From: an uncultured bacterium
Lineage (GTDB): Bacteria > Patescibacteriota > Microgenomatia > Levybacterales > UBA12049
Assembly: GCA_963826535.1 (NCBI GenBank)
Contig: CAWGXL010000011.1
Coordinates: 576,809-640,808 of the forward strand
Direction: 5' to 3'
DNA: 64,000 nucleotides
Shown here: piece after piece, positions 1-64,000 of the stretch
How positions within the stretch are numbered: position 1 is the first letter of the stretch
Layout of the letters: each line of letters begins with the position of its first letter
Translations under genes and position numbers: made by a program
Notes under the pieces: model-generated
What the model was told of the DNA's origin: nothing
The model's input: only the letters and a program-made list of their open reading frames with translations
Databases searched by the model: none

Positions 1-643
1 GGGTTCTCAGATGGAGCGCTCCGGGTGATTTTGCCATGAGTGTTGCTGCTTTGGCTAAATTCGCGGCGGCTATGACTTCTCCTTCGGAATTAATAATCGT
101 TGCTTTTTTCTCTCTTTCCGCTTCCGCCTGTTTGGCCATTGTTCTCTTCATGTCTTCGGGGAGGATGATATCTTTTAATTCAACTGCAAGGACTTCAAGT
201 CCCCAGCTTGTAGTTGTCTCAACCACAATATTTCGAATCCGCTCGGCTATTTTATCACGATTGGCGAGCAGATCGTTTAATTCTACTTCTCCTACAACGT
301 TTCTCATAGTGGTTTGAGCTAATTGATGGACTGCAAAAAAGAAATCTTCCACTTCAAGGACTGCTTTTGATGCATTAACGACCTTGTAATAGATAACTGC
401 CGATATGCGTGTTGAAACATTGTCCTTGGTAATTGCTTCCTGATCGGGTACATCGACAGCTTTTGTTCTTATGTCGACTTTGATATAGGATTGTATGATG
501 GGAATTACTAACCGCCATCCAGGTTCCATCATGCCGGTATATTTCCCAAAAGAAAATTTAATTCCTCTTTCATATTGGTTAATTTGCTTTATTGAGATAA
601 GGAGGATGATGAGTAGGGGAATGATAAAAATCATAATTTCCAT
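1..643 (-). CDS. SPFH/band-7 (stomatin/prohibitin/HflK-like) membrane protein; N-terminal ~214 aa, with the C-terminus beyond the window start
   Basis: The minus-strand frame is open from the ATG at 641-643 to the window edge. It is missing from the supplied ORF track because there is no stop inside the window. The translation begins MEIMIFIIPLLIILLISIKQINQYERGIKFSFGKYTGMMEPGWRLVIPI, with a TM helix followed by the SPFH core (DIRTKAVDVPDQEAITKDNVSTRISAVIYYKVV ... AQTTMRNVVGEVELNDLLANRDKIAERI ... ELKDIILPEDM ... AEREK). The + strand ORF 36..317 is antisense to it. Confidence 0.8.
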   Translation of the reverse strand, partial: MEIMIFIIPLLIILLISIKQINQYERGIKFSFGKYTGMMEPGWRLVIPIIQSYIKVDIRTKAVDVPDQEAITKDNVSTRISAVIYYKVVNASKAVLEVEDFFFAVHQLAQTTMRNVVGEVELNDLLANRDKIAERIRNIVVETTTSWGLEVLAVELKDIILPEDMKRTMAKQAEAEREKKATIINSEGEVIAAANLAKAATLMAKSPGALHLRT

Positions 644-731
644 ATTTTGATTATCTCACTTATCTCTTGGCTGTCAAGCTGGGACTGGAAAATAGCTAAG
701 GAGTTGCCAAAGGGTAATTTATTTGTGCCTA

Positions 732-760
732 CTGGATTCCCGCGTTCGCGGGAATGACAA
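732..760. repeat. Palindromic repeat element, copy A (CTGGATTCCCGCGTTCGCGGGAATGACAA), between the SPFH and MerR genes
   Basis: A 9-bp stem ATTCCCGCG / CGCGGGAAT with conserved flanks CTGGATTCC ... GGAATGACA. The same architecture recurs at 24486, 40761, 40844, 45883, 52964, 53003 and 55875. Confidence 0.8.
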
Positions 761-857
761 GGCTAATGATTAACGCTTTTGCCAAACTCCGAACTATTAC
801 AGAACTGCTCCAGAGAAGGATCGTCAATAATGCCTTAGGGGCGATGAAGAACGTGTG

Positions 858-1163
858 TTAGATCAATTTTTCTGCTTTGAATTGGGGGAAGAGTAGTTTT
901 TTTAGCTCGATGCCTTCTTTTTCTGCAATATTTAAAGCTTCAAAAAGTATTTTTACCCCTTGTAGGTTTACTCCTTTCACTTGAGTCAAATATTTAACAA
1001 ACTGTAAGCGTTCCAAGTCGTTGATGGAAAACATTCTTCTTTTGGTGTCTGTTCTCTGACTAAGAAATACACCTATTTTTTCATAAAGCATAATAGTACG
1101 CGGATGGAGGTGCAGAAGTTTGGCTGCGACAGATATGGTTAAAATTGGTTGTTCTGTGCTCAT
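858..1163 (-). CDS. MerR-family helix-turn-helix transcriptional regulator
   Basis: The N-terminal HTH LTISVAAKLLHLHPRTIMLYEKIGV fits the MerR pattern (y.i.evA.l.gv.prtlryYE..Gl). The size (101 aa) and coiled C-terminus are typical of short MerR/HspR-like regulators. Confidence 0.6.
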   Translation of the reverse strand: MSTEQPILTISVAAKLLHLHPRTIMLYEKIGVFLSQRTDTKRRMFSINDLERLQFVKYLTQVKGVNLQGVKILFEALNIAEKEGIELKKLLFPQFKAEKLI

Positions 1164-2079
1164 GGTATAAAAGTTGAGTTAATATTAATATAAAAGTTGA
1201 TAGCGAGAATGTCAAGAGGGAAAATTTAGAAAATATTAGTTGTTAGAAATTTAATCGATTAGATGAGTTGTTAATTCAAGCAAACAGTATAGTGATCGAT
1301 GAAATTAAGTTAACAAATTCTTATAAGTAAAACATCATTGAAAATAATTGAATATAGGCTTTTGTATAATCACGGTTCTTCTGTTAAGGACTATATACTT
1401 AAGGCATAAAAACACTCTCAGCTATGGCGTAAGTCAGAGTTAGGATTTAATGATAAGAGAATAATAGAGTGAATCTATCTTATAACTTACAATTATTAGG
1501 GGAAGCTCTTATCTTGAGCGGTGTAGTGCCACTAAGAACGTTTTCGCTTCATGATTATAAATTTAGTAGTTTAGATTGCCGCTTTAGGGAAAGCGTGAGA
1601 ACATAAAGTTTGTTCTAATTTCAAGAATTAATAATTTATAAAATATAGATTTTTTTAGTATAGCCTTAAATAGTTGAAACCCATAAGACGGACAGGTCTA
1701 AAAAGGCGATTTTTTTACTTTTTTCTACCTTTTTCACGGTTTTTAATACATTTTTTGACCCATAAGACTTTTTTGATGTCCTATAGATGACTATTAAAAC
1801 TACTATTTGGTCCCTGTCAGTACCGGTTGTCTTGTGCTAAATAAGTAAAAGCCCCGACAAGACAGTAATATTTTTCATTCAGCTTCAGTTCCCATTAATG
1901 TTAACAGTAACTTTAGACCTGTAGAAAGTTTGATAAATGTACTTTTAGCTTCATTACTATATCTTTACGCACAATTTGAAATTGCCTTTTTTGGCTTTGT
2001 TAATGTATAAATAGGCATTGTTGACAGTTAATTCCCTATATTGTTAACATTTTTATAGGCAGGTAATTGTAATCATAAA

Positions 2080-5000
2080 ATGTATAGGCGCCTGCCCAAT
2101 AGTGAAAAAATAGTTTATATCCAGCAATATCTCTCCGGAGAAAAAGCCTCGAATATCTGTAAAGATGCTAATGTTTCAAGAACGATTTTTTATAGATGGT
2201 TGAAGACATATAGGTCTAGTCATAGCCTCAAAAATAAGGATATATTGGCTTCAAAAATAGTTAAAGGGAAAAACCATTGGAAATCTTTGAATAGGAAGCA
2301 GCAGGAAGAAATAATAAAGCTTGCTATAAAATTCCCTACGTATTCAGCCCAAAAAATTGCTTCAGTTACCAAAGTAAGTACTCATGGAGTTTGGAATGTA
2401 TTAAAGCGTTACTCATTGAATACCAGGAAAGATCGGGGCCTGTATATTTCTAAATATGGTAGAAGTTTTATTAAATGCCCGGCTTATAATGATAAACTGA
2501 ATATGATTACACGCTATGAGCAAGAAGAGAAAGCTCATATAATCTGTAAGGATTTTGCTGTTTCACGTACAATTTTCTACAAATGGCTTAAGAGATACAG
2601 GCAGTCTAATAATGATATTGCAGCATTGAATGATATAAGGCCGAAAGGAGAGAAGCATTGGCGTTTTGTGCCCGGGGCAACCGGGATGGTATTGGATTTA
2701 GTTGTTGCGAGTCCAGAATTTTCTGTAAATAAGCTCACTAAGGAGATTCAATCTAAATTGCAAGGAGCGAAATCCCCCCAACCCCCTTTAGAAAAGGGGG
2801 CTAAAGTAATGAGTGTTCTAGGCAGGCATGGTATTTATAATATTTTAAAACGTCTTGATTTAAATACATATGAAAAAAGGTTAGCATACGCCAGGGCACA
2901 AGTGCCAATTGTGGTTCCAAAACCTCAAATTGCGGAAGTATCATTGCCTCCACAGCCAAGATATTCCTTTTTATCTTTTCTTTCCCCGCCACTCCGGAAT
3001 TATTTTTCTTCTTCTTTTGGAGTTACCGCAAGTATCTGTCTGATTGTTATCTTAATACCCATAGTTCTTCTTTCTTCTTTTCTTCCGGCAGATAGTTTTG
3101 GGCAGAGGATCGCTTACTTTATTGCTTTTATTTCTCTTCTTTGCGGTCTGTTTTTCTTTCTCTACTCGCTCAAGTATTATCTTTCCATTGCCTATGTTCT
3201 TTCTTTTTCACGCCGGGAAGACGGACAAAAGGATGGGAGTCCTTCGACAGGCTCAGGATTTGCAAGATTTTTAGCCGGGATATTTGGAGTTTCTATCAGT
3301 GTTGAAAATGTTGCGTCAGACGCGGTTTCTTCAAAGGTGGGAACGTCAAACGTTCCTTTTTATAATAATACTGCGGTTGGGCTGCAAGCTGATTTATCTA
3401 ATGTGAAGCTGGAGAGGAATCCTTTTGTCTCTGTGCATGTGTCAACTTATAACGAGAAACGGGTGATTGACCGGCTTTTGAGTGCCTGCACTTCATTTGA
3501 TTATCCCAACTATGAAGTGATTGTCGCCGATGATTCAAATGATGAGACGGTGGGGCTGATTGAGAAATGGGCGCATAACCCACATATTAAAATATCCCAC
3601 AGAGATAGTAGGGAAGGGTACAAAGGGGGGGCTCTTCAACAAGCGCTCAGGGTTACCGATTCCAGGGCAGAGTTTATATTGGTATTTGATGCGGATTTCA
3701 TTCCATACCCGGATACTATAGTTCAGTTTTTGAAGTATTTTCAACTCGCTACCGGCGGATTGGATAAAATCTCCCCTAACCCCTCTTTAATAAAGAGGGG
3801 AAATCAATTATCTCCCCCTTTTCTAAAGGGGGATGGGGGGATTTCTCCTATAGCTGCAGTCCAAGGTTATCAGTGGCATGTTTTAAATAAATCGGAGAAC
3901 TGGATAACGCGCGGGGTAAGAAGTGAATACGCGGGGTCTTATGTTATAGAGAGGTCAGGAGCGGAGCTTTATCATGGACTGAAACAAATATCCGGATCGG
4001 TCTATATGATTAGGCGCGATGTGCTGCAGGGAATTGGCTGGGGAACCTCACTTACGGAGGACTTTGAACTGACATTGAAACTTTATGAGGCAGGATTCAA
4101 AGTAGTCTATACACCTTATATCCAAGCACCGGCTGAGGCGGTGTCAACTATAAAGAGGCTGATCAGGCAGAGAATGAGATGGGCGGAGGGACACTCGTTT
4201 AATATTAAGAGGATGCTTATTCCGCTTTTGTTTGGAAGACATGAGATGCCGGTCGGGATTGCCACGTCGTCCCGGATGAGCGGGACTCCTCGCAATGACA
4301 GAAAGGGAAGGGTTTTCATACCTTCACCGCTGACTCGTTCGGAAAAGATGGAACTAGTCTATTTGGCTCCTTATTATCTGCAGGCTGCTTTATTCATTGT
4401 GGGGACCTTATGCTGGTTTATAGCGGAAGTTATCTTTCAAGTCAGACTTCCTTTCTGGACCGAGGTCTGGGGTTGGTCGCTGGTCGCAACTAATCTTTTT
4501 GCTCTGCCTCTTATGAATATGATAGGTATGTTCATGGAGGAATCGGATGAGAAGGATTATTTGGGCATTATATCCTTTGTAGTTCTTTCATATATTGTGG
4601 CACCATTCCAAGCATATGCGGCGGTGAAGGGATTTTTGGAAGACGTGGAGGGGCCATGGTTTAGGACACCTAAGACGGGGCGTATTACAGATACGCTTAT
4701 GCCGGGGAGGATCGCGAGGTTTGTGAGAGGGATTTTTGGCAGACATGCGCCTGCAGAATTTAAAAAGTCAAATAAACCGAAGGAGCTTGGAAATTTAAAT
4801 ACTTACTTTGCTTTGGCTACGGCGAATAATCAGTTTGGCGATTTCAAGATCAGAAGGAAAAATATAAGATGGGCTGGAAATTTAAGCGTGGTTGCGCTTT
4901 TGATAATATCCACTTTACTGGCTAATTTTGCAAATACGATGAGCTTCTCTGAGTCAGCTTATGCGTCGCAGCCTATTATGAAGACAGTTGGTGATAATAA

Positions 5001-8000
5001 TGTTTCTACGGATAATGAAGAAAAGGTAGATTTGGGTATCTCATCTGAGGAGACATTAAAAAAAGAACCGAAGAATAAGGATACAATTATCAAAAATGCT
5101 TTGGCTAAAGAGATTTCAGGTTATCGCTCTATTGCCAAAAAAACTCACAGCGGAGAGTTAGTTGAATTTATCTTTCATGAATCAGCAAAGGTTCGGGTAA
5201 AACTGGGGCATCGGGAAATTGAGTTTCAAACCAACTATATTGGTGGACAAAGAATTAATCCTAAGAGCGCAAAGGTATATCAAGATCAGGAAGTAATCTA
5301 TGAAGAAATTGTAAAAGGTATTGATCTGAAATATACAATCAATGGAGATCTGATGACGGAAGAGTTTATCGTTAAAGATAGGGAGGCGGCCAAAACATTT
5401 ATTGAACCCCACTTCGCCAAGGCTTCGCGGGGCACTGTCGTGCAGACGGTGCAGACTGTTGATGTAAAAGTTGTTTCTCCTGAAAACGAGAAAACATTTG
5501 GTTTCTTTACTGATGAAGGGAAAGAGTTATTTAAGTTTGCGAGTCCGTTTGCTAAGGATAACGATGGGAAGGTGAACAATAATATCTCGATCAGTTTAGA
5601 AAAGAGCAATATAGGGCATAAGCTTACAAAAACATTGGGCGGGTCGGCTAGAAGCTGGCTTGTTGATCCGAAACGGGCTTATCCGGTTGCGATTGATCCG
5701 ACGGTTATTGTCTCGGGATCAATTGGGGCTGATAGCGAGGTGCAATTTGGCGGGCTGCAGCGGAAATTGGCGGCGGTAAATACTGGAAGTGCTGATGCAT
5801 GGTGCAATGACACAAGCGGGATAACCTGTACTAGCTTCTGGACGAAGCGGAGAAAGATCACTTTTAATAATTCTGCATCTGCTGAAAACTTAACAAATTT
5901 TCCTATTATGGTAAAGCTGAATTCAAGCCGGATTACTTACGCAGATACACAAAGCGCGGGGCAGGATCTGAGGTTTGTTGATCCAACAGACAATACGGTT
6001 GTTCTCCCGCATGAGGTTGAGGAGTTTAATGAGACAGGGGATGACTTTGTGTGGGTGAAGGTGCCGCAAATTGATTCAGGGTCAACAACAGATTATATAT
6101 GGATGTATTATGGGAATGGTAGTATTGGGGATGGATCGGATCCAGCGAATGTGTGGGAGACTAATTATAAAGGTGTTTGGCATTTGAAAGAGAATCCGGC
6201 GGGTGGAGCACCACAGATGCTTGATAGTACAACTAATAATGGTGATGGTACATCAGCCGGTACTATGACTAGCGGTGATCAGGTAGGAGGACAAATTGAC
6301 GGGAGTTTGGATTTGGATGGGACGAATGATACTATAAGCGTTCCCGATTCTTCGATATTCAGCTTTACAAACGGAAGCGGCACTGATCTGCCGTATACGC
6401 TTTCGGCATGGGTTTTTATGAGGGATATCACGGAAACAGCGGGGATCGTATCGAAATGGGCGGATGCCGCTGATGACGCGGAGTGGGTATTATATATTAC
6501 AGGAAGCACAATGCTTATTGAAAATTATCATTTTGATGTTACCAATATATTCAGAGGCCGCACTGTTGCTCTTAATGCTGGCGCTCATCAGGACAGATGG
6601 ATGCATGTTGTTGCCACATATGACGGCTCTGAAGCAGTCGGCGGGTTTGCTATATATTTTGACGGGGTGCGGGTTGATACCACAAATTCAACCTTAGGTA
6701 GTTACACCGGAATGTCCTCAGTGGATTCTCCGGTAAGGATGGGTTCATATGACGACGATTCGGCGACTTTCTTGAACGGTATCATTGACCACGTCAGCGT
6801 TGCAGCAACCAACCGCTCGGCTGATTGGGTTGAGGCGGAGTTTAAATCAGGGGCGGATACGATTAATTCGTTTGGGGGTGAACAAACAAGCGCAGGTGAT
6901 ATTAATACATTCTATGCTTTTTATAATGATGCCGGGGTAGTCTCTTATAAAAAGTCAACTAATGCGGGTGCTTCGTGGGGGAGTGCTGTGACTGTATCGT
7001 CAAATGGGTCTGATACTGACAATCATAATCCTTCCATTGCAATTTCAAATAATTTTATCCATGTTTTTTGGGTTGATGATGGAGATAACGAGGTTCATGC
7101 ACGGCGCTTAGATACCAACTCGGATACACTAGGCACAGAATGTCTTACTTTGACTAGCTCGGCAAACATCAGTTCCAACTATATGGTGTCGGTTGCACAG
7201 CTTAGCGATACGAGTGCCATGGTGGCTTTTTCTGACACATCAGGAGGTACTGCCGGAGTGGATGTGTATGAAGTGACTAGTCTTGATGGCGCATGTGCCA
7301 TGACTGATGTTCATCCTGGGAATATAACCTTTGGATCACAAGGAGCTGGCTTGACCGATGGAGATCGACCTGTACTTGTCGGCCTTTCATCAACAACCGC
7401 AGCAGTTATCTTCCAGGATGGGGATCTGTCGTTTTCCTATTATGACGTGGCGCTTGATGAGTGGACCAGGAATAATCAGCAAATTGCCAATGTAGCTGAT
7501 TCCGTCTACTCAGTAACGACTGACGGGACCACGATCTGGATTTTGAGTAAATCAGGAACGACTGCTGCAAATTTGTATAGTCTTAATACTTCAACTTCAG
7601 ATATAACCGAGACGCAAATTGATAGCGCGGCGTCAGCAACCAATGGCCAGGACAATGTATCAGATATTGATATGTATTGTATTTCGGATACTGATTGTAA
7701 AATTGTTTATACCGATTTAATAAGTGACGCGGCGCCGGATTTGATATTTGTTGATTGTAATAATGCTGTTTGTAGTTCAAGTACCGCAGTTACACTAACT
7801 TCTGATTGCGGTGTAGCAAGCGCGGGCTGTAATCCGGCAATTCATTGTTCTTCAGGAACAGATTGTCATATAGTATTTCAGTTTACGGATGCCATACCTA
7901 TGGCAAGATTTGTTGATTGCGACGGGGCTGATAATACTAATGCTTGCAGTACAAACGCGACAGTAAATACAAATGCTGATATTGGGGGTGCCACTACGAG

Positions 8001-9165
8001 AAGCCATCTTGCAATTGATTGTCCAACCGGTACCAATTGTAAGTTTATTTATGGTAATGATACAGGAAATGGTGTGGATTTTGTCGATTGCGCTAATGAC
8101 CAGTGCGCTATCGCGAGCGATGTAATAACGGAAGTTATTGATTTTGGCGTTTCGGTGGTTGCCCCAAAGGTGGCTCTTGATTGTCCAAGCCCAACAGCGT
8201 GTAAGGTGGTGGCGCAGGATATTGACGCTGGGACACTTGTACTGGTTGATTGTAGTGGTGCCGTAACAACTGAGACATGTGCAGTGCCTCCGGCGCCAGA
8301 TATTATTGATGCCAGTAATGTTAGTGCCACTGCTGACCGTGTGCCGGTTGCAATAGATTGCGCAGGCGCTCCTACTGACTGTAAGGTAGCTTATGGGGAT
8401 GATACCGATGACGATTTGACTTTCGCAGATTGTAATGACACTGATTGTGATAGTCCGACGCGGACTGATATTGATCTTACTGGTGGTGCGACGACAAATA
8501 CTTCGCCGAGAGTCGATATGCATTGTCTGACTGCAACTGATTGTAAAATCCTTTACGAGGGGACTTTGACATCAGGATCTGAAGTTGCGTATTTCGTTGA
8601 TTGCGATAGCGCGGCCTGTACTTCAGGATCAGCGCTTGCAGATTTGGGGAACGCAAACCCGCGTTTCGGCGGAGCTATCTATTGTCCGGCAACCGATAAT
8701 TGCAAAATGGCCTACTATGAGGGGACAACCGGCACTGCTCCGACTGTTCAATTCGCAGATTGCAGTAAAGCTAAGTGTATGCCTGACTGGACTGATGCGG
8801 CTGATCCGTTTACAGGAGCGACAAATGTGTTATCTGTTTCAATTACATATGATTCAGCAAATGCTGATTTGTACGCGCATATTATTAAGGATACTACAGA
8901 GCAGGCATATTGGAAGACTACTGATGCAGCATCGATTTCCTGGGGGGCAGAGACTTCGTATGCGTTTGATACTACCGTGGGATCGCTCTCTGAGATGTCT
9001 GCGCCTATAAAGGCTACGTCAACGGATTTGATTGGTGTGGTGTTGCGCCGTTCTACTGTTGACAATTTTGAGTTTGCACCCCTGCCTGATTTCTCGTTGA
9101 TATTAATAGTCATCCTTCCAGTGTTGCCAAGATTATTAAGGAAGATACATAGACGGAGATGTTGA
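2080..9165 (+). CDS. Giant (2361-aa) multidomain membrane protein: two tandem transposase-like HTH/winged-helix modules, a processive family-2 glycosyltransferase (cellulose/chitin-synthase-like), TM helices, DUF2341 plus LamG/ConA-like lectin domain, an Asp-box/BNR-like segment, seven Cys-rich tandem repeats and a C-terminal tripartite sorting-signal-like tail
   Basis: Aa 1-260 hold two repeats of an IS630/IS3 OrfA-like HTH (ASNICKDANVSRTIFYRWLKTY / AHIICKDFAVSRTIFYKWLKRY, each followed by a winged-helix-like segment). The GT2 domain carries VSVHVSTYNE, ADDSND, KGGALQ, DAD and the processive-synthase QRMRW (QxxRW) motif. Several TM helices flank the GT2 domain. DUF2341-like DLRFVD...VWVKVP...YIWMYYGN is followed by a LamG-like fold (TLSAWVF ... 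WMHVVATYDG ... IYFDGVRV). STNAGASWG resembles an Asp-box. Seven units of about 40 aa of the form [ILV]DCxxxTDCK[IV]xY...[FV]VDCxxxxC follow. The tail is EFAPLPDFSLILIVILPVLPRLLRKIHRRRC. The frame is continuous with no stops. A Met-less stretch between the HTH region and the first TM region leaves open that the GT2 protein starts at a non-ATG codon downstream of a separate small HTH gene. Confidence 0.6.
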   Translation: MYRRLPNSEKIVYIQQYLSGEKASNICKDANVSRTIFYRWLKTYRSSHSLKNKDILASKIVKGKNHWKSLNRKQQEEIIKLAIKFPTYSAQKIASVTKVSTHGVWNVLKRYSLNTRKDRGLYISKYGRSFIKCPAYNDKLNMITRYEQEEKAHIICKDFAVSRTIFYKWLKRYRQSNNDIAALNDIRPKGEKHWRFVPGATGMVLDLVVASPEFSVNKLTKEIQSKLQGAKSPQPPLEKGAKVMSVLGRHGIYNILKRLDLNTYEKRLAYARAQVPIVVPKPQIAEVSLPPQPRYSFLSFLSPPLRNYFSSSFGVTASICLIVILIPIVLLSSFLPADSFGQRIAYFIAFISLLCGLFFFLYSLKYYLSIAYVLSFSRREDGQKDGSPSTGSGFARFLAGIFGVSISVENVASDAVSSKVGTSNVPFYNNTAVGLQADLSNVKLERNPFVSVHVSTYNEKRVIDRLLSACTSFDYPNYEVIVADDSNDETVGLIEKWAHNPHIKISHRDSREGYKGGALQQALRVTDSRAEFILVFDADFIPYPDTIVQFLKYFQLATGGLDKISPNPSLIKRGNQLSPPFLKGDGGISPIAAVQGYQWHVLNKSENWITRGVRSEYAGSYVIERSGAELYHGLKQISGSVYMIRRDVLQGIGWGTSLTEDFELTLKLYEAGFKVVYTPYIQAPAEAVSTIKRLIRQRMRWAEGHSFNIKRMLIPLLFGRHEMPVGIATSSRMSGTPRNDRKGRVFIPSPLTRSEKMELVYLAPYYLQAALFIVGTLCWFIAEVIFQVRLPFWTEVWGWSLVATNLFALPLMNMIGMFMEESDEKDYLGIISFVVLSYIVAPFQAYAAVKGFLEDVEGPWFRTPKTGRITDTLMPGRIARFVRGIFGRHAPAEFKKSNKPKELGNLNTYFALATANNQFGDFKIRRKNIRWAGNLSVVALLIISTLLANFANTMSFSESAYASQPIMKTVGDNNVSTDNEEKVDLGISSEETLKKEPKNKDTIIKNALAKEISGYRSIAKKTHSGELVEFIFHESAKVRVKLGHREIEFQTNYIGGQRINPKSAKVYQDQEVIYEEIVKGIDLKYTINGDLMTEEFIVKDREAAKTFIEPHFAKASRGTVVQTVQTVDVKVVSPENEKTFGFFTDEGKELFKFASPFAKDNDGKVNNNISISLEKSNIGHKLTKTLGGSARSWLVDPKRAYPVAIDPTVIVSGSIGADSEVQFGGLQRKLAAVNTGSADAWCNDTSGITCTSFWTKRRKITFNNSASAENLTNFPIMVKLNSSRITYADTQSAGQDLRFVDPTDNTVVLPHEVEEFNETGDDFVWVKVPQIDSGSTTDYIWMYYGNGSIGDGSDPANVWETNYKGVWHLKENPAGGAPQMLDSTTNNGDGTSAGTMTSGDQVGGQIDGSLDLDGTNDTISVPDSSIFSFTNGSGTDLPYTLSAWVFMRDITETAGIVSKWADAADDAEWVLYITGSTMLIENYHFDVTNIFRGRTVALNAGAHQDRWMHVVATYDGSEAVGGFAIYFDGVRVDTTNSTLGSYTGMSSVDSPVRMGSYDDDSATFLNGIIDHVSVAATNRSADWVEAEFKSGADTINSFGGEQTSAGDINTFYAFYNDAGVVSYKKSTNAGASWGSAVTVSSNGSDTDNHNPSIAISNNFIHVFWVDDGDNEVHARRLDTNSDTLGTECLTLTSSANISSNYMVSVAQLSDTSAMVAFSDTSGGTAGVDVYEVTSLDGACAMTDVHPGNITFGSQGAGLTDGDRPVLVGLSSTTAAVIFQDGDLSFSYYDVALDEWTRNNQQIANVADSVYSVTTDGTTIWILSKSGTTAANLYSLNTSTSDITETQIDSAASATNGQDNVSDIDMYCISDTDCKIVYTDLISDAAPDLIFVDCNNAVCSSSTAVTLTSDCGVASAGCNPAIHCSSGTDCHIVFQFTDAIPMARFVDCDGADNTNACSTNATVNTNADIGGATTRSHLAIDCPTGTNCKFIYGNDTGNGVDFVDCANDQCAIASDVITEVIDFGVSVVAPKVALDCPSPTACKVVAQDIDAGTLVLVDCSGAVTTETCAVPPAPDIIDASNVSATADRVPVAIDCAGAPTDCKVAYGDDTDDDLTFADCNDTDCDSPTRTDIDLTGGATTNTSPRVDMHCLTATDCKILYEGTLTSGSEVAYFVDCDSAACTSGSALADLGNANPRFGGAIYCPATDNCKMAYYEGTTGTAPTVQFADCSKAKCMPDWTDAADPFTGATNVLSVSITYDSANADLYAHIIKDTTEQAYWKTTDAASISWGAETSYAFDTTVGSLSEMSAPIKATSTDLIGVVLRRSTVDNFEFAPLPDFSLILIVILPVLPRLLRKIHRRRC
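2770..2803. repeat. Hairpin module (CCCCCTTTAGAAAAGGGGG) of the palindromic element family, in-frame inside the giant CDS
   Basis: A perfect 8-bp stem with a 4-nt loop. It encodes SPQPPLEKGAK in the linker between the HTH modules. Confidence 0.6.
3768..3849. repeat. Composite palindromic element (ATCTCCCCT...CCCTCTTTAATAAAGAGGGG...CCCTTTTCTAAAGGGGGATGGGGGGATTTCTCC) inserted in-frame in the GT2 domain of the giant CDS
   Basis: It shares modules with the 17357..17494 copy (CCCTCTTTAATAAAGAGGG, TCAATTA, CCCTTTAATAAAGG, GGGATTTC flank). It encodes SPNPSLIKRGNQLSPPFLKGDGGISP between the DAD and QxxRW motifs. Confidence 0.7.
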
Positions 9166-9509
9166 GTTAATAAGTTGTCTGTTTGTTTTTATTGTTAAAT
9201 AATTAGATCATATTTTATGAAATAGTGCGAATAGCAGGAGAAGTATTAAAAGTATTAGATCGCTCGAGCTCGCCAAATATCTAAATTATAGTAACTGTTA
9301 TTTATAATAACGCTAAGTTGTTAAATCTTAACAAAAAGATTTTATAGGAATTTAGAATTTACAATTAATTGAGTAAATTATACCTTCCTAGACATATAAC
9401 CTTGCAAAACATACTATTTAAAGTAGAGATTAGCACGGTCATATACATTCTAAACAGAGGATAGTTTTTAATAAACAACCAGCGTTTAGGTCACTAGATA
9501 ATTGAGTAT

Positions 9510-11540
9510 TTAATTTGGAGTTATGATAAGGTTGGGGCTGTTAAGGCTTTCTTTAGAGCCGAATTCTATTCTTCCATTTTCTCCTTCATCAGTTTTTTTG
9601 ATAAGCCAGCCGTAGTCTTCGCTTGAGCCATTGATAAACTCTTGAATGTCTGTAGTTACATCAAATTCTACTATGCCTGTTTGATTATTGGAGATTGCAG
9701 TTGTTACAGTAGGTGTTGATATAAAAGGCCAAAAAATACTGTTCGTCATATTCCACTGTGTAGGTCCGCTACAGTTATCAACAGTATTGTTAATATTTGA
9801 ATCGGTAGCACACTTCCATGTCGTTCCCAAGCCTGTTCCCTTCACAGGAGGCGTATTATTATCATTAAATCCATTACCTTCTGCCCAATCTGATGATAAT
9901 CTATGTATTCCAATTGTTCTTCCTCCAGTTCCCCAATTATTTCCATTATCAGATATTGTTAATTGTAATTTTGCACTAAAGTTTTGACTGTTTCCGACAG
10001 CCTCTTCAATTTGTGATTGGTCAAAACGAACGAGAGCCCGGTTTTTTCCTTGTAACTGTACTCTCATAAAAGTGGATGATCCCTCGTTTTCATTTGGTGA
10101 TCCTTGTTTTATATACGAGTCCGCTATAGGCGTAAGTGTCGTAGGTGGAGTATTATTGACAGTGATCGTGATCGCCACAGTATCAGACTCAATCGGCGTA
10201 CCATCGTCTGTGACTGTAAACTCTATATTCGTATATGTGCCCTCCTGACTGTAATTAGGAGTCCAAGAGAATGTTGCAGTTTGCGGGTCGAATGTTGCAC
10301 CTTCCGGGAGGTTGTTAGCGCTGTAGGTAAGGTTGTTACCGTCTGGATCAGTTGCTGTAATAGTGAATTGAAGAATTTGTCCTTCATCTATGATTTTATC
10401 ACTGACTGAAGTAAGAAAAGGCTCTTGGTTATTTGGGATGATCCCATCCCACAAGAAAATCTCAGCATCATTATCCACGTATCCAGGCCAAATTACATAT
10501 TCATTATCAATAATAGGTGAAGAATCATGATAGTCATTACTCGTTATCTGAAGTGTTACTCCACTTGAAATATAGTAGAGAAAAATTTCAGGATCAGTGC
10601 CTTTATATTGATACCACGTAACTTTTTCGTGGCTGAACCAAGGTGAATTATCACTATAATTATTGTTAGTTATTTGGGTTGTTATGCCGGTAGTAACGTC
10701 ATAGAGAAAAATTTCATTATCAGTGCCATCGTTTTCAGTCCACACAACCTTTCCATCATTTATCGGGGGAATATAGTCAATACTGCTGTTATTGGTTATC
10801 TGACTCGTTGTGCCAGTTGCACTGTCGTAGATGAGAATTTCAATATGGGAGCCAACATATCTAGACCAAACTACCCTTCCATCGCTTATTTGAGGAGAAC
10901 GATCATCATAGCTATCGTTGGTTATTTGAGTTGTTGCTCCGGTTGCAATGTGGTAGAGAAAAATTTCACTATCAGTGTCATCATATCTAGACCAAACAAC
11001 CCTCCCATCATTAACTTGGGGTGAGGTACTCCCATGGTTAGTTATCTGGATCGTTGTTGCAGTGGCAATGTCGTAGAGGAAAATACCGTCAGAGCTAGCC
11101 CACACAACCTTTCCATCGTTGATTTGAGCGCCACCATCGCTATAAATATTGTTAGTTATCTGGATCGTTGTTGCAGTGGCAATGTCGTAGAGGAAAATTT
11201 CTGTATCAGTACCGTCAGAGCCGGTCCATACAACCTTTCCATCATTAATTCGAAGATCTGGATTGTAAAAGTTATTGCTATTTATCTGAGTGGTTGTCCC
11301 AGTTGCAATGTCATGGAGAAAAATCTCAGAAGAATTAAATCCAGTACCATGGTACCATGTAATTTTTCCATTGCTTATTTGGGGAGAATAATCATTATAA
11401 TTATTAGATGTTAACTGAGTTATCTCGGCCATTACAGTTGAAATTCCCACTGTCATTGATAATACTATTAACATCACTAAGACCAGGCATATTTGCATCG
11501 ACTGTACTACAAATCTAAATAATTGGCTAAAGTTTATCAT
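9510..11540 (-). CDS. Secreted repeat protein: signal peptide, about 8 PD40/TolB-like beta-propeller repeats, an Ig-like (He_PIG/cadherin-like) domain and a C-terminal glycan-binding-like (DNRLRE-like) domain
   Basis: N-terminal hydrophobic signal (MINFSQLF...VGISTVMA). The repeat unit is about 42 aa: DGKVVW...DTEIFLYDIATGTTTQITNN.Y.D.SPQI. Then comes TITATDPDGNNLTYSANNLPEGATFDPQTATFSWTP...YTNIEFTVTDDG (Ig-like), then ADSYIKQGSPNENEGSSTFMRVQL...RALVRFD...SDWAEGNG. The antisense ORFs 10674..11024 and 11034..11414 are artefacts of the sense repeats. Confidence 0.6.
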   Translation of the reverse strand: MINFSQLFRFVVQSMQICLVLVMLIVLSMTVGISTVMAEITQLTSNNYNDYSPQISNGKITWYHGTGFNSSEIFLHDIATGTTTQINSNNFYNPDLRINDGKVVWTGSDGTDTEIFLYDIATATTIQITNNIYSDGGAQINDGKVVWASSDGIFLYDIATATTIQITNHGSTSPQVNDGRVVWSRYDDTDSEIFLYHIATGATTQITNDSYDDRSPQISDGRVVWSRYVGSHIEILIYDSATGTTSQITNNSSIDYIPPINDGKVVWTENDGTDNEIFLYDVTTGITTQITNNNYSDNSPWFSHEKVTWYQYKGTDPEIFLYYISSGVTLQITSNDYHDSSPIIDNEYVIWPGYVDNDAEIFLWDGIIPNNQEPFLTSVSDKIIDEGQILQFTITATDPDGNNLTYSANNLPEGATFDPQTATFSWTPNYSQEGTYTNIEFTVTDDGTPIESDTVAITITVNNTPPTTLTPIADSYIKQGSPNENEGSSTFMRVQLQGKNRALVRFDQSQIEEAVGNSQNFSAKLQLTISDNGNNWGTGGRTIGIHRLSSDWAEGNGFNDNNTPPVKGTGLGTTWKCATDSNINNTVDNCSGPTQWNMTNSIFWPFISTPTVTTAISNNQTGIVEFDVTTDIQEFINGSSEDYGWLIKKTDEGENGRIEFGSKESLNSPNLIITPN

Positions 11541-11592
11541 TATTTTTTATAAATAAGAGCTATAATATTAATGTTAAAGAGTAATTTTTTAA

Positions 11593-11808
11593 TTGTCAAG
11601 ATTGCTAAACATCTACGGATTTGATTGGGTAGCACTGAGGCAGGGGAATAATTATGAGTTTGCTCCGCTTCCTGAATATTCCCTAATGCTTCTGGCAATT
11701 CTGCCGTTGTTGCCAAAGCTTTTGAAACGGCTTCAGCGGCGGAGACGACTGATAATGGCTGATTATAGTCAAAATGATAGATTTAGGAACTTGAGATATG
11801 GAGTATAG
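11593..11808 (+). pseudogene. Orphan 71-aa ORF carrying only a copy of the C-terminal cassette of the giant protein (NNYEFAPLPEYSLMLLAILPLLPKLLKRLQRRRR); likely a gene remnant or a detached sorting-signal fragment
   Basis: Nucleotide-level similarity to 9065..9165 (AATTTTGAGTTTGCACCCCTGCCTGATTTCTCG vs AATTATGAGTTTGCTCCGCTTCCTGAATATTCC). There is no upstream domain. It lies between two convergent/divergent minus-strand genes. Confidence 0.4.
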
Positions 11809-11935
11809 GTGAGAATGGTGATTGTTTCATTGTTTTGTTAATCAATTGTTCCATTGTTGAATTGCTATGAAGATATATTTGCAGTTGAATGATATTGATT
11901 TTATATTGGACGAGGGAGGAGAAGTATAAACTAAA

Positions 11936-13084
11936 CTATGGGAAAACTAGACCGTACTTCCATATACCGTTACCTCCACATGCTCCGTATACTGTGCGAT
12001 TAAGAGCTAGTCTAGGAACAGCAATTGAGTAGTATCCACCGCAGAGATCACTGTATGGAGGGTTACCATTGAGACGTGTCCAACTGTTACCGGAATTATT
12101 ACTTAGGTATAAACCGTCACCACCGGTGCCTGCATAAAGTCTTTGACCAATTCCAAAGACAATATCCTGTACATCTGTTGGTGGGATACCGCTACTTGCA
12201 GGTTGCCAAGTTGTTCCTCCGTCCAGACTTTTTATGAGGTGATTGACTCCATCAAGCGCGTCGCTTCCTACAAAAACCGTTTGGTTTGTAGCATAATTTG
12301 GAGAAAGGACTACAGACCATGCACTTATAGTGTTTTCGATAAACGGTATTGAAAGAGTCCAGGTTGCACCACCATCAATGCTTTTTATAACACCAACGCT
12401 ACTTGGCGGAGCTTGCATATGAAGAGTCGCAAAAACCGTTTGGCCTGTTGAGTAGTTTGGAGAAAATCCGAAATCAGTAATACCTTGCCATGATGCGTCG
12501 TCTGGAAGGGGATGAATTACTTGCCAGGTATTCCCACCATCGGTGCTTTTTGCCAAGAGACTTGTTGTTGAGGCAATGCTACTTGCGATAAAAACCGTAT
12601 GGTCAGCTGCGAAATTGGGTGAAATGCCTATTTCCAATCCAGTAACCGTTGGATAATCTTGTGCCAATTGGGAATTAACAACTTGCCAGCTTGCTCCTCC
12701 GTCTGTACTGCGATAGACAGTACTCATATGAGGAAAACTTACAAAGACTGTTTGATCTGTTGCATAATTTGGAGAGACTGCAATCGAAGGACGGTAAGGG
12801 TCGAATGAAGATGGATTGGCAGGAGGTAGGCCGTTGGTCAACTGTGTCCATGTTCCACCTGCATTAGTACTTTTGTAAATTCCCTCAGCTGTATTGGCAA
12901 ATAATGTCCGTTCAAAAAGCAATGTCGGTGCCAACGCTACAGATCCAGTAGGAATATCTGTCAGGCCAAGGTGTTTCCAGCCATTGAGTCCTGGAAATAG
13001 TTGTGCTGAAGCATGAGGTGAATATAGACTAAAGAAGAAAGCTACAAAAATTAAAATAACAATTTTGTATACTTTGAGGACCAT
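11936..13084 (-). CDS. Secreted BNR/Asp-box repeat beta-propeller protein (sialidase-like / Ycf48-like fold)
   Basis: Signal peptide MVLKVYKIVILIFVAFFFSLYSPHASA. Six S-x-D-G-G-x-[TS]-W Asp-boxes: KSTNAGGTWTQL, RSTDGGASWQVV, KSTDGGNTWQVI, KSIDGGATWTLS, KSLDGGTTWQPA, LSNNSGNSWTRL. Confidence 0.75.
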   Translation of the reverse strand: MVLKVYKIVILIFVAFFFSLYSPHASAQLFPGLNGWKHLGLTDIPTGSVALAPTLLFERTLFANTAEGIYKSTNAGGTWTQLTNGLPPANPSSFDPYRPSIAVSPNYATDQTVFVSFPHMSTVYRSTDGGASWQVVNSQLAQDYPTVTGLEIGISPNFAADHTVFIASSIASTTSLLAKSTDGGNTWQVIHPLPDDASWQGITDFGFSPNYSTGQTVFATLHMQAPPSSVGVIKSIDGGATWTLSIPFIENTISAWSVVLSPNYATNQTVFVGSDALDGVNHLIKSLDGGTTWQPASSGIPPTDVQDIVFGIGQRLYAGTGGDGLYLSNNSGNSWTRLNGNPPYSDLCGGYYSIAVPRLALNRTVYGACGGNGIWKYGLVFP

Positions 13085-13181
13085 AATTATTTATATTGTT
13101 AGGTTAACAGTAATTCAGAAAAATGTCAAATGTGCGAAATGTTTGCGAATTATTTTTCTTTAATATGCAGTAGTTAGTCTT

Positions 13182-13430
13182 TTAACGGCGGTGGGATTTG
13201 GATGAAAGTTTTGATGCGATGTACAGCAAAAGCATGACGACCAACGTCAGCGCGAGAAGAATTTGGACATTAATACCGCTTGAGATCTGATAGCGGTGCA
13301 GTGGGTTCGAGAACTTCGGGACTTGGGGTATTACGTTATAATCTTCGAACGGTCGGGATGACAATGGGTTATGTTTTAAATAGTTCTTTGTGTGTTCCGA
13401 GGAGTGAAAAATAGGCAATCGTCTCGTCAC
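13182..13430 (-). CDS. Small hypothetical membrane protein (C-terminal TM helix ...INVQILLALTLVVMLLLYIASKLSSKSHRR); its 3' end is duplicated at 13944..14047
   Basis: An 82-aa ORF. The last ~35 codons lie in the 105-bp direct repeat. The 5' part overlaps the toxin gene in another frame, so the true start is uncertain. Confidence 0.35.
   Translation of the reverse strand: MTRRLPIFHSSEHTKNYLKHNPLSSRPFEDYNVIPQVPKFSNPLHRYQISSGINVQILLALTLVVMLLLYIASKLSSKSHRR
13186..13290. repeat. Left copy of a ~105-bp imperfect direct repeat flanking the toxin-antitoxin module
   Basis: CGGCGGTGGGATTTGGATGAAAGTTTTGATGCGATGTACAGCAAAAGCATGACGACCAACGTCAGCGCGAGAAGAATTTGGACATTAATAC is about 93% identical to 13944..14047. 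Confidence 0.8.
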
Positions 13431-13641
13431 CTGATTGTACTTCTTCGTAAAATGCCCGGTAGTCGTTGGTTATATCAATACTTCTATACCCCTCATACCC
13501 CCTCTGAAGTGCATGGTTATTGAGGACTGGCTCTTGGAGATTTTTCTCAAAGATTTTAATTCTTTCAAGGAAACTCTTGCGGATTCTCACGTCAAGTTTC
13601 TTCAATTTTTTCAGTAATTGGGGGCTTACCTGTGTTTTCAT
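13369..13641 (-). CDS. Type II toxin, RelE/ParE superfamily (YafQ/HigB-like mRNA interferase)
   Basis: A 90-aa protein with the C-terminal RelE/ParE signature ...YEGYRSIDITNDYRAFYEEVQ...IAYFSLLGTHKELF. Its start overlaps the upstream antitoxin stop (ATGA). Confidence 0.7.
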   Translation of the reverse strand: MKTQVSPQLLKKLKKLDVRIRKSFLERIKIFEKNLQEPVLNNHALQRGYEGYRSIDITNDYRAFYEEVQSGDETIAYFSLLGTHKELFKT

Positions 13642-13916
13642 ACACCTTGCTTGTGCAGCCAGGCAATCATTTCATCTGCAGAATCAAATATTGGCGAGGC
13701 TTTTCCTGCTTTTCTATTTTCTCTTGCTTTTTTTAGTTGTGCTTTTGCATAAGGAGTAAGTTTTTCACCGGTAAACGTAATTGCTTTTCTTCTCGCAAAC
13801 TCTTTAAGTAACCCAGTGATAACAGCACTTAGACTCAACCCCATCTCTTTGGCAGTTTTTTGTGCGTCATCTTTCACCCTCCGGTCTGTTTTTATGAGTA
13901 TAGATACTGTATTCAT
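13638..13916 (-). CDS. Type II antitoxin, RelB/DinJ family (ribbon-helix-helix)
   Basis: A 92-aa protein: MNTVSILIKTDRRVKDDAQKTAKEMGLSLSAVITGLLKEF matches the DinJ/RelB RHH N-terminus. It is the first gene of a two-gene operon with the toxin. Confidence 0.7.
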   Translation of the reverse strand: MNTVSILIKTDRRVKDDAQKTAKEMGLSLSAVITGLLKEFARRKAITFTGEKLTPYAKAQLKKARENRKAGKASPIFDSADEMIAWLHKQGV

Positions 13917-13943
13917 ATAGTAAAATTATATCTTTTTTATATA

Positions 13944-14047
13944 TTCTGTCAAGCGCGGTGGGATTTGGATGAAAGTTTTGATGCAATGTACAGCAAAAGC
14001 ATGACGATCAAGGTCAGCGCGAGAAGAATTTGGACATTAATACTGAT
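13944..14047. repeat. Right copy of the ~105-bp direct repeat. On the minus strand it encodes a truncated 38-aa copy (MNNFWEISINVQILLALTLIVMLLLYIASKLSSKSHRA) of the small membrane protein's C-terminus
   Basis: Direct alignment with 13186..13290. The residual short ORF is below the 60-aa track threshold. Confidence 0.75.
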
Positions 14048-14556
14048 TTCCCAGAAATTATTCATTTTTACCAAATTGTATGCTTTATCGATCAGGCTTC
14101 CAGTCTGGTATCATTGTATATGAACAATAAAATGATAAATAAGAAGAAGTTTTTATCTAATGTGATGGAGATTTTTGGTAGATTATCTATGAGACCTGGT
14201 AGACTTCTTGTAAAAAGCAATATAAATCAGCAGTATTGTCACTGCTAAAAGTAGTGTTATGATAAGGAATCTAGTATTAATATCGAGAAAAAATGCTTCG
14301 TTCATATATATACTTGCTCGTCCAGTTTTACGGCTAAAACTAAAAATATGATAGCAGCGATAATATCGTATGTCAATGACAAGAAGCCTGGAAGTGAATT
14401 TATAGGTACGAAATTAGGTGTGATTATGACTAAGCCTAGAGCTGCTGCTGCTAAATTGGTAGATAGACCAGAAAGGACTCTCAGGAGTGACTTATTGCCA
14501 AAAAATTTTCTCATTAAAAATACTCTACTGATTTTAGAGATATCTGTCAATATTGT

Positions 14557-15147
14557 ATGAAAAATGTTTTGAAAGCGGCCAGACTTCATCCTTCAAAGGA
14601 GATGTTTATCACTATCTTTCTTATTTTGGTCTTGATGCTTATGCTTTTTCCTTTCATGTCGACGTTTAATGATGTATTGACGAGGATTGTTATTAATTTT
14701 AAGGGGTATTGGTTTATTAGGGAGGTTATTGTGCCGTTTGAGGTGAAGATGGTGGGGGCGATACTTTCGCTAATGGGCATGCAGGTTACGTTGACCAAGG
14801 AGTATGTCGTAATCGGGCAGGCTGAGCCGTTTGTGGCGGAGATTATGTGGAATTGTATCGGGTGGCAGTCGCTGCTTTTCTTCATAACGACTTCATGGGT
14901 GGGATTACAAGGAGACCGCTACACAAATTTTTCAAAACTTAAAGCCTTTGTAATAGGACTTCTTGGTACTTTTCTTATTAATATTTTCCGGATTGTTATC
15001 GTTATATTAATCGCTTATTATGCCGGGCAATTTGTGGCTGCTATTGTGCATGATTACGGGTCGCTTCTGGTGAGCATTGGCTGGCTGTTTTTCTACTGGT
15101 GGTTTGTGTACAGTTTTGTGCTAGAGGAGAGGGATGCTTCTAGTTAG
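14557..15147 (+). CDS. Small (196-aa) polytopic membrane protein with an exosortase/archaeosortase-like signature (candidate sorting transpeptidase)
   Basis: Five or six predicted TM helices. FVAEIMWNCIGWQSL resembles the exosortase active-site block V.EaCSG.rSL. GTFLINIFRIVIVIL, 47 residues later, matches the conserved N-x-x-R block; the Cys...Arg spacing of 41-47 residues is as in ArtA/XrtA. The gene lies about 3-5 kb from two ORFs carrying a PEP-CTERM-like tripartite tail. The membrane-protein call is solid; the family call is tentative. Confidence 0.45.
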   Translation: MKNVLKAARLHPSKEMFITIFLILVLMLMLFPFMSTFNDVLTRIVINFKGYWFIREVIVPFEVKMVGAILSLMGMQVTLTKEYVVIGQAEPFVAEIMWNCIGWQSLLFFITTSWVGLQGDRYTNFSKLKAFVIGLLGTFLINIFRIVIVILIAYYAGQFVAAIVHDYGSLLVSIGWLFFYWWFVYSFVLEERDASS

Positions 15148-15254
15148 TTTTAAGCCGTTTTCTCAACCAAAGGTTGAGTTCTGTTCCCCATACAATGCTT
15201 ACTTGCTCCCGAGGTCTACGTCCTCGCGTCGCAAGAGCGCATGTTCGGGGCAGG
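15148..15254. repeat. ~107-bp palindrome-rich insert between two imperfect direct copies (15101..15147 and 15255..15304) of the 3' end of the exosortase-like gene
   Basis: Hairpins CTCAACCAAAGGTTGAG and CTTGCTCCCGAGGTCTACGTCCTCGCGTCGCAAG. The flanking copies are GGTTTGTGTACAGTTTTGTGCTAGAGGAGAGGGATGCTTCTAGTTAG and GGTTTGTGTACTCGTTTGTGCTAGAAGAGAAGGATAGCAATATGCAGTAG. Confidence 0.6.
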
Positions 15255-15342
15255 GGTTTGTGTACTCGTTTGTGCTAGAAGAGAAGGATAGCAATATGCA
15301 GTAGGCTTCTGTTATGATTTATTTTTCCAATGTATTTTCGAA

Positions 15343-16326
15343 ATGAATAAAATGTTTTTTTTGTTATTGATACTAAGTCTGGCAGGAAATGCTTTGTGGG
15401 CATTTAATGTTTTTCAGCCTCAAAAAAAAGACCAAGTTCAAGTTATAGAGACGAAGAATAAGTATCCTTTACTCGCCAAAAGGATTTTTATTGAAGACCG
15501 CAATGATGTTATCATCAATTTTATTTCTCTCCGAATGGATCTCAGCGAGTTGGCTGCGAAAGAAGAAGGAAAGATGGGAATATTTTTTGAATATCTTCCA
15601 ACCGGGGTAACAATTGGTATCAATGAAGAGGAAGGGTTTCGGCGCGCAAGTCTTGTCAAGGTGCCGACTGTAATGAGGGCATATAAATTAATAGAGGAAG
15701 AGAAATTGTCCAAACAACAAGTTCTAATTGTCGAAAAAAAGCACTTAGATTCAGGGTTTGGTAAGCTTTACAAAGAAGGCGTGGGAACAAAACTTACTGT
15801 AGAAGAAGTAATAGACTTGATACTTTTAAAATCAGATAATACTGCCTATAATGTGCTCAGAGATGAAATTAATGAAATGTTTAATAAAGAGCAAGGATCG
15901 GATAATGAGATATTGTCTGTTTATGAGTATTTGGATATTCCGAAAGAGGCTGATCAGAATACTTTGGAAATATCTCCCAAAAATTTTAGTTCAATGCTCA
16001 TGAGTCTTCATTTTTCGTCATATTTGTCGCTTGAAAGCTCGAATGAGATACTGGATATTATGTCCAAGAGAGCTAAAAGCTTCAATATGATTTCTGCTGC
16101 AGTGCCAAAGGAGATAAAGGTTGCTGATAAATTTGGTGTCAATGCAGAGGGAGAAAATGAGATTGTCACCTCTGATTGCGGGATTGTATATGTGCCTAAG
16201 CGGCCATACATATTGTGCGTGATGGTGAAGGAGCGCCCGGAAGTGGCGGCAGAAAAGATTCTTGCAGTCTCGAAGTTGGTATATGATTTTGTTTCAAAAG
16301 TGAATCCTCCTAATACGGGTGATTGA
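15343..16326 (+). CDS. Secreted serine hydrolase of the class A beta-lactamase family (beta-lactamase-like / DD-peptidase-like)
   Basis: Signal peptide MNKMFFLLLILSLAGNALWA. It carries the S-x-x-K motif (RASLVKVPTV), the SDN motif (LLKSDNTAYNVL) and a KTG-like triad (KFGVN). Confidence 0.6.
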   Translation: MNKMFFLLLILSLAGNALWAFNVFQPQKKDQVQVIETKNKYPLLAKRIFIEDRNDVIINFISLRMDLSELAAKEEGKMGIFFEYLPTGVTIGINEEEGFRRASLVKVPTVMRAYKLIEEEKLSKQQVLIVEKKHLDSGFGKLYKEGVGTKLTVEEVIDLILLKSDNTAYNVLRDEINEMFNKEQGSDNEILSVYEYLDIPKEADQNTLEISPKNFSSMLMSLHFSSYLSLESSNEILDIMSKRAKSFNMISAAVPKEIKVADKFGVNAEGENEIVTSDCGIVYVPKRPYILCVMVKERPEVAAEKILAVSKLVYDFVSKVNPPNTGD

Positions 16327-16678
16327 TAAGGCTTATGGATTAAGCTTCTAATTATCCTCTTCTTTCCGGTTGAAAACCATTAAAAAGAAAATTATGCCCA
16401 TGTAGAAGCCTACTGTAAAAATTCCAAAATCTAACATCATAGTGAAGAATAATGGGGCAGTAATCCGTCAGCAGACGGAGGGGGCAGAAAAGTAAATTCA
16501 TTCTAACTTTCAGAGATCGTACTGTCAAGCAGAACTAATTACTGATATAATAGTTGCGTCCTTATAAGTGTAAATTTTCGTACTATATAAAGATATCCTT
16601 ATTACTATGGGTATTTTGTGGATAAGTTGTGAATAAGGGGTTTAGGGACAGGAGATATTTTGTAGTATCATTGTAAAT

Positions 16679-18856
16679 ATGCTTTTTCGTCCGGAGACTT
16701 CTTTGATGCCAAGTGTCCTGGCTTTATCGGGCTTCTTTATTGATAATTTTCCTCATATTTACTGGTATCCATATTGGTATTTGGGAAATCCGTTTCATTA
16801 TCTTATTGGCCCTGTGGCGCCGGTACTACTTATGTTTTTTACAGGAATTACACCTTTTTCTTTGTATTGTTTATATCTTGGTCTTATTGTAATAAGTGTT
16901 TTGGTTGGAGGATTTGGGATTTATTTGTTTGTTAGGGAGTGGGAGGAAGATAAGTTCAAAGTTCCCCACAAGGGGACTACCTTCTTCGAAGGGTCGCAAA
17001 GTTCAAAGTTTAAAGTTAAGGTTGGAAACTCGCATAGCGTGGCTTTGGATCAAAGTTACAAATTTGCTCCGGCTGCATTTATTTCGGGATTGTTGTATGT
17101 TTTGTTGCCGTTTTCGTGGTTTGGGTTGTATTACCAAAATGGTTTGAAGATGGTGGCTTTTGCGGTTATACCTTTTGTTTTTATTTTTTATAGAAGGTTT
17201 TTGCTTGCTCATGCCAAATCTTTATTTATTAATTATTTTTTTCTGGTTTTATTAATTGTTGTTTGTTTGCTGGTTACGATAAATGTTTTATTGCCGCTTA
17301 TAATTGGCGTGGCGGCAATATTTATTACTGTTGAAAGATTGCTTAACCGCGCAAAAATCTCCCCTGTTCCGCCCCTGTCAAGCAGGCGGCCTCCTCCCTT
17401 TGGTCGTCCGGCCCCCTCTTTAATAAAGAGGGAAACTCAATTAATTACACCCTTTAATAAAGGCGGAGAAGAGGGATTTCCCCGTAATGACAGTGCGTTG
17501 TGGGCATGGAGAGAGGAGAAAATAGTGCAAACTATAGTTGTTTTCTTTCTGGCTTTGAGTTTCGCAACCTTTTGGTATACACCCGGGTTTTGGTTTGTGC
17601 TGCTTACAAATCCTTCACTGGGTGGTGTACCTTTGTGGAACTTAATTGTTAATCTTTTTCATGCGGCTTTAAATTTTCTTCCTTTGATACTAGCAATACT
17701 GGTAGTAAAATGGCGGTCTCTTTCCTCTAAAAATCTGCGTGAAATTGGCGGGCGACGACCTTTCTTTTTCGCATTTTTGTTTTTCCTGTCCTTTTTATTT
17801 TTAACCATTGTCCGATTATTGGCTGATCCAAAATTTGTTATAGATTGGATCGGATTTTTTCCGGAACTGCAGTTTGGTGCGAGTATGCTAGGTGGTGTAT
17901 TGTGTGTTTGGTTGTTAGGAGGTAAGCGAGGTTTCAGCGGGCAAGAAAAAATTAAAATTTATTTATCGAGGGGGCTGGTGTTTGGGTTTGGAGCAATATT
18001 GGTGATTATAACCGGACTATTGATTTATAGTTTATTTTATTATTCAAAAAGTGACTATCAGAAACAAATACTTACTGTAATTCAACCGCATATAAAGGAT
18101 AAAAATGCAAGAGTTTTTTTGTCGGGTTCGGATGTTTTTTGGATTAATTCATTTTTGCCGCATATGCAAGTCCGGGGCGGGAATGAGGGAGGATCTATTC
18201 ATCCGTATTGGTCGCATGGTGCTTATCAAATTAGAGAAGGGGAAAAAGCAGCGCTTGCCGTGAATTGGTTAAAGATTTTTGGGAGTTCATATATCTTGCT
18301 TCACAAGCCTGAATCTTCCGATCCGTTTCATGATTTTAAACATCCGGAGAAATTTAAGCTTTTAGACTTATTGGCTGATAAAAACGGGGATATGCTGTAC
18401 AAGATTCCTAAGGCATATATTGCCCGTGTGGCAGACAGGAGCATTTTAGATTTAAAGAAACCAAAGGGCGGGGCAGATGAAAAAAGAGTTAGTGAATATG
18501 TAAGTAAATTTAAGCGTGAGGTTGGTTTTAACTATCTGTCGGGTGATACTTTTTCGGTAAAGAGTAATATTCTCAGCGGGGAAGTGATTAATTTGGCGTT
18601 GTCATATGATCCGTCATGGAAAATTGAGAGTGGCGAAGGACGAATTGTAGGTGATTCTTTGGGAAATTTGGTTATCGTGCCGAGTAGTACAGGAGTGCAG
18701 GAGTTTGTGCTTAAGTATGAAAAAGATAATGAATATTGGAAAACCTTGTTAGTTATTTTGATTTTAAGCGCGTTTCTTTGGAAATATAAATATATTTATC
18801 CGAGGCTGAGGAGATTGATGCCGAAGATTCATTTGGGGTTGGGTAAGGAGGAGTAA
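16679..18856 (+). CDS. Large polytopic membrane protein, YfhO-like / putative GT-C glycosyltransferase (paralog 1 of 5); carries an in-frame palindromic-element insertion
   Basis: About 12 TM helices in the N-terminal 450 aa, then a soluble C-terminal domain and a final TM helix (LLVILILSAFLW). The C-terminal block ...GDTFSVKSNILSGEVINLALSYDPSWKIESGEG parallels the ...GW.a.v.g...Y.P..f block of the other paralogs and of YfhO-family proteins. The insert at 17357..17494 encodes ISPVPPLSSRRPPPFGRPAPSLIKRETQLITPFNKGGEEGFPRNDS. Confidence 0.5.
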   Translation: MLFRPETSLMPSVLALSGFFIDNFPHIYWYPYWYLGNPFHYLIGPVAPVLLMFFTGITPFSLYCLYLGLIVISVLVGGFGIYLFVREWEEDKFKVPHKGTTFFEGSQSSKFKVKVGNSHSVALDQSYKFAPAAFISGLLYVLLPFSWFGLYYQNGLKMVAFAVIPFVFIFYRRFLLAHAKSLFINYFFLVLLIVVCLLVTINVLLPLIIGVAAIFITVERLLNRAKISPVPPLSSRRPPPFGRPAPSLIKRETQLITPFNKGGEEGFPRNDSALWAWREEKIVQTIVVFFLALSFATFWYTPGFWFVLLTNPSLGGVPLWNLIVNLFHAALNFLPLILAILVVKWRSLSSKNLREIGGRRPFFFAFLFFLSFLFLTIVRLLADPKFVIDWIGFFPELQFGASMLGGVLCVWLLGGKRGFSGQEKIKIYLSRGLVFGFGAILVIITGLLIYSLFYYSKSDYQKQILTVIQPHIKDKNARVFLSGSDVFWINSFLPHMQVRGGNEGGSIHPYWSHGAYQIREGEKAALAVNWLKIFGSSYILLHKPESSDPFHDFKHPEKFKLLDLLADKNGDMLYKIPKAYIARVADRSILDLKKPKGGADEKRVSEYVSKFKREVGFNYLSGDTFSVKSNILSGEVINLALSYDPSWKIESGEGRIVGDSLGNLVIVPSSTGVQEFVLKYEKDNEYWKTLLVILILSAFLWKYKYIYPRLRRLMPKIHLGLGKEE
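17357..17494. repeat. Composite palindromic element (~138 bp) inserted in-frame in the membrane-protein CDS
   Basis: It shares modules with the 3768..3849 copy (CCCTCTTTAATAAAGAGGG, CTCAATTAAT, CCCTTTAATAAAGG, GGGATTTCCCCGTAATGACAG right flank). It shares CCCCTGTCAAGCAGGCGG with 53012..53040 (CCCTTGTCAAGCAAGCGG). Confidence 0.7.
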
Positions 18857-18889
18857 ATGCAAGTATTGGGACGTTCCAATTACTTTCAA

Positions 18890-19690
18890 TTAAGCAGCAT
18901 TTTGTTTCGGAATGAATTGATGGCCTGGATGATTTTGCTCCCATGATTGTGATAAGGTCTGAAATTTATCGCGGAGCGATGTAACCTCTGCTTCTCCCAA
19001 TTGTATTTCATCACCATTTGATATTTTGCTACCTTCTGTTGGTATAATCTCGTATTTATTCATTAACGTTCTGACATCCCCGTATAATTTTTTAAACTCT
19101 GGGGATTGAATTGGCTTGTCAGCTAACATATACATTTGTAAATGGCTTGAATGGGGATCTGACTCTTCTTTTCTATTTTTTCTTTCTTTTTTCTGAAACT
19201 TTAGGTCTTCGTCCATTATATGGGAAGCGACTTGATAGACAAACTTATCCTGAGGTAATTCATTTGCATCATATATGTTCCCTTCATATCCTCCAAACCA
19301 CGACATATCCCGTGGGTTTGGCTTATCTTGGTAAACCCGGTTGAATACCATCATTAAGCGTCCCCATTGGGATCGAAAGCCTGCATTATTTTCTAGAGCA
19401 GCTTTATCATCTAATACAAGTTTTTCGCCAGTCGATTCATCAATCTGTTCTTTCATATGTTCTTCAGGAACGCGTAGCCGTTCAATTTGTGGCTTCATCC
19501 GAGCTTCAAGAGCATCAACAGAGCCTATACCATCTCTATCGTACTGTCTTGCGATATGAATTGATATTAATAGCTGAAGGGTTGGGTTACCCTGAGAATG
19601 GTGAAACGACCAAAAAAAGTTACCTAGTATCTTTCTATCTAGAGGTTTCAAACCGTTTGCATGTTCCAACCCTTCTTTTAGGCCGTCCAT
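18890..19690 (-). CDS. Hypothetical protein (266 aa, acidic/basic, coiled-coil rich)
   Basis: A long ORF with no recognisable motifs. It contains a low-complexity poly-pyrimidine tract (19175..19200, encoding KKERKNRKEES). Confidence 0.4.
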   Translation of the reverse strand: MDGLKEGLEHANGLKPLDRKILGNFFWSFHHSQGNPTLQLLISIHIARQYDRDGIGSVDALEARMKPQIERLRVPEEHMKEQIDESTGEKLVLDDKAALENNAGFRSQWGRLMMVFNRVYQDKPNPRDMSWFGGYEGNIYDANELPQDKFVYQVASHIMDEDLKFQKKERKNRKEESDPHSSHLQMYMLADKPIQSPEFKKLYGDVRTLMNKYEIIPTEGSKISNGDEIQLGEAEVTSLRDKFQTLSQSWEQNHPGHQFIPKQNAA

Positions 19691-19781
19691 AATTTAATTA
19701 TATCATTCCCTAGGGTAAATCTGAAAAATCTAGAAAGGATAACTTGCATTTTGGGATTTCTCCTCGGTATTATTAATTAGT

Positions 19782-21104
19782 ATGGAAAAAAATGCGGATA
19801 TTAAGCGGGGAGTGGATTTTGAGACGCGGGTGGATGCTGCTTTGTCGCTTAGTGAGGCGATTGCCTGGTGGAAAGGGGGGCGGCTTAATAAGAGGACTCT
19901 TTTATTCCTGTTGTCTGTTTGTATATTAAATATTATTATTGTTTTTCCGATTTTTGGGCGTGATTTGACTTCAGCGTATTCATCGAGTTCATTTTTGGTT
20001 TTGATAAGTGAATTTTTTCAGAGGTTAAATCTTTCGCAACATGCCTTTTTTTCTGTTCTGACTTTTTTTTCTTTGACTTTTGCTCCAATCAGCATTTATC
20101 TTTTTGTCCGGAAAATAACAATGAGGAATGAGATAACTGCTTTAATCTCAACTTTACTTTTTATTCTGCCTAATCCATTTTTGGGAAATGTACCTATTCT
20201 TGTAGCAGCAGTTTTAAAGGGAGACGGGGCACATGTTATGGCGGTTTCTTTTATTCCGTTTTTTCTTCTCTATGTGCAAATGTTTATTGCGACGGGAGTT
20301 CCGGTACTTTTTTTCCTGACCGCGATCGGGATTTCATATATCGCAGTTATATCGCCTTTCGCAGCATTTAATTTCATTATTATTTTTGGCGTTTTGATAA
20401 TCGCGGAAGGATTTCAGGGGAATTTGCGTATTAAAGTTATCCGGGCTTTCATTTTATTGCTAACTGCAGGTGGCTTGTCCATTTTTTGGTATTATCCGAG
20501 TACGGTGTTAAAATTTGTGGAATCGCCTTATATTCAAACCACAATGGATAAGTTTTTAGGGATACTGCCGGCCGCAATTCCAATTATTCCTGTGGCCGGA
20601 GCTTTGTCATTTCTTATTTTTGACCGACGGGCGCAATTGAAGCCGGTTTTTTTAAGTTTGTCTATTTTTTTAATATATGTTTCGTTGTACTTTGTAAATA
20701 GCCAGTTGAGTATAGTTGGAATATTTAGCGCGGAGCGATATTTGCCGGAGCTTACTTTGTCCGCATCGTTGATTCTGGCGATACTTTTTGTGCTATTACT
20801 AGAGCTTGTTATCAGGCGTGCGTATGCGAAAATGAACGCGAGACATGTGTTTTTTGGTTTTATGTTTTTGATTACTTTTGGAGTTGCTATTGTTGGTTTT
20901 ATGACTTTTTCAGGGATCGGTACAGTGCATGCATTTATACAGACAGAACAAATTATTGGAAGTTATAATGAAGGTGTTTTTGGGCTGGGAGGGTTTATTG
21001 ATTTGCGTGATATAACTTCAATTGGCGCAAGTTTAGTGTCTTTGATTACTTTTGCTTTTTTAGTATATATTTTGCGTAAGTATCCTTCGGTTGTGAAGAG
21101 GTGA
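19782..21104 (+). CDS. Polytopic membrane protein (440 aa, about 12 TM); a possible Wzy-type polymerase or a TM-only relative of the YfhO-like paralogs
   Basis: The translation is uniformly hydrophobic with short loops. It has no soluble C-terminal domain. Confidence 0.45.
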   Translation: MEKNADIKRGVDFETRVDAALSLSEAIAWWKGGRLNKRTLLFLLSVCILNIIIVFPIFGRDLTSAYSSSSFLVLISEFFQRLNLSQHAFFSVLTFFSLTFAPISIYLFVRKITMRNEITALISTLLFILPNPFLGNVPILVAAVLKGDGAHVMAVSFIPFFLLYVQMFIATGVPVLFFLTAIGISYIAVISPFAAFNFIIIFGVLIIAEGFQGNLRIKVIRAFILLLTAGGLSIFWYYPSTVLKFVESPYIQTTMDKFLGILPAAIPIIPVAGALSFLIFDRRAQLKPVFLSLSIFLIYVSLYFVNSQLSIVGIFSAERYLPELTLSASLILAILFVLLLELVIRRAYAKMNARHVFFGFMFLITFGVAIVGFMTFSGIGTVHAFIQTEQIIGSYNEGVFGLGGFIDLRDITSIGASLVSLITFAFLVYILRKYPSVVKR

Positions 21105-21346
21105 AATATTAATATTGCTTCTTTTTATTTCGCGATGAATACACTTTTTCTAGTCATCGGACCTTTAACTATTTGTGAAAATGATGCCTAAGAATTAGTT
21201 GCTTATTACATTTAAGTTAATATTGCCTATCATTCATTCCTACGAAAAAGTGTATTCCTCGCTTTATTTTTACTCATATATTATCTTTTGGCGATATGTT
21301 GAATATAAGTATTAATAATTTTTGCAAAACCTGCTAAGATGGGGTT

Positions 21347-23458
21347 GTGAGGGCGGCAAAATTTTTATTGGGGTTACTTCTTGTATTGGCGAGTATTGCC
21401 GCTATTCTTTGGGTTAATTTTCAAATTATTGGCGGATGGTTTGGAAAGAATGGGCCGGCTGATGTGGGATCGATCGAGGTTTCGTATGTTTCGATGGCGA
21501 GGTTTATAGTTGATTTCGGTTCGCCATTTACAGGGTCCAGTTGGAATCCGTTATGGTATTTTGGATTTCCAACGCATTTGTTTTATACGCCTCTTCTACC
21601 TTTTCTAGAAGTTTTTCTGCATTTGTTAAATGGCACACCTTTGTGGGCTGCGTACAGATTTGTTACGGGGCTCGGTTTTATTCTCGCGCCTGTTTCGTTA
21701 TTTTTTCTGGGGTGGCTGTTGTCGAGGCGGGTAATTGGAGGGGCGATTGCCGGTATGTTATTTTCGGTAAGCCCGACTATTTTTTATTGGTTGAATAGCG
21801 GGGTAGCGGGTGATAAGTTTTCGTCTGATTTCTGGGATCCGCGGAGATTTACAATTTTGGTGAGATGGGGCGAGGGGCCGCATATATTGTCATTGGTGTT
21901 TGTACCATTGGTCGGTGTTTGTTTTGCAAGATATCTGGAGACAAAGAAATTTTACTGGTTGCTGCTTGCGGCAATTTGCTTGGGTCTGGCAGGCTTGACC
22001 AATGCCATTGGGCTTTTTGCGAGTATTCTCATTATTGTTGTGATGAGTTTTGTTAAATACGCACAGCAGCCGGCGTCACGAAACACAACTATGCGTGCCG
22101 GATTTTTCACAGGAGTTTTGGCTTTTGGTCTTATTTCATTCTGGTACAATTTGTCATTTATTTTAAATTTTTTTGCCGAGGGTGGGGGGACCGGAAAAAT
22201 GCTGGTCGAGTTATTTCCCTGGGGTTGGATCGCCGGGATTTTCGCTATTATTTTTGTTTATTTTATATTTAATAAAGTTATACGGCATTTTGGTCTGGCT
22301 GTGTCACTTTTGTGGTTTGCGATTTTCTTCACAGTTGTTTATGTCTATTATTCTACGGAAACAATCGAGCTTTTGCCGCAGGCGCTGCGTTACAATGTTG
22401 AAGTTGATATGAGTTTGTCGCTGTTGTTGGGGGTTGGATTTGCGGGAATAGTGGATTTGTTAGCTAAGAGAGCAAGAGTATTAGGGTATGCGGTTCAAGG
22501 GATAGGCTTTTTATGTATCTTAGGTTTCGTAGGGTATATTCAACCATTTATTCCGACTGCTTACAAAGCCGCAAGTAATGTTGTAGATATTAAAAAAACA
22601 GGTGAATACGAAATTGCTACATGGCTTGATGCTCATGTAGAAACGCAGATAGGAACGAGGGTTTTTGTGCCGGGCAATTATGGATTCTATCTGAATTATT
22701 TTACAAACTTATGGCAGCATAGAGGTGCGCTTTTCCAGGCGGCAATTCATTCCTGGCCTGAACATATGCATTATCAAATGGCAACCGGAAAAAATGCCGA
22801 AATCGCCCACGCATGGCTGGTTATAGCAAATGCGAAATTTGTTGTAGTTTCGGCCAGGGAGATGTATCACGAAATAAAGTATCCCGAGAGGTTCCGTAAT
22901 TATGAAGTAGTTTATGATCAAAATGGAGATATAATTTATGAAGTGCCCCTCAAAAGATCATCAGTTGCGAAGCCGGTAAATTTGGCACAACTCGCAAGAC
23001 TAACTACTCCGGAGAAAGGTGATGATAAAAAAGCGCTTCTTGCTTATGCAGATTGGGTCGAGAATTCGTCTGTAAAAACGACGCACTTTACTATTGTGAA
23101 TAATGACACATATAAGATTGAGGGAACAGTTGGAGAAGGGGAGGGGATATTGGTTCAAATGGCAGCAGATAGCGGTTGGAGAGCGAAAGATAATTTGACA
23201 GGAAAGGGAATAAATATTAAGACAGACCCTATGGACTTTATGGTACTTACCCCGCAAGTCCCGCTAAGCGGGATTGGGGACGGTCCTGTTGACATTACAT
23301 TGACCCATGGAAAGAGTTTAGATGAATGGGTGGGGTATTTAGTATCTCTGGGAACTGTGGTGTTTGTAGTGTGGTATGGGGTTGTCGGGAGGAAATATCT
23401 GCATTTTTCAAAAGTGATAAATAGTAAAAAAGAAGTGGAGAAAAAAAGAGATAATTAA
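21347..23458 (+). CDS. Large polytopic membrane protein, YfhO-like / putative GT-C glycosyltransferase (paralog 2)
   Basis: N-terminal TM bundle (…SWNPLWYFGFPTHLFYTPLLPFLEVF…), then a soluble domain with THFTIVNNDTYKIEGTVGEGEGILVQMAADSGWRAKDN...GPVDITLTHG and a final TM (LVSLGTVVFVVWYGVV). The architecture parallels 16679, 33987, 36950 and 43186. Confidence 0.5.
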   Translation: MRAAKFLLGLLLVLASIAAILWVNFQIIGGWFGKNGPADVGSIEVSYVSMARFIVDFGSPFTGSSWNPLWYFGFPTHLFYTPLLPFLEVFLHLLNGTPLWAAYRFVTGLGFILAPVSLFFLGWLLSRRVIGGAIAGMLFSVSPTIFYWLNSGVAGDKFSSDFWDPRRFTILVRWGEGPHILSLVFVPLVGVCFARYLETKKFYWLLLAAICLGLAGLTNAIGLFASILIIVVMSFVKYAQQPASRNTTMRAGFFTGVLAFGLISFWYNLSFILNFFAEGGGTGKMLVELFPWGWIAGIFAIIFVYFIFNKVIRHFGLAVSLLWFAIFFTVVYVYYSTETIELLPQALRYNVEVDMSLSLLLGVGFAGIVDLLAKRARVLGYAVQGIGFLCILGFVGYIQPFIPTAYKAASNVVDIKKTGEYEIATWLDAHVETQIGTRVFVPGNYGFYLNYFTNLWQHRGALFQAAIHSWPEHMHYQMATGKNAEIAHAWLVIANAKFVVVSAREMYHEIKYPERFRNYEVVYDQNGDIIYEVPLKRSSVAKPVNLAQLARLTTPEKGDDKKALLAYADWVENSSVKTTHFTIVNNDTYKIEGTVGEGEGILVQMAADSGWRAKDNLTGKGINIKTDPMDFMVLTPQVPLSGIGDGPVDITLTHGKSLDEWVGYLVSLGTVVFVVWYGVVGRKYLHFSKVINSKKEVEKKRDN

Positions 23459-23466
23459 ATTTTATA

Positions 23467-24138
23467 TCATCTTTGATGAGAACCTGTGGCTTTGGAGTGA
23501 GATTGCTTTACTTCATCTTTTTCAAAAATAATCATACTATCATAAATATGAATACTTTTCAGAGTGCGCGTAATGTCGTTAATTTTTAATCTATGATCAC
23601 GCGCATGCCATGCGTGAATCTGGTCTATTAGATCTTTTGTAAATTCTATAAATGTGCCATTTTTTTTATATCCACCTCCAAAATCCTTCCAGTAACTGGT
23701 ATGTAAGTCTTCTGTAACATAAATACCCCTACTTTTAATTGCGGGAAATATTTTCTGAAAAGTAATAATTTGCTGCTTCATGAAATGTCCGCCGTCATCA
23801 ATCACAATGTCTATCTCCCCCGTATTTTTAATTAGATTTTTTAGGAAAGAACTATCGCTCTGATCTCCGATGTGGATTTCAATTTGGTCTTCTATTACAT
23901 CCTTACACCGGGAATCGATGTCAACTCCAATTATTTTGGCTTTCTTGCCAAAATAGTGTTTCCACATTTGAAGTGACCCGCCGTAAGCTACACCAAATTC
24001 AAGTACTGTCACTTCTTTTCCGCGATATTTTGAAAAGTATTGGTGATAGATGTCAAAATAATGAACCCACTTGATTATTCCACGTTTTTTATTATTTCGA
24101 AAATATTTCTCAAGAGGATTAGAGGTAGACGAGTGCAT
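23467..24138 (-). CDS. Class I SAM-dependent methyltransferase, CmcI/TylF-like (sugar O-methyltransferase family)
   Basis: WVHYFDIYHQYFSKYRGKEVTVLEFGVAYGGSLQMW matches the CmcI (cephalosporin hydroxylase / rhamnosyl O-methyltransferase) N-terminal block; GVDID and IVIDDGGH follow. Confidence 0.65.
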   Translation of the reverse strand: MHSSTSNPLEKYFRNNKKRGIIKWVHYFDIYHQYFSKYRGKEVTVLEFGVAYGGSLQMWKHYFGKKAKIIGVDIDSRCKDVIEDQIEIHIGDQSDSSFLKNLIKNTGEIDIVIDDGGHFMKQQIITFQKIFPAIKSRGIYVTEDLHTSYWKDFGGGYKKNGTFIEFTKDLIDQIHAWHARDHRLKINDITRTLKSIHIYDSMIIFEKDEVKQSHSKATGSHQR

Positions 24139-24294
24139 TATTAAATTATTATAGCAGGATTTATTTTATGTGTAATATTTTTACAGTATGACAAAAAGTA
24201 AAAATAATGGCCCTCTTATCTGTAATGTGACCGTTGCCTATAAAGATGATAAAGACCTCTCCGGACTTTTACAGAGTATTGAGCAGTTTGAAAA

Positions 24295-25398
24295 TCAGAA
24301 TTTTTCTTCCGAGGGCTTAGTGCCTTTTATTATTTTTATTAACTGCTGAACCCTCAAGCCTTCCTTTATAGACGGTTTCATTTGTTGCTTATTTATGCAC
24401 GCAAGCGTAAACCTTTCGGCTATCTTTTTTATAACCTCAACTCTTGCTTTTTCGTCAGTCTTTGTGGAAATATTAGTTTTAGATTCTGGATTCCCGCCTT
24501 CGCGGGAATGACGATTGCGTAAGGCGTAAATAATTGGTTTTTTTCCATTATCGGTATAAATTGTGATTATAAAGTTTTTGACAAAACCGTTTTTGTTTTC
24601 GAGTATTATTGTTCCTCTTTTACATTTAAATATTAGTTGATGTCGGTTAAGTCCAACTGTATCGCAAGAAAGGTGAGCCATGCCGCGAGTTTTATTTTTG
24701 AAACCGAATAAAAGATCTACACCTACTTCTGCTTTGTTTAAGCTTTTTTTAGAATAAGAGAAATTACTTTTGATATCGTTTATTTCTCCACCAAAATATT
24801 CCAAATAATAAAGAGTGTGAGAAAAGTAGAAAGACAAGGCACCCCCTCCAATGGATGGGTCAGTTTTCCATGTTGAAATTTTGTTTTTAAGATCGAAGCT
24901 CAGAAAATTCCAGTTGACTGTAATATGTTTTAGTTTTCCGTACTTATTATTATCTAGTAATTTTTTTACTTTTATCCATTCATCTATTTCGGGGAAAATA
25001 AAATCGACCGCGTGGGTAATTTTATATTTAACAGCCAGAGCATAAAGAATCTTTGCGTGTTCATAGGTGTCTGCAAGAGGTTTTTCAGCAAATATATGAA
25101 TTCCTTTTTGTATCGCGGTTTTTGCAATAGTGTATTGCGCGGCTGGGGTGACTGCTATTGCAAGCGCGTCTAATTTTTCCTTATCAAGCATTTCCCGCCA
25201 GTCGGTATAAGTATTTTTTAATCCCAGGCTAAAATAATATTTGGATAAGCGCTGCGGGTTATTTGCGCAGACGGCAACTATTGTGCAATTTTTTAGTGAA
25301 TAAAAAGCGGGAAGAAGTCCATATAAGCCAAAGCCGGAACCTATAATGCCAACTTTTATAATAGCCATTTGGAGTATTATATGGCAAAAAGGTATCAT
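24295..25398 (-). CDS. Gfo/Idh/MocA-family NAD(P)-dependent oxidoreductase (sugar dehydrogenase/ketoreductase) with an in-frame palindromic-element insertion; the likely true start is the internal Met (MAIIKVGIIGSG, near 25368)
   Basis: Rossmann motif KVGIIGSGFG, FAEKPLA and a C-terminal EGLRVQQLIKIIK. The element copy at 24486..24513 encodes RHSREGGNPES. Confidence 0.75.
   Translation of the reverse strand: MIPFCHIILQMAIIKVGIIGSGFGLYGLLPAFYSLKNCTIVAVCANNPQRLSKYYFSLGLKNTYTDWREMLDKEKLDALAIAVTPAAQYTIAKTAIQKGIHIFAEKPLADTYEHAKILYALAVKYKITHAVDFIFPEIDEWIKVKKLLDNNKYGKLKHITVNWNFLSFDLKNKISTWKTDPSIGGGALSFYFSHTLYYLEYFGGEINDIKSNFSYSKKSLNKAEVGVDLLFGFKNKTRGMAHLSCDTVGLNRHQLIFKCKRGTIILENKNGFVKNFIITIYTDNGKKPIIYALRNRHSREGGNPESKTNISTKTDEKARVEVIKKIAERFTLACINKQQMKPSIKEGLRVQQLIKIIKGTKPSEEKF
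24486..24513. repeat. Palindromic repeat element, copy B (CTGGATTCCCGCCTTCGCGGGAATGACG), in-frame inside the oxidoreductase CDS
   Basis: The same conserved flanks and stem as copy A; the stem is ATTCCCGC/GCGGGAAT. Confidence 0.8.
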
Positions 25399-25419
25399 TT
25401 GGTATAATAGCGTTTAAAG

Positions 25420-26097
25420 ATGAAGCTATTTACTATTCGTCATGGTGCTTATGAAGATAAATTTGATAGTCAGGGAAGAAAACTTATTCATACTCCTGAT
25501 TCTGCATTAGATACATTAGGCAGACTGCAAACATACCAGTTGTGTAAGATATTCAAAATACGGGGAATTACTTTTGACGCAATCTATACCAGTCCCTATA
25601 GGAGAGCTAAAGAAATGGCAGGTTTGGCAGCTAGAAGTTTAAATATTCATAAAGTTTCTGAAATTGATGGGCTTAAGGATGTATTTCCAAATAGCGCAAA
25701 CGGTAAGCCATGGGAAGATCTTGAGAAAATTGGGGGTGATATATATGCTTATCCATTGGACGATGATCCACAAGAAAGTCTCAATCAGCTTGTTGACAGG
25801 TCCAGGCGAACAATAAGAGATATCATTGCTGAGGTAAGAGAAAAAAATTTTCAATCGATTGCATATGTATCTCACGGTGATACGATTTCAGCTATTGACT
25901 GGGCTCTGCGTAATTCAGAGAACCCAACTTTTTATGGTGAAATGAAACGTGCATTTTATCTGCAGAAAGCTGAGGCATTTGGGTACACACTTGACGCAAG
26001 CATGAGATTATCTGCTGAGGGGAAAATAATTACACTTGAGGCAGCGAAAGAAAGCATTGAGGGTTTCAGGGGTTTTAGAAACAGTAAAGAGATGTAA
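25420..26097 (+). CDS. Histidine phosphatase superfamily (phosphoglycerate-mutase-like) phosphatase
   Basis: RHG motif (FTIRHGAY), SPYRRAKEMA and a second His block, VSHGDTI. Confidence 0.75.
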   Translation: MKLFTIRHGAYEDKFDSQGRKLIHTPDSALDTLGRLQTYQLCKIFKIRGITFDAIYTSPYRRAKEMAGLAARSLNIHKVSEIDGLKDVFPNSANGKPWEDLEKIGGDIYAYPLDDDPQESLNQLVDRSRRTIRDIIAEVREKNFQSIAYVSHGDTISAIDWALRNSENPTFYGEMKRAFYLQKAEAFGYTLDASMRLSAEGKIITLEAAKESIEGFRGFRNSKEM

Positions 26098-26142
26098 TTT
26101 GGAACCCACGGGACTAATCGCGGCGTAGTTTTAGTCTCGATA

Positions 26143-27030
26143 TTATTTAATCTTATCAAGCATTTTTCTATGTGAGGCTCTTACAAAATGTCCATCATTT
26201 GGCGGATTTGCATCTATCAATGAAACCGGAGGAATAAGATATACGTGTCGCGCTACATCTGACCATTTTCCTGGCCCGGTTGACAGAATATCAATAGTAT
26301 CGATGGCTGCATCAGAGTCTTTTGGTATTGATTTATTTATTCTATGTAGAGTATCTAGAAAAGGTACTGATCCTCCAACAGCTTTAGGCGGATGAGGAAA
26401 TCTTCCAACAGTAGAAAATATCACATCATATCCTCCCGGTCTTTCTACAATAGGTAAACCTGTCTGCCCAATTATATCGCTCATTTGTTTTTTGACCTCG
26501 AGTATTTTTGTGTCTTTATTGGGTAAAAATGCTGCTACAATTGAAACAGAATTTTGAGGCCGATCGATAGATGGCATAACCCGATACAATTGTAGATTTA
26601 TAGATCCGGGTGGATGTGTAAATCCTTTTTGCAATGCTTGATAGTATGTTCTTACCGCAACAGCGTCTATCCCAGCTGCTTTTCTTCCTTTTTCGTTAAA
26701 TTCAAGATCACGAAGCGTTACATGTTGAAAGCTACGCGGCACAAAGTGTATATCCGGCTCAACTGCTTTTAGTTGCGTTTCAACTTTTTGTAAATATTCC
26801 TCTACCTGTCCTTTAATAAAACCGATGGTGGTTACAGAATACCTATCATCTCCTGTTTCACCTGTTAAAATGGGGTTATCTACAGTTTCACCTGCTTGAA
26901 TAAGTCGAATAGCATGTTTTTCTCTATCTTTATATTCGCTTTTTAAGCGTTCTTGAACTGCTTCAAGGCTTTCAGGCGACTTCTCACCTTCACCAAATGT
27001 CATAAAAAAATTATACCATTGAAAAGTCAA
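26143..27030 (-). CDS. Hypothetical protein (295 aa); the likely start is the internal MTFGEGEKS near 27003
   Basis: A long ORF tightly packed between neighbours, with no confident motif. A weak HVTL block hints at the 2H-phosphoesterase family but is unconvincing. Confidence 0.4.
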   Translation of the reverse strand: MTFQWYNFFMTFGEGEKSPESLEAVQERLKSEYKDREKHAIRLIQAGETVDNPILTGETGDDRYSVTTIGFIKGQVEEYLQKVETQLKAVEPDIHFVPRSFQHVTLRDLEFNEKGRKAAGIDAVAVRTYYQALQKGFTHPPGSINLQLYRVMPSIDRPQNSVSIVAAFLPNKDTKILEVKKQMSDIIGQTGLPIVERPGGYDVIFSTVGRFPHPPKAVGGSVPFLDTLHRINKSIPKDSDAAIDTIDILSTGPGKWSDVARHVYLIPPVSLIDANPPNDGHFVRASHRKMLDKIK

Positions 27031-27070
27031 AAAATAATTTCAGTTTCTAAGAGACCTTTTAAATAGGCAC

Positions 27071-28351
27071 TTAGGTTTGAGAATTCTTCACAACCTTGAA
27101 ATCAGGTAGGGGAATTAGAAAATCGGATTTAAGACCACGTGCTTTTAAGCGTTGCATTATTGGAGCGGCCAGGTGCCAGGCAAGTATTACAACGTAGTCA
27201 GGCTGTTCTTTAATAAGCCTCTCATTATTTACAATAGGCATATGTTTGCCGGCTAAATACTTTCCAAGTTTCAGAGAGGTGGGTTGCTCAGTTATATAGG
27301 GCATTAATTCTGTATCAACTCCGTAATAATTCAGTAATGTGGCGGCCCGGGCGGGACAAGCGTCGCCGACTATGAGTTTGCCATTCTTTTTTGCGGTAAT
27401 TAGAAATTCCATCATGGCAAGGCGGGCTTTTTTGACGCGATTGGCGAATTTTTGAAATGTGTCTAATTTATCTAAACCAAATTTTTTTTCAATGTTGAGT
27501 AAATTTGCAATAGATGGATTTTTGGTTCTTCCTTTTCCTTTGGTGGTATGGATACGGATATTGCCGCCATATCTATCGCCCCGTTCAACATCGGTTACGG
27601 TAAAATCGTATGTCTTGAAAAGGTTGATTTGTGAGTTCAAAGAATATGTTCTTAAGTGTTCGTGGTATATTGAGTCAAATTGTCCATCTCTGATAATATC
27701 GAGCAGATAGTGAGTTTCATTTATAAAAACGCCGTCTTTTTTTAGAAGCGCATGCGCGCCCATTACAAATTCTCCGATCGTTTGCATGTGGGCGAATGTA
27801 TTTGTTGTAACAATCATTGCGGCGGGACCATATTTTTTCTTAATTTTGTTGGCAAGTTTTATGTCGAAAAATTCTTGTATTGTTTCGATTCCATTTGCAT
27901 TTGCGTATTTTGCAATATTGGTTGGCTCAACTCCTAACACTTTAATTCCCTGGCTTTTGAAGCCGTTCAGGAGGGTACCGTCATTTGAACCGATATCTAT
28001 CACTAAATCATTTGGAGTTAGTTTATATTGCTTAATTAGGGATTGGCTCATTATTTTTTGATAATCGGCAACTTCTTTTGTAATGCCTGGTTTATAAGGG
28101 TAAGCCGGGTGATAAACTTCTTTTCCGTCAACACAGTAATCGAGCTGAACGCCTGTGCATTTCTCGCACCATATCATGCGCAATGGATATGTTGTTTCAG
28201 GAAGGCGTAGAGATTCTTCGGAAAGCAAGGTATTTGCTAAAGGTTGATGTCCTAAGTCGAGAATTAGGTGGACTTTTTTAGAATTGCAGACTTGGCAGTT
28301 TTTGATAGGTCCGGTTTTTACGAAGTGATATTCAGGATAGGGGAAATTCAT
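27071..28351 (-). CDS. SAM-dependent sugar C-methyltransferase-like protein (TcaB9/TylC3-type architecture): N-terminal Zn-ribbon, class I MTase core and C-methyltransferase C-terminal domain
   Basis: CxxC...C...C at the N-terminus (CQVCNSKK...CEKCTGV), the MTase motif LVIDIGSNDGTLL and a length of 426 aa. It is paralogous to 32595..33845 (FDSIYHEHL vs FDAMYHEHI; YGGNIRIH vs HGGSLRIY). Confidence 0.65.
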   Translation of the reverse strand: MNFPYPEYHFVKTGPIKNCQVCNSKKVHLILDLGHQPLANTLLSEESLRLPETTYPLRMIWCEKCTGVQLDYCVDGKEVYHPAYPYKPGITKEVADYQKIMSQSLIKQYKLTPNDLVIDIGSNDGTLLNGFKSQGIKVLGVEPTNIAKYANANGIETIQEFFDIKLANKIKKKYGPAAMIVTTNTFAHMQTIGEFVMGAHALLKKDGVFINETHYLLDIIRDGQFDSIYHEHLRTYSLNSQINLFKTYDFTVTDVERGDRYGGNIRIHTTKGKGRTKNPSIANLLNIEKKFGLDKLDTFQKFANRVKKARLAMMEFLITAKKNGKLIVGDACPARAATLLNYYGVDTELMPYITEQPTSLKLGKYLAGKHMPIVNNERLIKEQPDYVVILAWHLAAPIMQRLKARGLKSDFLIPLPDFKVVKNSQT

Positions 28352-28460
28352 CGGATAATTATAGCACAGGTATTTTGAGACCGTTCCCGCCTAAGCTTAC
28401 TTCAAGCCTTTTCAGTACTATTCGTACACGGTTTGAAGAGCGCTTGGTCGGCGGGCAGGC

Positions 28461-28544
28461 GTGAATTAAAATTTTTTTTGCTGCGAAACTCGCCCGCTGA
28501 GAGGGCTCAGACAGTCTTGCTGCAAAAAATTTTATTCACTCACT
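28461..28544. repeat. ~85-bp structured palindromic element (nested hairpins), copy 1; terminator-like or ncRNA-like
   Basis: GTGAATTAAAATTTTTTTTGCTGCGAAACTCGCCCGCTGAGAGGGCTCAGACAGTCTTGCTGCAAAAAATTTTATTCAC. The outer stem is GTGAAT.AAAATTTTTT..GCTGC / GCAGCAAAAAATTTTATTCAC, and the inner stem is CTGAG...CTCAG. It is about 90% identical to 32476..32559. Confidence 0.7.
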
Positions 28545-28564
28545 TTCTCACTTTCTAATATAAA

Positions 28565-29491
28565 TTAGGCGAAATTATACTTTTTTACGTACTTCAAATA
28601 GTCTTTAATCCCATTTTCAAGATTCATTTTAGGAGACCATCCAAGCATCATTCGCGCTTTTGAATTGTCCATTGTGCCCCGTCTCGGTTTGTCTGTCAGG
28701 GTTTTTATTTCGTATTTTAAGTTGAAATATGGGCGTAAGTGACTGATGAAAGTTGAAAGTTTTTGTGCTTTGCCTCCACTTATATGGAATATTTCTTTTG
28801 TAGGAGCAACTGAAATTACCTTAATGATTCCCTCAACAAGATCTTTGATATAAATAAAATCAAGCCAGGCATTTTCATTAATCCAGAATTTTTCATTTTT
28901 GATAGCATTATTGATAATGGAATTCACTGCGCGTTTGTGTAAATCTCCAAAACCATATACATTGGTAGATTTAATAATCATCCAGTTATCCAGGTGAGAT
29001 GTAATCAAAAACTCACCACTAGCTTTGGAAACACCATATACAGTGACAGGTTGAATTGCGGCTTTTTCATTTATTGTGAAATCAAAGTTACCGTAAGGTG
29101 CAATGGAGGACATAAAAATGAATTTCTTGATTGGGTATTTTTTTACTACTGAAGCAATTTTATATGTGAGTACTGTGTCTTCCGCGATTTGTTTTAGTGA
29201 AAAGAGGGAATCAAAGCTATGCTCTAGTGGATACCCTGCTAAGTGAATTATGATTTGAGGTTTTTCTTTTTTTATTATTTTTTCACCGATCTCTTCGAAT
29301 CTTCCTTTATAGAGAAGTGCTTTTTTTAACAATGATTTATTTCGAAAGTCACGTATTTTTTTGATATGTAACTTGTTGTCTCCATAATCGAGTAAGGGGT
29401 CTATAATTACCACCTTATAATTTTGGTCTGTTAAATATTTCGTGAGCCATGAGCCGATAAATCCTGCGCCTCCGATCAATAAACATTTCAT
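28565..29491 (-). CDS. NAD-dependent epimerase/dehydratase (extended SDR; NDP-sugar epimerase/dehydratase/reductase)
   Basis: GGAGFIGS Rossmann motif and the catalytic YGVSK (YxxxK); about 308 aa. Confidence 0.85.
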   Translation of the reverse strand: MKCLLIGGAGFIGSWLTKYLTDQNYKVVIIDPLLDYGDNKLHIKKIRDFRNKSLLKKALLYKGRFEEIGEKIIKKEKPQIIIHLAGYPLEHSFDSLFSLKQIAEDTVLTYKIASVVKKYPIKKFIFMSSIAPYGNFDFTINEKAAIQPVTVYGVSKASGEFLITSHLDNWMIIKSTNVYGFGDLHKRAVNSIINNAIKNEKFWINENAWLDFIYIKDLVEGIIKVISVAPTKEIFHISGGKAQKLSTFISHLRPYFNLKYEIKTLTDKPRRGTMDNSKARMMLGWSPKMNLENGIKDYLKYVKKYNFA

Positions 29492-29611
29492 ATGTGGTTT
29501 ATAAATGCAAATTCTTGCGTAAAGTATAGCATAGACTTAATCTTAAGAATGCAGGATATTTTTGACTTTAAGAACTGATATAATTTCTCTAAGTTTCTAT
29601 CCAAAAATATT

Positions 29612-30778
29612 ATGAAACATAGAGTAGCAATTGTTCGCGGGCCGGGGCTAAGTAAATGGGAGATGCAGGTTTATGAGCCTTTGATGGAATGGTTTGATTT
29701 GACTGCTATTGCTTCAACCAGACCGGTTAACGATATACAAAATATACAATTTCCTATAAAGCGACTTGTTTGTCCTACGCAATATTTAACTTTAATGCCT
29801 AAAATTATTCCGATTATGTTTAATATGTTTGGCGATACACAGTGGCTGTATGGTTTTGAAAAAGTTGTTTCAGGGTTTGATATTGTTCATAGCGTTGAAT
29901 TGTTTAATGGTTATTCAGTGCAAGCTGTGAGGGCAAAGAAAAAAGGTATAATAAAAGCTGTAACTTTAACAATACATGAAAATATTCCATTCACTTACAA
30001 TAACTATCCTGCCAAAATGGCTTTAAAACAGGAAGTAATTGAGGGAGCAGACCGTTTTCTTGCTATTAATGAAATGAGTAAACAGATGCTTCTTCTTGAA
30101 GGGGTTGATGAGAAACGCATATCTGTTATTCCGCAAAGCGTAGACACTCATGTTTTTCGTCCGCCATCAGATTCCGATAAAGCGGATTTAAAAAAACTGA
30201 GGAAAAAATATAATTTGAATGATGATGATTTTGTTGTTCTTGCTGTTGGAAGGATGGTTTGGGAAAAGGGATGGTATGATCTGATACCAGCGGCATTGCG
30301 AGTTTATCAAAAATTAAAAAATGTTAAATTTATATTTATAGGATCAGGACCGGAGAGGGAGCAAGTAGAGGCTTTTTCTCAACGGCTTGGACTAAGCAAG
30401 ACAATTATTTTTGCGAGTCTTCCTTATAGTATGATGAATAGTGTATTTCGCATGGCAAATCTTTTTGCCTATCCTAGTCTTGCCACCAGACAATGGAATG
30501 CACAGTTTGGTGGTGGAGTACTTACTGAAGCAATGGCAACAGCGCTCCCGATTGTCGCAACATTAAATGGAGGGGTGATAGACCTTGTTGGACGTGGGGG
30601 GGGGATTTTTCTTCAACCGCAGCGGTTTGGGGAACTTGCAGATGCTATCATCAAGTTTGCCCGTGATTCTAAGCTTTGTAAAAAAATCGGTCAACGTAAT
30701 AGAGAAACAGCTTTGAAACTTTATAGTCTCCAAGTGGTTGCTAAACAGATTAAAAAAGAATGGGAAATTGTTATATAA
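29612..30778 (+). CDS. Glycosyltransferase family 4 (GT-B, Glycos_transf_1)
   Basis: C-terminal domain with VLAVGRMVWEKGWYDLI...FIGSGPE and an E-x7-E-type block; 388 aa. Confidence 0.8.
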   Translation: MKHRVAIVRGPGLSKWEMQVYEPLMEWFDLTAIASTRPVNDIQNIQFPIKRLVCPTQYLTLMPKIIPIMFNMFGDTQWLYGFEKVVSGFDIVHSVELFNGYSVQAVRAKKKGIIKAVTLTIHENIPFTYNNYPAKMALKQEVIEGADRFLAINEMSKQMLLLEGVDEKRISVIPQSVDTHVFRPPSDSDKADLKKLRKKYNLNDDDFVVLAVGRMVWEKGWYDLIPAALRVYQKLKNVKFIFIGSGPEREQVEAFSQRLGLSKTIIFASLPYSMMNSVFRMANLFAYPSLATRQWNAQFGGGVLTEAMATALPIVATLNGGVIDLVGRGGGIFLQPQRFGELADAIIKFARDSKLCKKIGQRNRETALKLYSLQVVAKQIKKEWEIVI

Positions 30779-30946
30779 AAAATTTGAAATTTGCCCTACG
30801 AGGGGACTAGGTTTTTCCCCACGAGGGGATTGGCGCAAACCGTCGAAATTTGAAATTTTTAATGGCTTAATATTTTAAATTTAATAATTGTAACATTGTG
30901 ATTTGATTGAAAATTGTAAATTTTAAATTGAAAATTAATAAAGTTT

Positions 30947-32449
30947 ATGCTAAGAAAAGTACAGCCTCTTCTATCAAATTCTTCTTTGGATGTACGAGCG
31001 CTGAAGACTAAGGCTGTTGATAGTTTTTTTGTTTTGGCAATCCGGCGTGTTTTAGTACAAGTAATTCAAACTATCTCCAGCATACTGCTTGCAAGATTAT
31101 TATTTCCTGATGTTTTTGGATTCTATGTATTGCTTTTATTTTTTCAAGGGATATTCCTTTTACTTACAGATATTGGTTTGTATATGTCTATCATTCAAGA
31201 TAAAAAAGAACCTTCAACTCCTGAGTTGCGAAGTATTTTTACACTGCATGTGCTACTAGGAAGCATTACAACTATTATTTTCTGGTTTTTGGTTCCTGTT
31301 CTCTTTAATTTATTTAATCAATCTCTTGACGCACAGAAATTGTTTGTTGTTCAGTTAAGTTCTTTAGCCCTTATTTTTTTCAATTTAAAATTAATACCGC
31401 AAGCATTACTTGAAAGAGCGATCGATTTTAAGAGAATAACTATTGCAGAAGTGAGTGAAGTATTAATATTTAGTATATGTACAGTAGTGCTTGCCATTAA
31501 CGGGTTTGGTGTTGCCAGTTTTATTTGGGGTTTATTGGTGAGTAGATTTTTTATAGCTGTTATCTTTTTTTGGCTTAGACCTTGGAAAATTGGAATTTCT
31601 TTCTCTTTGCAACATTTAAAGCGTTTTTTATCATTTGGAATACCTATTCAATTAAGTAGTGTATATGGAACATTAAGCGGGGCGGTTGCTCCTGTAATTG
31701 TTGGCGGCATGTTAGGCGTTACGGCACTAGGGCTTGTTATTTGGGCAGGGGGAGTTGCCGGATTATCAAGAGTTATTAGTGAAATTATTTCACGTATATT
31801 GCTAACGCTTGGTGCCAGGTCACAGAGTGATCCTGAGATTTTTAAAAAGACGATTGAGAGGGCGACGCATTTATCTACTGTAATTTCATTTCCACTTATA
31901 GCGCTTATCTTTGTACTCGCAAAACCAATTACATATATTATTTTTACCGATAAATGGCTTGGTGGGTTGGGGACATTGTATGTTTTTTGTATTTATGGAA
32001 TATTTGCGATTTTACAAGATATTTTAATTCACGCATTGTGGGGAATTGGTAATTCAAGAGCAGTTCGTGATATCACATTATTATCTGTGGTATTACAATG
32101 GATATTTTCTTTTATTCTTGTATCAAAGTTTGGATTGATAGGTTTTTCAATAGCGTGGCTTTTGACAGGGGTCAATTGTATTCTATTGTATTTGGAATTA
32201 CGAAAACGCGTGAAAATTAACATATTGACAGATCTTCTCAAAACTTTGGCGCTCTCGGTTTTTACCGGTATTGCGACTTTTTTAGTTACGTTATTTTTTC
32301 CTATAATATCAATTTGGCATTTGATAGGGACTGGTTGCGTTGGTTTGGGATTTTATATCCTTATTGTGTTAATTTTGCGGAGAAAGATGTTTGTAGAGAA
32401 TTTTGGAGTTATTAAGGAATTGATGGTACGGAAAAGGGTTGAAAAGTAA
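30947..32449 (+). CDS. Wzx-like oligosaccharide flippase (polysaccharide biosynthesis protein, MOP superfamily)
   Basis: 500 aa, about 12-14 TM. The N-terminal block ...FFVLAIRRVLVQVIQTISSILLARLL.PDVFGFY is typical of Wzx/RfbX. Confidence 0.7.
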   Translation: MLRKVQPLLSNSSLDVRALKTKAVDSFFVLAIRRVLVQVIQTISSILLARLLFPDVFGFYVLLLFFQGIFLLLTDIGLYMSIIQDKKEPSTPELRSIFTLHVLLGSITTIIFWFLVPVLFNLFNQSLDAQKLFVVQLSSLALIFFNLKLIPQALLERAIDFKRITIAEVSEVLIFSICTVVLAINGFGVASFIWGLLVSRFFIAVIFFWLRPWKIGISFSLQHLKRFLSFGIPIQLSSVYGTLSGAVAPVIVGGMLGVTALGLVIWAGGVAGLSRVISEIISRILLTLGARSQSDPEIFKKTIERATHLSTVISFPLIALIFVLAKPITYIIFTDKWLGGLGTLYVFCIYGIFAILQDILIHALWGIGNSRAVRDITLLSVVLQWIFSFILVSKFGLIGFSIAWLLTGVNCILLYLELRKRVKINILTDLLKTLALSVFTGIATFLVTLFFPIISIWHLIGTGCVGLGFYILIVLILRRKMFVENFGVIKELMVRKRVEK

Positions 32450-32475
32450 GATTGATTGTGGATATGCATCCGTTC

Positions 32476-32559
32476 GTGAATAAAATTTTTTTTGCTGCGA
32501 AACTCGCCCCGCTGAGCGGGCTCAAACAGTCTTGCTGCAAAAAATTTTATTCACTCACT
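32476..32559. repeat. ~85-bp structured palindromic element, copy 2, between convergent gene ends
   Basis: GTGAATAAAATTTTTTTTGCTGCGAAACTCGCCCCGCTGAGCGGGCTCAAACAGTCTTGCTGCAAAAAATTTTATTCAC. The inner stem CCCGCTGAGCGGG is a perfect palindrome here. Confidence 0.7.
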
Positions 32560-32594
32560 AATTTTCACAATTCCTAAACGATTTCGCTGTTAAT

Positions 32595-33845
32595 TCAGCC
32601 TATTATTTTTGGGAAGGGGATGGGGATGATAAATTTTCCGCCTTGATTTGTGAACCATTGTTCTTTATTCATGATAGGTACAGCCGAATTCCAGGCAAGA
32701 ATTAGGATGTAATCAGGGATGTTTTTTTTGAGTGTATGCGGTGGAAGAATGGGGATGTGGTTTCCAGGCATATAGAGAAATTGTTTTGAGGGAGTACTAT
32801 CTGTTATATAGTCAATTGTTTGATTTGTGATGCCGCAAAAATTTAAAAGCGTAGTCGCTTTTGCAGGTGCTCCGTAACCCGCAATTTTTTTACCTTGTTT
32901 TTTTATATCAGCAAGAATACGAGTGAGTGTTTTTTTGATAATAAGAGGTTGTCTGGCAAATTTTTTATAGATTTTATCCTCATGGAGTTTAAGAAAACGT
33001 TCTTTCTGAATGAACTTTAGAACACTGTTTTTGACCTGAAAACGTCCTGACTTATGAGAGGCATAAATGCGCAGAGATCCTCCGTGGTTGGCTACATGCA
33101 ATACATCAAAAACTTGTAAATCGTACTTCTTCAATAAATAAATGATGGGATGGAGAGAGAAATAACAAATATGTTCATGATACATTGCATCAAACTCATT
33201 TTTATGGAGTAAGTCTGCAATGTATTGCACTTCAAAAATAAATATCCCATTGGGATCAAGTATTTTTTTTGTTGCAGCCAGAATGTCATGAATTTTATCG
33301 GTATGTGCTAAAACATTATTGGCTGTTATAATCCCTGCTTTTCCATATGTATTAAATAGGTGCGGGACAATATGCGTGCCAAAAAAATCGTTAATTGATT
33401 CAAGATGTTTTTTATTAACTATTGTTGTGATGTTGGTTGCAGGATCAACTCCTAATACCCGCGCGCCAAGTTTTTTTAAAGGTTTCAGAAGAACTCCGTC
33501 ATTACTGCCTACGTCAATTGTTAATTGTTTTATCTGACGCGGAAATTTTTTTATAAGATCTAGAGCATATTCATCAAAATGTTTAATTAAGGTGGAAGAT
33601 GCGGAGGAAAAATATGCATAATTATTGAACAGTTGGCCACGATCTACGATATCAAGTAATTGAGCCAAATGACAATTGTGACAGTAATAAATGTTAAGCG
33701 GAATTTTTAGATCAGGTTTTTTTAAGTCATTTTTTGTGAGATAGGAATTCGCAAGAGGCAGATTGCCCAGAGATAAAAAACGTGTGAGTTTTTTGCCTTT
33801 ACATATTAGACAGTGTTTGCTTTTTTTAATCTTAGCTTTCAACAT
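32595..33845 (-). CDS. SAM-dependent sugar C-methyltransferase-like protein (paralog of 27071..28351) with an N-terminal Zn-ribbon
   Basis: CLICKGKK...CHNCHLAQ zinc ribbon and LTIDVGSNDGVLL; 416 aa. Confidence 0.65.
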   Translation of the reverse strand: MLKAKIKKSKHCLICKGKKLTRFLSLGNLPLANSYLTKNDLKKPDLKIPLNIYYCHNCHLAQLLDIVDRGQLFNNYAYFSSASSTLIKHFDEYALDLIKKFPRQIKQLTIDVGSNDGVLLKPLKKLGARVLGVDPATNITTIVNKKHLESINDFFGTHIVPHLFNTYGKAGIITANNVLAHTDKIHDILAATKKILDPNGIFIFEVQYIADLLHKNEFDAMYHEHICYFSLHPIIYLLKKYDLQVFDVLHVANHGGSLRIYASHKSGRFQVKNSVLKFIQKERFLKLHEDKIYKKFARQPLIIKKTLTRILADIKKQGKKIAGYGAPAKATTLLNFCGITNQTIDYITDSTPSKQFLYMPGNHIPILPPHTLKKNIPDYILILAWNSAVPIMNKEQWFTNQGGKFIIPIPFPKIIG

Positions 33846-33986
33846 ATTGTTTCAGTTATTATATACCACTTAACCCCGATCTGCGCGGCAACTCTAAGGT
33901 ATAATATTTATAAATCTGAGGAGTATTATATAAAATAAGTAGCAAATGTAATTAATATAATATGTGAATTATATTTTTTATGATAG

Positions 33987-36884
33987 GTGTGTTATCATTT
34001 TCTTATGCAGAAGTACCTTGCTAAAGGTTTAACTTTCCTATTCCACATAATTGCAATATGCTTTCTAGTCTATTTTACACAACCATTTGCTGACTGGTAT
34101 TTGTCAGCAGTACCTGCTCACGGGGTCGATTTATATAATAGTGTTACTCATGCAATGTACCATTTGAATTCTTTTTCTTTGCCTTTTAACAGCTTCAAGG
34201 ATTTTTGGTACGCAGGATATCCTGTAATGCAGGATTTTCCACAGTTGTCATATTACGCCATGGTGCCGTTTGTAGCATATTTTGGTGGACCTATAGGAGT
34301 TCAGATTTTTGCTATGGCAACTCTAGTTTTGCTTCTAATTTTTTCATATTTTCTCTTTTATGAACTTTCTAAAAATAACGGTTTGTCAGTCCTGCTTTCG
34401 CTTTTGGTTTTACTGTCAGTAAATATTTACGGCGCTCTGACATGGGCGGGATCAGTTCCATACTTTGCTTCACAATGCTTATTCCCGCTTGGGTTATTTT
34501 TTGGAGTAAAGTATCTAAAAAATCCGCAGATAAAGAATTTGTCTCTCATGATATTAGTAACCGGTATAGGGATACTGATACATCCATTGGCTATTGTTGC
34601 GTATCTCATACCATCACTTACGCTACTTATCATTGCAGGCGGAATCGGTGCACGTTATAATGTAGCCCGCATTTTGCAGCAGATTTTCTTTTATGTAGCA
34701 GGTTTTATCTTAATTTCTTTTACTTATACTTATAATTTCTTTTATGCAATTCTTATTGATAAGATACCTCTTTTTGTTTTCCAGACGTCAAAAAGCGGAG
34801 ATGTTAAAAATGCTACTACAGGCGCGCAAGACATAGTGGATTTTTATAAAGGACAAGTCGCAAGACTCTATACAGATACTGATGAGAGAATATATTACTT
34901 GTTTGCAATTGCTTTTATATTATTTATTTTAGGATTGTTAATTGCAAGAAGAAGAAGGCAAGCATTATATTTTTTCCCACTTTTTTTTATTGCTGCCTAT
35001 ACAGCATTGCATCCGGCACTCAATTTGTCAGGTATAATTAGTTTTTTTAAACACGATCCATACCGTGCATTTTGGCAATTTCCTATTGCTGCAGGAATGC
35101 TGATTGCTTTTTTCTGGGGGTTTTTTCAGGCAAGCCTTTTTGAACGTATAAAAGCAAGATTAAAGATTGTTGTGTTTATACCGGTTGTTAGCTTATCAGT
35201 TTTATTTCTTATAGTTTCATTATTTATTTTTAATAGCTCCTTTGCTTCGGTAATCGATAGGATCGATAAACATTCCGATACCTCTTCAGCGTTTCCCGAA
35301 GTGTTGAGTATGAAGCTAAATAAGGAAGATCAGGACGATTTAAAACGCAAACTAATTCCATCTTTTTTGGATCCTAATGATAAAAATAAAAGGCTATATG
35401 ATTCAGACGCGACTGTAAATATATGGTGGAACAGTCTCTATGATATGCCGCTTGCGCGGGGGTATATTGATCCTCCTATTGGAACAACAAGACGAAGCGG
35501 GTTGTTCTTATTGGATACTTCTATTGGTAATGATGTCCTGGTACGTGATTTAAAATTTCCTGAAGAAATAGCCGTGAACTACGCGCATTTTCTTACCGAT
35601 TGGCATGGTGTATATTTTTATGAAGGGGGACATGTGTCACCTGCCTCTAATGCTCCGCCATCATCTTATCTTTTGAAGGATGATTTTTTTGATAAAAAAG
35701 AGACTGTTACTGTTCCCGGTGCAATATTACGCAACGAAACACCGTCAGGACGGCCTGAAGCGCGTATGGATCTAACTCAATCACTTATGTATTATAGAGT
35801 GAATGAAAAATATACAAGTCCAGTTGTCGTTGGCAGCAATGCACCGGCAATAGCTGTGTTTACTGATGATGCAGGGTTTGAGCAAGTTTGGAGAGCGCTT
35901 GCAATAGAGAATATACATTCACGTCTATTGGTACCAGTTTATATCGAAAATAATATTGATTCAGTTTCTTCTAACGAACTCGCTCAGTTTGATGCTGTAA
36001 TTCTACATAATTATACATACAGTAATAAAGATAAAGCTTTTCGTATGCTGGGTGAATATGTTCAAAAAGGAGGAAACCTTTTTGTTGATACAGATGGGGA
36101 GATCGCTGACGCAAATTCTGATTCTTTGGCTGAACTTTTTCCATTTGATAAATCCGAGAGAAAAGAATTACAAAAAACCTGGGATTTAGAGGAGACGTCT
36201 GATCCACTTATTAACGACATAGATTTTAGTCTTTTTGGTCTCCCAGTATATAATGAAAAACCCTGGAAATTTTCTTATCCTACCGGAGACGCGGTCTTGC
36301 GTGATAATGTAAAAGTAATTTTGAAAAATTCAGGGAAACCGATTTTGATGAAAAGGCAATACGGTTCAGGCAAGGTGATTTGGTCCGGTATGAATATTCT
36401 TTATCATATTAATCAAAATCCAATAGCTGCGGAGGGTAAGTTTTTCAAAAATATAATCACTGAACTTGTCAAATTAGGAGATGGACAGTTCACCAAAGTG
36501 GACGTAGTATGGGACAGTCCTGAAAGAGTCCACGTAAAGTCAAACAGCAAGCCTAAGGCGATTCTTTTTAAGGAAGAATTTTATAACGGATGGTCGGTGA
36601 ACGATAAATATAATGGGAGTCAAAAAATTTATACAACCGGACCAACTTACCCTGGCTTTATGTATGTTCCTCTTAAGAAGAATGACGCAAACAAAGCCGA
36701 TGTTACTTTCTCGTATAATGGTGATCCGTTATATTGGGCGGTGACAATTGTGCAAATAATTGCAATTCTTTTTGTTCTTGAATTAATAATATTTAAAGGT
36801 AAAATTGTGGGGGTAAGAACGCATAAGATGTATCATAAAACGCGAAAGAAAATTGGTTCGTGGTGGGAGAAGGAGGAGGAGTAA
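33987..36884 (+). CDS. Large polytopic membrane protein, YfhO-like / putative GT-C glycosyltransferase (paralog 3, 965 aa)
   Basis: N-terminal TM bundle about 430 aa. Conserved blocks shared with 36950 and 43186: IWWNSLYDMPLARGYIDPP; GKPILMKRQYGSGKVIWSGMNILYHI; EEFYNGWSVNDKYNG...YPGFMYVPL; a final TM and the acidic tail GSWWEKEEE. Confidence 0.5.
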   Translation: MCYHFLMQKYLAKGLTFLFHIIAICFLVYFTQPFADWYLSAVPAHGVDLYNSVTHAMYHLNSFSLPFNSFKDFWYAGYPVMQDFPQLSYYAMVPFVAYFGGPIGVQIFAMATLVLLLIFSYFLFYELSKNNGLSVLLSLLVLLSVNIYGALTWAGSVPYFASQCLFPLGLFFGVKYLKNPQIKNLSLMILVTGIGILIHPLAIVAYLIPSLTLLIIAGGIGARYNVARILQQIFFYVAGFILISFTYTYNFFYAILIDKIPLFVFQTSKSGDVKNATTGAQDIVDFYKGQVARLYTDTDERIYYLFAIAFILFILGLLIARRRRQALYFFPLFFIAAYTALHPALNLSGIISFFKHDPYRAFWQFPIAAGMLIAFFWGFFQASLFERIKARLKIVVFIPVVSLSVLFLIVSLFIFNSSFASVIDRIDKHSDTSSAFPEVLSMKLNKEDQDDLKRKLIPSFLDPNDKNKRLYDSDATVNIWWNSLYDMPLARGYIDPPIGTTRRSGLFLLDTSIGNDVLVRDLKFPEEIAVNYAHFLTDWHGVYFYEGGHVSPASNAPPSSYLLKDDFFDKKETVTVPGAILRNETPSGRPEARMDLTQSLMYYRVNEKYTSPVVVGSNAPAIAVFTDDAGFEQVWRALAIENIHSRLLVPVYIENNIDSVSSNELAQFDAVILHNYTYSNKDKAFRMLGEYVQKGGNLFVDTDGEIADANSDSLAELFPFDKSERKELQKTWDLEETSDPLINDIDFSLFGLPVYNEKPWKFSYPTGDAVLRDNVKVILKNSGKPILMKRQYGSGKVIWSGMNILYHINQNPIAAEGKFFKNIITELVKLGDGQFTKVDVVWDSPERVHVKSNSKPKAILFKEEFYNGWSVNDKYNGSQKIYTTGPTYPGFMYVPLKKNDANKADVTFSYNGDPLYWAVTIVQIIAILFVLELIIFKGKIVGVRTHKMYHKTRKKIGSWWEKEEE

Positions 36885-36949
36885 AATAGTTCAAAGTTCA
36901 AAGTTCAAATTAATACTAAATGTTTAAATTTTAAAATCCAATTTAAGTT

Positions 36950-39841
36950 ATGAAGAAATTAATGCAAAAGTTTATTTTGTTAATAATTCATTTTATTTTT
37001 GTTTTGGCGATTATTGGAGTTTTTTGGCCAATGGCGGAGTGGTATTTTAATAATCCGACATTGCCACCTTCGCGGGAGAATGTGCTGGCAAATCCATTAT
37101 GGGGTGTGGATTTTTTTTATACTGCATCCCTTGTTAATCTTCTGAAGGATAATTTTGTACTTCCGAATGCGAGTTGGGGATACGCGTGGTTTAGCGGTTG
37201 GCCTTCGTTGTCAAGCTATCCCATTTTGCACTATTATTTAATTGTTCCCTTAATAGCATTTTTTTCATTGATTGCAGCTATTAAGATTTGGATGCTGGCA
37301 AGTCTTGCAATTTACTTTATTGGTATTTATGCGGTGTGTTTTGTCTTATCACGAAACTTCGCAGTTTCATTTGTATTATCTATTGCCGCTATTTATTCAG
37401 TAGGCGTATATGGGACATTAATGTGGGGGGGGAGCCTCCCAAGTCACGCAACACAAGCATTTTTTCCTTGGGTTTTGTTTTTTATCATTGTTTACCTTAG
37501 GAACCGGCGGAAAATTTATCTATTTCTATCCGCCTTACTTGCAGGCTTGGCAATTTTGGCTCATCCACAGGTTGTAATTGCCTATATATATCCCTCAGCT
37601 GTGCTGCTATTTATATTTTCATTTGGTACTATGAAGTTTTTTCAGCGAATTAAATCAATGTTTATTTTCCTCATAGTCTCATTTTTAGTCGGATTCCCGT
37701 TGTTATATTCGAGTATGGGCAGCGCATTAAAAGTCCTATTTTTGACAGATATAAATAATGTTGCTTCCTCAACCGCAAGAGTGTCATCGGAATACGGCGC
37801 AGATGTGGCGGCATTTCATCATGCACAACCTTATCGCATATATACTGATACAAATAACATTATTTTTCTACTGCTCGGCGTTTCTTTTGTTTTATTCATT
37901 CTTTTTTTAGTATTTAAAAATAGGGGAAAACGGTTACTCGAAGTATTTCCATATGCCGTTCTGGCAATATTTTCTACCGGTTATGTTTGGATGTTTGCAT
38001 ACGGCATGTCTATTTTCCATGGAGGATGGTATCGGCTTTTTTGGGCAGTTCCATTTTGGGTGGGAATGCTTATTGCGGTATTATGGGGGGCGTGGCAGGA
38101 ACAAGCTAAGGCTTTTATAAAAAAAAGAAGCGTATATATTCCACTTTATATTTTACTCAATGTTGTTGTAATGATTGCAGGGTATGTTACGGTAATTAAA
38201 TCATCAGACGAAACAATGAAAAAAATTATACCCCGCAGCAACACTTCATCTGCTTTTCCAAACATACTAAATTTACGTACCAATGAGCAGGGGCGATTGG
38301 AATTAAAAAAAGAGCTTGTCCCTTCGTGGATGAATGGGGATGATAAGCAATACCGGATGTATGCGGGTGACCAGACTATTAATATTTGGTGGAATAGCCT
38401 ATATAGTATGCCTCTTGCCCGAGGGTATTTTGATCCTCCGGTAACAGCACAAAATAGAGGATATTTTTTTCTTACAGATGCCTCTTTGAGTCAGAGCACA
38501 AGAGGGAAAGGTGAAGATCAATTAGTCGGAGAATTTAATTATCCACCGGATATTGCTTTAAACAATACTTTGTTTTTTGTTGATTGGTACGGCATTAAAT
38601 ATATTGAATCAGGTCCAACGCTTGCGGCTTTTACGCCAATACCCAAATCATTTAATAATAGTACATATATAAAACGTGACGAACGGCTTGATTTTAATGG
38701 GGAAAAATATAACACAGGCGATATGTCGCTTCATTTTTATGAAGTGAACGATGAATATTCCAGTCCGATTTTTCAAGCAACTAATGCTCAAACGTTGGGA
38801 ATTATAGGTACTGACACAGGGTATGAAACTATTCAACGTGGCATGGCGGATATGAATCTTTCTTCAAAACATGTTGTACCTATAAAGCTTGGGCAGAATA
38901 TTGATAAACTTAGAACAAGTGATCTCTTAGCCATGGATGCTCTAATTGTATATGACTATAATTATTCAGATAAAGGTAGCGCATATAGATTACTAAGCGA
39001 TTATTTAAAAACAGGAAAAAAGATATTCATTGACACAGGCGTAGAGGTAAAAGAAGCAAATAGTAGGGATCTGCCTGAAGTTTTCCCGATGGGAAGATCA
39101 GAAAGAAAGCCATTGGGTAAGGAATGGGAATTTGAAATACCAGATTCAGAATTTTCCGCGGGTATTGATTTTTCCGCTTTTGATCCGCCTATTTTTGATA
39201 AGCAAAGTTGGAGCATTACTTATCCAATAGAGGAAAAAGATGTCAGAGAGGGAAGTAATATTTTGCTTAAGAACAAGGGTAAACCAGTCCTGATCTTATA
39301 TGAGGTCAATAGTGGACAGGTTATTTGGAGTGGAATTAACTTGCCTTATCATACAATTCGAACACATAATGCTGAAGAGGTGCGTTTTTTCAAAGTCATA
39401 ATAGAACATTTACTCGGGGGAACCGGAGCGATAAAAGAGCCCGTATATGAAGTTCAATTTATTAATCCCCAAAAAAGGCAAATTACTCTTCAGGGGGCAA
39501 AAGGGGTTCTTTTTAAAGAACAGGCGTATCCAGGTTGGAGCGCATGGGTGTCCAGTGACCAATATAATAAAAATTTAGAAATTTTTAAAGCCGGGCCTGC
39601 TTATCCAGGCTTTATGTATGTAAGATTACCTGACTCTGAACAAAAAGCAACTGTTACGCTTTCTTATAGCGGCTCTATTACTGCATGGATAGTATCTGTA
39701 ATATCAGCAATAATTGTGCTTTTGATTATGGAAGAAATATTATTAAAAGGCGCAATTTTAGGGAGATTTTATAAGTCACTTTTTAGAAAATCGCTTAGAC
39801 ATTTAAAATCCTGGTGGAGTAAGGATGATGCTGACGAATAA
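36950..39841 (+). CDS. Large polytopic membrane protein, YfhO-like / putative GT-C glycosyltransferase (paralog 4, 963 aa; tandem to paralog 3)
   Basis: NIWWNSLYSMPLARGYFDPP; GKPVLILYEVNSGQVIWSGINLPYHT; YPGWSAWVSSDQYNKNLEIFKAGPAYPGFMYVRLP; a final TM and the tail KSWWSKDDADE. Confidence 0.5.
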   Translation: MKKLMQKFILLIIHFIFVLAIIGVFWPMAEWYFNNPTLPPSRENVLANPLWGVDFFYTASLVNLLKDNFVLPNASWGYAWFSGWPSLSSYPILHYYLIVPLIAFFSLIAAIKIWMLASLAIYFIGIYAVCFVLSRNFAVSFVLSIAAIYSVGVYGTLMWGGSLPSHATQAFFPWVLFFIIVYLRNRRKIYLFLSALLAGLAILAHPQVVIAYIYPSAVLLFIFSFGTMKFFQRIKSMFIFLIVSFLVGFPLLYSSMGSALKVLFLTDINNVASSTARVSSEYGADVAAFHHAQPYRIYTDTNNIIFLLLGVSFVLFILFLVFKNRGKRLLEVFPYAVLAIFSTGYVWMFAYGMSIFHGGWYRLFWAVPFWVGMLIAVLWGAWQEQAKAFIKKRSVYIPLYILLNVVVMIAGYVTVIKSSDETMKKIIPRSNTSSAFPNILNLRTNEQGRLELKKELVPSWMNGDDKQYRMYAGDQTINIWWNSLYSMPLARGYFDPPVTAQNRGYFFLTDASLSQSTRGKGEDQLVGEFNYPPDIALNNTLFFVDWYGIKYIESGPTLAAFTPIPKSFNNSTYIKRDERLDFNGEKYNTGDMSLHFYEVNDEYSSPIFQATNAQTLGIIGTDTGYETIQRGMADMNLSSKHVVPIKLGQNIDKLRTSDLLAMDALIVYDYNYSDKGSAYRLLSDYLKTGKKIFIDTGVEVKEANSRDLPEVFPMGRSERKPLGKEWEFEIPDSEFSAGIDFSAFDPPIFDKQSWSITYPIEEKDVREGSNILLKNKGKPVLILYEVNSGQVIWSGINLPYHTIRTHNAEEVRFFKVIIEHLLGGTGAIKEPVYEVQFINPQKRQITLQGAKGVLFKEQAYPGWSAWVSSDQYNKNLEIFKAGPAYPGFMYVRLPDSEQKATVTLSYSGSITAWIVSVISAIIVLLIMEEILLKGAILGRFYKSLFRKSLRHLKSWWSKDDADE

Positions 39842-39917
39842 AAGTATTCACCATTTCGCTCCGCTTTAGCGGGGTTGCGTTAGATATTATACCATTGTAT
39901 AAAGTAAAGGAATAAAT

Positions 39918-40742
39918 ATGCTTGAGAAAAATTGTAAAAAGATACTTAAATTAATATCTCCAACAGATAAAGTTTTGGATATAGGCGGGTGGTCAATTCC
40001 ATTCAACAGGGCTAATTACGTAATTGATCTTATGCCCTATGCAACAAGAGGCATACATGGCTTCCAAGGACCACGTAAGGAATACTTCTCAAAGTCAACA
40101 TGGATTTTGCAGGACATTAGCAGCCGAAAGCTACTACCATTTAAAAATAAAGAAATTGATTTTGTTATTTGTTCCCATACGTTAGAAGACATAAAAGATC
40201 CTATATTTGTTTGTTCAGAGATAATGCGTGTGGGAAAAAGAGGATATATTGAATTTCCTTCGAGGACGGTCGAAACTATCATGGGGATGGAAGGCGAGCA
40301 TTTTGCCGGTTATTCTCATCATCGTTGGCTGATAGATATAGTAGATGATATGATTATTTTTCGCTTTAAAAATCATTTTATCCATCATTCTTGGAAATAT
40401 CATTTACCTAAATCTTATTTAAAAAAACTTAAGCCAGAAGATCATGTATCTTACCTTTTTTGGGAAAATAATTTTAAGTATGAAGAAGTTATAACGAATT
40501 CCAGCTTGAATACGAGGGGGGAAATGGAAGAATTTGTAAAAAATAAAAAAGCATATCCGCCAATCTTTAATGCGTTAAATGCTTTTGATTCCAGGGTACA
40601 TATGAAATCATTTATAAAGAATTTTCTCTTAAAACATACAAATGTCGCAAAAATTGCAGAAAATGTTTTTGGAAAAACTATAAAAACTGGTTTGCAGGAA
40701 GAATCTTTTTGGAAGAGCGTGCATGATATACGCTCAAAATAA
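39918..40742 (+). CDS. Class I SAM-dependent methyltransferase (Methyltransf_11/23-like)
   Basis: Motif I KVLDIGGWS and the post-II block DFVICSHTLEDIKDPIFVCSEIMRVGKRGYI. Confidence 0.65.
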   Translation: MLEKNCKKILKLISPTDKVLDIGGWSIPFNRANYVIDLMPYATRGIHGFQGPRKEYFSKSTWILQDISSRKLLPFKNKEIDFVICSHTLEDIKDPIFVCSEIMRVGKRGYIEFPSRTVETIMGMEGEHFAGYSHHRWLIDIVDDMIIFRFKNHFIHHSWKYHLPKSYLKKLKPEDHVSYLFWENNFKYEEVITNSSLNTRGEMEEFVKNKKAYPPIFNALNAFDSRVHMKSFIKNFLLKHTNVAKIAENVFGKTIKTGLQEESFWKSVHDIRSK

Positions 40743-40760
40743 CTAGTGTTAGGTAAATAT

Positions 40761-40788
40761 CGTCATTCACGCGAACGCGGGAATCCAG
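40761..40788. repeat. Palindromic repeat element, copy C (inverted orientation: CGTCATTCACGCGAACGCGGGAATCCAG)
   Basis: The reverse complement matches the copy A/B consensus, with one stem mismatch. Confidence 0.75.
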
Positions 40789-40836
40789 AAGATACAAATA
40801 ACTATTCCTTATAAAAAATAAATGGGGAAATTATTT

Positions 40837-41781
40837 TTAACTACTGGATTCCCCTGTCCAGGGGAATGACAAATTATTTTTATTCTGGGTTTTTCTTGCA
40901 TTTAGGGTTTGATTAATATGTTTGATATTCCAGTACAACGCTTTTATAAAAGGTTTATACGTTTTAATTGATGAACGTATGTTTTGAAGATGTATAAAGA
41001 AAAATATATGTGTAAGCAAGGATGTAGTTATTTGTAAAACTGTTGCGTTTTTTATTAAGCAACGCCATTTACTTCTATAGCCATAGTAGATCATTTCCTG
41101 TAAATTCCCCCTTAGTGCGGTTTTTCCGTTGCCATGGTAAAATATTGCATGAGGATTGTACATGACTTTGAATCCTTTTTGTTTGGCCCGCAAACTAAAA
41201 TCTACATCTTCAAAATACAAGAAATAATTTTCATCTAATTGCCCTACTGTTGTAAGTATGCTTTTTCTCACAAAAAATCCACCAGCAGGAACAAGATCGC
41301 AAGATCTTACTTGATCTAAATTGCTAAGATCGAATGGTAAATAGCCAAGATAGGGATTTAGCCGTAATCCTCCAAAGGCAATTTCCTTTGGTAAGTCAAT
41401 GCGGTAGGCTTTTCCACCTATGACTCCGATAGATAAATCAGATTCCGCAAGATCTACCATTGCATTAAAAAAGTTTTTTTCATAGATAACATCATTATTG
41501 CCATACATTATATAATCACTTTTTGACTTTTTTACAGCTATATTTACTGCTTTTGCATAACCGGTGTTGCAGGCAAGTTTTATGACAGTAACTTCAGGGA
41601 ATAATTTTTTTATCTTATCAGGCGTACCATCTGAGGAATTATTATCAACAACTGTAACTTCTATCAAGTGTTTTGGATAGGATACTTTTTGAATAGACGA
41701 GAGACAGATTTGGGTATCATCCCAGCCATTGAATGTGGGGAATACTATGGATATTTTTTGAGTATATTTATCTTTTTTCAT
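40837..41781 (-). CDS. Glycosyltransferase family 2 (GT-A)
   Basis: ISIVFPTFNG, VVDNNSSDGT, YAKAVNIA and the DxD-like NND. Confidence 0.85.
   Translation of the reverse strand: MKKDKYTQKISIVFPTFNGWDDTQICLSSIQKVSYPKHLIEVTVVDNNSSDGTPDKIKKLFPEVTVIKLACNTGYAKAVNIAVKKSKSDYIMYGNNDVIYEKNFFNAMVDLAESDLSIGVIGGKAYRIDLPKEIAFGGLRLNPYLGYLPFDLSNLDQVRSCDLVPAGGFFVRKSILTTVGQLDENYFLYFEDVDFSLRAKQKGFKVMYNPHAIFYHGNGKTALRGNLQEMIYYGYRSKWRCLIKNATVLQITTSLLTHIFFFIHLQNIRSSIKTYKPFIKALYWNIKHINQTLNARKTQNKNNLSFPWTGESSS
40844..40872. repeat. Palindromic repeat element, copy D (CTGGATTCCCCTGTCCAGGGGAATGACAA), forming the 3' end of the GT2 CDS
   Basis: Conserved flanks with a fully covarying stem (ATTCCCCTG / CAGGGGAAT). It encodes the C-terminal ...FPWTGESSS of the 40837..41781 protein. 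Confidence 0.8.
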
Positions 41782-43189
41782 AATTTGAAATGGTTAACAC
41801 ATCAAAAGTTACTTTTTTATTTATTTTGTAGCGCTTATCAATATATTGTTTAGTTTTTTGCAATTCTATTTCATCAAGCCCACCTGTAATATCCATAAGT
41901 GAAAATTTGGAAAGTGAAGACTTAATTAATTGTTTTTTCCCTCCTATTATAGCAATAGTTTTATCGGAGAGAGGGTTAGTTGATATAAGGTAATTTTTAT
42001 TTTCCCATTCAGGAAAATAGTAGAGCACAGGATAATATGTGAGGATACTTGTATGTGCAAGAGGTGTGTTATTATCGATTTTTTTTAAAGCGGCTTGGAT
42101 AGGTGTACCATGAAAGGGTGTATAAGTGATTGAGATAAAAAATATTGAAGCGAGTAAAATAATTAACAGAATAAAATAATAAATACGTTTACTTGGCTGG
42201 AGATTATAAATTCCCAGTCCGAGAATCTGGTAAAAAAAGGGCGCAAACAGAATCGTTGAGCGGACTGAAAAGACAGGTATAAAAATATTGATAATAGTTA
42301 GAGTAAATAAGGGTATTAATAACAGATATAATAAAATTTTTCCTTCGTTAGTTTTTTTTGCCAGTAATGTGCCTTTGAGAAAACCGACAGAAAAAGCAAT
42401 TAAAGATAGCACAAAAATGGTTTTAATCCATATTGGAACGCTTTGGGAAAAAAAAGTGCGGAGTCCTATGTTGCCGGTTCCCCCTAATACAAAAGATGCA
42501 ATTGTAGCCGGGATGGCGATAATATTTGACTGGGCATATATATCAGGGTGTTGATTTTGTAAAAAATCCAATAACCACGGAATAGTTAATAATCCCGGAA
42601 TTAAAAGCAAAAAAAATGGCCAAAGTTTCTTTTTGCGAGGGATAATATATAAAAGAGCAATATAGGGCAAAAAAAGCAGAAAAGAATAGTAATGAGTATA
42701 AAGAGCTAAAGTAAAGCTTAAAAGAAAAATTAAGCTTGTGTGTATTGATTGTTTTTTGAGGAGGCTAATCCATGAGTAAGTGGAAACTAATCCGAGAAAA
42801 ACTATCAGAGAATACATACGGGCTTCTGTGGAATAATAAATCATGAGGGGAGAAAGGGTAAATATGCTGCTAGAAAAGATGGCGATTTTAGAATTAAAAA
42901 GCTTATCTGTCAGTTTAAAGAAAATAGCGATACTCAAAACTCCGAATATTAATGAAGGCGCTCGTAAACTTATCATTCCTGTTCCGAAGATATCCATCCA
43001 ACTATGTAATAAGAGATAATAAAAAGGCGGATTATTGTCAGCTGCGGTTGCGGTCAGAAGGTCATGTAGTGACGATTTAGCGACGAAAAAGCTAAATGCT
43101 TCATCAAACCATATATCATGCTGGTTTAAGAAATTAATGCGAAGAAGTAAACCAATAATTAGAATGCTTGGAAGGAATAAATGTTTCAT
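41768..43189 (-). CDS. GT-C fold glycosyltransferase of the ArnT/PMT type (GT39/GT83-like) polytopic membrane protein
   Basis: 473 aa, about 12 TM. The first loop contains the WFDEAFS (DE) motif characteristic of ArnT/PMT-family GT-C enzymes. Confidence 0.55.
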   Translation of the reverse strand: MKHLFLPSILIIGLLLRINFLNQHDIWFDEAFSFFVAKSSLHDLLTATAADNNPPFYYLLLHSWMDIFGTGMISLRAPSLIFGVLSIAIFFKLTDKLFNSKIAIFSSSIFTLSPLMIYYSTEARMYSLIVFLGLVSTYSWISLLKKQSIHTSLIFLLSFTLALYTHYYSFLLFLPYIALLYIIPRKKKLWPFFLLLIPGLLTIPWLLDFLQNQHPDIYAQSNIIAIPATIASFVLGGTGNIGLRTFFSQSVPIWIKTIFVLSLIAFSVGFLKGTLLAKKTNEGKILLYLLLIPLFTLTIINIFIPVFSVRSTILFAPFFYQILGLGIYNLQPSKRIYYFILLIILLASIFFISITYTPFHGTPIQAALKKIDNNTPLAHTSILTYYPVLYYFPEWENKNYLISTNPLSDKTIAIIGGKKQLIKSSLSKFSLMDITGGLDEIELQKTKQYIDKRYKINKKVTFDVLTISNYEKR

Positions 43190-45855
43190 TCATCTTCTTT
43201 CTGCCACCAGGAATGAACTCTTTTAATTATTTTATGTTTGACGTGGTGGTGGGTATGGCGGTGCAAAGCGTGGAAAGGATGGGGGATTATAAGGTAGAGT
43301 ATTGCCAGTAATAAAGCCAGGATGCTTGCATAAAAAAGGAGCCAAGAAATTTTGCTTCCCTCATAAGAAAGAACGATTTGCTGAGGTTCGTTATTTAAAG
43401 ATTTAGGAATTGGAACATACATGAAATCTAGTCCGGCAATATGCACGGGAATTTTATTTCCGTTGGCTGTGGCAGTCCAGCCGGGGTCATAATTTTCTTT
43501 AAAGTAAACCCCATTAATATTTGTACCTGTAATATCGATTATTCTTGGGTCTATTCTGCTTACTTTAAACGCGGGTTTAGTAGAATCTGTTGTAGTTATT
43601 GGCTTTAGTATATTTGCAAAAAGTTTTGCTTCTTCATAATTGTCGTTTTTGACAGTATGATAAATAAGATTCATTCCGCTCCACACGACTTGTCCTTTTC
43701 CTAATTTTCCTTGAGCAAGTAGAAGTTTATTGTTAAGTTGTAATTCAGGCTTAGCCCATGACCTAAGGTCAGATTGTGTGGAGGTTGATTGCTTCCAGGG
43801 GCCGCCATTATAGGAAAGCGGCGAGAATTTTTTTACATTGATATCGCTGATAACTCCTGAATTTTCATTTAAGCCTTTGTCAAAGGTGGTTTTGGTTTCA
43901 ATAAGAGAGAGTGAATTTACAGGAAAAATTTCAGCAAGGTTGCCGCCAGGATGATTTTTAAGGGACGCGGTTTCTATAAATACCAGACCCCCGTTTTTCG
44001 CAAAATCTGTGATTTTTGACCAGTCGCTTCCGGTAAATTGATAACACACAATAGCTTTAAATTTTTTTAATTCTTCCTCAGAAATATCGCTAATATCTTG
44101 TGGGCCTTTCACAGGGATAAAAGAGAAAGAATTTAGATTTGTCATGGCAATTGTGCGGATGAAATTCTCATAACCAATATCATCGCCAATAAATAGCAGG
44201 GCATTACTATTGGTCGGAGAAACAATTGGGGAGACGTAGTTGGATGAAAATTGATACCAGGTAAAATTTTTCAGTTCATCTTGCCTGGTAACAATTTTTG
44301 GGTCTGTAAGAATAGATTCCGGATATGGGGCAATTGAATTTTCGTGGAAACCAATGGCAAACGCGTCAAGTAAAAATAATGCACGGTTTTTGACAAGTTC
44401 CTCATTATCGATTTTTGGATCTCTTGTCGCGTATTGTAGTAAATACTGCCAATCCCGATGGACTCCAATAGGATGATCAGAATAACCACGAGTTGAGGGC
44501 ATTGAGGAAATAAAATTCCACCATTGTGTCAGTCCAGGATTAAATGTATCCAGGCGCCAATTTGTCTCCCGGAGCGGGATCCAGTCAGGAATAATCTTGG
44601 ACAATTCAAGTGTTTTATATTTTGGAATTGTATAGAGGTAACTATCAATGGGGTCGATATTGACGCGATCTTTATGAATTGTTGGTGGATAATAATAAAG
44701 TGAAATGCCTATTATAAATACTATAAATACGGAAATAATCAGAGAGACTTTTGGTAGTACTTTATGCACTGACCGGAATAAATGTGCTGCGATCAAAAGT
44801 AAAAAAATATTGGCTGCCCAAAAAATTCTCGTGGGAAAAATTACATTGGCGAGGCCGTTTATTAAATGAAGGTAGGCGAATAATCCATACAAGAAAAATA
44901 CTGTGAATCCTGCTAGCGCAGGCATGAAGGAAAAAAACTTTACTGATCGTTTAACGATTTTAGCCGATATTGCCAAAAGAAAAGTAGCTGCGATAATAAT
45001 AAGTGTTAAAGGTGTCATCCAGAGAATTAAATGTTTTGGATAAATTCCCCAACATTCAGGGTTGTTGCAGGCATCAGTGCCGGAGCCGAGAAAGTTTTGC
45101 AGAAAAACTGTAAAAAGTCCGGAAGATCCGATTACAAAAGAAAGACAGGAAAATATAATAATATAATAAATTCTTTTTTTGTATGTAATATTTTTTAATG
45201 GTATGACTAAAAACGCTGCAAGAACGGGTAAAAAAATCATTATTAAACTTGTTGGAGCGTGATTTAAGAAAGCAAATCCCATAAATATTGAGGCGATAAC
45301 TAAATAATGTTTTTTAGAATTTTCTGCAAATTTATATATCAATAGAAGAATTAAAGGTAAATACCACTGAGCGGTTGCCGAGATAACAAAACCGCCGGTC
45401 ATTAAGGGATAATAGGTTGCTTTGGTTATGACTAGAATAAGTGTCAAAGTGAAAGCCACAAGCCAATTTTTGCTTACTTGTTTAAAAAGTATAAGGCTGG
45501 CAAGAAAAAATAGAGCTAAAGAAATACTGGCAAAAATTTCCATGGTATTTGCGGGTTCAAAAAAAGGCATCAATGGAAACATGAGATAAAAAGCGAGCCA
45601 GGGGTAACCGCCAATTATGGGAGAGCCCTCATTCCATAAGGGTATCCAGCCTAAAGGGGGAAGCGATAAATTATGATAAAAGAAATTGACATAGGTAAGT
45701 GCGTTGAAATAATCACCTCCCATTGGTTGTTGACTGAAAAGGTAAGTTTTTCCTGCAATTGACCACCAAATATAAATTAGAATTGTAGATAGGACGAGAA
45801 AGGCGATAAGGTGTATTAGGGTTTTAAGTGTATGTTTAACTATTTTCATATACAA
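43186..45855 (-). CDS. Large polytopic membrane protein, YfhO-like / putative GT-C glycosyltransferase (paralog 5, 889 aa)
   Basis: WWNFISSMPSTRGYSDHP; GKGQVVWSGMNLIYHT; YDPGWTATANGNKIPVHIAGLDFMYVPIP; a final TM and the tail HSWWQKEDE. Confidence 0.5.
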   Translation of the reverse strand: MYMKIVKHTLKTLIHLIAFLVLSTILIYIWWSIAGKTYLFSQQPMGGDYFNALTYVNFFYHNLSLPPLGWIPLWNEGSPIIGGYPWLAFYLMFPLMPFFEPANTMEIFASISLALFFLASLILFKQVSKNWLVAFTLTLILVITKATYYPLMTGGFVISATAQWYLPLILLLIYKFAENSKKHYLVIASIFMGFAFLNHAPTSLIMIFLPVLAAFLVIPLKNITYKKRIYYIIIFSCLSFVIGSSGLFTVFLQNFLGSGTDACNNPECWGIYPKHLILWMTPLTLIIIAATFLLAISAKIVKRSVKFFSFMPALAGFTVFFLYGLFAYLHLINGLANVIFPTRIFWAANIFLLLIAAHLFRSVHKVLPKVSLIISVFIVFIIGISLYYYPPTIHKDRVNIDPIDSYLYTIPKYKTLELSKIIPDWIPLRETNWRLDTFNPGLTQWWNFISSMPSTRGYSDHPIGVHRDWQYLLQYATRDPKIDNEELVKNRALFLLDAFAIGFHENSIAPYPESILTDPKIVTRQDELKNFTWYQFSSNYVSPIVSPTNSNALLFIGDDIGYENFIRTIAMTNLNSFSFIPVKGPQDISDISEEELKKFKAIVCYQFTGSDWSKITDFAKNGGLVFIETASLKNHPGGNLAEIFPVNSLSLIETKTTFDKGLNENSGVISDINVKKFSPLSYNGGPWKQSTSTQSDLRSWAKPELQLNNKLLLAQGKLGKGQVVWSGMNLIYHTVKNDNYEEAKLFANILKPITTTDSTKPAFKVSRIDPRIIDITGTNINGVYFKENYDPGWTATANGNKIPVHIAGLDFMYVPIPKSLNNEPQQIVLSYEGSKISWLLFYASILALLLAILYLIIPHPFHALHRHTHHHVKHKIIKRVHSWWQKEDE

Positions 45856-45882
45856 ATTTTAGTTTTTAACTTACATTGAATT

Positions 45883-45986
45883 GTCATCCCGACCGAGTTC
45901 GCAAACGAGTGGAGGGATCTCAAGCCTATGTGGAAATCTGTGGTATGAGATTCTTCGACTTTGCTATCGCTTCGCTCAGAATGACA
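45883..45986. repeat. Two adjacent degenerate copies of the palindromic element family (GTCATCCCGACCGAG...GGAGGGATCTC and GAGATTCTTCGACTTTGCTATCGCTTCGCTCAGAATGACAA)
   Basis: GTCAT(T/C)CC / GG(A/G)ATC-type flanks are retained; the internal cores diverge. Confidence 0.55.
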
Positions 45987-46016
45987 AACGTTGAGAAACA
46001 TGAGTTTTATAATTAA

Positions 46017-46952
46017 TTATTTTTTAACAGGTTTAGCGATTATTAACATATTATCACGAAAAGCGAATGAAAATAAATTGATAAGTAAAGTGATAGGAAA
46101 AAGGAGATAGGCTGCTAGAATCGCCACGAATGAATTAACTCTTTTTGAGCGAAAGAGGTTGGCGAAACTGCTTGAGCCGCTGAAACTGAGGATGCCGGGA
46201 TAAGATATAAAAGTAGTTTGAAAACCAGCTTCATTTAAAACTAGTGTTAGAGATTTTTTCGTCCAAAAGAATAGATGTTGTGGAAGTAGAAGAAGCTGCC
46301 AATGGGCTCTAAAAAGTTTTCTATATATACTGTTACCATTAGGAACTTCTATTACAAGGTATCCATCGGGACTTATTAGATTACTCAGAGAATTCAAAAC
46401 AATTTTGGGATTAGGTAGATGTTCCAGCACATGCCACATTGTTATTATTTCAAATGACTGTTCCGTAAGTTTTATGTGTTGTACAGGCTGGGTCAGGATA
46501 TTAGCCTTTTTTAACTTTAACTTTGCTTGTTTTGCTAAGTTTCTGTTGATTTCAATACCTGTTAACTGCCATTTATTACCGGCAAATTTTTCTAAAAATG
46601 AACCGTCACCGCATCCAATGTCAAGAATTTTTCCAGAGACATGCAGGGCAAGTATTTTGTTATATCTACTGCTAAAACAGGAGTCTAAATAGGTTCTATA
46701 TACTGTTTTTCCAAAAGGGATATGGAGTAATGCGTTGACTTGATGATTTTTTGCTTTGATTAGTTCATTAGGATCTTCATAAGAATAGAAGCGGTTAGGA
46801 CTTTGAATTATTAAAGGACGAATTTGTATGAGGTCGCAATTGGTGCATCTGTAAAATGTGTATTTTTTATTTTTGTGAAAGGCTTTAAAAATAATTGATT
46901 TTAAGCGTTTTGAACAAATAGAACAATTACTGCTCATATTATAAAATATCAT
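46017..46952 (-). CDS. Class I SAM-dependent methyltransferase (Methyltransf_23-like) with an N-terminal Zn-ribbon and a C-terminal hydrophobic tail
   Basis: CSICSKR...CTNC, ILDIGCGDG and ITMWHVLEHLPNP. Confidence 0.7.
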   Translation of the reverse strand: MIFYNMSSNCSICSKRLKSIIFKAFHKNKKYTFYRCTNCDLIQIRPLIIQSPNRFYSYEDPNELIKAKNHQVNALLHIPFGKTVYRTYLDSCFSSRYNKILALHVSGKILDIGCGDGSFLEKFAGNKWQLTGIEINRNLAKQAKLKLKKANILTQPVQHIKLTEQSFEIITMWHVLEHLPNPKIVLNSLSNLISPDGYLVIEVPNGNSIYRKLFRAHWQLLLLPQHLFFWTKKSLTLVLNEAGFQTTFISYPGILSFSGSSSFANLFRSKRVNSFVAILAAYLLFPITLLINLFSFAFRDNMLIIAKPVKK

Positions 46953-49122
46953 TTTTAAGAATATTGCTGAATTTTTTGCTCGTCAATTCCCAATCATGTT
47001 TCGCTGCTTCATTTCTGGCCTCAATAGACAATTTTTGCTGAATAGCTTTATTCTGCAAAAGTTTTATAATTTGTCGCGAAAAAGATTGGTGATCACCAAG
47101 AGGTGCCAGGAGATAGCCGTTTTTATATACACTTCCTAAAACACCGTTATCGTACCCTATAATAGGTAAGCCGCATGCCATTGCTTCGGCAACTGCCAGT
47201 CCCCATCCTGCTTCATGATCGAGAAAGAGAAAAATATCAGCCTGTTTCATAATACTATACACTTTCTCATAGGGAAGGAAGCCAAGAAGCGAAATATTTT
47301 TAGATAAAGATTCTTCCTTAATTTTGAGACGCAGGGATTTTTTTAAATATTCAGAGCCATCGCCGATAATGGCGAGCTTAGACAGAGGCAATTTTTTCGT
47401 TACTTCTTTCCAGATAGGAATGGTATCAAAGATACCTTTGGTCACATGAAGTCTGCCTAAAAAAACTGCATTAAATGAATTTGCTTTATCTTGTTTTACT
47501 TTTTCTATTTTTTCGAGTTCTATACCTCCTCCTAAGACTTTTAACCTTTCTTTTTTGAAACCTTTTTTTTGCAGGTCATTATGGAGATTAGCATTTAACG
47601 CAAGAGTAAGATCAGCTTGGGTTCTCATCATGGTAAGTGAAAGAGACTGCATGAGATATGAGATGAGATTCACAAATATGTTTCCTCGTCTTTTATTAGG
47701 AGGCGCGATAAGGTGATGTACTCTTGCGATCCAGTGGGTATTGGGGTATCTTTTTTTTATAAAAAATGCAGGTAGTACATCGGGTAGTACATCGGTAGAT
47801 GAGTAGAGAATAGATTTTACATTTTGAGTTGAAGCAGGCGAAATTTTATGCTTAAGAATATTGTATGTTTGAAACATTCTTATACAATAAGCTATAAGAA
47901 TTTGAACAGGTTTACGGCTATGGTCAAATATATTATGATTTAAGGCGGTAATTTTTTTTTGTAACGGGGAGTGTTGCCAATGTTTTGCGCCTACGCCCGA
48001 GACAATAATCGAGAAGGTGTAATTGTCTGCCAGATGCATTGCCATCGGCTCCATAAGCTTATCTCCGCCGGCAATGGAAGTTCCGTGAACATGGCTTATT
48101 TCTACTACAAATATTTTTGGCTTGATGTGAACTACCTCTAGTATGAGACTGAGCAATTGTCGGGTATTTGCTTCCCAGGAAAGTTTTTCTTTAACAGTTT
48201 TCCAGGCATGCGCGCCCATTTTATATGCTTCTCTTTCATCATTAAGAAGTTTTTGGATATATGCGGTGTATTCAGTAACATCAACATGGCTCGGAAAAAA
48301 TCCATCAACTCCATGTTTAAATATATCAGTTACGCCTGAGAATTTGGGAATAATAATTGGCAGTCCATGTCCAGCAGCTTCAAGGGCAGCAAGTCCAAAG
48401 GCTTCAAAATGGGGATGGAGAAAAAGACGTGCCTCATTACAAAGCGCCCGCAATTTTTTTTTGTCGTAAGCGGGGACAAGAGACACTCTTTTTTGCAGTT
48501 TTTCTTCTTTTATAAATGTACTAAATGCATTTAATTCTTTTTGGTCAATCCAAGTTCCGGCAATTGTCAGATGTGTATCCGGTATTTTTTTTAAAAGCTT
48601 TAAGAGGAAATAAGGGTTTTTTTCGTTTTGCCAGCGGCCGAAGGAGAGTAATTGACTGCCGCGTTTTTTTGGTATAGATTTGATAGCTTCCGTACCAAAA
48701 GTATGAATAACCGGGGTAACACCATAATTATTTTTTATATAATTATAGTGAACTTTTGAAATAATTATTGTTTTTTTTGCATCACTGACTATTGAGCGTT
48801 CAAAATACCGGGCGAGTGGATAAAGCAAGGGAAAAAGGAACCGCAATATGGTTTTTGCATAAACTTTTTTCAAAATATAAACAATCGGGTCATGAATTAC
48901 CGCTATATACGGGATTTTAAGGGTGCGGTATATGGCTTGGGTTGTTAGGCTAGAAGTTGTGCCAAGACTTATAAGGATATCATATTTATCTTTGCGTAAA
49001 ACTTTGGGCGCGAAAAAAGGACTAATAAGGTGCAGGGTTGATAAGAAACTAAATACAGGGAATTTTATAGTTTTGCGGAAAAAAGTTCGGGTAAGAGTCG
49101 GATAAGTATTGAAAAGGGACAT
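46939..49122 (-). CDS. Tandem double family-4 glycosyltransferase (two Glycos_transf_1 domains), probably N-terminally frameshifted; see 49049..49288
   Basis: Two GT4 C-terminal catalytic blocks (…FGLAALEAAGHGLPII… and …GWGLAVAEAMACGLPIIGYDNG…). Its N-terminal GT4 'Glyco_trans_4' segment continues upstream in another frame. Confidence 0.7.
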   Translation of the reverse strand: MSLFNTYPTLTRTFFRKTIKFPVFSFLSTLHLISPFFAPKVLRKDKYDILISLGTTSSLTTQAIYRTLKIPYIAVIHDPIVYILKKVYAKTILRFLFPLLYPLARYFERSIVSDAKKTIIISKVHYNYIKNNYGVTPVIHTFGTEAIKSIPKKRGSQLLSFGRWQNEKNPYFLLKLLKKIPDTHLTIAGTWIDQKELNAFSTFIKEEKLQKRVSLVPAYDKKKLRALCNEARLFLHPHFEAFGLAALEAAGHGLPIIIPKFSGVTDIFKHGVDGFFPSHVDVTEYTAYIQKLLNDEREAYKMGAHAWKTVKEKLSWEANTRQLLSLILEVVHIKPKIFVVEISHVHGTSIAGGDKLMEPMAMHLADNYTFSIIVSGVGAKHWQHSPLQKKITALNHNIFDHSRKPVQILIAYCIRMFQTYNILKHKISPASTQNVKSILYSSTDVLPDVLPAFFIKKRYPNTHWIARVHHLIAPPNKRRGNIFVNLISYLMQSLSLTMMRTQADLTLALNANLHNDLQKKGFKKERLKVLGGGIELEKIEKVKQDKANSFNAVFLGRLHVTKGIFDTIPIWKEVTKKLPLSKLAIIGDGSEYLKKSLRLKIKEESLSKNISLLGFLPYEKVYSIMKQADIFLFLDHEAGWGLAVAEAMACGLPIIGYDNGVLGSVYKNGYLLAPLGDHQSFSRQIIKLLQNKAIQQKLSIEARNEAAKHDWELTSKKFSNILKNDIL

Positions 49123-49288
49123 TCTTAACTAAATAAGAAAAGTCGGTAGGATAAATTTTGCGCATGATGATAAGGAGTTTGGCATTGTGGCCAAGTTTAT
49201 TTAGTTCTTTGACTTGTGCTATGGCTGCCAGTTGTACGCCTCCGGCTAGTAACTGATCGATGACAATGCCAATATGTAATTTTCTCAT
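49049..49288 (-). pseudogene. N-terminal fragment of the double-GT4 gene in a different frame (authentic frameshift, programmed shift or sequencing error)
   Basis: MRKLHIGIVIDQLLAGGVQLAAIAQVKELNKLGHNAKLLII is a canonical GT4 N-terminus (kI.iv......GGve......a..L...Gh.v.l). It overlaps the start of the 727-aa ORF by ~73 bp. The overlap contains homopolymer runs (TTTTTTCCGCAAAA). Confidence 0.55.
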
Positions 49289-49392
49289 TCACTTTTATAA
49301 TACAGGATTTTATTGTCTTTGCAAGAGAAATATATTTTATTAGAGAAAAGCCGATTTGTTATAATCGAACTAGCGTTTTCGATAATATATAT

Positions 49393-50271
49393 ATGAAGTT
49401 TTTGCGTTTAGGACTGCGTTCATTTATTCTTGATTGGCAACTTCTCCAATCTAATTTCCCAATAATTTTTTTGTATAGATGTGAATTTATTTTTAAAAAA
49501 TATTTATTAATTTTAAAACATCACTTTTTACAAATTGCGCTAATCCCAGAAAAAAATAATATATTTATTGGAAAACGAAGTTATTTTTACGGTTCAGTGT
49601 TTGGTTTGGCTGTTTTTCAATCAATGGTAATTACACTAAACAAACATATACTTCCCATTCTCAGTTCTATAGAAAAACCGGTTATTATTGATGTCGGAGC
49701 ACATCTCGGATTTTTTTCTTTACCACTTGCTTCATTACTAAATAAACCAATAATCTATGCATTAGAACCGGTTTCAGTTACTTTTAATTTGCTTGTTAAA
49801 AATGTGAACCATACAAGTTTAATTAAAACATTCCGTCTTGGGTTATTAGATAAACCTCAAAAAAAAATTATTTTTTATAATCCTGAACTGTTAATGTACA
49901 GCTCGCTGTTAAGTGAGAGGTTTACATGGGATAAAAGCCCGCACAAAGAAACAATTAGTCTTAATACACTAGATGCATTTTGTAAAGAAAATAAAATTAT
50001 TTCAATAGACCTTCTTAAAATTGATGCAGAGGGGGTAGAAGAAAGAATTCTTAGAGGAGGAAACAAGATACTATCCCGAACGCGGTATTTATTTTTAGAA
50101 TGTTCACTTGATCAAGTTGATAATTCAACTTTTAGTTCTCTTGTGGGGTGTCTCAGCGGAAAAAGATATAACTTTCAGTTAATAAAAATTACCTCCACTT
50201 TAAAAGATCAAGCAGGCTGTTTACTATTAGTAAATTTGCTATTTAAAAATCTTTTATTTAAAAGTAGTTGA
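49393..50271 (+). CDS. FkbM-family methyltransferase
   Basis: VIIDVGAHLGFFS...ALEP...LLKIDAEGVEERIL matches the Methyltransf_21 (FkbM) signature. Confidence 0.75.
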   Translation: MKFLRLGLRSFILDWQLLQSNFPIIFLYRCEFIFKKYLLILKHHFLQIALIPEKNNIFIGKRSYFYGSVFGLAVFQSMVITLNKHILPILSSIEKPVIIDVGAHLGFFSLPLASLLNKPIIYALEPVSVTFNLLVKNVNHTSLIKTFRLGLLDKPQKKIIFYNPELLMYSSLLSERFTWDKSPHKETISLNTLDAFCKENKIISIDLLKIDAEGVEERILRGGNKILSRTRYLFLECSLDQVDNSTFSSLVGCLSGKRYNFQLIKITSTLKDQAGCLLLVNLLFKNLLFKSS

Positions 50272-50326
50272 TGAATTTATAGAGTCAACATTGGGTCATG
50301 TTCATATCTTTGTTATAGTTTTTTCA

Positions 50327-51094
50327 TTATAGTTTATATTTCGCATATATATCGCCGCAGAGGTATTTATTATTAATGGATCTTAGCTTTTTATAAAGGA
50401 TATCGGCATTTATCCAATTGGAAAATTTTAAGTCCCATTCTTCACAAAGAACACAATTGAATTTTACATTACCAAGCGACGATAGATACTTCATATTTTC
50501 ATAAGCATCATCTAAAAGTTCTTTTTGAAATTCAAAAGATATAAACTTAATAGGTTGACTCAACCCTTTTATAACCGGTTTTTCAAATCCCTCCACATCA
50601 ATTTTGCAGAATGTTGGTAATCCATATTGTCGTATCAATGAATCTAAAGTAGTTACAGGCACTGTATAAGAATCGGTCCACTTAAAGTTATTTGAAAATC
50701 TGAATTCACGTCTCCACTTATCATTCATAGTTGCAATTGCCGGTTCATCCTTATTTGTATATAGTTTTAGCCGTCCATTTTTTTCAGCAACTCCTTTGGG
50801 TACTATGATTACGCGCTTTTTATTTTTGAAGGATTTATACAATTGTTGAAGGCATTGTTTTGACGGTTCAACGCATACGACCTTTTTGGCTCCTAAGTTC
50901 AGATAGATTTTTGACATTTGACCGACACATGCACCAATATCAAAGCAAATATCTCCTCTTTTAACAAATTGAGAGAAAAAATTCAGCTCGTTTCTGCGAC
51001 GAAAAATATGTAGACGATCATATAAAATCCACAGCATTCTTGCTTTTGAATAAAGATTAAGAGACCAGAGTAATTTCATTATCAACCACCGCAT
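50327..51094 (-). CDS. FkbM-family methyltransferase
   Basis: ICFDIGACVGQMS...CVEPS...FCKIDVEGFEKPVIKG. Confidence 0.75.
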   Translation of the reverse strand: MRWLIMKLLWSLNLYSKARMLWILYDRLHIFRRRNELNFFSQFVKRGDICFDIGACVGQMSKIYLNLGAKKVVCVEPSKQCLQQLYKSFKNKKRVIIVPKGVAEKNGRLKLYTNKDEPAIATMNDKWRREFRFSNNFKWTDSYTVPVTTLDSLIRQYGLPTFCKIDVEGFEKPVIKGLSQPIKFISFEFQKELLDDAYENMKYLSSLGNVKFNCVLCEEWDLKFSNWINADILYKKLRSINNKYLCGDIYAKYKL

Positions 51095-51095
51095 A

Positions 51096-51809
51096 TTATG
51101 TATCGATTTGTTTTTGCGCTGCTATCCAGAAACTGTTTCGTAACATAGATATTGGTGAAGAAAAAAAGAGATAAATTATTAAATTTTTTGTCCAAAATGG
51201 TAGTTTACCAAAGAGGGGAGGAAAAGCCCTGTCGAATATAGGTTTGTAGGTAGCTTTAAAACGAGTTTTTGTATCAATGAAACCAAAGCTTTTCAATAAA
51301 ACTGATAAACTTTTTGGTGTATAGAATTTAATATGCGTTGGATCGGAATAGGCGAACCATTTTTCCCTTAGTAATAATCGAATTGGACTAGCGAAGTTAG
51401 GAGTGACCAAGAAAATAAATCCTTTAGGTTTTAGTATACGTTTTGCTTCATTGAGAAACTTTTCAACTTCTACGGGGGACAAATGTTCAATTACAGAAAT
51501 TACCGAAATAATATCGAAAGAATTATTTTTAAAGGGCAATTTTGTCGCAGATGCTTTTATAATTGTATTTTTTTTATTTATTTTTCTTGCAAATTTTAAT
51601 GCATCCTCATAAATGTCACAACCCAAAGATTTAAAGCCATTTTCGTTAAAAAATTTGACTATTCTCCCTGTACCGCAACCAACGTCTAATAGCTTTTCCA
51701 GTTTATACTCACTCATAAATATTCTAATTGATTCTGCTAATTGCACATCAAGTTGGTCTCTATCTTCAAAGTATTTTTTGTCGTATTGTTTTAGATATTG
51801 TATAGCCAT
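51096..51809 (-). CDS. Class I SAM-dependent methyltransferase (Methyltransf_11-like)
   Basis: KLLDVGCGTGR and FDIISVISVIEHLSPVEVEKFLNEAKRILKPKGFIF. Confidence 0.75.
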   Translation of the reverse strand: MAIQYLKQYDKKYFEDRDQLDVQLAESIRIFMSEYKLEKLLDVGCGTGRIVKFFNENGFKSLGCDIYEDALKFARKINKKNTIIKASATKLPFKNNSFDIISVISVIEHLSPVEVEKFLNEAKRILKPKGFIFLVTPNFASPIRLLLREKWFAYSDPTHIKFYTPKSLSVLLKSFGFIDTKTRFKATYKPIFDRAFPPLFGKLPFWTKNLIIYLFFSSPISMLRNSFWIAAQKQIDT

Positions 51810-51812
51810 ATT

Positions 51813-52943
51813 TTATTTTGTTTTAATTGTTTTCAATATCACTTTTTCCCATTCCCCTGCACAATAATCCCAGGTATAAATATGAGCTAAATTGTTTGCA
51901 TTCTTGCCAAGAATATACCGAAGTTTGGGATTATTAATTAATACTGTCATATAATGGGAAAGTTTATCAATGTTTTCTGCGACAAAGCCAGTTTTTTCAT
52001 GAAGAATTATTTCAAGCGCAGCGGCTTGGTTGAGTGCAATTGTGGGTTTGTTAAAATAAGCCGCTTCGTAGATTGACAAACCAAAGTATAAGTATCGATC
52101 CGCAGTTGCACAGATGTCTGTTTGTTTATAGAGCTTCGAAAGTTCGTTGTCTGATGGATTAAGAATTATATTTACTTGTTTGCCGCCTAACTTTTTTAAA
52201 TATTTAACATATTTCAATTTCGGCTGAGAACCTACAATTGTCAGAAGAATGTTTTTATTTGTTTTTATTTTCTTAAGTGCATTGAGTAATATATGAAATC
52301 CTTTATAGGGAGTGATTCTTGATACAGAAATAATATTAAAGGTGTTTTTCTTAGTTTTTGTTGGCGATTTAATAATTGGCAAAAAACTGGTTCCGTGGAA
52401 AATTACTTTATCACACTTTCTTTTATAAAGTGCTTCACCTTCTCTAGCAGAAAATTCACTAATAGCTACAATTGAATTTGAAAGTCTGAATGAGATAAAA
52501 TCGTTCATGTAAATATATAAATTTGCAACCTGATTTAAAAACTTGTCTTTAAAAGTCAATTTTTCATTTGGATTTTTATTTTCTAAAAGCGCGTCAAATT
52601 GGGTGCCTTGGTACATACGGATTATTGGTACTCCGGTAAATTTCGCGGCAACGAAAAAGGGGAGAGTTCCGGAAAACCAGACAGCATCAGGGGGATTTTT
52701 TTTAAGCTCAAGATACAAAGCAATGGCAGAGAAATATTTTATGCGTTTTATTTTTATAAAAACAATCCGTACACCGCTATCATTAAGGTCAGCGAGCGCG
52801 GTATGGTCAAGCATTGTATTGTAAGCAAAGACTGTAACATTGTGGCCACGTTTTGCCAGATGCTTTGCGATCATAAGAGGTGCCCGGGCTCCGGAATGGT
52901 AATTGATAATTTCTGTTAATACACCAATTTTTAATTTTTTCAT
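51813..52943 (-). CDS. Glycosyltransferase family 4
   Basis: MKKLKIGVLTE...GARAPLMIAKHLAKRGHNVTVF (GT4 N-terminal domain) and a C-terminal Glycos_transf_1 block. Confidence 0.8.
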   Translation of the reverse strand: MKKLKIGVLTEIINYHSGARAPLMIAKHLAKRGHNVTVFAYNTMLDHTALADLNDSGVRIVFIKIKRIKYFSAIALYLELKKNPPDAVWFSGTLPFFVAAKFTGVPIIRMYQGTQFDALLENKNPNEKLTFKDKFLNQVANLYIYMNDFISFRLSNSIVAISEFSAREGEALYKRKCDKVIFHGTSFLPIIKSPTKTKKNTFNIISVSRITPYKGFHILLNALKKIKTNKNILLTIVGSQPKLKYVKYLKKLGGKQVNIILNPSDNELSKLYKQTDICATADRYLYFGLSIYEAAYFNKPTIALNQAAALEIILHEKTGFVAENIDKLSHYMTVLINNPKLRYILGKNANNLAHIYTWDYCAGEWEKVILKTIKTK

Positions 52944-52963
52944 TGTTTAATTCGAGTTATGTA

Positions 52964-53066
52964 ATACCTTCCTTGTCATTCCCATGAAAATGGGAATCTA
53001 TATTAATTAAGTTCTGGATTCCCCCACCCTTGTCAAGCAAGCGGACTCCTTCGTCAGCCCCTTCGC
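52964..53066. repeat. Two palindromic-element copies (GTCATTCCCATGAAAATGGGAATC, and CTGGATTCCCCCACCCTTGTCAAGCAAGCGGACTCCTTCGTCAGCCCCTTCGCGGGAATGACGG, which has an internal module insertion). The second forms the 3' end of the 53054..53848 CDS
   Basis: Covarying stem (ATTCCCA/TGGGAAT). The CCCTTGTCAAGCAAGCGG module is shared with 17357..17494. The element encodes the C-terminal ...PSFPRRG. Confidence 0.75.
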
Positions 53067-53848
53067 GGGAATGACGGTAAGTTTTTAATACTGATAACAA
53101 ATGAGACTGAGGGTATGCTTTTGAATTCGGGAAGAAACTTGATTACTTTTCCATAATTAAATGGCAGTGTCCAAACTCCTTTAAAGACTACTTGCAAACC
53201 GGCATTTTCAACCATTTTAAACACATTTTTTTGACTGATTGGTTTTTCAATTGGTTGATGCTTTATTTTAAATAAGAAAGTTACGGCATTATGAAAAAAC
53301 CAGGCAAACGGGATTGGAGGATGTTGATGCACTGTCAGAATTTGAATCTGTGAAATTCGCGCCATTTCATTGATTGCTAATTGTGGATCGGCAAAATGTT
53401 CCAGATTGCCGCTGGAAATGGCAATGTCAAAGGCGTTATCTTTAAACGGAAGAGCATGAGCATCAGCAAGAACCAGATATTTCGCACCATTTGTTTTCGC
53501 TTTTTTTAATGCTTTGAGCGAGAATTCTACTCCAACAGTATCCGATGCCATTTTTTCAATAATTCCTTCGCCGCAGGCAATATCAACAGTTTTATTGCCT
53601 CGGGCAATACTTGCCAGGATTTCATAGGAGCCGTCTGTTGGACCGCCAAATGTTTTTTTGTGCATGGAATCATAGAGTTTGGCTGAAGTTAGCGTTTTGG
53701 GGTGCTCAATATATAAAAAATCCCAAATACCACCCGTAAATTTAAAGGAAAATTTGCATTTCGTGCAAGTCCCTTTATTTTTTATTCCAATAATTGGTTT
53801 TTTACAGCGGGGACAAGCGAATAGGCTTTCTAAGTTGATTTTCGTCAT
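53054..53848 (-). CDS. Class I SAM-dependent methyltransferase with an N-terminal Trm112-like Zn-ribbon
   Basis: CPRCKKP...CTKCKF, VDIACGEGI and FDIAISSGNLEHF. Confidence 0.7.
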   Translation of the reverse strand: MTKINLESLFACPRCKKPIIGIKNKGTCTKCKFSFKFTGGIWDFLYIEHPKTLTSAKLYDSMHKKTFGGPTDGSYEILASIARGNKTVDIACGEGIIEKMASDTVGVEFSLKALKKAKTNGAKYLVLADAHALPFKDNAFDIAISSGNLEHFADPQLAINEMARISQIQILTVHQHPPIPFAWFFHNAVTFLFKIKHQPIEKPISQKNVFKMVENAGLQVVFKGVWTLPFNYGKVIKFLPEFKSIPSVSFVISIKNLPSFPRRG

Positions 53849-54759
53849 ATGTTTTTTGCATTAAGAGTTTGAGTCAAATGGGTAATGTTCCACCAAAGTC
53901 CTTTAAGAAATGGTACAAACTTTTTATCGTGCAGTATGATTAACCGGTACGGTGTTATAAGGAAGAGCTGGAATGAGAGGATGCTTATTTTGTTGATAAG
54001 GGGGAGGTTTTTTAGGGTGAAGCGGATCTTATTTTTGTACCATTGATAGTATTTTAATTGTTTGTTTTTATTTGCCGTTGTAGTTTCTCCATGCCAGAAA
54101 ATTGCAGTAGGAAGATATCTTACCGATAAGCCGGAATTTTTCACCCGCAGACAAAGGTCAACATCCTCAAAATATGCAAGTGAGAATCCTTCATCTAAAA
54201 GACCTATTTTTTTTAACACTTTTTTTGGTATTAACATAGCGCATCCTTGGACCCAATCAGGCTCATTAATTTTACCGGGAAAAGGGGCGCGGAAAATTTT
54301 ACCATTCCAAGTGTTCATCATATACCCGCATGATATGAGTTTTTTCGGGCTACTTTTTAAAAATATTTTTCCTCCAACTAAACCGACTGAGCGATGTTGT
54401 TCAATATATTCAACCATATTATTCAAACTATTTTTTTCAAATAAAATATCATCATTGCCTATAAAAATGTATTTTCCAGTAGATTTTTTAATCCCAATAT
54501 TAATTGCTTTTGCAAAGCCTAGATTTTTTTCCATTTTTATCAGTGTAACTTTTGGAAATTTCAATTTTATTTTTTTATCCGAACCATCAGTTGAATTATT
54601 ATCCACAATTATGACTTCAATTTTATTTTGGGGGTAGTTTAATTTATGGATTGATGTTAAGCATTCAATGGGTTCAAGACCACCATTAAATACTGGAAAG
54701 GTGATAGAGACAGTCGGGAATGATTTGTTATTTGGGGTAAAGTACGTTTTTTTGTTCAT
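53845..54759 (-). CDS. Glycosyltransferase family 2 (paralog of 40837..41781)
   Basis: VSITFPVFNG, IVDNNSTDGS, FAKAINIG, NDD. It has a 4-bp overlap with the downstream gene. Confidence 0.85.
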   Translation of the reverse strand: MNKKTYFTPNNKSFPTVSITFPVFNGGLEPIECLTSIHKLNYPQNKIEVIIVDNNSTDGSDKKIKLKFPKVTLIKMEKNLGFAKAINIGIKKSTGKYIFIGNDDILFEKNSLNNMVEYIEQHRSVGLVGGKIFLKSSPKKLISCGYMMNTWNGKIFRAPFPGKINEPDWVQGCAMLIPKKVLKKIGLLDEGFSLAYFEDVDLCLRVKNSGLSVRYLPTAIFWHGETTTANKNKQLKYYQWYKNKIRFTLKNLPLINKISILSFQLFLITPYRLIILHDKKFVPFLKGLWWNITHLTQTLNAKNI

Positions 54760-55555
54760 CTGAAAGCAATATTAGTATATCATTTTTAATTTGGAATATT
54801 GATTTACAACGTTTACAGATAAAGGTTTTTTTTTCTTTTTGGAAAGTGATATTGGGCTTGGAAGGACAATTGGGGCAGGCAAGATAATCCAGAAGATTTG
54901 AGGATTTAATATTACGCATTGAATCAGTTGAAAGATGGCAAAGCGCTCCGATGCCACCACCCAATAATTGAAGTAGAATGTTTTGAAAGTATGGGGGATT
55001 GAGCCATCTTTTTTTTCTGTTTTTTTGGCGGAAAATTATTCCTTTAAAGGGAAAAATTACGAGTTGTGCATGTACATTGGAGAATAGGTTCAAAGCCTTT
55101 TCCCAGGTTTTAATTGTAAAAGTTTCTTCAAGAATATTATTATCAACCTCACTTTTTCCAATTCTTGATATGAAATGGAGGATAATAAATACTTTGAGGA
55201 TTTTTTCAAACCAACGCAAATGAATATCGCGACGCCAGAGGTTTAAGTTAAAAATTTGACCAACAGGTTCTTCATTAAAATAGAAATACCCACCGGGAGC
55301 AAGAACTCTTTTAATTTCTTTTAATACCGGGTAAGGGTCGGGGAGATGGTGGAGGGTTTGGAATGTAAAGATAAACGGAATACTTCCGGTAATAAATGGC
55401 AAATTGTAAACGTCACAAACAACTCTAATAGGCATTTTCTTAAATTGCAATACTTTTTTATACTGTGGTGCTAATGCTAAAGTTTCGAAAGAGATGTCAG
55501 AGGTAAATCCTTCTAAGTTATAGTTATTGTTAAGTAGCATTGCTCCCTGTCCCAC
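54728..55555 (-). CDS. Class I SAM-dependent methyltransferase with a C-terminal Trm112-like Zn-ribbon. The annotated ATG truncates the fold: the open frame continues upstream to ~55860, includes motif I and has no ATG
   Basis: The upstream in-frame translation ...KKIVYPGEPSGSEYIEIVKERIKDYTGYFNKLKNKHIFQKGPYLELGAGVGQGAMLL contains the GxGxG motif I; the first ATG lies inside it. The C-terminus is CPNCPSKP...CKRCKS. Confidence 0.55.
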   Translation of the reverse strand: MGQGAMLLNNNYNLEGFTSDISFETLALAPQYKKVLQFKKMPIRVVCDVYNLPFITGSIPFIFTFQTLHHLPDPYPVLKEIKRVLAPGGYFYFNEEPVGQIFNLNLWRRDIHLRWFEKILKVFIILHFISRIGKSEVDNNILEETFTIKTWEKALNLFSNVHAQLVIFPFKGIIFRQKNRKKRWLNPPYFQNILLQLLGGGIGALCHLSTDSMRNIKSSNLLDYLACPNCPSKPNITFQKEKKTFICKRCKSIFQIKNDILILLSDEQKNVLYPK

Positions 55556-55874
55556 CCCTGCGCCAAGTTCCAGATAAGGCCCTTTCTGGAAAATATGTTT
55601 ATTTTTAAGCTTATTAAAGTATCCGGTATAATCTTTAATACGTTCTTTTACTATTTCTATATATTCTGAACCTGATGGTTCTCCGGGATAGACAATTTTT
55701 TTCCCACCGAATTGTCCCGCCAGTTTTTTCCTAAAGTCGACTTCGCCTTTTTTATTGTGATTTGATTGGGTTTGAATCTTAATAAAATGAAGTTTATCAT
55801 AATATATTGTCTTATGGTAGAATGATTTTGCATTATAGTTTACGCTTTTATGCGGAAAAAATTATTTTTATGTA

Positions 55875-55915
55875 CTGGATCCGCCAGCTGGCGAATGACC
55901 GCGTCAAACGCGGCT
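55875..55915. repeat. Degenerate palindromic-element copy (CTGGATCCGCCAGCTGGCGAATGACCGCGTCAAACGCGG) in the divergent promoter region
   Basis: CTGGAT...GAATGAC flanks with a GCCAGCTGGC stem, followed by a CCGCGTCAAACGCGG hairpin. Confidence 0.55.
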
Positions 55916-55938
55916 TCGCAACTGTGTAAGTCCTAATT

Positions 55939-57060
55939 ATGCAAGTGCTCCTTATCAGTCCAAAAGATCCCAAAGTTCCTTCCAATTTAAAGTTTCTTAT
56001 GGGTGGAGAAAATACTTATACACAATCTTTACTTTCTACACCACCTTCAGGGATTACTTATACGCATTTTATAGATGCTTTGGTAAAAGGGGATATAGAA
56101 TATTCTTTTTGGCAGAAAATTTTATCAAATTTAATAAAGTTTCGAATACTTCCCCTTGACAGCGGGTATCATTGCATAAAGCTAAATAAACGGTTTGATC
56201 TTATCTTTTGTCATGGATATAATTTGAAATTAAACGGTTCGATTCTGCCGCCAGTAGTATTGGGAGATAGTTCCAGCAACTATCTTTTTTTGAAAGACTA
56301 TTTAGGGTGGAAAGAGTCAAGGATACGGAGGCTATACGCAATAAGGAAAAAACTACATAGATATTTAGGAGTATTTGACCGCGATCTTAATCTGCAAAAT
56401 TGTTTTAAGCTGATTGTATTCTCTGAATTTGCTAAAAAATTACATGTTTCTCTTGGCGCAGACAGGAATAAAATCTCAGTTATTTATCCCGGTATACCGG
56501 TCCGGAGAATAAAGAAAAAGAAACAGATTAAAATAATACAAATATTTTTTGCAGGGGTTTGGTTTGAACGAAAGGGAGGAATGGTTCTATTGCATGCTTT
56601 TCAAATACTTAAAAAAAAGTATCCGAATATTCATCTTACTATTTTAGGTCCTATTCCGGAAGGTGTTTCTATCAATAAAAAGGAAATAACACAGATTGAT
56701 TTTGTTTCTTATGATAGGTTATTGAATGAGTTTTATCCTACGGCGGATATATTTGTTCTAGTTCCTCCCAAGGTTGAGGGTTTTGGGATGGTGGCTGTTG
56801 AAGCTGCGTCTTACGGCATACCAACTGTTGTTAGTAATGTTTGTGCTTTACCGGAAATTGTTGAGCAGGGAAAGACGGGATTCATTGTTGAGCGGAATAA
56901 TCCTCGCGAACTTGTAAAAGCGCTTGAAAAGCTTATTCAAAATCCGAGTTATAGGAAAAAGATGGGTGAAGCAGCCAGAAGACGATTTTTACAAAAATTT
57001 ACTACTGACATTATGAATAAACAACTCCTTCGTATTTACCGGACAGCTATTCGAAAATAA
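55939..57060 (+). CDS. Glycosyltransferase family 4
   Basis: FFAGVWFERKGG...TILGPIPE...FVLVPPKVEGFGMVAVEAASYGIPTV...GKTGFIVE. Confidence 0.85.
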   Translation: MQVLLISPKDPKVPSNLKFLMGGENTYTQSLLSTPPSGITYTHFIDALVKGDIEYSFWQKILSNLIKFRILPLDSGYHCIKLNKRFDLIFCHGYNLKLNGSILPPVVLGDSSSNYLFLKDYLGWKESRIRRLYAIRKKLHRYLGVFDRDLNLQNCFKLIVFSEFAKKLHVSLGADRNKISVIYPGIPVRRIKKKKQIKIIQIFFAGVWFERKGGMVLLHAFQILKKKYPNIHLTILGPIPEGVSINKKEITQIDFVSYDRLLNEFYPTADIFVLVPPKVEGFGMVAVEAASYGIPTVVSNVCALPEIVEQGKTGFIVERNNPRELVKALEKLIQNPSYRKKMGEAARRRFLQKFTTDIMNKQLLRIYRTAIRK

Positions 57061-57066
57061 GTAATA

Positions 57067-57882
57067 CTATTTTTGTTTAAATTTATATATTGTCCATAAT
57101 ACCCAAACTAAGGATTTATAACTCAGGAAAGTTGCTGTAAGTAGGGGATGTTTGATTAAATCTCGCCAGGAATGCAACCAAATAGAAGTGCGATAGAGAA
57201 AACTTTTTTGTTGAGAGAATGCCTTGGGGTATTTTTGGGCATAGTGGTGGATATAATGAATATAATACATTTCTTTTTGAAGGAGTTTTTTTAAACTGTT
57301 TCTTGCTTCATGATGATTAACGATGGTATTTTGGGGGATATGCAGTTTGAAGCCATTAGACAAGAAAGTTTGAGTTATTGCCCAATCTTCACCGGAGATT
57401 AGCGTTTCATCGTACCCGCCAAGTTGTAAGAATTCCTTTCGCGGAAAGAATCGGGCGGCAATTAGCCAGCGCGCGTTATTGTAGCAGTTTTTTTCGAGGC
57501 TCAATGCTTTGGTGAGAAATGTATAACCAATTGCTTTTTCTTTTATGGCAATGATTATAGGGGTTTGTTTTTTTTGTATTTGTGAAACCACTTCAGAAAC
57601 GACGTTATTTGATAATTCCATATCCGCGTCAATAAAAAGAAGCCACACGCCTTGAGCTTTCTTTGCTCCGGTATTCCGTTGGCTTGAGCGTTCATTGCCG
57701 GCAATGTAAACATTTTCGGTGAAGCGATGCGCCAGGACCACAGTTTTGTCTTGTGAATGATTATCAACCACTATGATCTCTATTTTCCCTTTATAGTTTT
57801 GGTTTTTTATTGATTGTAGACAGCGTACTATATTGCTTTCTTCGTTTTTGGTTGGGATTATGATTGAGACGAGAGGATGCAT
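57067..57882 (-). CDS. Glycosyltransferase family 2
   Basis: VSIIIPTKNEE, VVDNHSQDKT, FIDADM. Confidence 0.85.
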   Translation of the reverse strand: MHPLVSIIIPTKNEESNIVRCLQSIKNQNYKGKIEIIVVDNHSQDKTVVLAHRFTENVYIAGNERSSQRNTGAKKAQGVWLLFIDADMELSNNVVSEVVSQIQKKQTPIIIAIKEKAIGYTFLTKALSLEKNCYNNARWLIAARFFPRKEFLQLGGYDETLISGEDWAITQTFLSNGFKLHIPQNTIVNHHEARNSLKKLLQKEMYYIHYIHHYAQKYPKAFSQQKSFLYRTSIWLHSWRDLIKHPLLTATFLSYKSLVWVLWTIYKFKQK

Positions 57883-57884
57883 TG

Positions 57885-60119
57885 TTATTTTAGGGCATTA
57901 GTTATCAAATCCCAACTTTTTTGTGTGCTTTTTTCCCAGTTAAAATTTTTTGCCCATTTTTTTCCTTCATTGCTCATATTTTGATATAATTTCTTATCAG
58001 TAATTAGTTTGTTTATTCCATCGGCTAATGCTTTGCTGTTTTTTTCTACCAAAAGTCCGGTTTGATTATTTTTAATAGAATCTTTTAAACCAACGACATT
58101 ATATCCTACGGCAGGTGTGCCTACGGCGTTTGCTTCAATTACATTGAGCCCCCAGCCTTCTCTTATTGAGGGATGAACAAGTATCCATGCTTTCGCAAGT
58201 AATTTGTTTTTGTAAGTTTCAGACACGAAGCCGAAAAGCGACACATTTTTTTCTAATTTTTTATTTACTATAATATTTTTAATTTTAGCGAGATATTTTT
58301 CGTTTATTGCTTTGCCAACTACCCACAATTTAGCGGTAGAGTTTATTTGTAAGACTGAAGATAAGGCTTTTATTGCATCTTCTATGCCTTTATCAGGAGA
58401 AATTTGGGCAAGATAAATCAGAATTGGATTTTTTTCTTTTTTATATTCTCTGCCCCTGTCTCGGCCTCCGGCCTCCGACCCATGGTTAATTATGTTAATT
58501 CTTTTTTTGTCGATATTATACTTTATTAGTTCTTCGGCGATTGATTCAGAACTTGTTATGAATGGTACTTTTTTGTAGGGAATGAAAAACAGCGGTTCAA
58601 CCAGATATCCTAGTAGACTTAGCGGGAAAAATGCATTTTTAAACCAGGCATTTTTGGCAGGTTCATTGATAAGTGCAATAATTTTATCGGTTTTTTCGTA
58701 GAGAAACGAGAAAAAGGGTAAAAAGTGAAAGCTATCAATAATCAGATCAACATGGCCAAATTTTTTTTGGATGTAATATGCATATGCCCAGAGGTGTACC
58801 GTATAGTGAGTGCCCTTCCGGATTATTTTTATTCCATTAATTTCTTCATTGTTTAACGCGTTATTAAACTTTGAGGCAAACCACTTTACATTTGCGCCAT
58901 TTTTCGCCCAGAATTTGGCGTGTTCTAAAAGTGAGATTTCAGCACCTCCTGCCAGGGGGTGCTTGGGGTCGCGCCAATTCAGTATTACGATATTCTTGTG
59001 GTAAGGCATGATATTTGAATCATATTTTTTGCGGGTTTTTTCGTCTCTTACCGTCGTAATTGTGTTTGGGAAAATCGCATGCATTACCTCATTCACTGTA
59101 ATCATTTCCATCCCACCCACTGCATCTTTTGGAACATATCTTTTTAAATCATATCTATACCATGGTTTACTTTCCTTTGACCTAATCAGTGTTACTAATT
59201 TTTTATTGTATGGTAAACTCCATTTTTCATTGGTTGATGCCCATAATGTGATTATTTTTTTATTTAGAGCTACTGCTAAATGTCCGAAGCCATTATCATT
59301 ACAAATTAGTAGATTTACCTGGTTTAGCAGGCCAAGCGCATCATTAAATTTAAGGTTATTGATTAATTTACAATTATTAGGGTTATTTACTAATGTGTGT
59401 AATTTTTTGCCTACATCTATCTCGTCAGGGCCGCTGAATATCAGCACTTTTTTCTTTTTTTGAACAATCAGGAATTTAATTATTTGTGCGTAGTTCTCAA
59501 CCGGCCAACGTCTCAATAGGGCGGCAGGGGATTTGGTCGAGCCCGGATGGATGCCGATAATATCATTTTGACGCCAGCCCAATTGAGCTATTTGTTTTTC
59601 TCCAAAGTTAATGTCAGTTTTATTTAATTTAAAATCATATTTTATTTCTTCTTTTATTATTTCCTTCCTCCAATCTATATTAAATGCCTTCAACATGTTT
59701 AAATTGTTAAACATATTGTGTACTTTTTCATCAACAGTAATTAAATCCGTATCAAGAAAATTGCATTCTGAATGATATCCAGTTTGAAACCTATGAGCTA
59801 TTCTTTTTTTTGCTCCGATAAGCCATTGAGCTATGTGATATTCACGCCGGTACGAGGGAAAAATTAACATTGACACGTCATATTTATTTTTTCGTAAAGA
59901 TACAAGTTGGATTAAGCCTTTCGATGGATTTTCGTTGTATAGGGATAGTTTATATACATGGTCGACATTTTTGTTATTTGCAAATATATATCTCACCCCT
60001 TCAAACATACAAGCTATATCAATTGCGATCTCAGGTTTTTTCTTTTTGAGTAAGCTTATCATTGGCGTAGCCATCAGTGCATCTCCGATAGCAGGTAAAC
60101 AAAGTATAAGTACTTTCAT
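57885..60119 (-). CDS. Fusion of a GT9 ADP-heptose heptosyltransferase domain (N-terminal) and a GT4 glycosyltransferase domain (C-terminal)
   Basis: N-terminal MKVLILCLPAIGDALMATPMISLLKKKKPEIAIDIA (the GT9 k.L.ir...iGD.vl.tP block) and ...LICNDNGFGHLAVAL. C-terminal half with LAGGAEISLLEHAKFWAKNGANV (GT4 N-terminal domain) and ...HPSIREGWGLNVIEANAVGTPAVGYN...TGLLVE. Confidence 0.7.
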   Translation of the reverse strand: MKVLILCLPAIGDALMATPMISLLKKKKPEIAIDIACMFEGVRYIFANNKNVDHVYKLSLYNENPSKGLIQLVSLRKNKYDVSMLIFPSYRREYHIAQWLIGAKKRIAHRFQTGYHSECNFLDTDLITVDEKVHNMFNNLNMLKAFNIDWRKEIIKEEIKYDFKLNKTDINFGEKQIAQLGWRQNDIIGIHPGSTKSPAALLRRWPVENYAQIIKFLIVQKKKKVLIFSGPDEIDVGKKLHTLVNNPNNCKLINNLKFNDALGLLNQVNLLICNDNGFGHLAVALNKKIITLWASTNEKWSLPYNKKLVTLIRSKESKPWYRYDLKRYVPKDAVGGMEMITVNEVMHAIFPNTITTVRDEKTRKKYDSNIMPYHKNIVILNWRDPKHPLAGGAEISLLEHAKFWAKNGANVKWFASKFNNALNNEEINGIKIIRKGTHYTVHLWAYAYYIQKKFGHVDLIIDSFHFLPFFSFLYEKTDKIIALINEPAKNAWFKNAFFPLSLLGYLVEPLFFIPYKKVPFITSSESIAEELIKYNIDKKRINIINHGSEAGGRDRGREYKKEKNPILIYLAQISPDKGIEDAIKALSSVLQINSTAKLWVVGKAINEKYLAKIKNIIVNKKLEKNVSLFGFVSETYKNKLLAKAWILVHPSIREGWGLNVIEANAVGTPAVGYNVVGLKDSIKNNQTGLLVEKNSKALADGINKLITDKKLYQNMSNEGKKWAKNFNWEKSTQKSWDLITNALK

Positions 60120-61189
60120 ATTTTTTGGGTTATTTTAGCAGCTTCTAATAAATCTATTGCATAATAGTCTGGTTCGAGTTTTAAAACTTTGGGCAATTTT
60201 TCTCCAAGTTTAATAGTTTTTACGTTTGCTTCTCTGCCTGCAATTATGTCATTCGGATCATCTCCGACAATCCAGCTATCCTGTAAGCTAATTTTATATT
60301 CCTTTACCGCTTGTAGAAGCAATCCTATATTTGGTTTTCTACAGTTACATTTTTTATCCGGAGAATGGGGGCAGTAATAAACTTTATTTATTGTTATATT
60401 GTCTTTTTTGAATTTATCCAGCATCCAATTATTTAATAAATGGAAATCTTTTTCAGTGTAATATCCTCTTCCAATCCCGCTTTGATTGCTAATTATAAAT
60501 AGCTTGTAATTAGTAAGCGAAAGTAATTTGAGTGCCTTTATTGAATTTGGAGTAAAATTAAAATTTTTTATTTTATGAATATATCCATTCTTGTTTTCAT
60601 TAATTGTACCATCTCTATCTAAAAAAATTGCCCTTTTAGCGGGTTGATCGTAACTCTCACGTATTTTATTTAAGATGTTTGTAGTGGATTTTCCTTTTAC
60701 CCATTTTAATACATGAATTTTTCCACCGTTACTTTCTACTACTTCTCTTTCTATACAATTTCTTCCCCAATCAGATCCATTGCAATGAACAATGGGTTTT
60801 ATTTTATTGAGTATCTCTTTCGGGTTGATTTCATCGAAAATAGTCACATAATCAACACATTCGAGGGCTGCAAGAATCTGCGCGCGTTCGGTTTCGTGAA
60901 AGATTGGCCTGCTTGGTCCTTTGTATTTTTTAATAGAGATATTACTATTGAGGAGAATTATTAATATATCACCCTGGTTTTTTGCTTCTTCAATTGAATG
61001 GATATGTCCTGTATGAATAAGGTCGAATCCGCCATTATATGTAACAATTTGTTTATCTTTTTTTTTCAGTTCCTCTACAATTTTTAAAATTTGCCAATGC
61101 GATTTAATTTTTGAGTTCATTGATGTCAACTTTTCTACTTTTTTCAATACGGTAGGTATCTGCTTCCAAATGTTGGGTACTGACTTCAA
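60116..61189 (-). CDS. hldC: Fusion of D-glycero-beta-D-manno-heptose-1-phosphate adenylyltransferase (RfaE/HldE domain II, HldC-like) and D,D-heptose-1,7-bisphosphate phosphatase (GmhB, HAD-IIIA). The likely true start is the internal Met near 61120
   Basis: VTYNGGFDLIHTGHIHSIEEAKNQGDILIILLNSNISIKKYKGPSRPI (cytidylyltransferase HxGH block of HldE-II); then FLDRDGTIN (DxDGT), ISNQSGIGRGYY and CPHSPDKKCNCRKP (the GmhB Zn-binding block). Confidence 0.75.
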   Translation of the reverse strand: MKSVPNIWKQIPTVLKKVEKLTSMNSKIKSHWQILKIVEELKKKDKQIVTYNGGFDLIHTGHIHSIEEAKNQGDILIILLNSNISIKKYKGPSRPIFHETERAQILAALECVDYVTIFDEINPKEILNKIKPIVHCNGSDWGRNCIEREVVESNGGKIHVLKWVKGKSTTNILNKIRESYDQPAKRAIFLDRDGTINENKNGYIHKIKNFNFTPNSIKALKLLSLTNYKLFIISNQSGIGRGYYTEKDFHLLNNWMLDKFKKDNITINKVYYCPHSPDKKCNCRKPNIGLLLQAVKEYKISLQDSWIVGDDPNDIIAGREANVKTIKLGEKLPKVLKLEPDYYAIDLLEAAKITQKI

Positions 61190-62414
61190 TAAGTGATGAA
61201 TCTTCTAAGCCTCGAAATCTATGCTTGACTCCTGTTGGAATGCGAATAAAATTGCCCGGTCCCAAATTTTTTAGCTTGTTTCCCATTTCAATTCGAATAA
61301 GTCCTTTGGTTATGATGAACATCTCATCTTTTAATTTGTGATAATGAAGACTGGATTGAAATCCTTTTTTTACTGATATAAGTTTGCAGCAATATCTTTC
61401 ATTGTTCTCAAGTAATTTTTCATTTCCCCATACTTTAGGGATTATGTTAACCGTATCGATGTGGCTGTCATTGATTAAATTTGCTTCTAATTCTTTAATT
61501 GTGAGTGTTGCTGTACCGGTTTTTTTAACCACAATACTAGCTGCAAGGTTTGCTAATAGAGTTGATGAATATAAATCTAATTTACAAAGTAATCCTAAAG
61601 TAATAACTGAGATGACAGTATCGCCTGCTCCAGTGACATCATATACTTGCGCAAGGCTAGCCGGCAACTCTTTTGAAGTGCCATTTTTATAGAAAAGTGT
61701 AATTCCTTTGTCGCCTTTTTTCAATAGAATGTTGGTTTTAAAGTAATTTGTTAAATCTTTACCAATTTCATAAATATCTTGTTTTGTACTCATCTCTTTA
61801 GCTTCTTGTAAATTGGGTGTAAGTAAATCAATGCCTTTAAAAAAAACTTTGTTTGCAGGCTTTATATCCGCCGTTATAATTTTTTTGTATTTTTTTGCAT
61901 AGGCTACAATATTTTGTGTCAGATCTTTAGAAAAGAGACCTTTACCATAATCAGAAAGAATAATCCCGTCACAGTTTTGAATGTCTTTATTTATTAGTCT
62001 TAGTAATTGTTTTTCTTCTTGTTGAGAAAAGTTATAAGTATTTTCTGTATCGACTCTTAATAATTGGTGTATTCCCGAAATAAATCTGTGTTTTACGGTT
62101 GTTGGTCTAGATTTTGTCAGTATAAAATTATGAGCGATTTTATTGTCACGAAGTAAATCAACAAGTTTATTTCGGTTCCCGTCTTCACCTATTATGCTGC
62201 ATAATGTAACTTTTGCTCCGAGAGCAACTAAATTATTAGCTACGTTCGCAGCTCCGCCTAGTTTCATTCTTTCATCTATCTTGTTAAGAACAGGTACGGG
62301 TGCTTCGGGGGAGATTCTTGGAACGGTTCCAAATGTGTATTTATCCAGCATTACGTCGCCAATGACGAGGACATGTTTAGTGGCAAATTCTTTCAGTTTA
62401 TTTTTTAAGTTCAT
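61104..62414 (-). CDS. hldA: Fusion of D-glycero-beta-D-manno-heptose-7-phosphate kinase (RfaE/HldE domain I, PfkB family, HldA-like) and a C-terminal type-II phosphomannose-isomerase-like cupin domain
   Basis: HVLVIGDVMLDKY..., ...GAANVANNL and DVTGAGDT (PfkB signature); the C-terminal ~120 aa is KVWGNEKLL...LHYHKLKDEMFIITKGLIRIEMGNKLKNLGPGNFIRIPTGVKHRF...LIEVSTQHLEADTYRIEK, which is the pWG...H.hR.E.w.v..G.a.........g....iP.g..Hr......liEvq.g..l.e.Di.R cupin pattern. Confidence 0.75.
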   Translation of the reverse strand: MNLKNKLKEFATKHVLVIGDVMLDKYTFGTVPRISPEAPVPVLNKIDERMKLGGAANVANNLVALGAKVTLCSIIGEDGNRNKLVDLLRDNKIAHNFILTKSRPTTVKHRFISGIHQLLRVDTENTYNFSQQEEKQLLRLINKDIQNCDGIILSDYGKGLFSKDLTQNIVAYAKKYKKIITADIKPANKVFFKGIDLLTPNLQEAKEMSTKQDIYEIGKDLTNYFKTNILLKKGDKGITLFYKNGTSKELPASLAQVYDVTGAGDTVISVITLGLLCKLDLYSSTLLANLAASIVVKKTGTATLTIKELEANLINDSHIDTVNIIPKVWGNEKLLENNERYCCKLISVKKGFQSSLHYHKLKDEMFIITKGLIRIEMGNKLKNLGPGNFIRIPTGVKHRFRGLEDSSLIEVSTQHLEADTYRIEKSRKVDINELKN

Positions 62415-62448
62415 ATTTATTCGATAAAGTTATTAATATTTATATTTT

Positions 62449-63315
62449 CTAATTTGGTTTGGTGAGCAACGTCTCAAGATTTACTTTTCTCGATCGCGAT
62501 AGATGGTAGGCTTTGCGATAATTAGATCTTTGTATGTCGGCGCGTTTTTTTGTTTTGCTTACGATATTAATTTGTGTATAATACCTCATTATTTTCAATC
62601 TATAGAATATAGCACATGTATCCCATAACATTCTAAATATTATTTTCCAAAAATTTGCATTTTTTATAGTTGATTTCGCTTCATTAAAATTGATTTCTAT
62701 AGGTGCCTCAAAAATTCTGGTATATCCTAAATGGTATGCGACAGCTAAAATCTCAACGTCGAAGGCGTAGCTTTTGACTAAGAGTCTTGATAGAACATCT
62801 TTAATAACTTTTCGGTTAAAAAATTTTATGCCTACTTGTGTATCACGGATTTTGAAGCTAAAAAGTGAGGCTGTCAATATGCGATAACCCCAGGAGAGTG
62901 TTTTTCTCCATTGAGGATAGCCATACACTTTCGATACAGGGTGAAGTTTGGAGCCGACAATTATATCAGCGTTGTACCAGTCCATATGATTTAGGAGCAT
63001 TAAAAGCCCGGAAGGGTGAATATCCATGCCGGCATCAATAAAACCGATTATATTTCCTTTTGCGTGGAGCATTCCGAATCTTACTGCGTGGCCTTTTCCC
63101 TGATTTTTTTCATAAGCGAGCACTTTTATTTTTGGATATTTAATTGGGAGTTGATTCGCGAGACGGCGTATGAGTTTTGTGTTATTTGAACCATCAATAA
63201 CAATTATTATTTCGTATTTACATCCCAGTGTGTCTAAGGATGATTGAATTTTCTTGATATTTTTTGTGATGGTTTTTTCCTGGTTATAGGCAGGTATAAC
63301 TACTGAGAGTAGCAT
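62449..63315 (-). CDS. Family-2 glycosyltransferase of the polyprenyl-phosphate sugar synthase type (DPM1/GtrB-like)
   Basis: LSVVIPAYNQEKTI...IIIVIDGSNNT...KNQGKGHAVRFGM...FIDAGMD. Confidence 0.8.
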   Translation of the reverse strand: MLLSVVIPAYNQEKTITKNIKKIQSSLDTLGCKYEIIIVIDGSNNTKLIRRLANQLPIKYPKIKVLAYEKNQGKGHAVRFGMLHAKGNIIGFIDAGMDIHPSGLLMLLNHMDWYNADIIVGSKLHPVSKVYGYPQWRKTLSWGYRILTASLFSFKIRDTQVGIKFFNRKVIKDVLSRLLVKSYAFDVEILAVAYHLGYTRIFEAPIEINFNEAKSTIKNANFWKIIFRMLWDTCAIFYRLKIMRYYTQINIVSKTKKRADIQRSNYRKAYHLSRSRKVNLETLLTKPN

Positions 63316-63368
63316 AAGAGTAGTATACCACTTTGCGAATTCAACGTGGAATAGTATAGAATTTAGCT

Positions 63369-63644
63369 GTGAGGAGATTAATTAAGAAGCATACTTTTTT
63401 CCATTATCTTGTGACTATTTTAGTTTATTTTTTGAAGGGGATTATTGGTGAAATTATGTGGCTACTTATCGGGCTGGGAGGGTATTTTGTTTTTCAGACT
63501 CAGAGGACGCCATATGATTTGGTTTTTGGTTTGCCTTTGATAGTGATTAGTGTGGGATTTATTTTTAATTGGATTTTGAGCGAGTGGCTTGCGGTTTTTT
63601 CTCCAACTTATAATAGGGAAGTGTGCGTGATTTGTAGGTCATGA
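63369..63644 (+). CDS. Small membrane protein (91 aa, 2-3 TM); possibly a GtrA-like partner of the adjacent GtrB-like GT2
   Basis: Hydrophobic helices FFHYLVTILVYFLKGIIGEIMWLLIGLGGYFVF and LPLIVISVGFIFNWIL. The assignment rests on context only. Confidence 0.3.
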   Translation: MRRLIKKHTFFHYLVTILVYFLKGIIGEIMWLLIGLGGYFVFQTQRTPYDLVFGLPLIVISVGFIFNWILSEWLAVFSPTYNREVCVICRS

Positions 63645-63684
63645 GGCAAAGTACTGGTCTGGTATAATAAGAAAAAAAAGAAGT

Positions 63685-64000
63685 ATGACCTTTTTTGGAA
63701 AATACGAACTCCTGAAAAAATCTATTCCTGTTCCGGCTATGGCGAATGATACACAGTCGGTTGATTGTGATTTTTCAGACTTTATGCTTGCAAGTAAAAA
63801 TTGCTACGATTGTATTGGGGGCTATCTTGAAGACTGCATGTATGTTGATATGGGGGCATTTAATACTAAGATGGCAGATTGTGCCTTTGTTTATCAATCG
63901 GAGAAGTGTTATGAATGTGTTGATTCCAGTAAGTGTCATAGCTGTACATACGTTATGGATTGCATCAATAGTACAGATTGCCACTTTTCTGCTTTATTAA
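63685..64000 (+). CDS. 5' part of a Cys-rich repeat protein that runs off the window end
   Basis: The frame-1 ATG at 63685 is open to the window end (not in the supplied track). The translation MTFFGKYELLKKSIPVPAMANDTQSVDCDFSDFMLASKNCYDCIGGYLEDCMYVDMGAFNTKMADCAFVYQSEKCYECVDSSKCHSCTYVMDCINSTDCHF shows a ~10-residue periodicity of [SD]xxC[YH]xC. The competing frame-2 ORF 63746..64000 looks like hydrophobic noise. Confidence 0.35.
   Translation, partial: MTFFGKYELLKKSIPVPAMANDTQSVDCDFSDFMLASKNCYDCIGGYLEDCMYVDMGAFNTKMADCAFVYQSEKCYECVDSSKCHSCTYVMDCINSTDCHFSALL

Follow-up and report, generated by a model that had tools for sequence, protein, structure and literature searches.

A 64-kb stretch of DNA (the window, 64,000 nucleotides analysed whole) from an uncultured bacterium of the CPR/Microgenomates type contains short palindromic repeats, some located between genes and others inside them. 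It raises the question of what these repeats are and how protein-coding genes have come to carry them. An earlier note had read them as a single modular family of hairpins resembling Rickettsia palindromic elements (RPEs). The sequence architecture places the short form in the CGTC-tagged REP superfamily, family CGTC-1. The repeats carry a known phenomenon into a new lineage and are not a new kind of element.

Copies of the short element and their identity

The window contains eleven oriented copies, in which the head [C/T/G]GTCAT is followed by a stem, a loop, the complementary stem arm and ATCCAG, in agreement with the ten or more repeated hairpins noticed earlier. The unpaired terminal tag is CGTC in four copies, TGTC in six and GGTC in one. 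Of the positions listed previously, 52964 and 53003 were about 10 nt off, and the copy at 4254-4300 had been overlooked. The copies are arranged as singletons and as three inverted dimers (40761-40871, 45882-45986 and 52974-53076) with their heads facing outward. The AT-rich flank of about 20 nt on the tail side is also conserved among them. The short elements, and those of the nested families B and C, are:

732..759 (-): CGTC-1 REP, NTS-like, TGTCATTCCCGCGAACGCGGGAATCCAG; matches the SRM regular expression, 68.7 bits with the covariance model; between genes, the MerR-like gene 858..1163(-) lying 98 nt upstream, conserved tail flank reaching about 710
2769..2802 (+): family B singlet, GAAATCCCCCC-AA-CCCCCTTTAGAAAAGGGGG; giant ORF, in frame
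3767..3849 (unstranded): family B inverted dimer, tail-hairpin, spacer AAATCAATTATCT, hairpin-tail
4254..4300 (-): CGTC-type variant TGTCATTGCGAGG...CGTGGCAATCCCG; giant ORF, in frame, directly after QxxRW, residues about 725-741, peptide GIATSSRMSGTPRND
17357..17494 (+): composite of a family B inverted dimer, nested module C and a partial CGTC-type head
17472..17492 (-): the partial CGTC-type head at the end of composite 17357..17494
24486..24513 (-): exact NTS / CGTC-1, CGTCATTCCCGCGAAGGCGGGAATCCAG; inside the Gfo/Idh/MocA ORF 24295..25398(-)
40761..40788 (+) and 40844..40871 (-): CGTC-1 inverted dimer, heads outward; between convergent genes
45882..45921 (+) and 45943..45986 (-): CGTC-type heterodimer; intergenic, between two same-strand genes
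52974..53000 (+) and 53014..53076 (-): inverted dimer; left copy with the stem CCCATG/CATGGG, right copy with module C (53027-53062) nested within its 3' arm
55875..55900 (-): variant copy GGTCATTCGCCAGCTGGCGGATCCAG with conserved tail flank, 54.8 bits with the covariance model; between divergent genes, 39 nt ahead of 55939..57060(+)

The motif CTGGATTCC has five exact occurrences against 0.31 expected, a count reached in none of 100 shuffled sequences, and GGAATGAC occurs five times against 1.58 expected. The 9-mer alone is not enriched when one mismatch is allowed (8 occurrences, 11.7 expected), and therefore the signal resides in the entire element. The published SRM regular expression, HGTCWYN(0-2)YYVSBRHN(0-5)WNVSBRGN(0-2)RNCYNB, matches only the copies at 732-759 and 24486-24513, compared with 0.07 matches expected from shuffling; the other nine of the eleven copies are variants assigned by architecture. 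The covariance model built from six copies, a check proposed in the earlier note, recovered the same six from the window at E<=2e-8 and, beyond these input copies, nothing below E=1.

The short form is polar and spans about 28 nt: the head (C/T)GTC is unpaired, the stem of 8 bp opens with AT, the loop has 4 nt and the tail reads CCAG. Di Nocera et al. (2013, BMC Genomics 14:522; PMC3733652) defined CGTC-1 by a head of CGTC or TGTC (or CCTC), an 8-bp stem starting with AT, a 4-nt loop and a CCA tail, and the compact copies in the window share this stem, loop and tail as well as the head. The likeness extends to dimers in inverted arrangement separated by 20-100 nt, to a preference for gene 3' ends, and to copies that lie in frame within genes, sit at the ends of ORFs or are nested with other repeats. 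The elements of the window differ in that their host lies outside the five phyla of that study, in the conserved AT-rich tail flank, and in a much larger share of copies overlapping coding sequences (five of the eleven CGTC-type copies and every family B copy).

The same authors equated CGTC-1 with Neisseria dRS3 and with R. conorii RPE-6, and CGTC-4 with RPE-4 (PMC3733652). The RPE-like reading is thus sustained, both by palindromes that a small, host-dependent genome carries in frame within its protein genes and by the fit of the short form to CGTC-1; the link to RPE-6 runs through the published equation. Classic RPE-1, as far as Ogata et al. (2000, 2002) are relayed in PMC3733652 and PMC3184786, is 105-146 nt long and unrelated in sequence. 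A classical MITE was considered and rejected, as the window contains no IS and inspection revealed no flanking direct repeats at the copies.

The small GIY-YIG nuclease SsnA has as its ssDNA target the NTS, a 28-nt extension of dRS3; for NTS-like elements of other bacteria a looser motif, SRM, is used (Chenal et al. 2025, Nat Commun 16:2388; PMC11893778). The copy at 24486-24513 is identical to the NTS consensus CGTCATTCCCGCGMAVGCGGGAATCYRG. Together with the second SRM-fitting copy, the polar hairpin and the wide distribution among phyla, it likens the short form to NTS. However, only 2% of NTSs in N. meningitidis are intragenic (PMC11893778), as opposed to about half of the copies here, and the process that SsnA modulates in Neisseria is natural transformation. 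The 27-mer CTGGATTCCC-N8-GGGAATGAC occurs at at least 120 loci in 596 Gb searched on both strands, where about 4 are expected by chance. Among the matches listed, the hosts include Neisseria, members of most bacterial phyla and of several CPR lineages, and a nanoarchaeon, and many of the matches are head-outward dimers 50-110 nt apart. The stem variants CCCCTG and CCCATG of the window are rare in this cross-phylum sample, again among the matches listed.

Hairpin pairing and nested families

Stem covariation was scored on six compact copies, which is a small sample. Five of them have the stem ATTCCCNN, a loop of 4 and NNGGGAAT; four of these continue with CCAG after the stem and the one at 52974-53000 with CTA instead. 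The sixth copy, 55875-55900, is shorter by 2 nt. Among the six, 97.9% of stem cells are paired, three of the eight stem pairs are changed on both sides, and the covariation score is 0.392 compared with 0.141 after shuffling (0.392 was reached in 0 of 500 shuffles), so that the compensatory changes claimed earlier are confirmed. Structures shifted by one to three columns pair at 17-53% only. When folded, the dimers score far below shuffled controls, with 40761..40871 forming a long hairpin (z=-4.2) and the family B dimer 3767..3849 a three-way junction (z=-3.9). The variants at 4254, 45882 and 45943 form longer stem-loops and fit the CGTC superfamily only. Since the stems covary, it is probably the hairpin, rather than the primary sequence, that is recognised or maintained. 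The data support the view that these are dispersed palindromic elements which would be selected as hairpins.

The modules added in the longer copies are present as previously described, module B at 2769-2802, 3767-3849 and 17357-17480, and module C at 17372-17412 and 53027-53062. They do not form one modular family with the short form, as had been proposed, but are at least two further hairpin families, B and C, separate from the short form and nested with it and with each other. The family B unit consists of an ATC-C5-6 tail and a C-rich/G-rich hairpin and occurs as a singlet or as an inverted dimer. It stands alone at 2769-2802, and the hairpin there is a 97% inverted match to 3814-3845. Neither B nor C has a CGTC tag or a known enzyme. 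Cyanobacterial plasmids show the architecture of family B with no CGTC element present, although the BLAST matches are weak. One such weak match is located inside an NRPS gene.

Insertions inside genes

Each host protein was aligned with its orthologues or homologues. Within the giant ORF, 2769..2802 lies in the second HTH repeat (residues 231-241, KSPQPPLEKGA), and the insert of about 12-15 residues is missing in all seven homologues. The dimer 3767..3849 (residues 563-590) falls between the DAD and QxxRW motifs of the GT2 catalytic domain, where the loop is about 18 residues longer than in most of 19 homologues. The composite 17357..17494 forms a 46-residue insert (residues 227-272) in the YfhO-like ORF 16679..18856, missing in most of 12 homologues. 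The copy 24486..24513 encodes residues 296-305 of the Gfo/Idh/MocA protein (RHSREGGNPE), and the insert of about 15 residues is missing in 11 of 11 homologues. Residues 296-312 are the sole internal segment of the AlphaFold model with pLDDT<50, and the insert is predicted to be disordered. The alignments and the model are consistent with palindromes held in frame without gene disruption, as in RPEs.

Two copies form the ends of proteins. The GT2 protein 40837..41781(-) extends about 10-18 residues beyond the end of the paralogue alignment, and its final codons, SFPWTGESSS, together with the stop are provided by the right copy (40844-40871) and its tail flank. The methyltransferase 53054..53848(-) ends with PSFPRRG; the last seven codons and the stop derive from the right copy 53014-53076, and the stop codon falls within the nested module C. 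The earlier note had pointed to in-frame copies in the giant synthase (twice), the YfhO-like protein and the oxidoreductase, to element-derived C-termini of the GT2 and the methyltransferase, and to a comparison with relatives free of the inserts, and the alignments and end codons bear it out in each case. The canonical unit is open in five of six reading frames, whereas the long composites (3767..3849 and 17357..17494) have one open frame of six, which is the frame used.

The host loops of the GT2 and YfhO-like proteins vary in length among homologues, and orthologues carry different CGTC-type elements in the same loops (L121, L127 and L128). The L121 orthologue bears GTCATCCTGAACTCGTTTCAGGATCC at the giant-ORF site of 4254..4300. 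These comparisons show every copy embedded in a coding sequence to be a lineage-specific in-frame insertion, placed either at the C-terminus or in a loop that is variable.

Probable dispersal of the elements and its alternatives

Overall, the elements are probably best explained as CGTC-1 REPs dispersed non-autonomously via ssDNA and retained through a reading-frame filter. Spread of the copies would be non-autonomous and would probably proceed via intermediates of single-stranded DNA; the folded hairpin may be bound, and the strand nicked close by, by an SsnA-type nuclease, as demonstrated elsewhere. SsnA binds a folded ssDNA hairpin and nicks the strand nearby, and the NTS-ssnA-NTS arrangement is insertion-sequence-like; the activity demonstrated is ssDNA cleavage, not transposition (PMC11893778). 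New copies may often land in or beside earlier elements, which would result in mosaics with families B and C. As the genome is about 88% coding, many insertions would be expected to strike genes. Selection would retain only open-frame insertions at dispensable loops or C-termini, and this filter would account for the open frames observed in the canonical unit and the composites.

Dispersal is evidenced by the intergenic dimer 45882-45986, which recurs within a coding sequence of another genome, being 81% identical over 113 nt to an in-frame dimer of the YfhO-like CDS of the related genome L128. The mobility of the elements is an inference, as the copies revealed neither an empty-site polymorphism nor a target-site duplication, and none of them proved to be recent and identical. 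The orientation of singletons relative to GC skew has no significant bias (113 copies). No GIY-YIG/Ssn (cd10448) gene was detected in the 64-kb window by regular expression, tblastn or iterated HMM searches, and Pfam scans of window ORFs of at least 100 residues revealed no Y1 or other transposase and no GIY-YIG domain. GIY-YIG genes directly adjoin the element at L024 and L106, and a third is present in L109.

A bolder reading, which we regard as doubtful, is that in CPR/Microgenomates at least three unrelated hairpin families systematically remodel surface loops of envelope-glycosylation proteins, striking the same sites again and again in orthologues because new elements target earlier ones, and that family B may be an undescribed cross-phylum class with its own mobilising enzyme. 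It is unlikely that the copies are primarily functional RNA hairpins ending or stabilising transcripts at gene 3' ends, with dispersal being secondary. Of the six copies lying wholly between genes, five are found within about 100 nt after a stop codon, where the neighbouring genes converge or run in the same direction, and Di Nocera et al. noted the same bias of CGTC-1 and argued for roles at the RNA level (PMC3733652). However, no copy scores as an intrinsic terminator or matches Rfam, terminator-like sites in the 40-56.5 kb segment are at chance level (10 versus 10.9), about half of the copies lie within coding sequences and point either way with respect to transcription, and one is positioned between divergent promoters.

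The inverted dimers, with their conserved spacer and folding as a single long hairpin, resemble REPINs, REP doublets moved by RAYT, a Y1, IS200/IS605-like transposase, and such a REPIN-like organisation is general for REPs. Tagged short hairpins, inverted doublets, mosaics and a presumed single-strand mechanism are shared with proteobacterial REP/BIME and REPIN-RAYT systems. Nevertheless, the REPIN explanation is very unlikely, since GTAG tags with a Y1 transposase are replaced here by CGTC/TGTC tags and, putatively, a GIY-YIG nuclease. GTAG repeats or unrelated TIRs are described at the flanks of RAYT genes, and no dedicated transposase is known for CGTC REPs (PMC3733652); no window ORF of at least 100 residues has a Y1_Tnp domain.

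We give almost no credence to the segments being ancestral, conserved peptides that happen to have palindromic coding DNA: extra residues are common in such length-variable loops, but the segments are missing in the homologues counted above, homologues have different elements at the same place, the same DNA is also intergenic, and the Gfo/Idh/MocA insert is predicted to be disordered. Just as improbable are chimeric metagenome assembly joins at a community-wide repeat, because, although the identical 27-mer crosses phyla co-occurring in environmental samples among the matches listed and such repeats can mislead assemblers, each host ORF runs in frame from the insert into orthologous sequence on either side, typical assembly k-mers or reads are longer than the elements, and independent assemblies of relatives display the phenomenon as well (L121 and L122 are two assemblies of one gene).

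The reading as dispersed CGTC-1 REPs has precedents. In-frame and ORF-end copies of CGTC and GTAG REPs, including dimers encoding 20-30 residues and clusters encoding 43-82, have been described (PMC3733652), and in-frame small repeats in general are documented (PMC3184786). What is possibly undescribed is the CPR/Microgenomates host lineage and the density, on which we found no paper in the literature searched. The intragenic load is unusually high here, in a compact CPR genome.

Element segments will be misread in the annotation of CPR genes and proteins. Element-encoded peptides (RHSREGGNP, SFPxxxES, SPxPPLxKG and similar) recur across unrelated proteins, make loops seem more diverse than they are, and can give rise to spurious ORFs or to false homology. 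The repeats also sharpen the question in the literature of what moves CGTC REPs: the Ssn hypothesis would gain support if Microgenomates have both the repeats and an Ssn homologue, and would be weakened if they have the repeats without one. The dRS3/NTS/RPE-6 class extends to ultra-small CPR genomes, which tolerate a high intragenic load, and their near-absent intergenic space provides a natural test of the idea of selfish DNA in proteins, first raised for Rickettsia.

CGTC-type hairpin repeats and their relation to CGTC-1

The window contains eleven copies of a repeat that, read from its GTCAT end, opens with C, T or G followed by GTCAT and continues into a hairpin:

732-759, minus strand: CGTC-type copy
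4254-4300, minus strand: CGTC-type copy
17472-17492, minus strand: CGTC-type copy, partial
24486-24513, minus strand: CGTC-type copy
40761-40788, plus strand: CGTC-type copy
40844-40871, minus strand: CGTC-type copy
45882-45921, plus strand: CGTC-type copy
45943-45986, minus strand: CGTC-type copy
52974-53000, plus strand: CGTC-type copy
53014-53076, minus strand: CGTC-type copy
55875-55900, minus strand: CGTC-type copy

The repeated hairpins described in the earlier note are real, since exact counts exceed expectation: CTGGATTCC occurs exactly five times in the window (0.31 expected) and GGAATGAC five times (1.58 expected). The copies listed in that note are present, although two of its positions (52964 and 53003) were off by about 10 nt and the copy at 4254-4300 was overlooked. 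The 9-mer with one mismatch permitted is not enriched in the window, and therefore the signal resides in the complete element. Six compact copies can be aligned over 52 nt, including an AT-rich flank past the tail (consensus TAGnTAAAAATAATTT), so that the conserved unit is closer to 48 nt than to 27. A covariance model built from the six compact copies regained the same six at E≤2e-8 and gave no other match with E<1; the other copies are thus divergent variants, assigned by architecture.

The claim that stem changes are compensatory is borne out by the six compact copies. Pairing is maintained in 97.9% of the cells of their alignment, compared with 17-53% for slid structures, and both sides have changed in three of the eight stem pairs (GC/CG/AU, CG/UA and CG/GC). 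The covariation score of 0.392, against 0.141 in shuffles, was reached by none of 500 shuffles. The covariation supports the hairpin, short of formal proof given the few, related copies, and it is consistent with the degenerate yet paired stems of published family definitions.

By its sequence, the short form is an already described element, family CGTC-1 of the CGTC-tagged REPs defined by Di Nocera et al. 2013 (PMC3733652). In CGTC-1 elements the terminal tag is CGTC, often replaced by TGTC, the first two pairs of the 8-bp stem are A-T and T-A, the loop has 4 nt and the tail is CCA; the family was equated with dRS3 of Neisseria and RPE-6 of R. conorii (PMC3733652). The copy at 24486-24513, CGTC-ATTCCCGC-GAAG-GCGGGAAT-CCAG, fits this definition exactly. 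Chenal et al. 2025 (PMC11893778) lengthened dRS3 to the 28-nt NTS, CGTCATTCCCGCGMAVGCGGGAATCYRG, and added a looser 'Ssn-related motif' (SRM). The copy at 24486-24513 is also an exact NTS, and both it and the copy at 732-759 match the SRM expression, for which 0.07 matches are expected in shuffles. The exact 9-mer count, the SRM expression and the covariance model are the preferred statistics for the copies; a loose count of 'tag plus hairpin' discriminates poorly (7 versus 2.0 in shuffles) and was rejected. A hairpin at 23257-23275, AGTCCCGCTAAGCGGGATT, with flanks GGGGACGG and located inside ORF 21347..23458, does not fit the SRM pattern and may be a degenerate CGTC-type copy (reverse complement CGTCCCCAATCCCGCTTAGCGGGACT). 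The window contains no Rfam family at gathering thresholds and no tRNA genes.

Scanning the GTDB species, one genome each (596 Gb, both strands), for CTGGATTCCC-N8-GGGAATGAC gave at least 120 loci, where about 4 chance matches are expected. The hosts among the matches listed include Neisseria, Alpha-, Beta-, Gamma- and Deltaproteobacteria, Dehalococcoidia, Planctomycetes, Nitrospirae and Bacteroidetes, the CPR groups Paceibacteria, Parcubacteria, Saccharibacteria, Uhrbacteria and Peribacteria, and one nanoarchaeon. The N8 segment of the matches listed is mostly GCCTTCGC, GCTTTCGC or GCCTGCGC, and a compensated GT..AC variant also occurs. Head-outward pairs 50-110 nt apart are frequent among the matches listed, as they are in the window. 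The nanoarchaeal match (L049, position 1508; a Nanoarchaeota MAG with a GC content of 37%) is an exact CGTC-1 27-mer within a run of 584 codons without a stop on a DPANN contig, which suggests that the CGTC-1 class extends, intragenically, to archaeal episymbionts. An estimate of the intragenic share of the cross-phylum matches listed from stop-free stretches (21/149) was set aside as unreliable in GC-rich genomes.

Family B, module C and other repeats of the window

The earlier note joined the short and composite copies into a single modular family. This does not hold: the 'modules' are separate families, and one of them, family B, also stands alone. A family B unit is made up of a tail, (A)AATC(C/T)CCCC, followed after 2-4 nt by a hairpin, CCCC(T)CTTT-NNN-AAAG(A)GGGG; the family has three occurrences in the window:

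2769-2802: family B singlet, alone
3767-3849: family B inverted dimer, spacer AAAYTCAATTA
17357-17480: family B inverted dimer, spacer AAAYTCAATTA

The B dimer is predicted to fold into a three-way junction (z=-3.9). A blastn search of family B against plasmids gave only three matches, all weak (E=0.06-0.8) and all cyanobacterial (Nostoc, Calothrix and Planktothrix). The three share the architecture of family B; the Planktothrix copy lies within an NRPS gene, and the Nostoc plasmid holds a single B-like dimer in 50 kb. On these weak matches, family B appears to be common to this lineage and cyanobacteria, and such sharing appears to be new. Nezha-type cyanobacterial MITEs are 130-170 nt long and carry IS-like terminal inverted repeats. 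Module C (...YTGTCAAGCARGCGG...CGTC...) has two occurrences, both nested: one B dimer contains it, and so does the 3' arm of one CGTC-1 copy. For this class, REPs nested with repeats of other kinds and REP dimers inserted in other palindromes have been described. Literature searches with sequence strings found no named family for B or C.

Other repeats also occur in the window. A palindrome of about 85 nt, GTGAATAAAATTTTTTTTGCTGC ... CCCGCTGAGCGGG ... GCTGCAAAAAATTTTATTCAC, has two copies (28462-28548 and 32474-32562; 96% identical over 52 nt), which adjoin the two C-methyltransferase paralogues 27071..28351 and 32595..33845 of the minus strand, one copy upstream of its gene and the other downstream; the palindrome folds better than shuffled controls (z=-2.9) and has no relation to the CGTC, B or C family. 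A 107-nt direct repeat (13175-13281 and 13942-14048; 91% identical, 767 nt apart) lies in a region, 13100-14550, without an ORF of at least 100 aa. The in-frame tandem repeats of 126 nt at 10536-11328 and 159 nt at 12269-12775, in minus-strand He_PIG (Ig-like) and BNR/sortilin-like ORFs, are ordinary protein-domain repeats.

Element copies within genes of a glycosylation cluster

The closest homologues of the window proteins come from Daviesbacteria, Gottesmanbacteria, Woesebacteria, Curtissbacteria and Levybacteria, and the host organism is, on protein similarity, a Microgenomates-like CPR bacterium. The locus is an envelope-glycosylation cluster with GT1, GT2, GT4 and GT9 transferases, methyltransferases, a flippase and YfhO/PTPS-related membrane proteins.

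Alignments with homologues confirm that elements lie in-frame inside coding sequences, and the inserted segments are missing from most or all of the homologues, as expected of insertions in the orthologue comparison that the earlier note had proposed. The giant ORF 2080..9165 (2361 aa) is a fusion in which two HTH repeats resembling those of transposases and a membrane segment are joined to a GT2 domain of the cellulose-synthase type, DUF2341 and an extended Cys-rich region of repeats. Many homologues from Patescibacteria share the HTH-GT2 fusion, which is therefore not a read-through artefact across an element. In the second HTH repeat, the family B singlet accounts for about 12-15 residues, which are missing from 7/7 homologues and from the protein's own first HTH repeat. 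A B dimer occupies the FDADF-QGYQWH loop, and most homologues have a loop shorter by about 18 residues. Immediately after QRMRW, at 4254-4300, is a CGTC-type variant; here most homologues have no insert and five (P0002, P0004, P0007, P0008 and P0018) carry differing inserts; the P0008 DNA reads GTCATCCTGAACTCGTTTCAGGATCC at this site, followed by a second, nested copy. The segment 3238-3262, GAGTCCTTCGACAGGCTCAGGAT (peptide SPSTGSG), in the linker ahead of the GT2 domain resembles a remnant of yet another palindromic repeat; the aligned peptides are PSTGSGQ in P0008 and FGSAQDK in P0015.

In the YfhO-like ORF 16679..18856, a 138-nt composite codes for 46 residues in a variable loop, and YfhO-like homologues contain other CGTC-type dimers, confirmed at the DNA level for two loci (L127 and L128). 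About 15 residues (ALRNRHSREGGNPES) of the Gfo/Idh/MocA ORF 24295..25398 are missing from 11/11 homologues. This insert corresponds to residues 296-312, the sole internal stretch with pLDDT below 50 in the AlphaFold model (mean pLDDT 86.8, pTM 0.85), flanked by a strand on one side and a helix on the other. The proposal that copies supply C-termini also stands: the GT2 40837..41781 ends in ...LSFPWTGESSS*, beyond its alignment with the paralogue 53845..54759, and the methyltransferase 53054..53848 ends in PSFPRRG* with its stop within nested module C. Predicted insert-encoded peptides include RHSREGGNPESK and ISPNPSLIK. For the canonical 28-mer only one of six frames is closed, by a TGA; for the B dimer and for the YfhO composite only one of six is open, and it is the frame in use. 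This is the residue expected of a selective filter on random insertions.

The intergenic heterodimer 45882-45986 and the in-frame dimer in the YfhO-like gene of L128 (GCA_041643235.1), another Microgenomates-like genome, share 81% identity over 113 nt, and thus related genomes carry one element family at sites that are not homologous. Repeated insertion is the reading favoured by this finding and by the differing elements at identical loops. Target-site duplications and empty/filled alleles were not found at the window copies; from the sequence comparisons we infer that the elements are mobile.

Candidate partner enzymes, orientation and relation to known repeats

The only partner of the motif with biochemical support is SsnA, a small GIY-YIG nuclease that binds a folded motif in single-stranded DNA and cuts nearby (PMC11893778). 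Among the matches listed, GIY-YIG genes accompany the element in 3/120, directly adjoining it in loci L024 and L106, with the third in L109. No Ssn/GIY-YIG gene was found in the window by regular expression, tblastn or four-round jackhmmer queried with the element-adjacent L024 and L106 GIY-YIG proteins and YhbQ; nor does the 64-kb window contain a gene for a Y1 or other transposase. CGTC REPs have no known dedicated transposase according to Di Nocera et al. (PMC3733652), and Chenal et al. propose only a resemblance of NTS-ssnA-NTS to an insertion sequence (PMC11893778).

All five singleton heads (732, 4254, 17472, 24486 and 55875) are on the minus strand, and GC skew is positive across the window. 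With this orientation, the presumed template of the lagging strand would carry the strand that SsnA cannot cleave in Neisseria. Orientation relative to local GC skew showed no significant bias in 113 singletons of other loci (Fisher p=0.12-0.35), and the idea was dropped. Most intergenic window copies lie at the 3' ends of genes, a preference also reported for CGTC-1 (PMC3733652). They do not resemble intrinsic terminators: none of the elements scores as such, and terminator counts are at chance level. An RNA-level role of the intergenic copies is possible and compatible with the remaining explanation.

Intragenic copies, copies at ORF ends, same-site insertions in orthologues, dimers encoding 20-30 residues and clusters encoding 43-82 residues are all on record, both for CGTC/GTAG REPs (PMC3733652) and for small bacterial repeats generally (PMC3184786). 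The host lineage appears to be new, as literature searches found no paper on such elements in CPR bacteria. The intragenic load also appears to be new: coding sequences are overlapped by all B copies and by 5/11 CGTC-type copies in the window, whereas 2% of NTS are intragenic in N. meningitidis (PMC11893778).

Follow-up and report, generated by a model that had tools for sequence, protein, structure and literature searches.

What does a single bacterial gene achieve by joining a DNA-binding-type region of transposase descent to a membrane-embedded GT2 enzyme and a large ectodomain? The question is raised by a locus in the window, i.e. the whole 64 kb stretch of DNA that was analysed, for which an earlier note had described one uninterrupted frame of 2361 aa. 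Re-reading of the ORF from its ATG start bore this out, and the other two forward frames across the same interval contain 130 and 243 stops. The GC content of the ORF is 43.5% and not 36% as noted previously, AT-richness being limited to the HTH part. The protein encoded by this ultra-small uncultured bacterium is a polytopic membrane protein, and its family occurs mainly in Microgenomates (Patescibacteria/CPR). All features are listed in Table 1; the C-terminal sorting signal together with an exosortase-family gene, the promoter motif and the in-frame palindromic elements are new relative to the earlier note. Scans of the window for Rfam families (at gathering thresholds) and tRNAs returned nothing.

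Table 1. Features of the fused synthase gene and its surroundings, in coordinates of the window.
Feature	Position	Strand	Remarks
MerR/HspR-like regulator	858..1163	-	divergent across a gap of ~900 bp; part in the system uncertain
Distal copy of the element, TTCCC-N6-TGTTAAC	1889..1905	+	143 bp upstream of the proximal copy
Family-specific promoter/candidate operator	2021..2050	+	TTGACA-N5-TTCCC-N6-TGTTAACAT; ends 30 bp before the ATG
Promoter parts	2021-2026, 2032-2036, 2042-2050	+	TTGACA, TTCCC and TGTTAACAT (extended -10-like), respectively
HTH-synthase-ectodomain protein	2080..9165	+	single ORF, ATG start, 2361 aa, no interruption
HTH unit a	2080..2463	+	residues 1-128; Pfam, NCBIfam, AF2 (pLDDT 82-97), Foldseek
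HTH unit b	2464..2904	+	residues 129-275; second paired-like module, 38% identical to unit a
Palindrome of 32 nt, CCCCCTTT-AGA-AAAGGGGG	2769..2800	+	encodes SPQPPLEKGAK in a loop of HTH unit b
Linker with PP motif, TM1 and TM2	2905..3204	+	TM1 residues 313-335, TM2 residues 344-375 (FFFLYSLKYY); alignment, hydropathy
GT2 catalytic domain	3421..4239	+	Pfam, NCBIfam, motifs
GT2 motifs DDS, DAD, TED, QRMRW	3523-3537, 3685-3699, 4051-4065, 4168-4182	+	
Two palindromic insertions in a GT2 loop	3780..3845	+	encode PSLIKRGNQL and SPPFLKGDGG
Imperfect in-frame hairpin	4250..4300	+	encodes IATSSRMSGTPRNDRKG; variable loop after the QRMRW helix
C-terminal membrane region	4348..4941	+	three hydrophobic helices (residues 757-855), basic loop, export anchor helix (932-954)
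Invariant EGPWFRTPKTGRITD motif	4648-4692	+	within the C-terminal membrane region; family alignment
First ectodomain module	5020..5889	+	common to the closest orthologs; DUF7948 at E 1.2e-5, below cut-off
DUF2341 + Laminin_G_3 block	5959..6831	+	inserted module, absent from P0002, P0003 and P0005
Beta-rich segment with one Asp-box-like motif	6880..7680	+	common to orthologs
Seven Cys-rich repeats	7681..8799	+	30 Cys between residues 1860 and 2240
C-terminal sorting signal PLPDF-SLILIVILPVLPRLL-RKIHRRRC	9076..9162	+	hydrophobic helix with P..LP
Exosortase/archaeosortase-family protein	14557..15147	+	196 aa; candidate processing enzyme for the C-terminal tag

Of 85 related gene copies, which stem from 74 loci in independent assemblies of Microgenomates MAGs, about 70 encode the HTH region and the GT2 domain within a single frame, and none carries a stop codon at the junction. 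Coding sequence is conserved across the junction itself (PP motif, TM1 and FFFLYSLKYY of TM2) in an alignment of 29 members. A profile search with the double HTH yielded 315 clusters in which the module is always N-terminal (residues ~1-280), and every match of at least 1000 aa contains the GT2 motifs. Judged from these alignments, the family is conserved and the fusion is not recent, conservation also speaking against an assembly artefact. Orthologs with a stop between the two parts, which the earlier note had proposed to look for, were not found among these copies. Its three doubts, a recent gene fusion, two separate genes and an assembly chimera, find no support in view of the junction conserved in 29 members, the frame common to most copies from independent assemblies and the missing junction stops. 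Our literature search found no description of the HTH-GT2-ectodomain architecture.

Each of the two N-terminal units consists of two three-helix HTH sub-domains and thus represents a paired-like bipartite module of DNA-binding type. Pfam detected two occurrences each of HTH_23, HTH_29 and HTH_28 (residues 14-46 and 139-176) and, at residues 167-224, HTH_32. The NCBIfam transposase models for IS481 (positions 5-112, 5e-18) and IS630 (positions 9-117, 1.8e-8) reach the first ~115 of 284-299 model positions with scores far under their cut-offs. Because both match in their N-terminal ~110 positions only, a DDE catalytic domain is lacking and the protein is therefore not a transposase; among the Pfam results for the entire 2361-aa protein, rve or DDE families are likewise missing. 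The previous description of two tandem HTH copies without a DDE domain thus holds. The AF2 model of the region (pLDDT 88) displays two times three plus three helices, and the “winged-helix” named before has to be replaced by an HTH_32-type three-helix bundle, as the second sub-domain shows no beta wing in this model. The top Foldseek matches were DNA-bound domains of Pax5, Pax6, Tc3, Mos1 and SETMAR with weak E-values of 0.04-0.6, and a sequence search of the PDB gave chance-level matches only. Residues 1-305 are basic, with 56 K/R versus 22 D/E.

Residues 1 to ~275 are derived from DNA-binding domains of IS481/IS630/Tc1-type transposases. The two-HTH paired-like architecture is common to IS630/Tc1-mariner and IS481 transposases and their domesticated kin such as the Pax paired domain, SETMAR and CENP-B. 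In contrast to the transposases, the module is tandemly duplicated here, has no DDE domain and is fused to a membrane enzyme, and in contrast to its transposase kin the double-HTH family of the window is restricted to these synthases. The order of a cytoplasmic N-terminal DNA-binding-type domain followed by membrane helices in one polypeptide resembles membrane-tethered regulators such as ToxR and CadC, and the combination of an enzyme and a putative regulator resembles “trigger enzymes” such as PutA. Unlike in these proteins, the predicted binder is a paired-like HTH instead of an OmpR winged helix or RHH, and its enzyme partner is a synthase that bears an ectodomain.

TM1 and TM2 are predicted to bring the chain back to the cytoplasm. 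Hydropathy analysis places two helices before and four helices after the GT2 domain, which is spanned (residues 450-803) by the Pfam families Glycos_transf_2 (PF00535, 4.4e-19), Glyco_tranf_2_3 (PF13641, 2.2e-18) and Glyco_trans_2_3 (PF13632, 1.7e-15), all over their cut-offs. The motifs VADDS (residues 482-486), FDADF (536-540), LTEDF (658-662) and QRMRW (697-701) are invariant in 26 family members and align with those of BcsA; Pfam, NCBIfam and the motif positions together confirm the GT2 domain with QRMRW reported before. E. coli BcsA is both the best sequence match in the PDB (1.3e-10) and the best fold match (2e-12; 625 columns, TM-score ~0.3 on a low-confidence AF2 model). This model of the GT2 and membrane core was built from 11 sequences, reached a pLDDT of 51 and was left aside for the topology. 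The four characterised NCBIfam synthase equivalogs examined scored far below their cut-offs (PgaC 81.7 of 422.3, CelA 62.1 of 699.1, PRK11498 cellulose synthase 45.4 of 992, NodC 31.9 of 550).

With BcsA, hyaluronan synthase, PgaC, NodC and the archaeal PcManGT the protein has in common a GT2 domain with D, DxD, TED and QxxRW motifs and flanking TM helices. It differs from BcsA and its kin by the absence of PilZ, by only two N-terminal helices, by a different set of C-terminal helices bearing the invariant EGPWFRTPKTGRITD motif, and by the addition of an N-terminal DNA-binding-type region and an ectodomain of ~1400 aa to the same polypeptide. A sister clade with REC-MshEN-GT2 architecture was recognized in Chloroflexota (Limnocylindria). 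Its tandem paralogs have a homologous GT2 and membrane core (43-47% identity over the core) and end in a tag of the same type, (I/V)PE + helix + RWWKRRRP, whereas N-terminal REC and MshEN domains (c-di-GMP-binding type) replace the HTH and the genes lack the TTGACA...TAAC promoter element.

The ectodomain is acidic (85 K/R versus 188 D/E). The contrast between this acidic, Cys-rich part and the basic loop before the export helix (residues 856-944, 16 K/R versus 5 D/E) and the basic C-terminal tail suggests that the ectodomain lies outside the cell. DUF2341 (PF10102, residues 1294-1360, 9.9e-11, 42-46 bits versus 23.4) and Laminin_G_3 (PF13385, residues ~1413-1584, 3.7e-14, 53.6 bits versus 27.6 when the segment was scanned alone) both exceed the Pfam gathering scores, in agreement with the DUF2341 and LamG/ConA-like fold assigned before; the block is not family-defining, because it is inserted and has no counterpart in the closest orthologs. 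As to the “Asp-box-like segment”, one such motif is visible and BNR_4 stays sub-threshold (E 0.011, 15.6 bits versus 27.3). The seven Cys-rich tandem repeats of the earlier description were confirmed. Between paralogs, the ectodomain modules (LamG, DUF2341, propeller-like, Cys-repeat) differ.

Several small palindromic elements are inserted in frame. The 32-nt palindrome in HTH unit b is missing from all 28 other aligned members, encodes a loop of low AF2 pLDDT (56) and recurs in inverted orientation at 3814-3845 with 97% identity; the other element in the GT2 loop (3780-3810) recurs at 17413-17443. Family members differ in the length of the loop that follows the QRMRW helix. These hairpins were detected by eye, pattern search and blastn-short; an automated search for inverted repeats inside the ORF reported 0 pairs, despite the presence of hairpins of 8-10 bp.

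In the intergenic region of 900 bp upstream of the gene, conservation is confined to two promoter blocks, one of them being the promoter element described here. On this ground, a conserved RNA or small ORF within the gap was considered and rejected. The pattern TTGAC-N18-KTWACA has a single match in the window. The element precedes 46 of 64 distinct HTH-bearing family genes, compared with 1-3% of random 260-nt windows, and none of 7 relatives that lack the HTH (Fisher p 3.6e-4). Of 61 strict matches in ~2 Mb, at least 50 precede a family gene. Spacer bases are maintained between genes whose proteins share only 35-50% identity, and conservation of the internal (T/A)CCCA bases goes beyond the needs of -35 and -10 regions. 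The variant of the 3′ half-site tracks that of the recognition helix in 13/13 and 29/29 cases, a correlation that is confounded by clade and amounts to about one independent event. The two-site layout recurs, at a spacing of 145 bp, in L001 and L002/L037 and is restricted to the closest orthologs; a general match of two HTH units to two operator sites was accordingly dropped, as it applies to the window and these loci and is an observation only.

The C-terminal tag follows the family consensus FEF(A/S)T(L/V)PE + helix + K/R tail, with (T/L)(L/V)PE as core. It is also found in the Chloroflexota sister clade, and in the sampled loci it is confined to ORFs of the synthase family. The NCBIfam sorting-signal models did not match any of four C-terminal tails even at E <= 10. 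Of 45 evaluable copies, 33 are followed within 1.1 kb by an exosortase-family gene (183-201 aa); in the window this gene is located 5.4 kb from the synthase ORF and thus not adjacent. Its product exceeds the cut-off of TIGR04178 (39.2 bits versus 23; the related genes of L003 and L004 score 36.8 and 23.2 bits) and is 36-62% identical to the proteins encoded directly downstream of orthologs. Conserved Cys, Arg and His residues are found in W(N/S)CIGWQS, N..R and HD(Y/W). None of the named subfamilies XrtA-X and ArtA-F was matched above its cut-off, with ArtC scoring best (33.4 of 100) and XrtX (16.6 of 170) and XrtV (15.7 of 313) below cut-off as well.

Tripartite tags (P-E motif, hydrophobic helix, basic cluster), an exosortase-family partner and a tie to polysaccharide biosynthesis are features shared with the PEP-CTERM/exosortase and PGF-/PEF-CTERM/archaeosortase sorting systems (Haft et al.; PMC1569441). 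The present system differs from these by a very short enzyme outside the named subfamilies, by a tag that curated models do not match, and by a polytopic synthase as substrate, with an enzyme-substrate pairing that appears to be one-to-one in the sampled loci. Because the substrate is a polytopic synthase, the predicted cleavage would not free the protein from the membrane.

Taken together, we lean slightly towards the view that the protein is a processive synthase of the BcsA type: its HTH modules, tethered to the membrane, would bind the promoter of their own gene, and a dedicated mini-exosortase would process its ectodomain. DNA binding, the identity of the polymer and the cleavage are what we infer here. 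The GT2 and membrane core would use a nucleotide sugar to build a beta-linked glycan and would translocate the product, as do BcsA, HAS and PgaC. The basic HTH modules would remain cytoplasmic and tethered to the membrane, and would bind TTCCC-N6-TGTTAACA between -35 and -10 of their own promoter as well as the copy 143 bp upstream, leading to negative autoregulation. Such autoregulation would probably be cis-acting and co-translational, as translation of the 7-kb gene starts with the HTH. The ectodomain would be displayed outside the cell and bind the polymer or the surface of a partner cell, and the neighbouring mini-exosortase would cut at the PE/PD motif, removing the C-terminal helix with its tail, and pass the new C-terminus to an acceptor. 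Among the options that the earlier note had offered, the domesticated transposase HTH as a regulatory module fits best, and the architecture had been read correctly; we favour a regulatory role because of the paired-like fold, the family-wide conservation and the promoter element that co-occurs with the HTH.

Should the HTH indeed bind the family promoter, it would represent a rare bacterial case of a domesticated transposase DNA-binding domain and would link gene expression to the synthesis of an envelope polymer in a new way. It would also offer a testable example of membrane-tethered, possibly co-translational autoregulation in tiny cells whose chromosome is always near the membrane. As far as our literature searches reached, no processive GT2 synthase with a built-in DNA-binding domain of sequence-specific type was found. 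The biochemistry of exosortases is poorly understood, and a minimal enzyme of ~190 aa with an apparently single substrate may serve as a simple model. To our knowledge, the cell-surface biology of Patescibacteria is almost unknown, and these abundant paralogs offer, in their variable ectodomains, candidate factors for attachment to a host.

A role of the HTH outside transcription is rather unlikely in our estimation. The modules might bind DNA non-specifically, RNA or protein, acting as a nucleoid tether, as a positioning or oligomerisation device or as an allosteric input to the GT2 domain. Processive GT2 synthases are controlled by c-di-GMP receptors or partner proteins, and PilZ of BcsA and REC-MshEN of the sister clade are analogues of such an input. 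The N-terminal position behaves as a variable “input” slot, being occupied by REC and MshEN in Chloroflexota, by HTH_32-only repeats in P0032 and P0036, and by low-complexity basic regions in P0035 and P0054-56. The high basicity of residues 1-305 and the purely correlative link between HTH and operator are in line with this reading as well. However, the solved paired-like bipartite HTH structures that match are all sequence-specific DNA binders, the element co-occurs with the HTH and is missing in HTH-less relatives, and no alternative DNA-binding gene is consistently linked to the family loci, MerR being found at only ~15 of 80. If the HTH were no regulator, the conserved promoter element would be read by another factor.

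Returning to promoter binding by the fused HTH, the element itself could be read by another factor or a special sigma factor; its 3′ half overlaps an extended -10 region. The element might be an alternative-sigma promoter or a MerR/HspR operator, inherited through duplications and without any tie to the HTH, which we judge to be improbable. TTGACA and the extended -10-like TGnTAACAT stand at sigma-70-like spacing, the window, L002, L003 and ~12 other loci have a MerR-family gene on the upstream side, and regulators of the MerR type act from within promoter spacers. These promoters typically have spacers of 19-20 bp, whereas 16-18 bp were found here, L001 and both synthase copies of L004 possess the element without a MerR neighbour, and the (T/A)CCCA conservation exceeds what -35 and -10 require. 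MerR/HspR was consequently set aside as the less likely binder, on account of the spacer length and of several loci without MerR.

A more far-reaching version of the autoregulatory model, which we regard as a long shot, treats protein and promoter as a co-domesticated transposase DNA-binding domain and its site, forming a self-contained cis-acting switch. Leaving the ribosome before transcription of the 7-kb gene has ended, the nascent HTH would bind the operator of its own gene copy, and membrane insertion would tether the locus to the envelope. The several paralogs present per genome, with distinct ectodomains and with variants of operator and recognition helix, could be orthogonal or mutually exclusive expression units, and the set of paralogs could be a surface-variation system of an episymbiotic bacterium. 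The mini-exosortase might join the C-terminus of the ectodomain to the glycan made by the same protein.

That the fusion is an artefact or accident, i.e. an assembly chimera, a recently captured transposase fragment or a synthase with its own non-ATG start, can hardly be upheld: ~400 codons without ATG follow residue 244, in-frame GTG (residues 275 and 278) and TTG (residue 289) codons are present, and the HTH part is richer in AT than the remainder, but no Shine-Dalgarno-like sequence precedes these codons, the linker has no promoter-like site, and the reading is already contradicted by the conservation of fusion and junction in dozens of independent assemblies and 315 sequence clusters, with a junction stop in no ortholog. 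The absence of ATG codons had been stated correctly before, and the gap is longer than the ~330 codons given, as residues 245-642 contain no Met codon. L074 was examined as a possible split ortholog and rejected, its frameshift being located within the GT2 domain (after VCDDSTPDS) and away from the junction. In L007 and L024, extra upstream copies that are HTH-only or degraded accompany an intact fused gene.

The frame at 2080..9165 (+) starts with ATG and runs without interruption as a single ORF of 2361 aa, with 130 and 243 stops in the remaining forward frames over the same stretch. The earlier note had described it as one uninterrupted chimeric frame, and this description is correct in nearly all respects, with three points corrected. 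In Pfam searches, HTH_23, HTH_29 and HTH_28 each matched twice (residues 14-46 and 139-176) and HTH_32 once (residues 167-224), followed by three overlapping GT2 families at residues 450-803 and DUF2341 at residues 1294-1360. The NCBIfam transposase models IS481 (5e-18) and IS630 (1.8e-8) are matched over the first ~110 positions only; thus, the DNA-binding part is present and the DDE part absent, as proposed before for the duplicated HTH modules. The catalytic signature is complete and comprises VADDS (482-486), FDADF (536-540), LTEDF (658-662) and the previously recognized QRMRW (697-701). Scanning of isolated segments confirmed the LamG part of the DUF2341-LamG ectodomain (Laminin_G_3, 3.7e-14, residues ~1413-1584). 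The same scan returned no family match for the Cys-rich part, which contains the seven repeats reported earlier with 30 Cys, and a sub-threshold BNR_4 as the sole match in the supposed “Asp-box” stretch, so that this assignment stays weak. The GC content of the ORF is 43.5% instead of the 36% assumed before, AT-richness being limited to the HTH part.

An AF2 model of the HTH region, calculated from a 24-sequence alignment (mean pLDDT 88.3), contains two units, both built from a pair of three-helix HTH sub-domains. In each unit, the second of these is therefore a three-helix bundle and not the winged helix suggested earlier. The best Foldseek matches in the PDB are the DNA-bound paired domains of Pax5 and Pax6 and the DNA-binding domains of the Mos1 and Tc3 transposases, as well as SETMAR, the CRISPR repeat-binding protein Cbp1 and CENP-B. 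The E-values are weak (0.04-0.6), as expected for two sub-domains on a flexible linker, but the list as a whole is coherent. Residues 1-305 carry 56 K/R vs 22 D/E. Some “HTH-less” members from Patescibacteria have repeats of the second HTH sub-domain alone.

The top PDB sequence match of the GT2 region is E. coli BcsA, aligned over both halves including TED and QxxRW. AF2 gave a poor model for residues 296-985 (pLDDT 51), and the Foldseek ranking of this model, with BcsA (2e-12) ahead of PcManGT and the hyaluronan synthases of Chlorella virus and Xenopus, lends weak support to the synthase identity. Scores against the PgaC, CelA and NodC models stay far under their curated cut-offs; the core would work like these enzymes, but the protein is a member of none of those families. 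Hydropathy and charge predict a cytoplasmic HTH region, two helices and a cytoplasmic GT2 domain, after which three hydrophobic segments should follow, two of them membrane-spanning. A basic loop with an invariant EGPWFRTPKTGRITD motif, a putative export helix (residues 932-954), the predicted ectodomain and a final helix with a basic tail would complete the protein. The ectodomain is acidic (85 K/R vs 188 D/E).

The earlier note had also considered a recent fusion, an assembly chimera or two separate genes, and Met codons are indeed absent between residues 245 and 642, in line with the ATG-free stretch it described between the HTH modules and GT2. All three explanations can be set aside, since HTH and GT2 are joined in one ORF and frame in ~70 of 85 gene copies from related loci. 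These copies come from 74 distinct loci, retained from 147 stretches after scanning one genome per species, and almost all belong to Patescibacteria MAGs, many of which harbor several paralogs. Three loci were examined as possible splits at the junction and rejected: in L074, a frameshift falls within the GT2 domain, and L007 and L024 bear an extra HTH-only or degraded copy, with the fused gene intact downstream of it. Among 5.8 billion proteins searched, 68 GT2 relatives were found, ~45 of them with HTH families in the same protein and source names such as Daviesbacteria, Chisholmbacteria, Roizmanbacteria, Gottesmanbacteria and Curtissbacteria. A double-HTH profile, searched against 1.84 billion representatives, gave 315 clusters at E <= 1e-30, all matched at residues ~1-280; every match of at least 1000 aa has the GT2 motifs, and the short ones stop mid-domain like contig-end fragments.

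Segment-by-segment BLAST revealed a constant core of HTH (usually two units, in some members one), linker with two helices, GT2 and C-terminal helices, and an ectodomain past residue ~980 that varies between members. The nearest relatives (proteins P0002, P0003 and P0005) are devoid of the DUF2341-LamG block. In an alignment of 29 N-termini, both HTH units, a PP motif in the linker, TM1, the TM2 motif FFFLYSLKYY and the start of GT2 are conserved. The stand-alone ORF with two HTH units at L007 (6001-6762), just upstream of the fused gene and without a synthase part, may represent either a truncated paralog or the DNA-binding module in free form. Many contigs with this Patescibacteria-type gene (loci L006-L009, L022, L038, L043, L075 and others) are titled as “uncultured Gammaproteobacteria”, “Bathyarchaeia”, “Nevskiaceae” or “Dehalococcoidales” MAGs; they are probably mis-binned or mislabelled.

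The gap of 916 bp upstream of the synthase gene contains only two blocks conserved with relatives. Block 1186-1224 adjoins the divergent MerR/HspR-like gene, and block 2021-2063 has the sequence TTGACA-GTTAA-TTCCC-TATAT-TGTTAACAT, which stops 30 bp short of the ATG, with TTCCC and TGTTAACA as components of a candidate operator. A second TTCCC-N6-TGTTAAC copy lies at 1889-1905, 143 bp farther upstream, and the same two copies are found 145 bp apart in the related loci L001 and L002/L037. The 3′ half looks like an extended -10 (TGnTAACAn) located 16-18 bp from TTGACA. TTGAC-N18-KTWACA occurs once in the 64 kb window, at the synthase promoter. The patterns TTGAC-N17-20-KTWAC and/or WCCC-N6-8-DTWAC are present within 260 nt upstream of 46/64 distinct HTH-bearing genes, compared with 1.1% and 3.2% of random 260-nt windows and with none of seven HTH-less relatives (Fisher p 3.6e-4 without phylogenetic correction). 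A stricter combined pattern has 61 matches in ~2 Mb, both strands counted; 38 precede annotated family genes, and at least 12 of the other 23 precede long ORFs starting with an HTH of the family.

Within the spacer, (T/A)CCCA is kept despite a protein identity of merely 35-50%, which points to a candidate binding site between -35 and -10, the usual position for a repressor. We propose that the tethered HTH modules bind and repress the promoter of their own gene. Such binding may be co-translational and in cis, since the HTH region is the first-translated part of a 7-kb gene; co-translational cis action is known for IS transposases, the source of the HTH domain. In the main rival reading, the HTH modules have a role outside transcription, for example in nucleoid tethering, oligomerisation or allostery, and the promoter element is read by another factor. 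Among DNA-binding domains, only the synthase-fused one is always co-inherited with the element; the MerR gene is present at ~15 of 80 loci. The variant of the 3′ half-site correlates with the first recognition helix: all 13 GGTAAC promoters go with S-R-K-T-x-Y-x-W in the first recognition helix, and all 29 T-T(A/T)AC promoters with S-R-(T/V/P/A/Q)-x-(F/I/L/Y)-Y-x-W. Because the two variants are divided along clade lines, the correlation amounts to about one event; co-evolution would be compatible with it but is not proven by it. A regulatory role of the N-terminal position is supported by the sister clade, in whose homologous core a receiver domain and an MshEN domain replace the HTH modules. 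The MerR/HspR-like gene itself is 58-64% identical and in the same position in L002, L003 and ~12 further loci.

Coordinates of neighbouring genes and of palindromic insertions in the synthase gene
Feature	Position	Strand	Remark
MerR/HspR-like regulator, 101 aa	858-1163	(-)	divergent across 800-900 bp gap
beta-propeller/He_PIG/DNRLRE protein	9510-11540	(-)	between synthase and exosortase-family gene
BNR/sortilin-like protein	11936-13084	(-)	between synthase and exosortase-family gene
exosortase/archaeosortase-family protein, 196 aa	14557-15147		TIGR04178, 39.2 bits vs cut-off 23
palindromic insertion	2769-2800		absent from 28 aligned relatives (alignment of 29)
palindromic insertion	3780-3810		recurs at 17413-17443, inside ORF 16679-18856
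palindromic insertion	3814-3845		inverted copy of 2769-2800, 97% identity
palindromic insertion	4250-4300		loop after QRMRW helix

Nearly all members, and the Chloroflexota sister clade, share a C-terminal consensus of FEF(A/S)T(L/V)PE, a hydrophobic helix with P..LP and a K/R-rich tail; the window protein ends with PLPDFSLILIVILPVLPRLLRKIHRRRC. Exosortase/archaeosortase substrates have the same tripartite layout, and curated sorting-signal models gave no match to the tag. In the sampled loci, it is confined to ORFs of the synthase family. The 196-aa exosortase-family protein has archaeosortase C as its best subfamily match, far below cut-off. At orthologous loci, a homolog of 183-201 aa (36-62% identical) directly follows the synthase gene, sometimes with a ~270-aa gene between them (L001, L003). 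Among 45 copies with enough downstream sequence, an exosortase-family gene lies on the same strand within 1.1 kb in 33 and within 6 kb in 38. W(N/S)CIGWQS, N..R and HD(Y/W) are kept across the homologs and are candidates for the catalytic Cys, Arg and His residues.

Domain composition, conservation, tag, gene linkage and promoter element were all established computationally. For the mechanism, we infer a BcsA-like core acting as processive synthase and translocase with a beta-glycan product, and a variable acidic ectodomain exposed on the cell surface. The mini-exosortase would cut off the C-terminal helix and join the new end to an acceptor. The two genes adjoin in relatives and are parted in the window by two surface-protein genes on the opposite strand; no trace of the ~270-aa gene was found between them, and 13100-14556 (~1.4 kb) holds short ORFs only. 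A 725-aa membrane protein without family match (16679-18856, (+)) has a counterpart of 610 aa (38-47% identity) next to the exosortase-family gene in L003 and may be part of the system.

Among known systems, the nearest counterparts are BcsA-type synthases, transposase and Pax paired-like domains, PEP-CTERM/exosortase sorting and membrane-tethered regulators. Enzymes and sorting systems of these classes are already known. Three aspects are new: a built-in DNA-binding region combined with the two classes, a promoter element that looks cognate, and a minimal dedicated exosortase. Full-text literature searches turned up no account of this architecture or the promoter element, nor of any exosortase in CPR bacteria, and automated annotation pipelines already label some members “glycosyltransferase/transposase”. 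Very large DUF2341-containing proteins of Patescibacteria have been described as putative adhesins which are rapidly reshuffled (PMC11809585), and the variable ectodomains of the family fit this picture.

At least four short palindromic insertions lie within the synthase gene and keep the reading frame. They are GC-rich, as in CCCCCTTT-loop-AAAGGGGG, CCCCTCTTTA-A-TAAAGAGGGG and a GATTGCC...GCAATGAC hairpin, and add peptides including SPQPPLEKGAK, PSLIKRGNQL, SPPFLKGDGG and TPRNDRKG. Other hairpin-type inserts (e.g. “PRASLGRNDKG”, “VIARS...APRND”) occupy the same two GT2 loops in the relatives P0002 and P0011 (window residues ~560-595 and ~722-750), which suggests that these loops are permissive hot spots. 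The insertions resemble the in-frame palindromic elements of Rickettsia.

The sister-clade locus L005 (ENA ERZ28656168 scaffold_2; Chloroflexota, Limnocylindria-type) carries tandem genes in which a REC + MshEN N-terminus precedes the homologous GT2 core (10001-14668 and 19063-23733), with a tail of (I/V)PE, helix and RWWKRRRP as in the family. No recognisable exosortase gene was seen within the 10 kb fetched; the tandem genes are followed by related proteins of ~700 aa or 288 aa of unknown family. In the window, 23000-63300 forms a large envelope-glycan biosynthesis region encoding GT4, GT2, GT9, PMT_2, a Wzx-type flippase, C-methyltransferases and a sugar kinase/isomerase. In addition, three paralogous membrane proteins of ~900 aa end with SWW.KE(D/E)E (33987-36884, 36950-39841 and 43186-45855), one of them with a weak PTPS_related match.

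Follow-up and report, generated by a model that had tools for sequence, protein, structure and literature searches.

A giant synthase with helix-turn-helix (HTH) and GT2 glycosyltransferase domains and a 196-aa protein of the exosortase/archaeosortase family, both encoded on the forward strand of the 64-kb stretch of DNA analyzed here (the window), probably constitute a dedicated two-gene protein-processing module. Computational support for the module comes from the family membership of the enzyme, the tripartite C-terminal tail of the synthase, reciprocal linkage of enzyme and tail across genomes, their matched divergence, and the restriction of the tail to a single protein family. Given this restriction, the system can be regarded as one enzyme with one substrate, not as a general sorting pathway. 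A preliminary description of the window had proposed a sorting or anchoring system with the giant protein as its substrate; the linked pair stands, and the notion of a pathway serving several proteins does not. No paper naming or describing the enzyme-synthase pair was found, and it seems to have been neither named nor described before.

The synthase and its C-terminal tail

The giant ORF (2080..9165, + strand), the predicted substrate, encodes an HTH-GT2 synthase of 2361 aa, as delineated by translation, Pfam and NCBIfam domain searches and hydropathy. The order of its parts is two HTH domains, two transmembrane (TM) segments, the GT2 domain, four TM segments, an ectodomain of ~1390 aa and a tripartite tail. 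The two cytoplasmic HTH domains (2089..2607, + strand; residues 4-47 and 135-176) match HTH_23, HTH_28, HTH_29 and IS481/IS630-type HTH models of Pfam/NCBIfam. The same N-terminal HTH pair is found in the homologs of loci L039, L057 and L080, and REC or MshEN takes its place in L052 and L069 (labelled Anaerolineae and Dehalococcoidaceae). The GT2 catalytic domain (3427..4194, + strand; residues 450-705) is of the processive-synthase type; PF00535, PF13641 and PF13632 exceed their cut-offs, and PgaC and cellulose-synthase models match partly. Hydropathy places TM segments at residues 313-362 and 770-947, bracketing this domain. No N-terminal signal peptide was found on the synthase by the Pfam/NCBIfam and hydropathy analyses, the chain starting with the cytoplasmic HTH domains followed by TM segments. 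The variable ectodomain (4921..9063, + strand) contains DUF7948, DUF2341 and Cys-rich 'DC..T.CK' repeats; its size and content differ among synthase homologs, both ends are conserved, and so is its last domain, which ends in ..IGVVLRR..... The ectodomain would lie outside the cell, because basic residues precede the TM segment at residues 929-947 and also come after the tail helix.

The synthase terminates in TSTDLIGVVLRRSTVDNFEFAPLPDFSLILIVILPVLPRLLRKIHRRRC followed by a stop codon, so the motif-helix-Arg cassette reported earlier for this ORF is indeed present. Translation and hydropathy delimit a tripartite signal (9064..9162, + strand) that consists of NFEFAP-LPD, with the LPD core at 9082..9090, the helix FSLILIVILPVLPRLL at 9091..9138 and the basic cluster RKIHRRRC at 9139..9162. 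Against a tail profile built from other genomes, this tail scores 62.4 bits (E 6e-19); a scan of the 64-kb window with the profile gave a single working tail, the next best ORF reaching 5.6 bits. Orthologs of the giant protein retain the tail, in line with the motif conservation that the preliminary description called for. The family-wide layout, in which [VIL]-P-E precedes a helix containing a conserved Pro and then a cluster of Lys/Arg, is present in 51 related loci, and the cores over all 51 tail-bearing loci are VPE (26), IPE (14), LPE (6), VDE (4) and APE (1). In subtype A tails, Phe, Pro, Glu and the in-helix Pro, which is located ~10 residues beyond the Glu of the core, are invariant or nearly so. 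Judged from these alignments, the conserved signal core of the family is [VIL]-P-[ED] together with a Pro within the helix, not EFAPLP as initially proposed; 'EFA' closes the folded domain ahead of the signal and occurs in one tail subtype only. The Asp of the window's LPD motif, as against Glu in all relatives, counts against the module.

In the window tails, the core abuts the helix with no spacer between them. A sortase/LPXTG system does not fit, as the motif abuts the helix and no sortase-family match was found among the scanned neighbours. No model of the NCBIfam sorting-signal library, TIGR02595 and any PEF-CTERM or PGF-CTERM model in it included, matched either window tail or 7 of 8 other tails at E <= 10, which agrees with the earlier view that the tail belongs to no named signal class; a single distant tail reached 14.4 bits against PEP_CTERM (cut-off 16). 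A search of 1.84 billion representative proteins with the tail profile returned 41 matches, at the extreme C-terminus in all but one. One of the 41 is a false positive, and 16 retrieved sequences as well as P0157, which has a Pfam GT2 match, show the synthase-family ectodomain. Neither among the examined matches nor in the window was the tail found on otherwise unrelated proteins. With a single carrier family, tail conservation could merely reflect a conserved last helix, and this counts against the module. Regarding the attributes of tripartite signals listed by Haft 2023 (section 5), the tails show the motif/helix/basic layout, and the enzyme and target genes are consecutive or nearby, as is characteristic of dedicated systems; multiple unrelated carriers per genome and an N-terminal signal peptide on the carriers are lacking. 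Dedicated systems without multiple unrelated carriers are allowed for in the same work.

The 196-aa protein and its linkage to the tail

The ORF at 14557..15147 (+ strand) encodes a minimal exosortase/archaeosortase-family protein of 196 aa, which scores 39.2 bits with TIGR04178 (cut-off 23) and 29 bits with PF09721 (gathering score 25.7). It contains WNCIGWQS (Cys100, 14854..14856) and NIFR (Asn142 and Arg145, 14980..14991), and His165 is encoded at 15049..15051. TIGR04178 is matched by 27/27 sampled homologs, across which C100, G102, N142, R145 and H165 are invariant and G168 nearly so. The invariant motifs of the EpsH family are Cys-x-Gly, Asn-x-x-Arg and His-x-x-x-Gly (PMC1569441); the His motif of the 196-aa protein is H-x-x-G, one residue shorter. 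On the basis of these profile matches and motifs, the protein is classed as a member of the exosortase/archaeosortase family, which upholds the exosortase likeness suggested in the preliminary description; the Cys-to-Arg spacing is 45 residues, not 47 as given there. EpsH has been described with at least eight TM helices (PMC1569441), as against five or six membrane helices by hydropathy and model in the 196-aa protein. The smaller helix number and the shorter His motif count against the module. The alignment is limited to profile positions 130-249 of 254 (PF09721) and 116-270 of 274 (ArtC). Other small named members are XrtX, XrtM and XrtG, with profiles of 150-187 aa. An AlphaFold2 model was obtained with a mean pLDDT of 84, and in this confident model Cys, Arg and His each lie toward one end of three consecutive helices, a placement likewise described for EpsH (PMC1569441). 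No solved structure was found for comparison with the protein. The HMM search gave no match to CAAX proteases, a family against which the preliminary description had advised checking. None of the cut-offs of the named subfamilies ArtC, XrtG, XrtX, XrtM, XrtV, CrtC, ArtE and ArtF was reached; the best of them is ArtC with 33.4 bits (cut-off 100), the others scoring far lower.

Among the 62 informative loci, defined as related loci with at least 3 kb upstream of the enzyme, 43 have a same-strand upstream ORF with the tail within 3.1 kb, at a median gap of 117 bp; under this filter, the tail was not found in the other 19, which counts against the module. In the reverse test, the enzyme is encoded downstream (E <= 1e-94) in 11/14 metagenome loci that a search with nothing but the tail motif had retrieved. 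The co-occurrence of motif and enzyme in related genomes, on which the earlier proposal depended, was thus found from both directions. In a tblastn search with the giant protein, its GT2 part found matches in the loci, for the most part in ORFs upstream of the enzyme, and a GT2 domain is present in 7/7 distant loci scanned with Pfam. Across loci, each enzyme copy is linked to one tail. In a neighbour-joining tree, the enzyme clades correspond to the tail subtypes, and single genomes (MFBZ, JACPKP, MHCL, MFNZ) possess two or three different enzyme-tail pairs. Any two functionally linked neighbours would be expected to diverge in parallel in this way, and to this extent the match counts against the module. 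The pair is found in many Microgenomates groups and in Chloroflexota, in uncultured bacteria, so the system is not lineage-specific as had been supposed.

The relic tail and rival explanations

The tail and the enzyme are separated by 5392 bp in the window, as against the median of 117 bp in relatives, a distance that counts against the module. A lineage-specific insert on the - strand (9510..13916) lies between substrate and enzyme and encodes a beta-propeller/He_PIG/DNRLRE protein (9510..11540), a BNR/sortilin-like protein (11936..13084) and a ParE/RelB toxin-antitoxin pair (13369..13916), all on that strand. On the other side of the enzyme, a class A beta-lactamase/penicillin-binding fold protein is encoded at 15343..16326 (+ strand; PF13354, 117.6 bits), and its homologs adjoin the enzyme in L013, L019, L021, L064, L082 and L099. 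The surroundings of the module in the window form a surface-glycan biosynthesis region.

A second tail is found at 11609..11755 (+ strand), where TSTDLIG is followed by VALRQGNNYEFAPLPEYSLMLLAILPLLPKLLKRLQRRRR and then by an out-of-frame TGA TAA. Enclosing this tail is a mechanical ORF of 71 aa (11593..11808), which contains NNYEFAPLPEYSLMLLAILPLLPKLLKRLQRRRR, has TTG as its sole start and no ATG, and continues for 19 codons beyond the RRRRLI previously taken as its end. Two indels disrupt the ancestral reading frame: one nucleotide has been deleted behind TSTDLIG (with a base put back after ATTGG, TDLIGVALRQGNNYEF reads in a single frame), and one has been inserted so that the ancestral double stop is lost (without one C, two stop codons stand directly after RRRR). 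The two tails were said to be homologous at the nucleotide level, and the comparison agrees: over 33 aligned codons, 37/99 nt differ, and as 12 codons carry synonymous-only changes and the 13 replacements are all conservative, the resemblance is not due to chance. The second tail scores 69.8 bits (E 3e-21) with the profile from other genomes, above the giant's own tail, and agrees with the working tail in L100, the closest relative, at 23/33 positions, compared with 17/33 for the giant's own tail. Because of the two frame-disrupting indels, the 71-aa ORF is interpreted as a gene relic, not a second substrate; of the cassette reported on two ORFs, the second tail is thus real, whereas the ORF that holds it has decayed. 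It is probably the decayed original 3′ end of the synthase gene, left when DNA with another tail-coding gene end and opposite-strand genes recombined in. Separately, a tandem tail was observed in L014.

That the tail is a last structural membrane anchor only, the exosortase-like protein doing other work in the glycan pathway as a scaffold, in processing another protein or in acting on a lipid, is considered unlikely. Such an anchor would fit a tail confined to one protein family, unrelated proteins sharing it not having been found, and a synthase that has other TM segments and no signal peptide; methanolan production in Methylobacillus is also unaffected by EpsH disruption (PMC1569441). However, the tail stays at the extreme C-terminus while the preceding region of 700-3000 aa varies freely, its P-E core lies directly against the helix, just as it does in the known exosortase signals, and one distant tail comes close to the PEP_CTERM cut-off. 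On the enzyme side, the putative catalytic residues are invariant, and orthogonal pairs in one genome each retain their own tail type.

General one-to-many sorting, in which the enzyme also serves tailed proteins encoded in other parts of the 894-kb genome, the synthase being merely the nearest substrate, is very improbable: the examined matches from 1.84 billion representative proteins all belong to the synthase family, one tail per enzyme copy is found across loci, and, of the two tails that the preliminary description saw, the second is a pseudogene fragment, with no other tail within the 64-kb window. In its favour, the scan covers 64 kb of the genome, and the median number of substrates in classical PEP-CTERM systems is eight (PMC1569441). 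Most improbable is that the 71-aa ORF is a working signal-only membrane peptide, a decoy or regulator of the enzyme, and that tail-only ORFs are conserved genes. Its purely conservative replacements and 12 synonymous-only codons, a family-profile score higher than that of the giant's own tail, and the same arrangement in L082/L083, there with a 51-aa ORF that starts at ATG, are what such a peptide would predict; yet it has the two indels and no ATG, the window and L082 share neither the start position, the length nor the sequence after the basic cluster, such an ORF is absent from the close relatives L001 and L100, and another '51-aa protein' (P0121) is a frameshift artefact.

Proposed mechanism and relation to known systems

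In the dedicated two-gene module, the substrate is a GT2 polysaccharide synthase embedded in the membrane; its large ectodomain would be outside and the final helix would re-enter the membrane, with [VIL]-P-[ED] before it and the Arg/Lys cluster after it on the cytoplasmic side. Cys100, Arg145 and His165 of the 196-aa enzyme would be placed near the outer membrane face. The enzyme may recognise the tail helix within the membrane and cleave at or beside P-[ED]. ArtA and sortases suggest, by analogy, that the new C-terminus is then probably transferred to an acceptor, for example a lipid or a glycan of the cell envelope; topology, cleavage, cleavage site and acceptor are all predicted. Since the synthase is without a signal peptide and six other TM segments keep it tethered after any cleavage, 'sorting' in its usual sense does not apply.

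The tail layout agrees with descriptions of PEP-CTERM, PGF-CTERM and GlyGly-CTERM. With PEP-CTERM/exosortase systems (XrtA, EpsH), the module shares the enzyme family with its invariant Cys, Asn-x-x-Arg and His motifs, a tripartite signal whose Pro-Glu core directly adjoins the helix, and location in a polysaccharide locus. It differs in that the window enzyme is roughly half as large and has 5-6 helices instead of at least 8, the family motif [VIL]-P-E-x has no third Pro, and TIGR02595 does not match the window tails; many substrates are served there, whereas here there is one per enzyme, a polytopic synthase without a signal peptide. The Patescibacteria and Chloroflexota hosts are not known to have an outer membrane, unlike the Gram-negative hosts of PEP-CTERM. 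ArtC/PEF-CTERM provides the closest specific model, matched by 27/27 homologs (best E-value 1e-9), although the window protein reaches about 33 bits against a cut-off of 100 over the C-terminal 55% of the profile only. The window motifs PDF and PEY resemble PEF. The archaeosortases ArtA and ArtC share the single-membrane cell envelope, but the system here is bacterial and dedicated to one substrate. The best working analogy is ArtA/PGF-CTERM, where lipid attachment is tied to the removal of the C-terminal helix. XrtG/Firmicu-CTERM also involves a small enzyme (profile 187 aa) in single-membrane bacteria, with a single dedicated target clustered with GT2 glycosyltransferases (PMC12854382). The XrtG model, however, scores E = 0.24 on the window protein, and the target in that system is a separate small protein with glycosyltransferases as neighbours, whereas here the glycosyltransferase itself carries the signal. 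JDVT-CTERM/MrtJ and other dedicated pairs (Haft 2023) likewise have the enzyme and a single target in tandem, and JDVT-CTERM has conserved residues inside the signal helix, as the Pro is here, suggesting recognition within the membrane. The enzymes belong to unrelated families (Rce1/CAAX-type versus exosortase), and the signal here has no invariant Cys.

A more far-reaching idea, which we regard as decidedly unlikely, is that the synthase both makes a surface polysaccharide and is the substrate of its own private transpeptidase, giving a synthase-glycan conjugate, and that the tail-coding segment serves as a homology handle. If true, the mini-exosortase would cut off the terminal helix and link the new C-terminus of the ectodomain by a covalent bond to a lipid or to the growing glycan, creating a self-anchoring synthase-glycan conjugate in bacteria without classical envelope machinery. 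The tail-coding segment may be a homology handle for the exchange of ectodomain ends and neighbouring genes; such exchange would account for the tandem tail of L014 as well as for the relic tails found in L082/L083 and in the window.

A minimal exosortase/archaeosortase-family protein

The hydrophobic 196-aa protein encoded at 14557..15147 (+) contains WNCIGWQS and NIFR, and the preliminary description likened it to the exosortase/archaeosortase family. Both curated general-family models place it in that family, PF09721 with 29 bits (cut-off 25.7) and TIGR04178 with 39.2 bits (cut-off 23), as do invariant Cys, Asn, Arg, and His motifs. The closest specific model is that of archaeosortase C, with 33 bits against a cut-off of 100, and the XrtX, XrtV, XrtM, and XrtG models score lower still. 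Only the C-terminal half of the long family profiles is covered. A CAAX protease or rhomboid identity was rejected, as no such Pfam or NCBIfam match was obtained. Alignment of 27 homologs revealed that C100, G102, N142, R145, and H165 are invariant and that G168 is nearly so. When first described, the EpsH family was given three invariant motifs, Cys-x-Gly, Asn-x-x-Arg, and His-x-x-x-Gly, and three consecutive helices were said to bear the triad close to their outer ends (PMC1569441). The His motif of the 196-aa protein (hereafter mini-exosortase) differs from that of the EpsH family in its spacing, which is H-x-x-G. The AlphaFold2 model (mean pLDDT 84, pTM 0.77) contains helices at residues 13-29, 31-47, 50-72, 103-116, 124-156, and 158-188 and a small beta-sheet at residues 77-95, and these helix positions place Cys100, Arg145, and His165 each toward one end of three consecutive helices. 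The five or six helices compare with eight or more described for EpsH. A Foldseek search of the model against the PDB gave no match at E <= 0.001, and a profile search of PDB sequences was empty; no solved exosortase exists for comparison. Although minimal, the 196-aa protein genuinely belongs to the family.

The C-terminal tail and its pairing with the enzyme

The giant glycan synthase (2361 aa, 2080..9165, +) terminates in ...TSTDLIGVVLRRSTVDNFEFAPLPDFSLILIVILPVLPRLLRKIHRRRC at its stop codon, and a second ORF at 11593..11808 (+) encodes ...NNYEFAPLPEYSLMLLAILPLLPKLLKRLQRRRR followed by 19 further codons. The two tails, described earlier as homologous, differ at 37 of 99 nucleotides over 33 aligned codons. 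Of these codons, 8 are unchanged, 12 show synonymous differences only, and the other 13 encode replacements, all conservative. Their scores of 62.4 bits (giant) and 69.8 bits (second ORF) with a tail profile built from other genomes bear out the homology; no other sequence in the rest of the 64-kb window exceeds 5.6 bits, and the window holds one homolog of the mini-exosortase. Judged by these sequence comparisons, the observation of tail and enzyme is real, and a chance match is excluded.

The signal had been proposed to begin with EFAPLP. The P-D/E element, the helix, and the basic cluster stand, and 'EFA' drops out of the signal, the core being [VIL]-P-[ED]. In the sequences from a search of representative proteins, a folded ectodomain module closes with 'IGVVLR..NFEF'. 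A metagenome protein of 532 aa (P0143) carries the last ectodomain module in four tandem copies; its internal copies end in ..GKFRFSNLTPSQS with no helix after them, and the final copy reads ..NYEFSVIPEY plus the helix. Because P0143 repeats the module internally without a following helix, 'EFA' lies outside the signal proper, and the repeat pattern shows where the folded domain would end and the signal would start. Every tail subtype keeps the [VIL]-P-[ED] core, a Pro some 10 residues inside the helix, and the basic cluster. The NCBIfam models gave no match at E <= 10 for either window tail or for seven of eight other tails, and one distant tail reached 14.4 bits with PEP_CTERM (cut-off 16), so among the NCBIfam models the window motif matches no named class.

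Homologs of the mini-exosortase number 347 at E <= 0.001; their source names, where given, are solely 'exosortase/archaeosortase family protein' or 'hypothetical', and the window's copy lies on an NCBI contig of 894 kb. When one genome per species was scanned, 256 places for the enzyme were confirmed, of which 80 were fetched as loci. These come from Levy-, Curtiss-, Woese-, Davies-, Gottesman-, and Chisholmbacteria, other Patescibacteria, Anaerolineae, and Dehalococcoidia, a spread across many Microgenomates groups and beyond that does not support the narrow, lineage-specific system first suggested. Many contigs with typical Microgenomates-type modules (L002, L006, L010, L044, and L066 among them) were deposited as 'uncultured Gammaproteobacteria' or 'Bathyarchaeia' MAGs, labels that are probably wrong.

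The tail and the enzyme are genetically linked. Upstream sequence of 3 kb or more is available for 62 loci, and 43 of these have a long same-strand ORF ending within 3.1 kb upstream of the enzyme gene, with a median gap of 117 bp between tail ORF and enzyme. At the end of each of these ORFs, [VIL]-P-E is followed by a hydrophobic helix and then by a Lys/Arg cluster; over 51 tail-bearing loci, the core is VPE (26), IPE (14), LPE (6), VDE (4), or APE (1). By tblastn, the window giant matches the loci in its TM-GT2-TM part, mostly within the upstream ORFs, and all seven distant upstream ORFs scanned with Pfam (Patescibacteria, Chloroflexota) contain GT2, with a few hundred to about 2000 residues between GT2 and tail. 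In the reverse direction, metagenomes were queried with the tail motif alone, N[FY]EFA[TP][LV]PE, using an alignment of 10 closer tails for the scan, and the enzyme was found downstream on the same strand (E <= 1e-94) in 11 of 14 loci.

The divergence of the two partners is also matched. In a neighbour-joining tree, the enzyme clades line up with the subtypes of the tail: A (NFEFAxVPE...PFLPK), B (SSLxIPENLLGxLPLGLLLPK), C (STPxIIVPE), and a Chloroflexota type (VTVDELGWRLLLLAPLVP). Single genomes can carry two or three distinct pairs, each keeping to its own type: type A (L017) and type B (L032) in Daviesbacteria JACPKP, L005 and L062 in Curtissbacteria MFBZ, and L019, L053, and L076 in Chisholmbacteria MHCL. 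Duplicated components were also seen, namely a second enzyme gene directly 3' of the tail ORF (L005:1161-1742) and a second complete synthase-tail and enzyme pair 4 kb downstream of the first (L003:13268-15876).

A protein-sorting or anchoring system had been envisaged at the outset; the tail carriers examined all belong to one synthase family, which argues against a general pathway. A four-tail profile run against 1.84 billion representative proteins gave 41 matches at E <= 0.001, all but one at the extreme C-terminus. Sixteen retrieved sequences and a single Pfam GT2 match (P0157) carry the ectodomain or GT2 of this family; the one match placed elsewhere than at the C-terminus is an unrelated repeat protein. 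A word-index protein search with a 24-tail profile returned only two 51-aa proteins, one being a frameshift artefact and the other another relic tail. On these sequence data the system appears one-to-one, the enzyme being paired with a single substrate family. This fits the dedicated systems described by Haft, in which tandem genes for enzyme and target stand in for the usual requirement that the signal recur on several unrelated proteins (10.1101/2023.06.07.544157, section 5). Among described arrangements, the closest is that of XrtG of Firmicutes, a small exosortase with one Firmicu-CTERM target and two neighbouring glycosyltransferases (PMC12854382); the difference is that here the glycosyltransferase itself carries the signal. 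Full-text searches found no paper pairing exosortase with Microgenomates or Patescibacteria and only incidental mentions with Candidate Phyla Radiation or Chloroflexi.

A relic tail and related debris

The 71-aa ORF at 11593..11808 was initially taken for a second tailed substrate. Its DNA tells against this, as the ancestral frame is broken and a double stop lies out of frame. A second frame encodes TSTDLIG, the same residues as in the giant's ...TSTDLIGVVLRR; with one base put back after ATTGG, TDLIGVALRQGNNYEF is read in a single frame, and removing one C after the fourth Arg codon brings TGA TAA directly after RRRR. The ORF has no ATG start, and a window-wide profile scan found only this relic and the giant's own tail. 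None of the neighbouring genes shows a Shine-Dalgarno sequence, so this feature does not discriminate. In the closest relative (L100), whose enzyme is 78% identical, the working tail ends 73 bp upstream of the enzyme; the relic agrees with that L100 tail at 23 of 33 positions, and the giant's own tail agrees with it less well, at 17 of 33. We read the 71-aa ORF as what was probably the ancestral 3' end of the synthase gene. Incoming DNA with another tail-coding end and opposite-strand genes (a beta-propeller/He_PIG/DNRLRE protein, a BNR protein, and a ParE/RelB pair) probably recombined in, orphaning this end, and such an insert would account for the 5392 bp that separate tail and enzyme in the window, compared with the 117-bp median of other loci. 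The ParE-toxin and RelB-antitoxin genes overlap and lie at 13369..13916 (-), inside the DNA separating substrate and enzyme.

Similar debris occurs elsewhere. L082:4633-8010, like L083, has two relic tails between the tailed synthase and enzyme genes, in the order giant-tail, opposite-strand propeller gene, relic tail, opposite-strand beta-lactamase-like gene, tail fragment, and enzyme; in L082 the relics are a 51-aa ORF (6504-6659) and a fragment (7754-7849), each after an opposite-strand gene. The window has the same layout. Descent of the opposite-strand genes that follow the giant gene from a common ancestor is not supported for the two loci, as these repeat proteins are only 22% identical. 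At L014:1840-2261 (+), a synthase homolog ends in two complete tandem tails in one frame (...NSQFEFSTLPENVLIYIIALPVLAGLIRKF-FYDSTKSELEFETVPENILLIIVLFPVLSRLVSRYRKKR), the first basic cluster being reduced to RK; going by the sequence, the two tails cannot both lie in the usual orientation. Such debris may reflect recurrent recombination at the conserved tail sequence.

Predicted synthase topology, surroundings, and meaning

Hydropathy places TM segments of the giant at residues 313-331, 344-362, 770-788, 801-819, 830-848, and 929-947, in addition to the tail helix. Strongly basic stretches precede the segment 929-947 and follow the tail helix, and the 1390 residues between them hold Cys-rich repeats and DUF2341. 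Such a pattern is consistent with an extracellular ectodomain and would put the P-D motif at the outer face of the last helix, where the enzyme triad would also be expected. The cytoplasmic N-terminal modules of these GT2 synthases are interchangeable, comprising an HTH pair, MerR, a receiver domain, or MshEN. Microgenomates synthases bear two transposase-like HTH domains (window 2089..2607), L027 has MerR, and L052 (labelled Anaerolineae) and L069 (labelled Dehalococcoidaceae) have a response-regulator receiver, joined in L069 by MshEN. To our knowledge, it is unusual for a polysaccharide synthase to carry a fused DNA-binding domain. Between its GT2 membrane module and its tail, the Anaerolineae synthase also has three helix-hairpin-helix domains resembling the RNA polymerase alpha-CTD (L052:5990-6180, residues ~768-829), a region that would be extracellular under the proposed topology.

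The rest of the window is a surface-glycan biosynthesis region (24295..62414). Its several GT4 enzymes include two double-domain proteins of 727 and 744 aa, and it also encodes a Wzx-type flippase (30947..32449), a C-methyltransferase (27071..28351), and a GFO/IDH/MocA oxidoreductase, as well as two ORFs of ~965 aa without Pfam match (33987..39841). Exosortases usually lie in polysaccharide loci, and this setting agrees. The tRNA and Rfam scans of the window were both empty. A protein of class A beta-lactamase/penicillin-binding fold (15343..16326, +) is a recurrent immediate neighbour of the mini-exosortase, found also at L013, L019, L021, L064, L082, and L099, between substrate and enzyme or just after the enzyme. 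A membrane protein of ~700 aa (21347..23458, +; no Pfam match for the window copy) recurs near the module (L006, L020, L027, L030, L039, L041, L072, L074, L077) and ends in a C-terminal helix and basic stretch. A single-pass membrane protein of ~270 aa without Pfam match (L001:3577-4422; homologs in L003, L006, L011, L020, L098, L099) is absent from the window; in subtype-A loci it often separates the tailed synthase from the enzyme.

Exosortases are known as sorting enzymes of Gram-negative bacteria and archaea that serve many substrates. The mini-exosortase is a half-size version keeping only the catalytic core; its hosts are single-membrane, largely uncultured bacteria (Microgenomates, Chloroflexota), and it is strictly paired with one substrate, itself a processive glycan synthase. 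The initial reading is borne out by each test that it put forward, with four amendments, to the length of the motif, the status of the second ORF, the spread among hosts, and the pairing of one enzyme with one substrate. Family membership of the enzyme, the tail, the linkage, and the matched divergence are shown; cleavage of the tail, the acceptor, and the biological role are proposed by analogy with ArtA and XrtA; we know of no family member outside ArtA for which the chemistry has been proven. Being compact and genetically simple, with two genes, one motif, and three catalytic residues, the pair could serve to test the action of exosortase-family enzymes and the coupling of protein processing to the production of polysaccharides. 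It also provides a specific annotation for hundreds of genes bearing only generic family or 'hypothetical' labels and for the C-terminal end of a giant protein that recurs in candidate-phyla bacteria.
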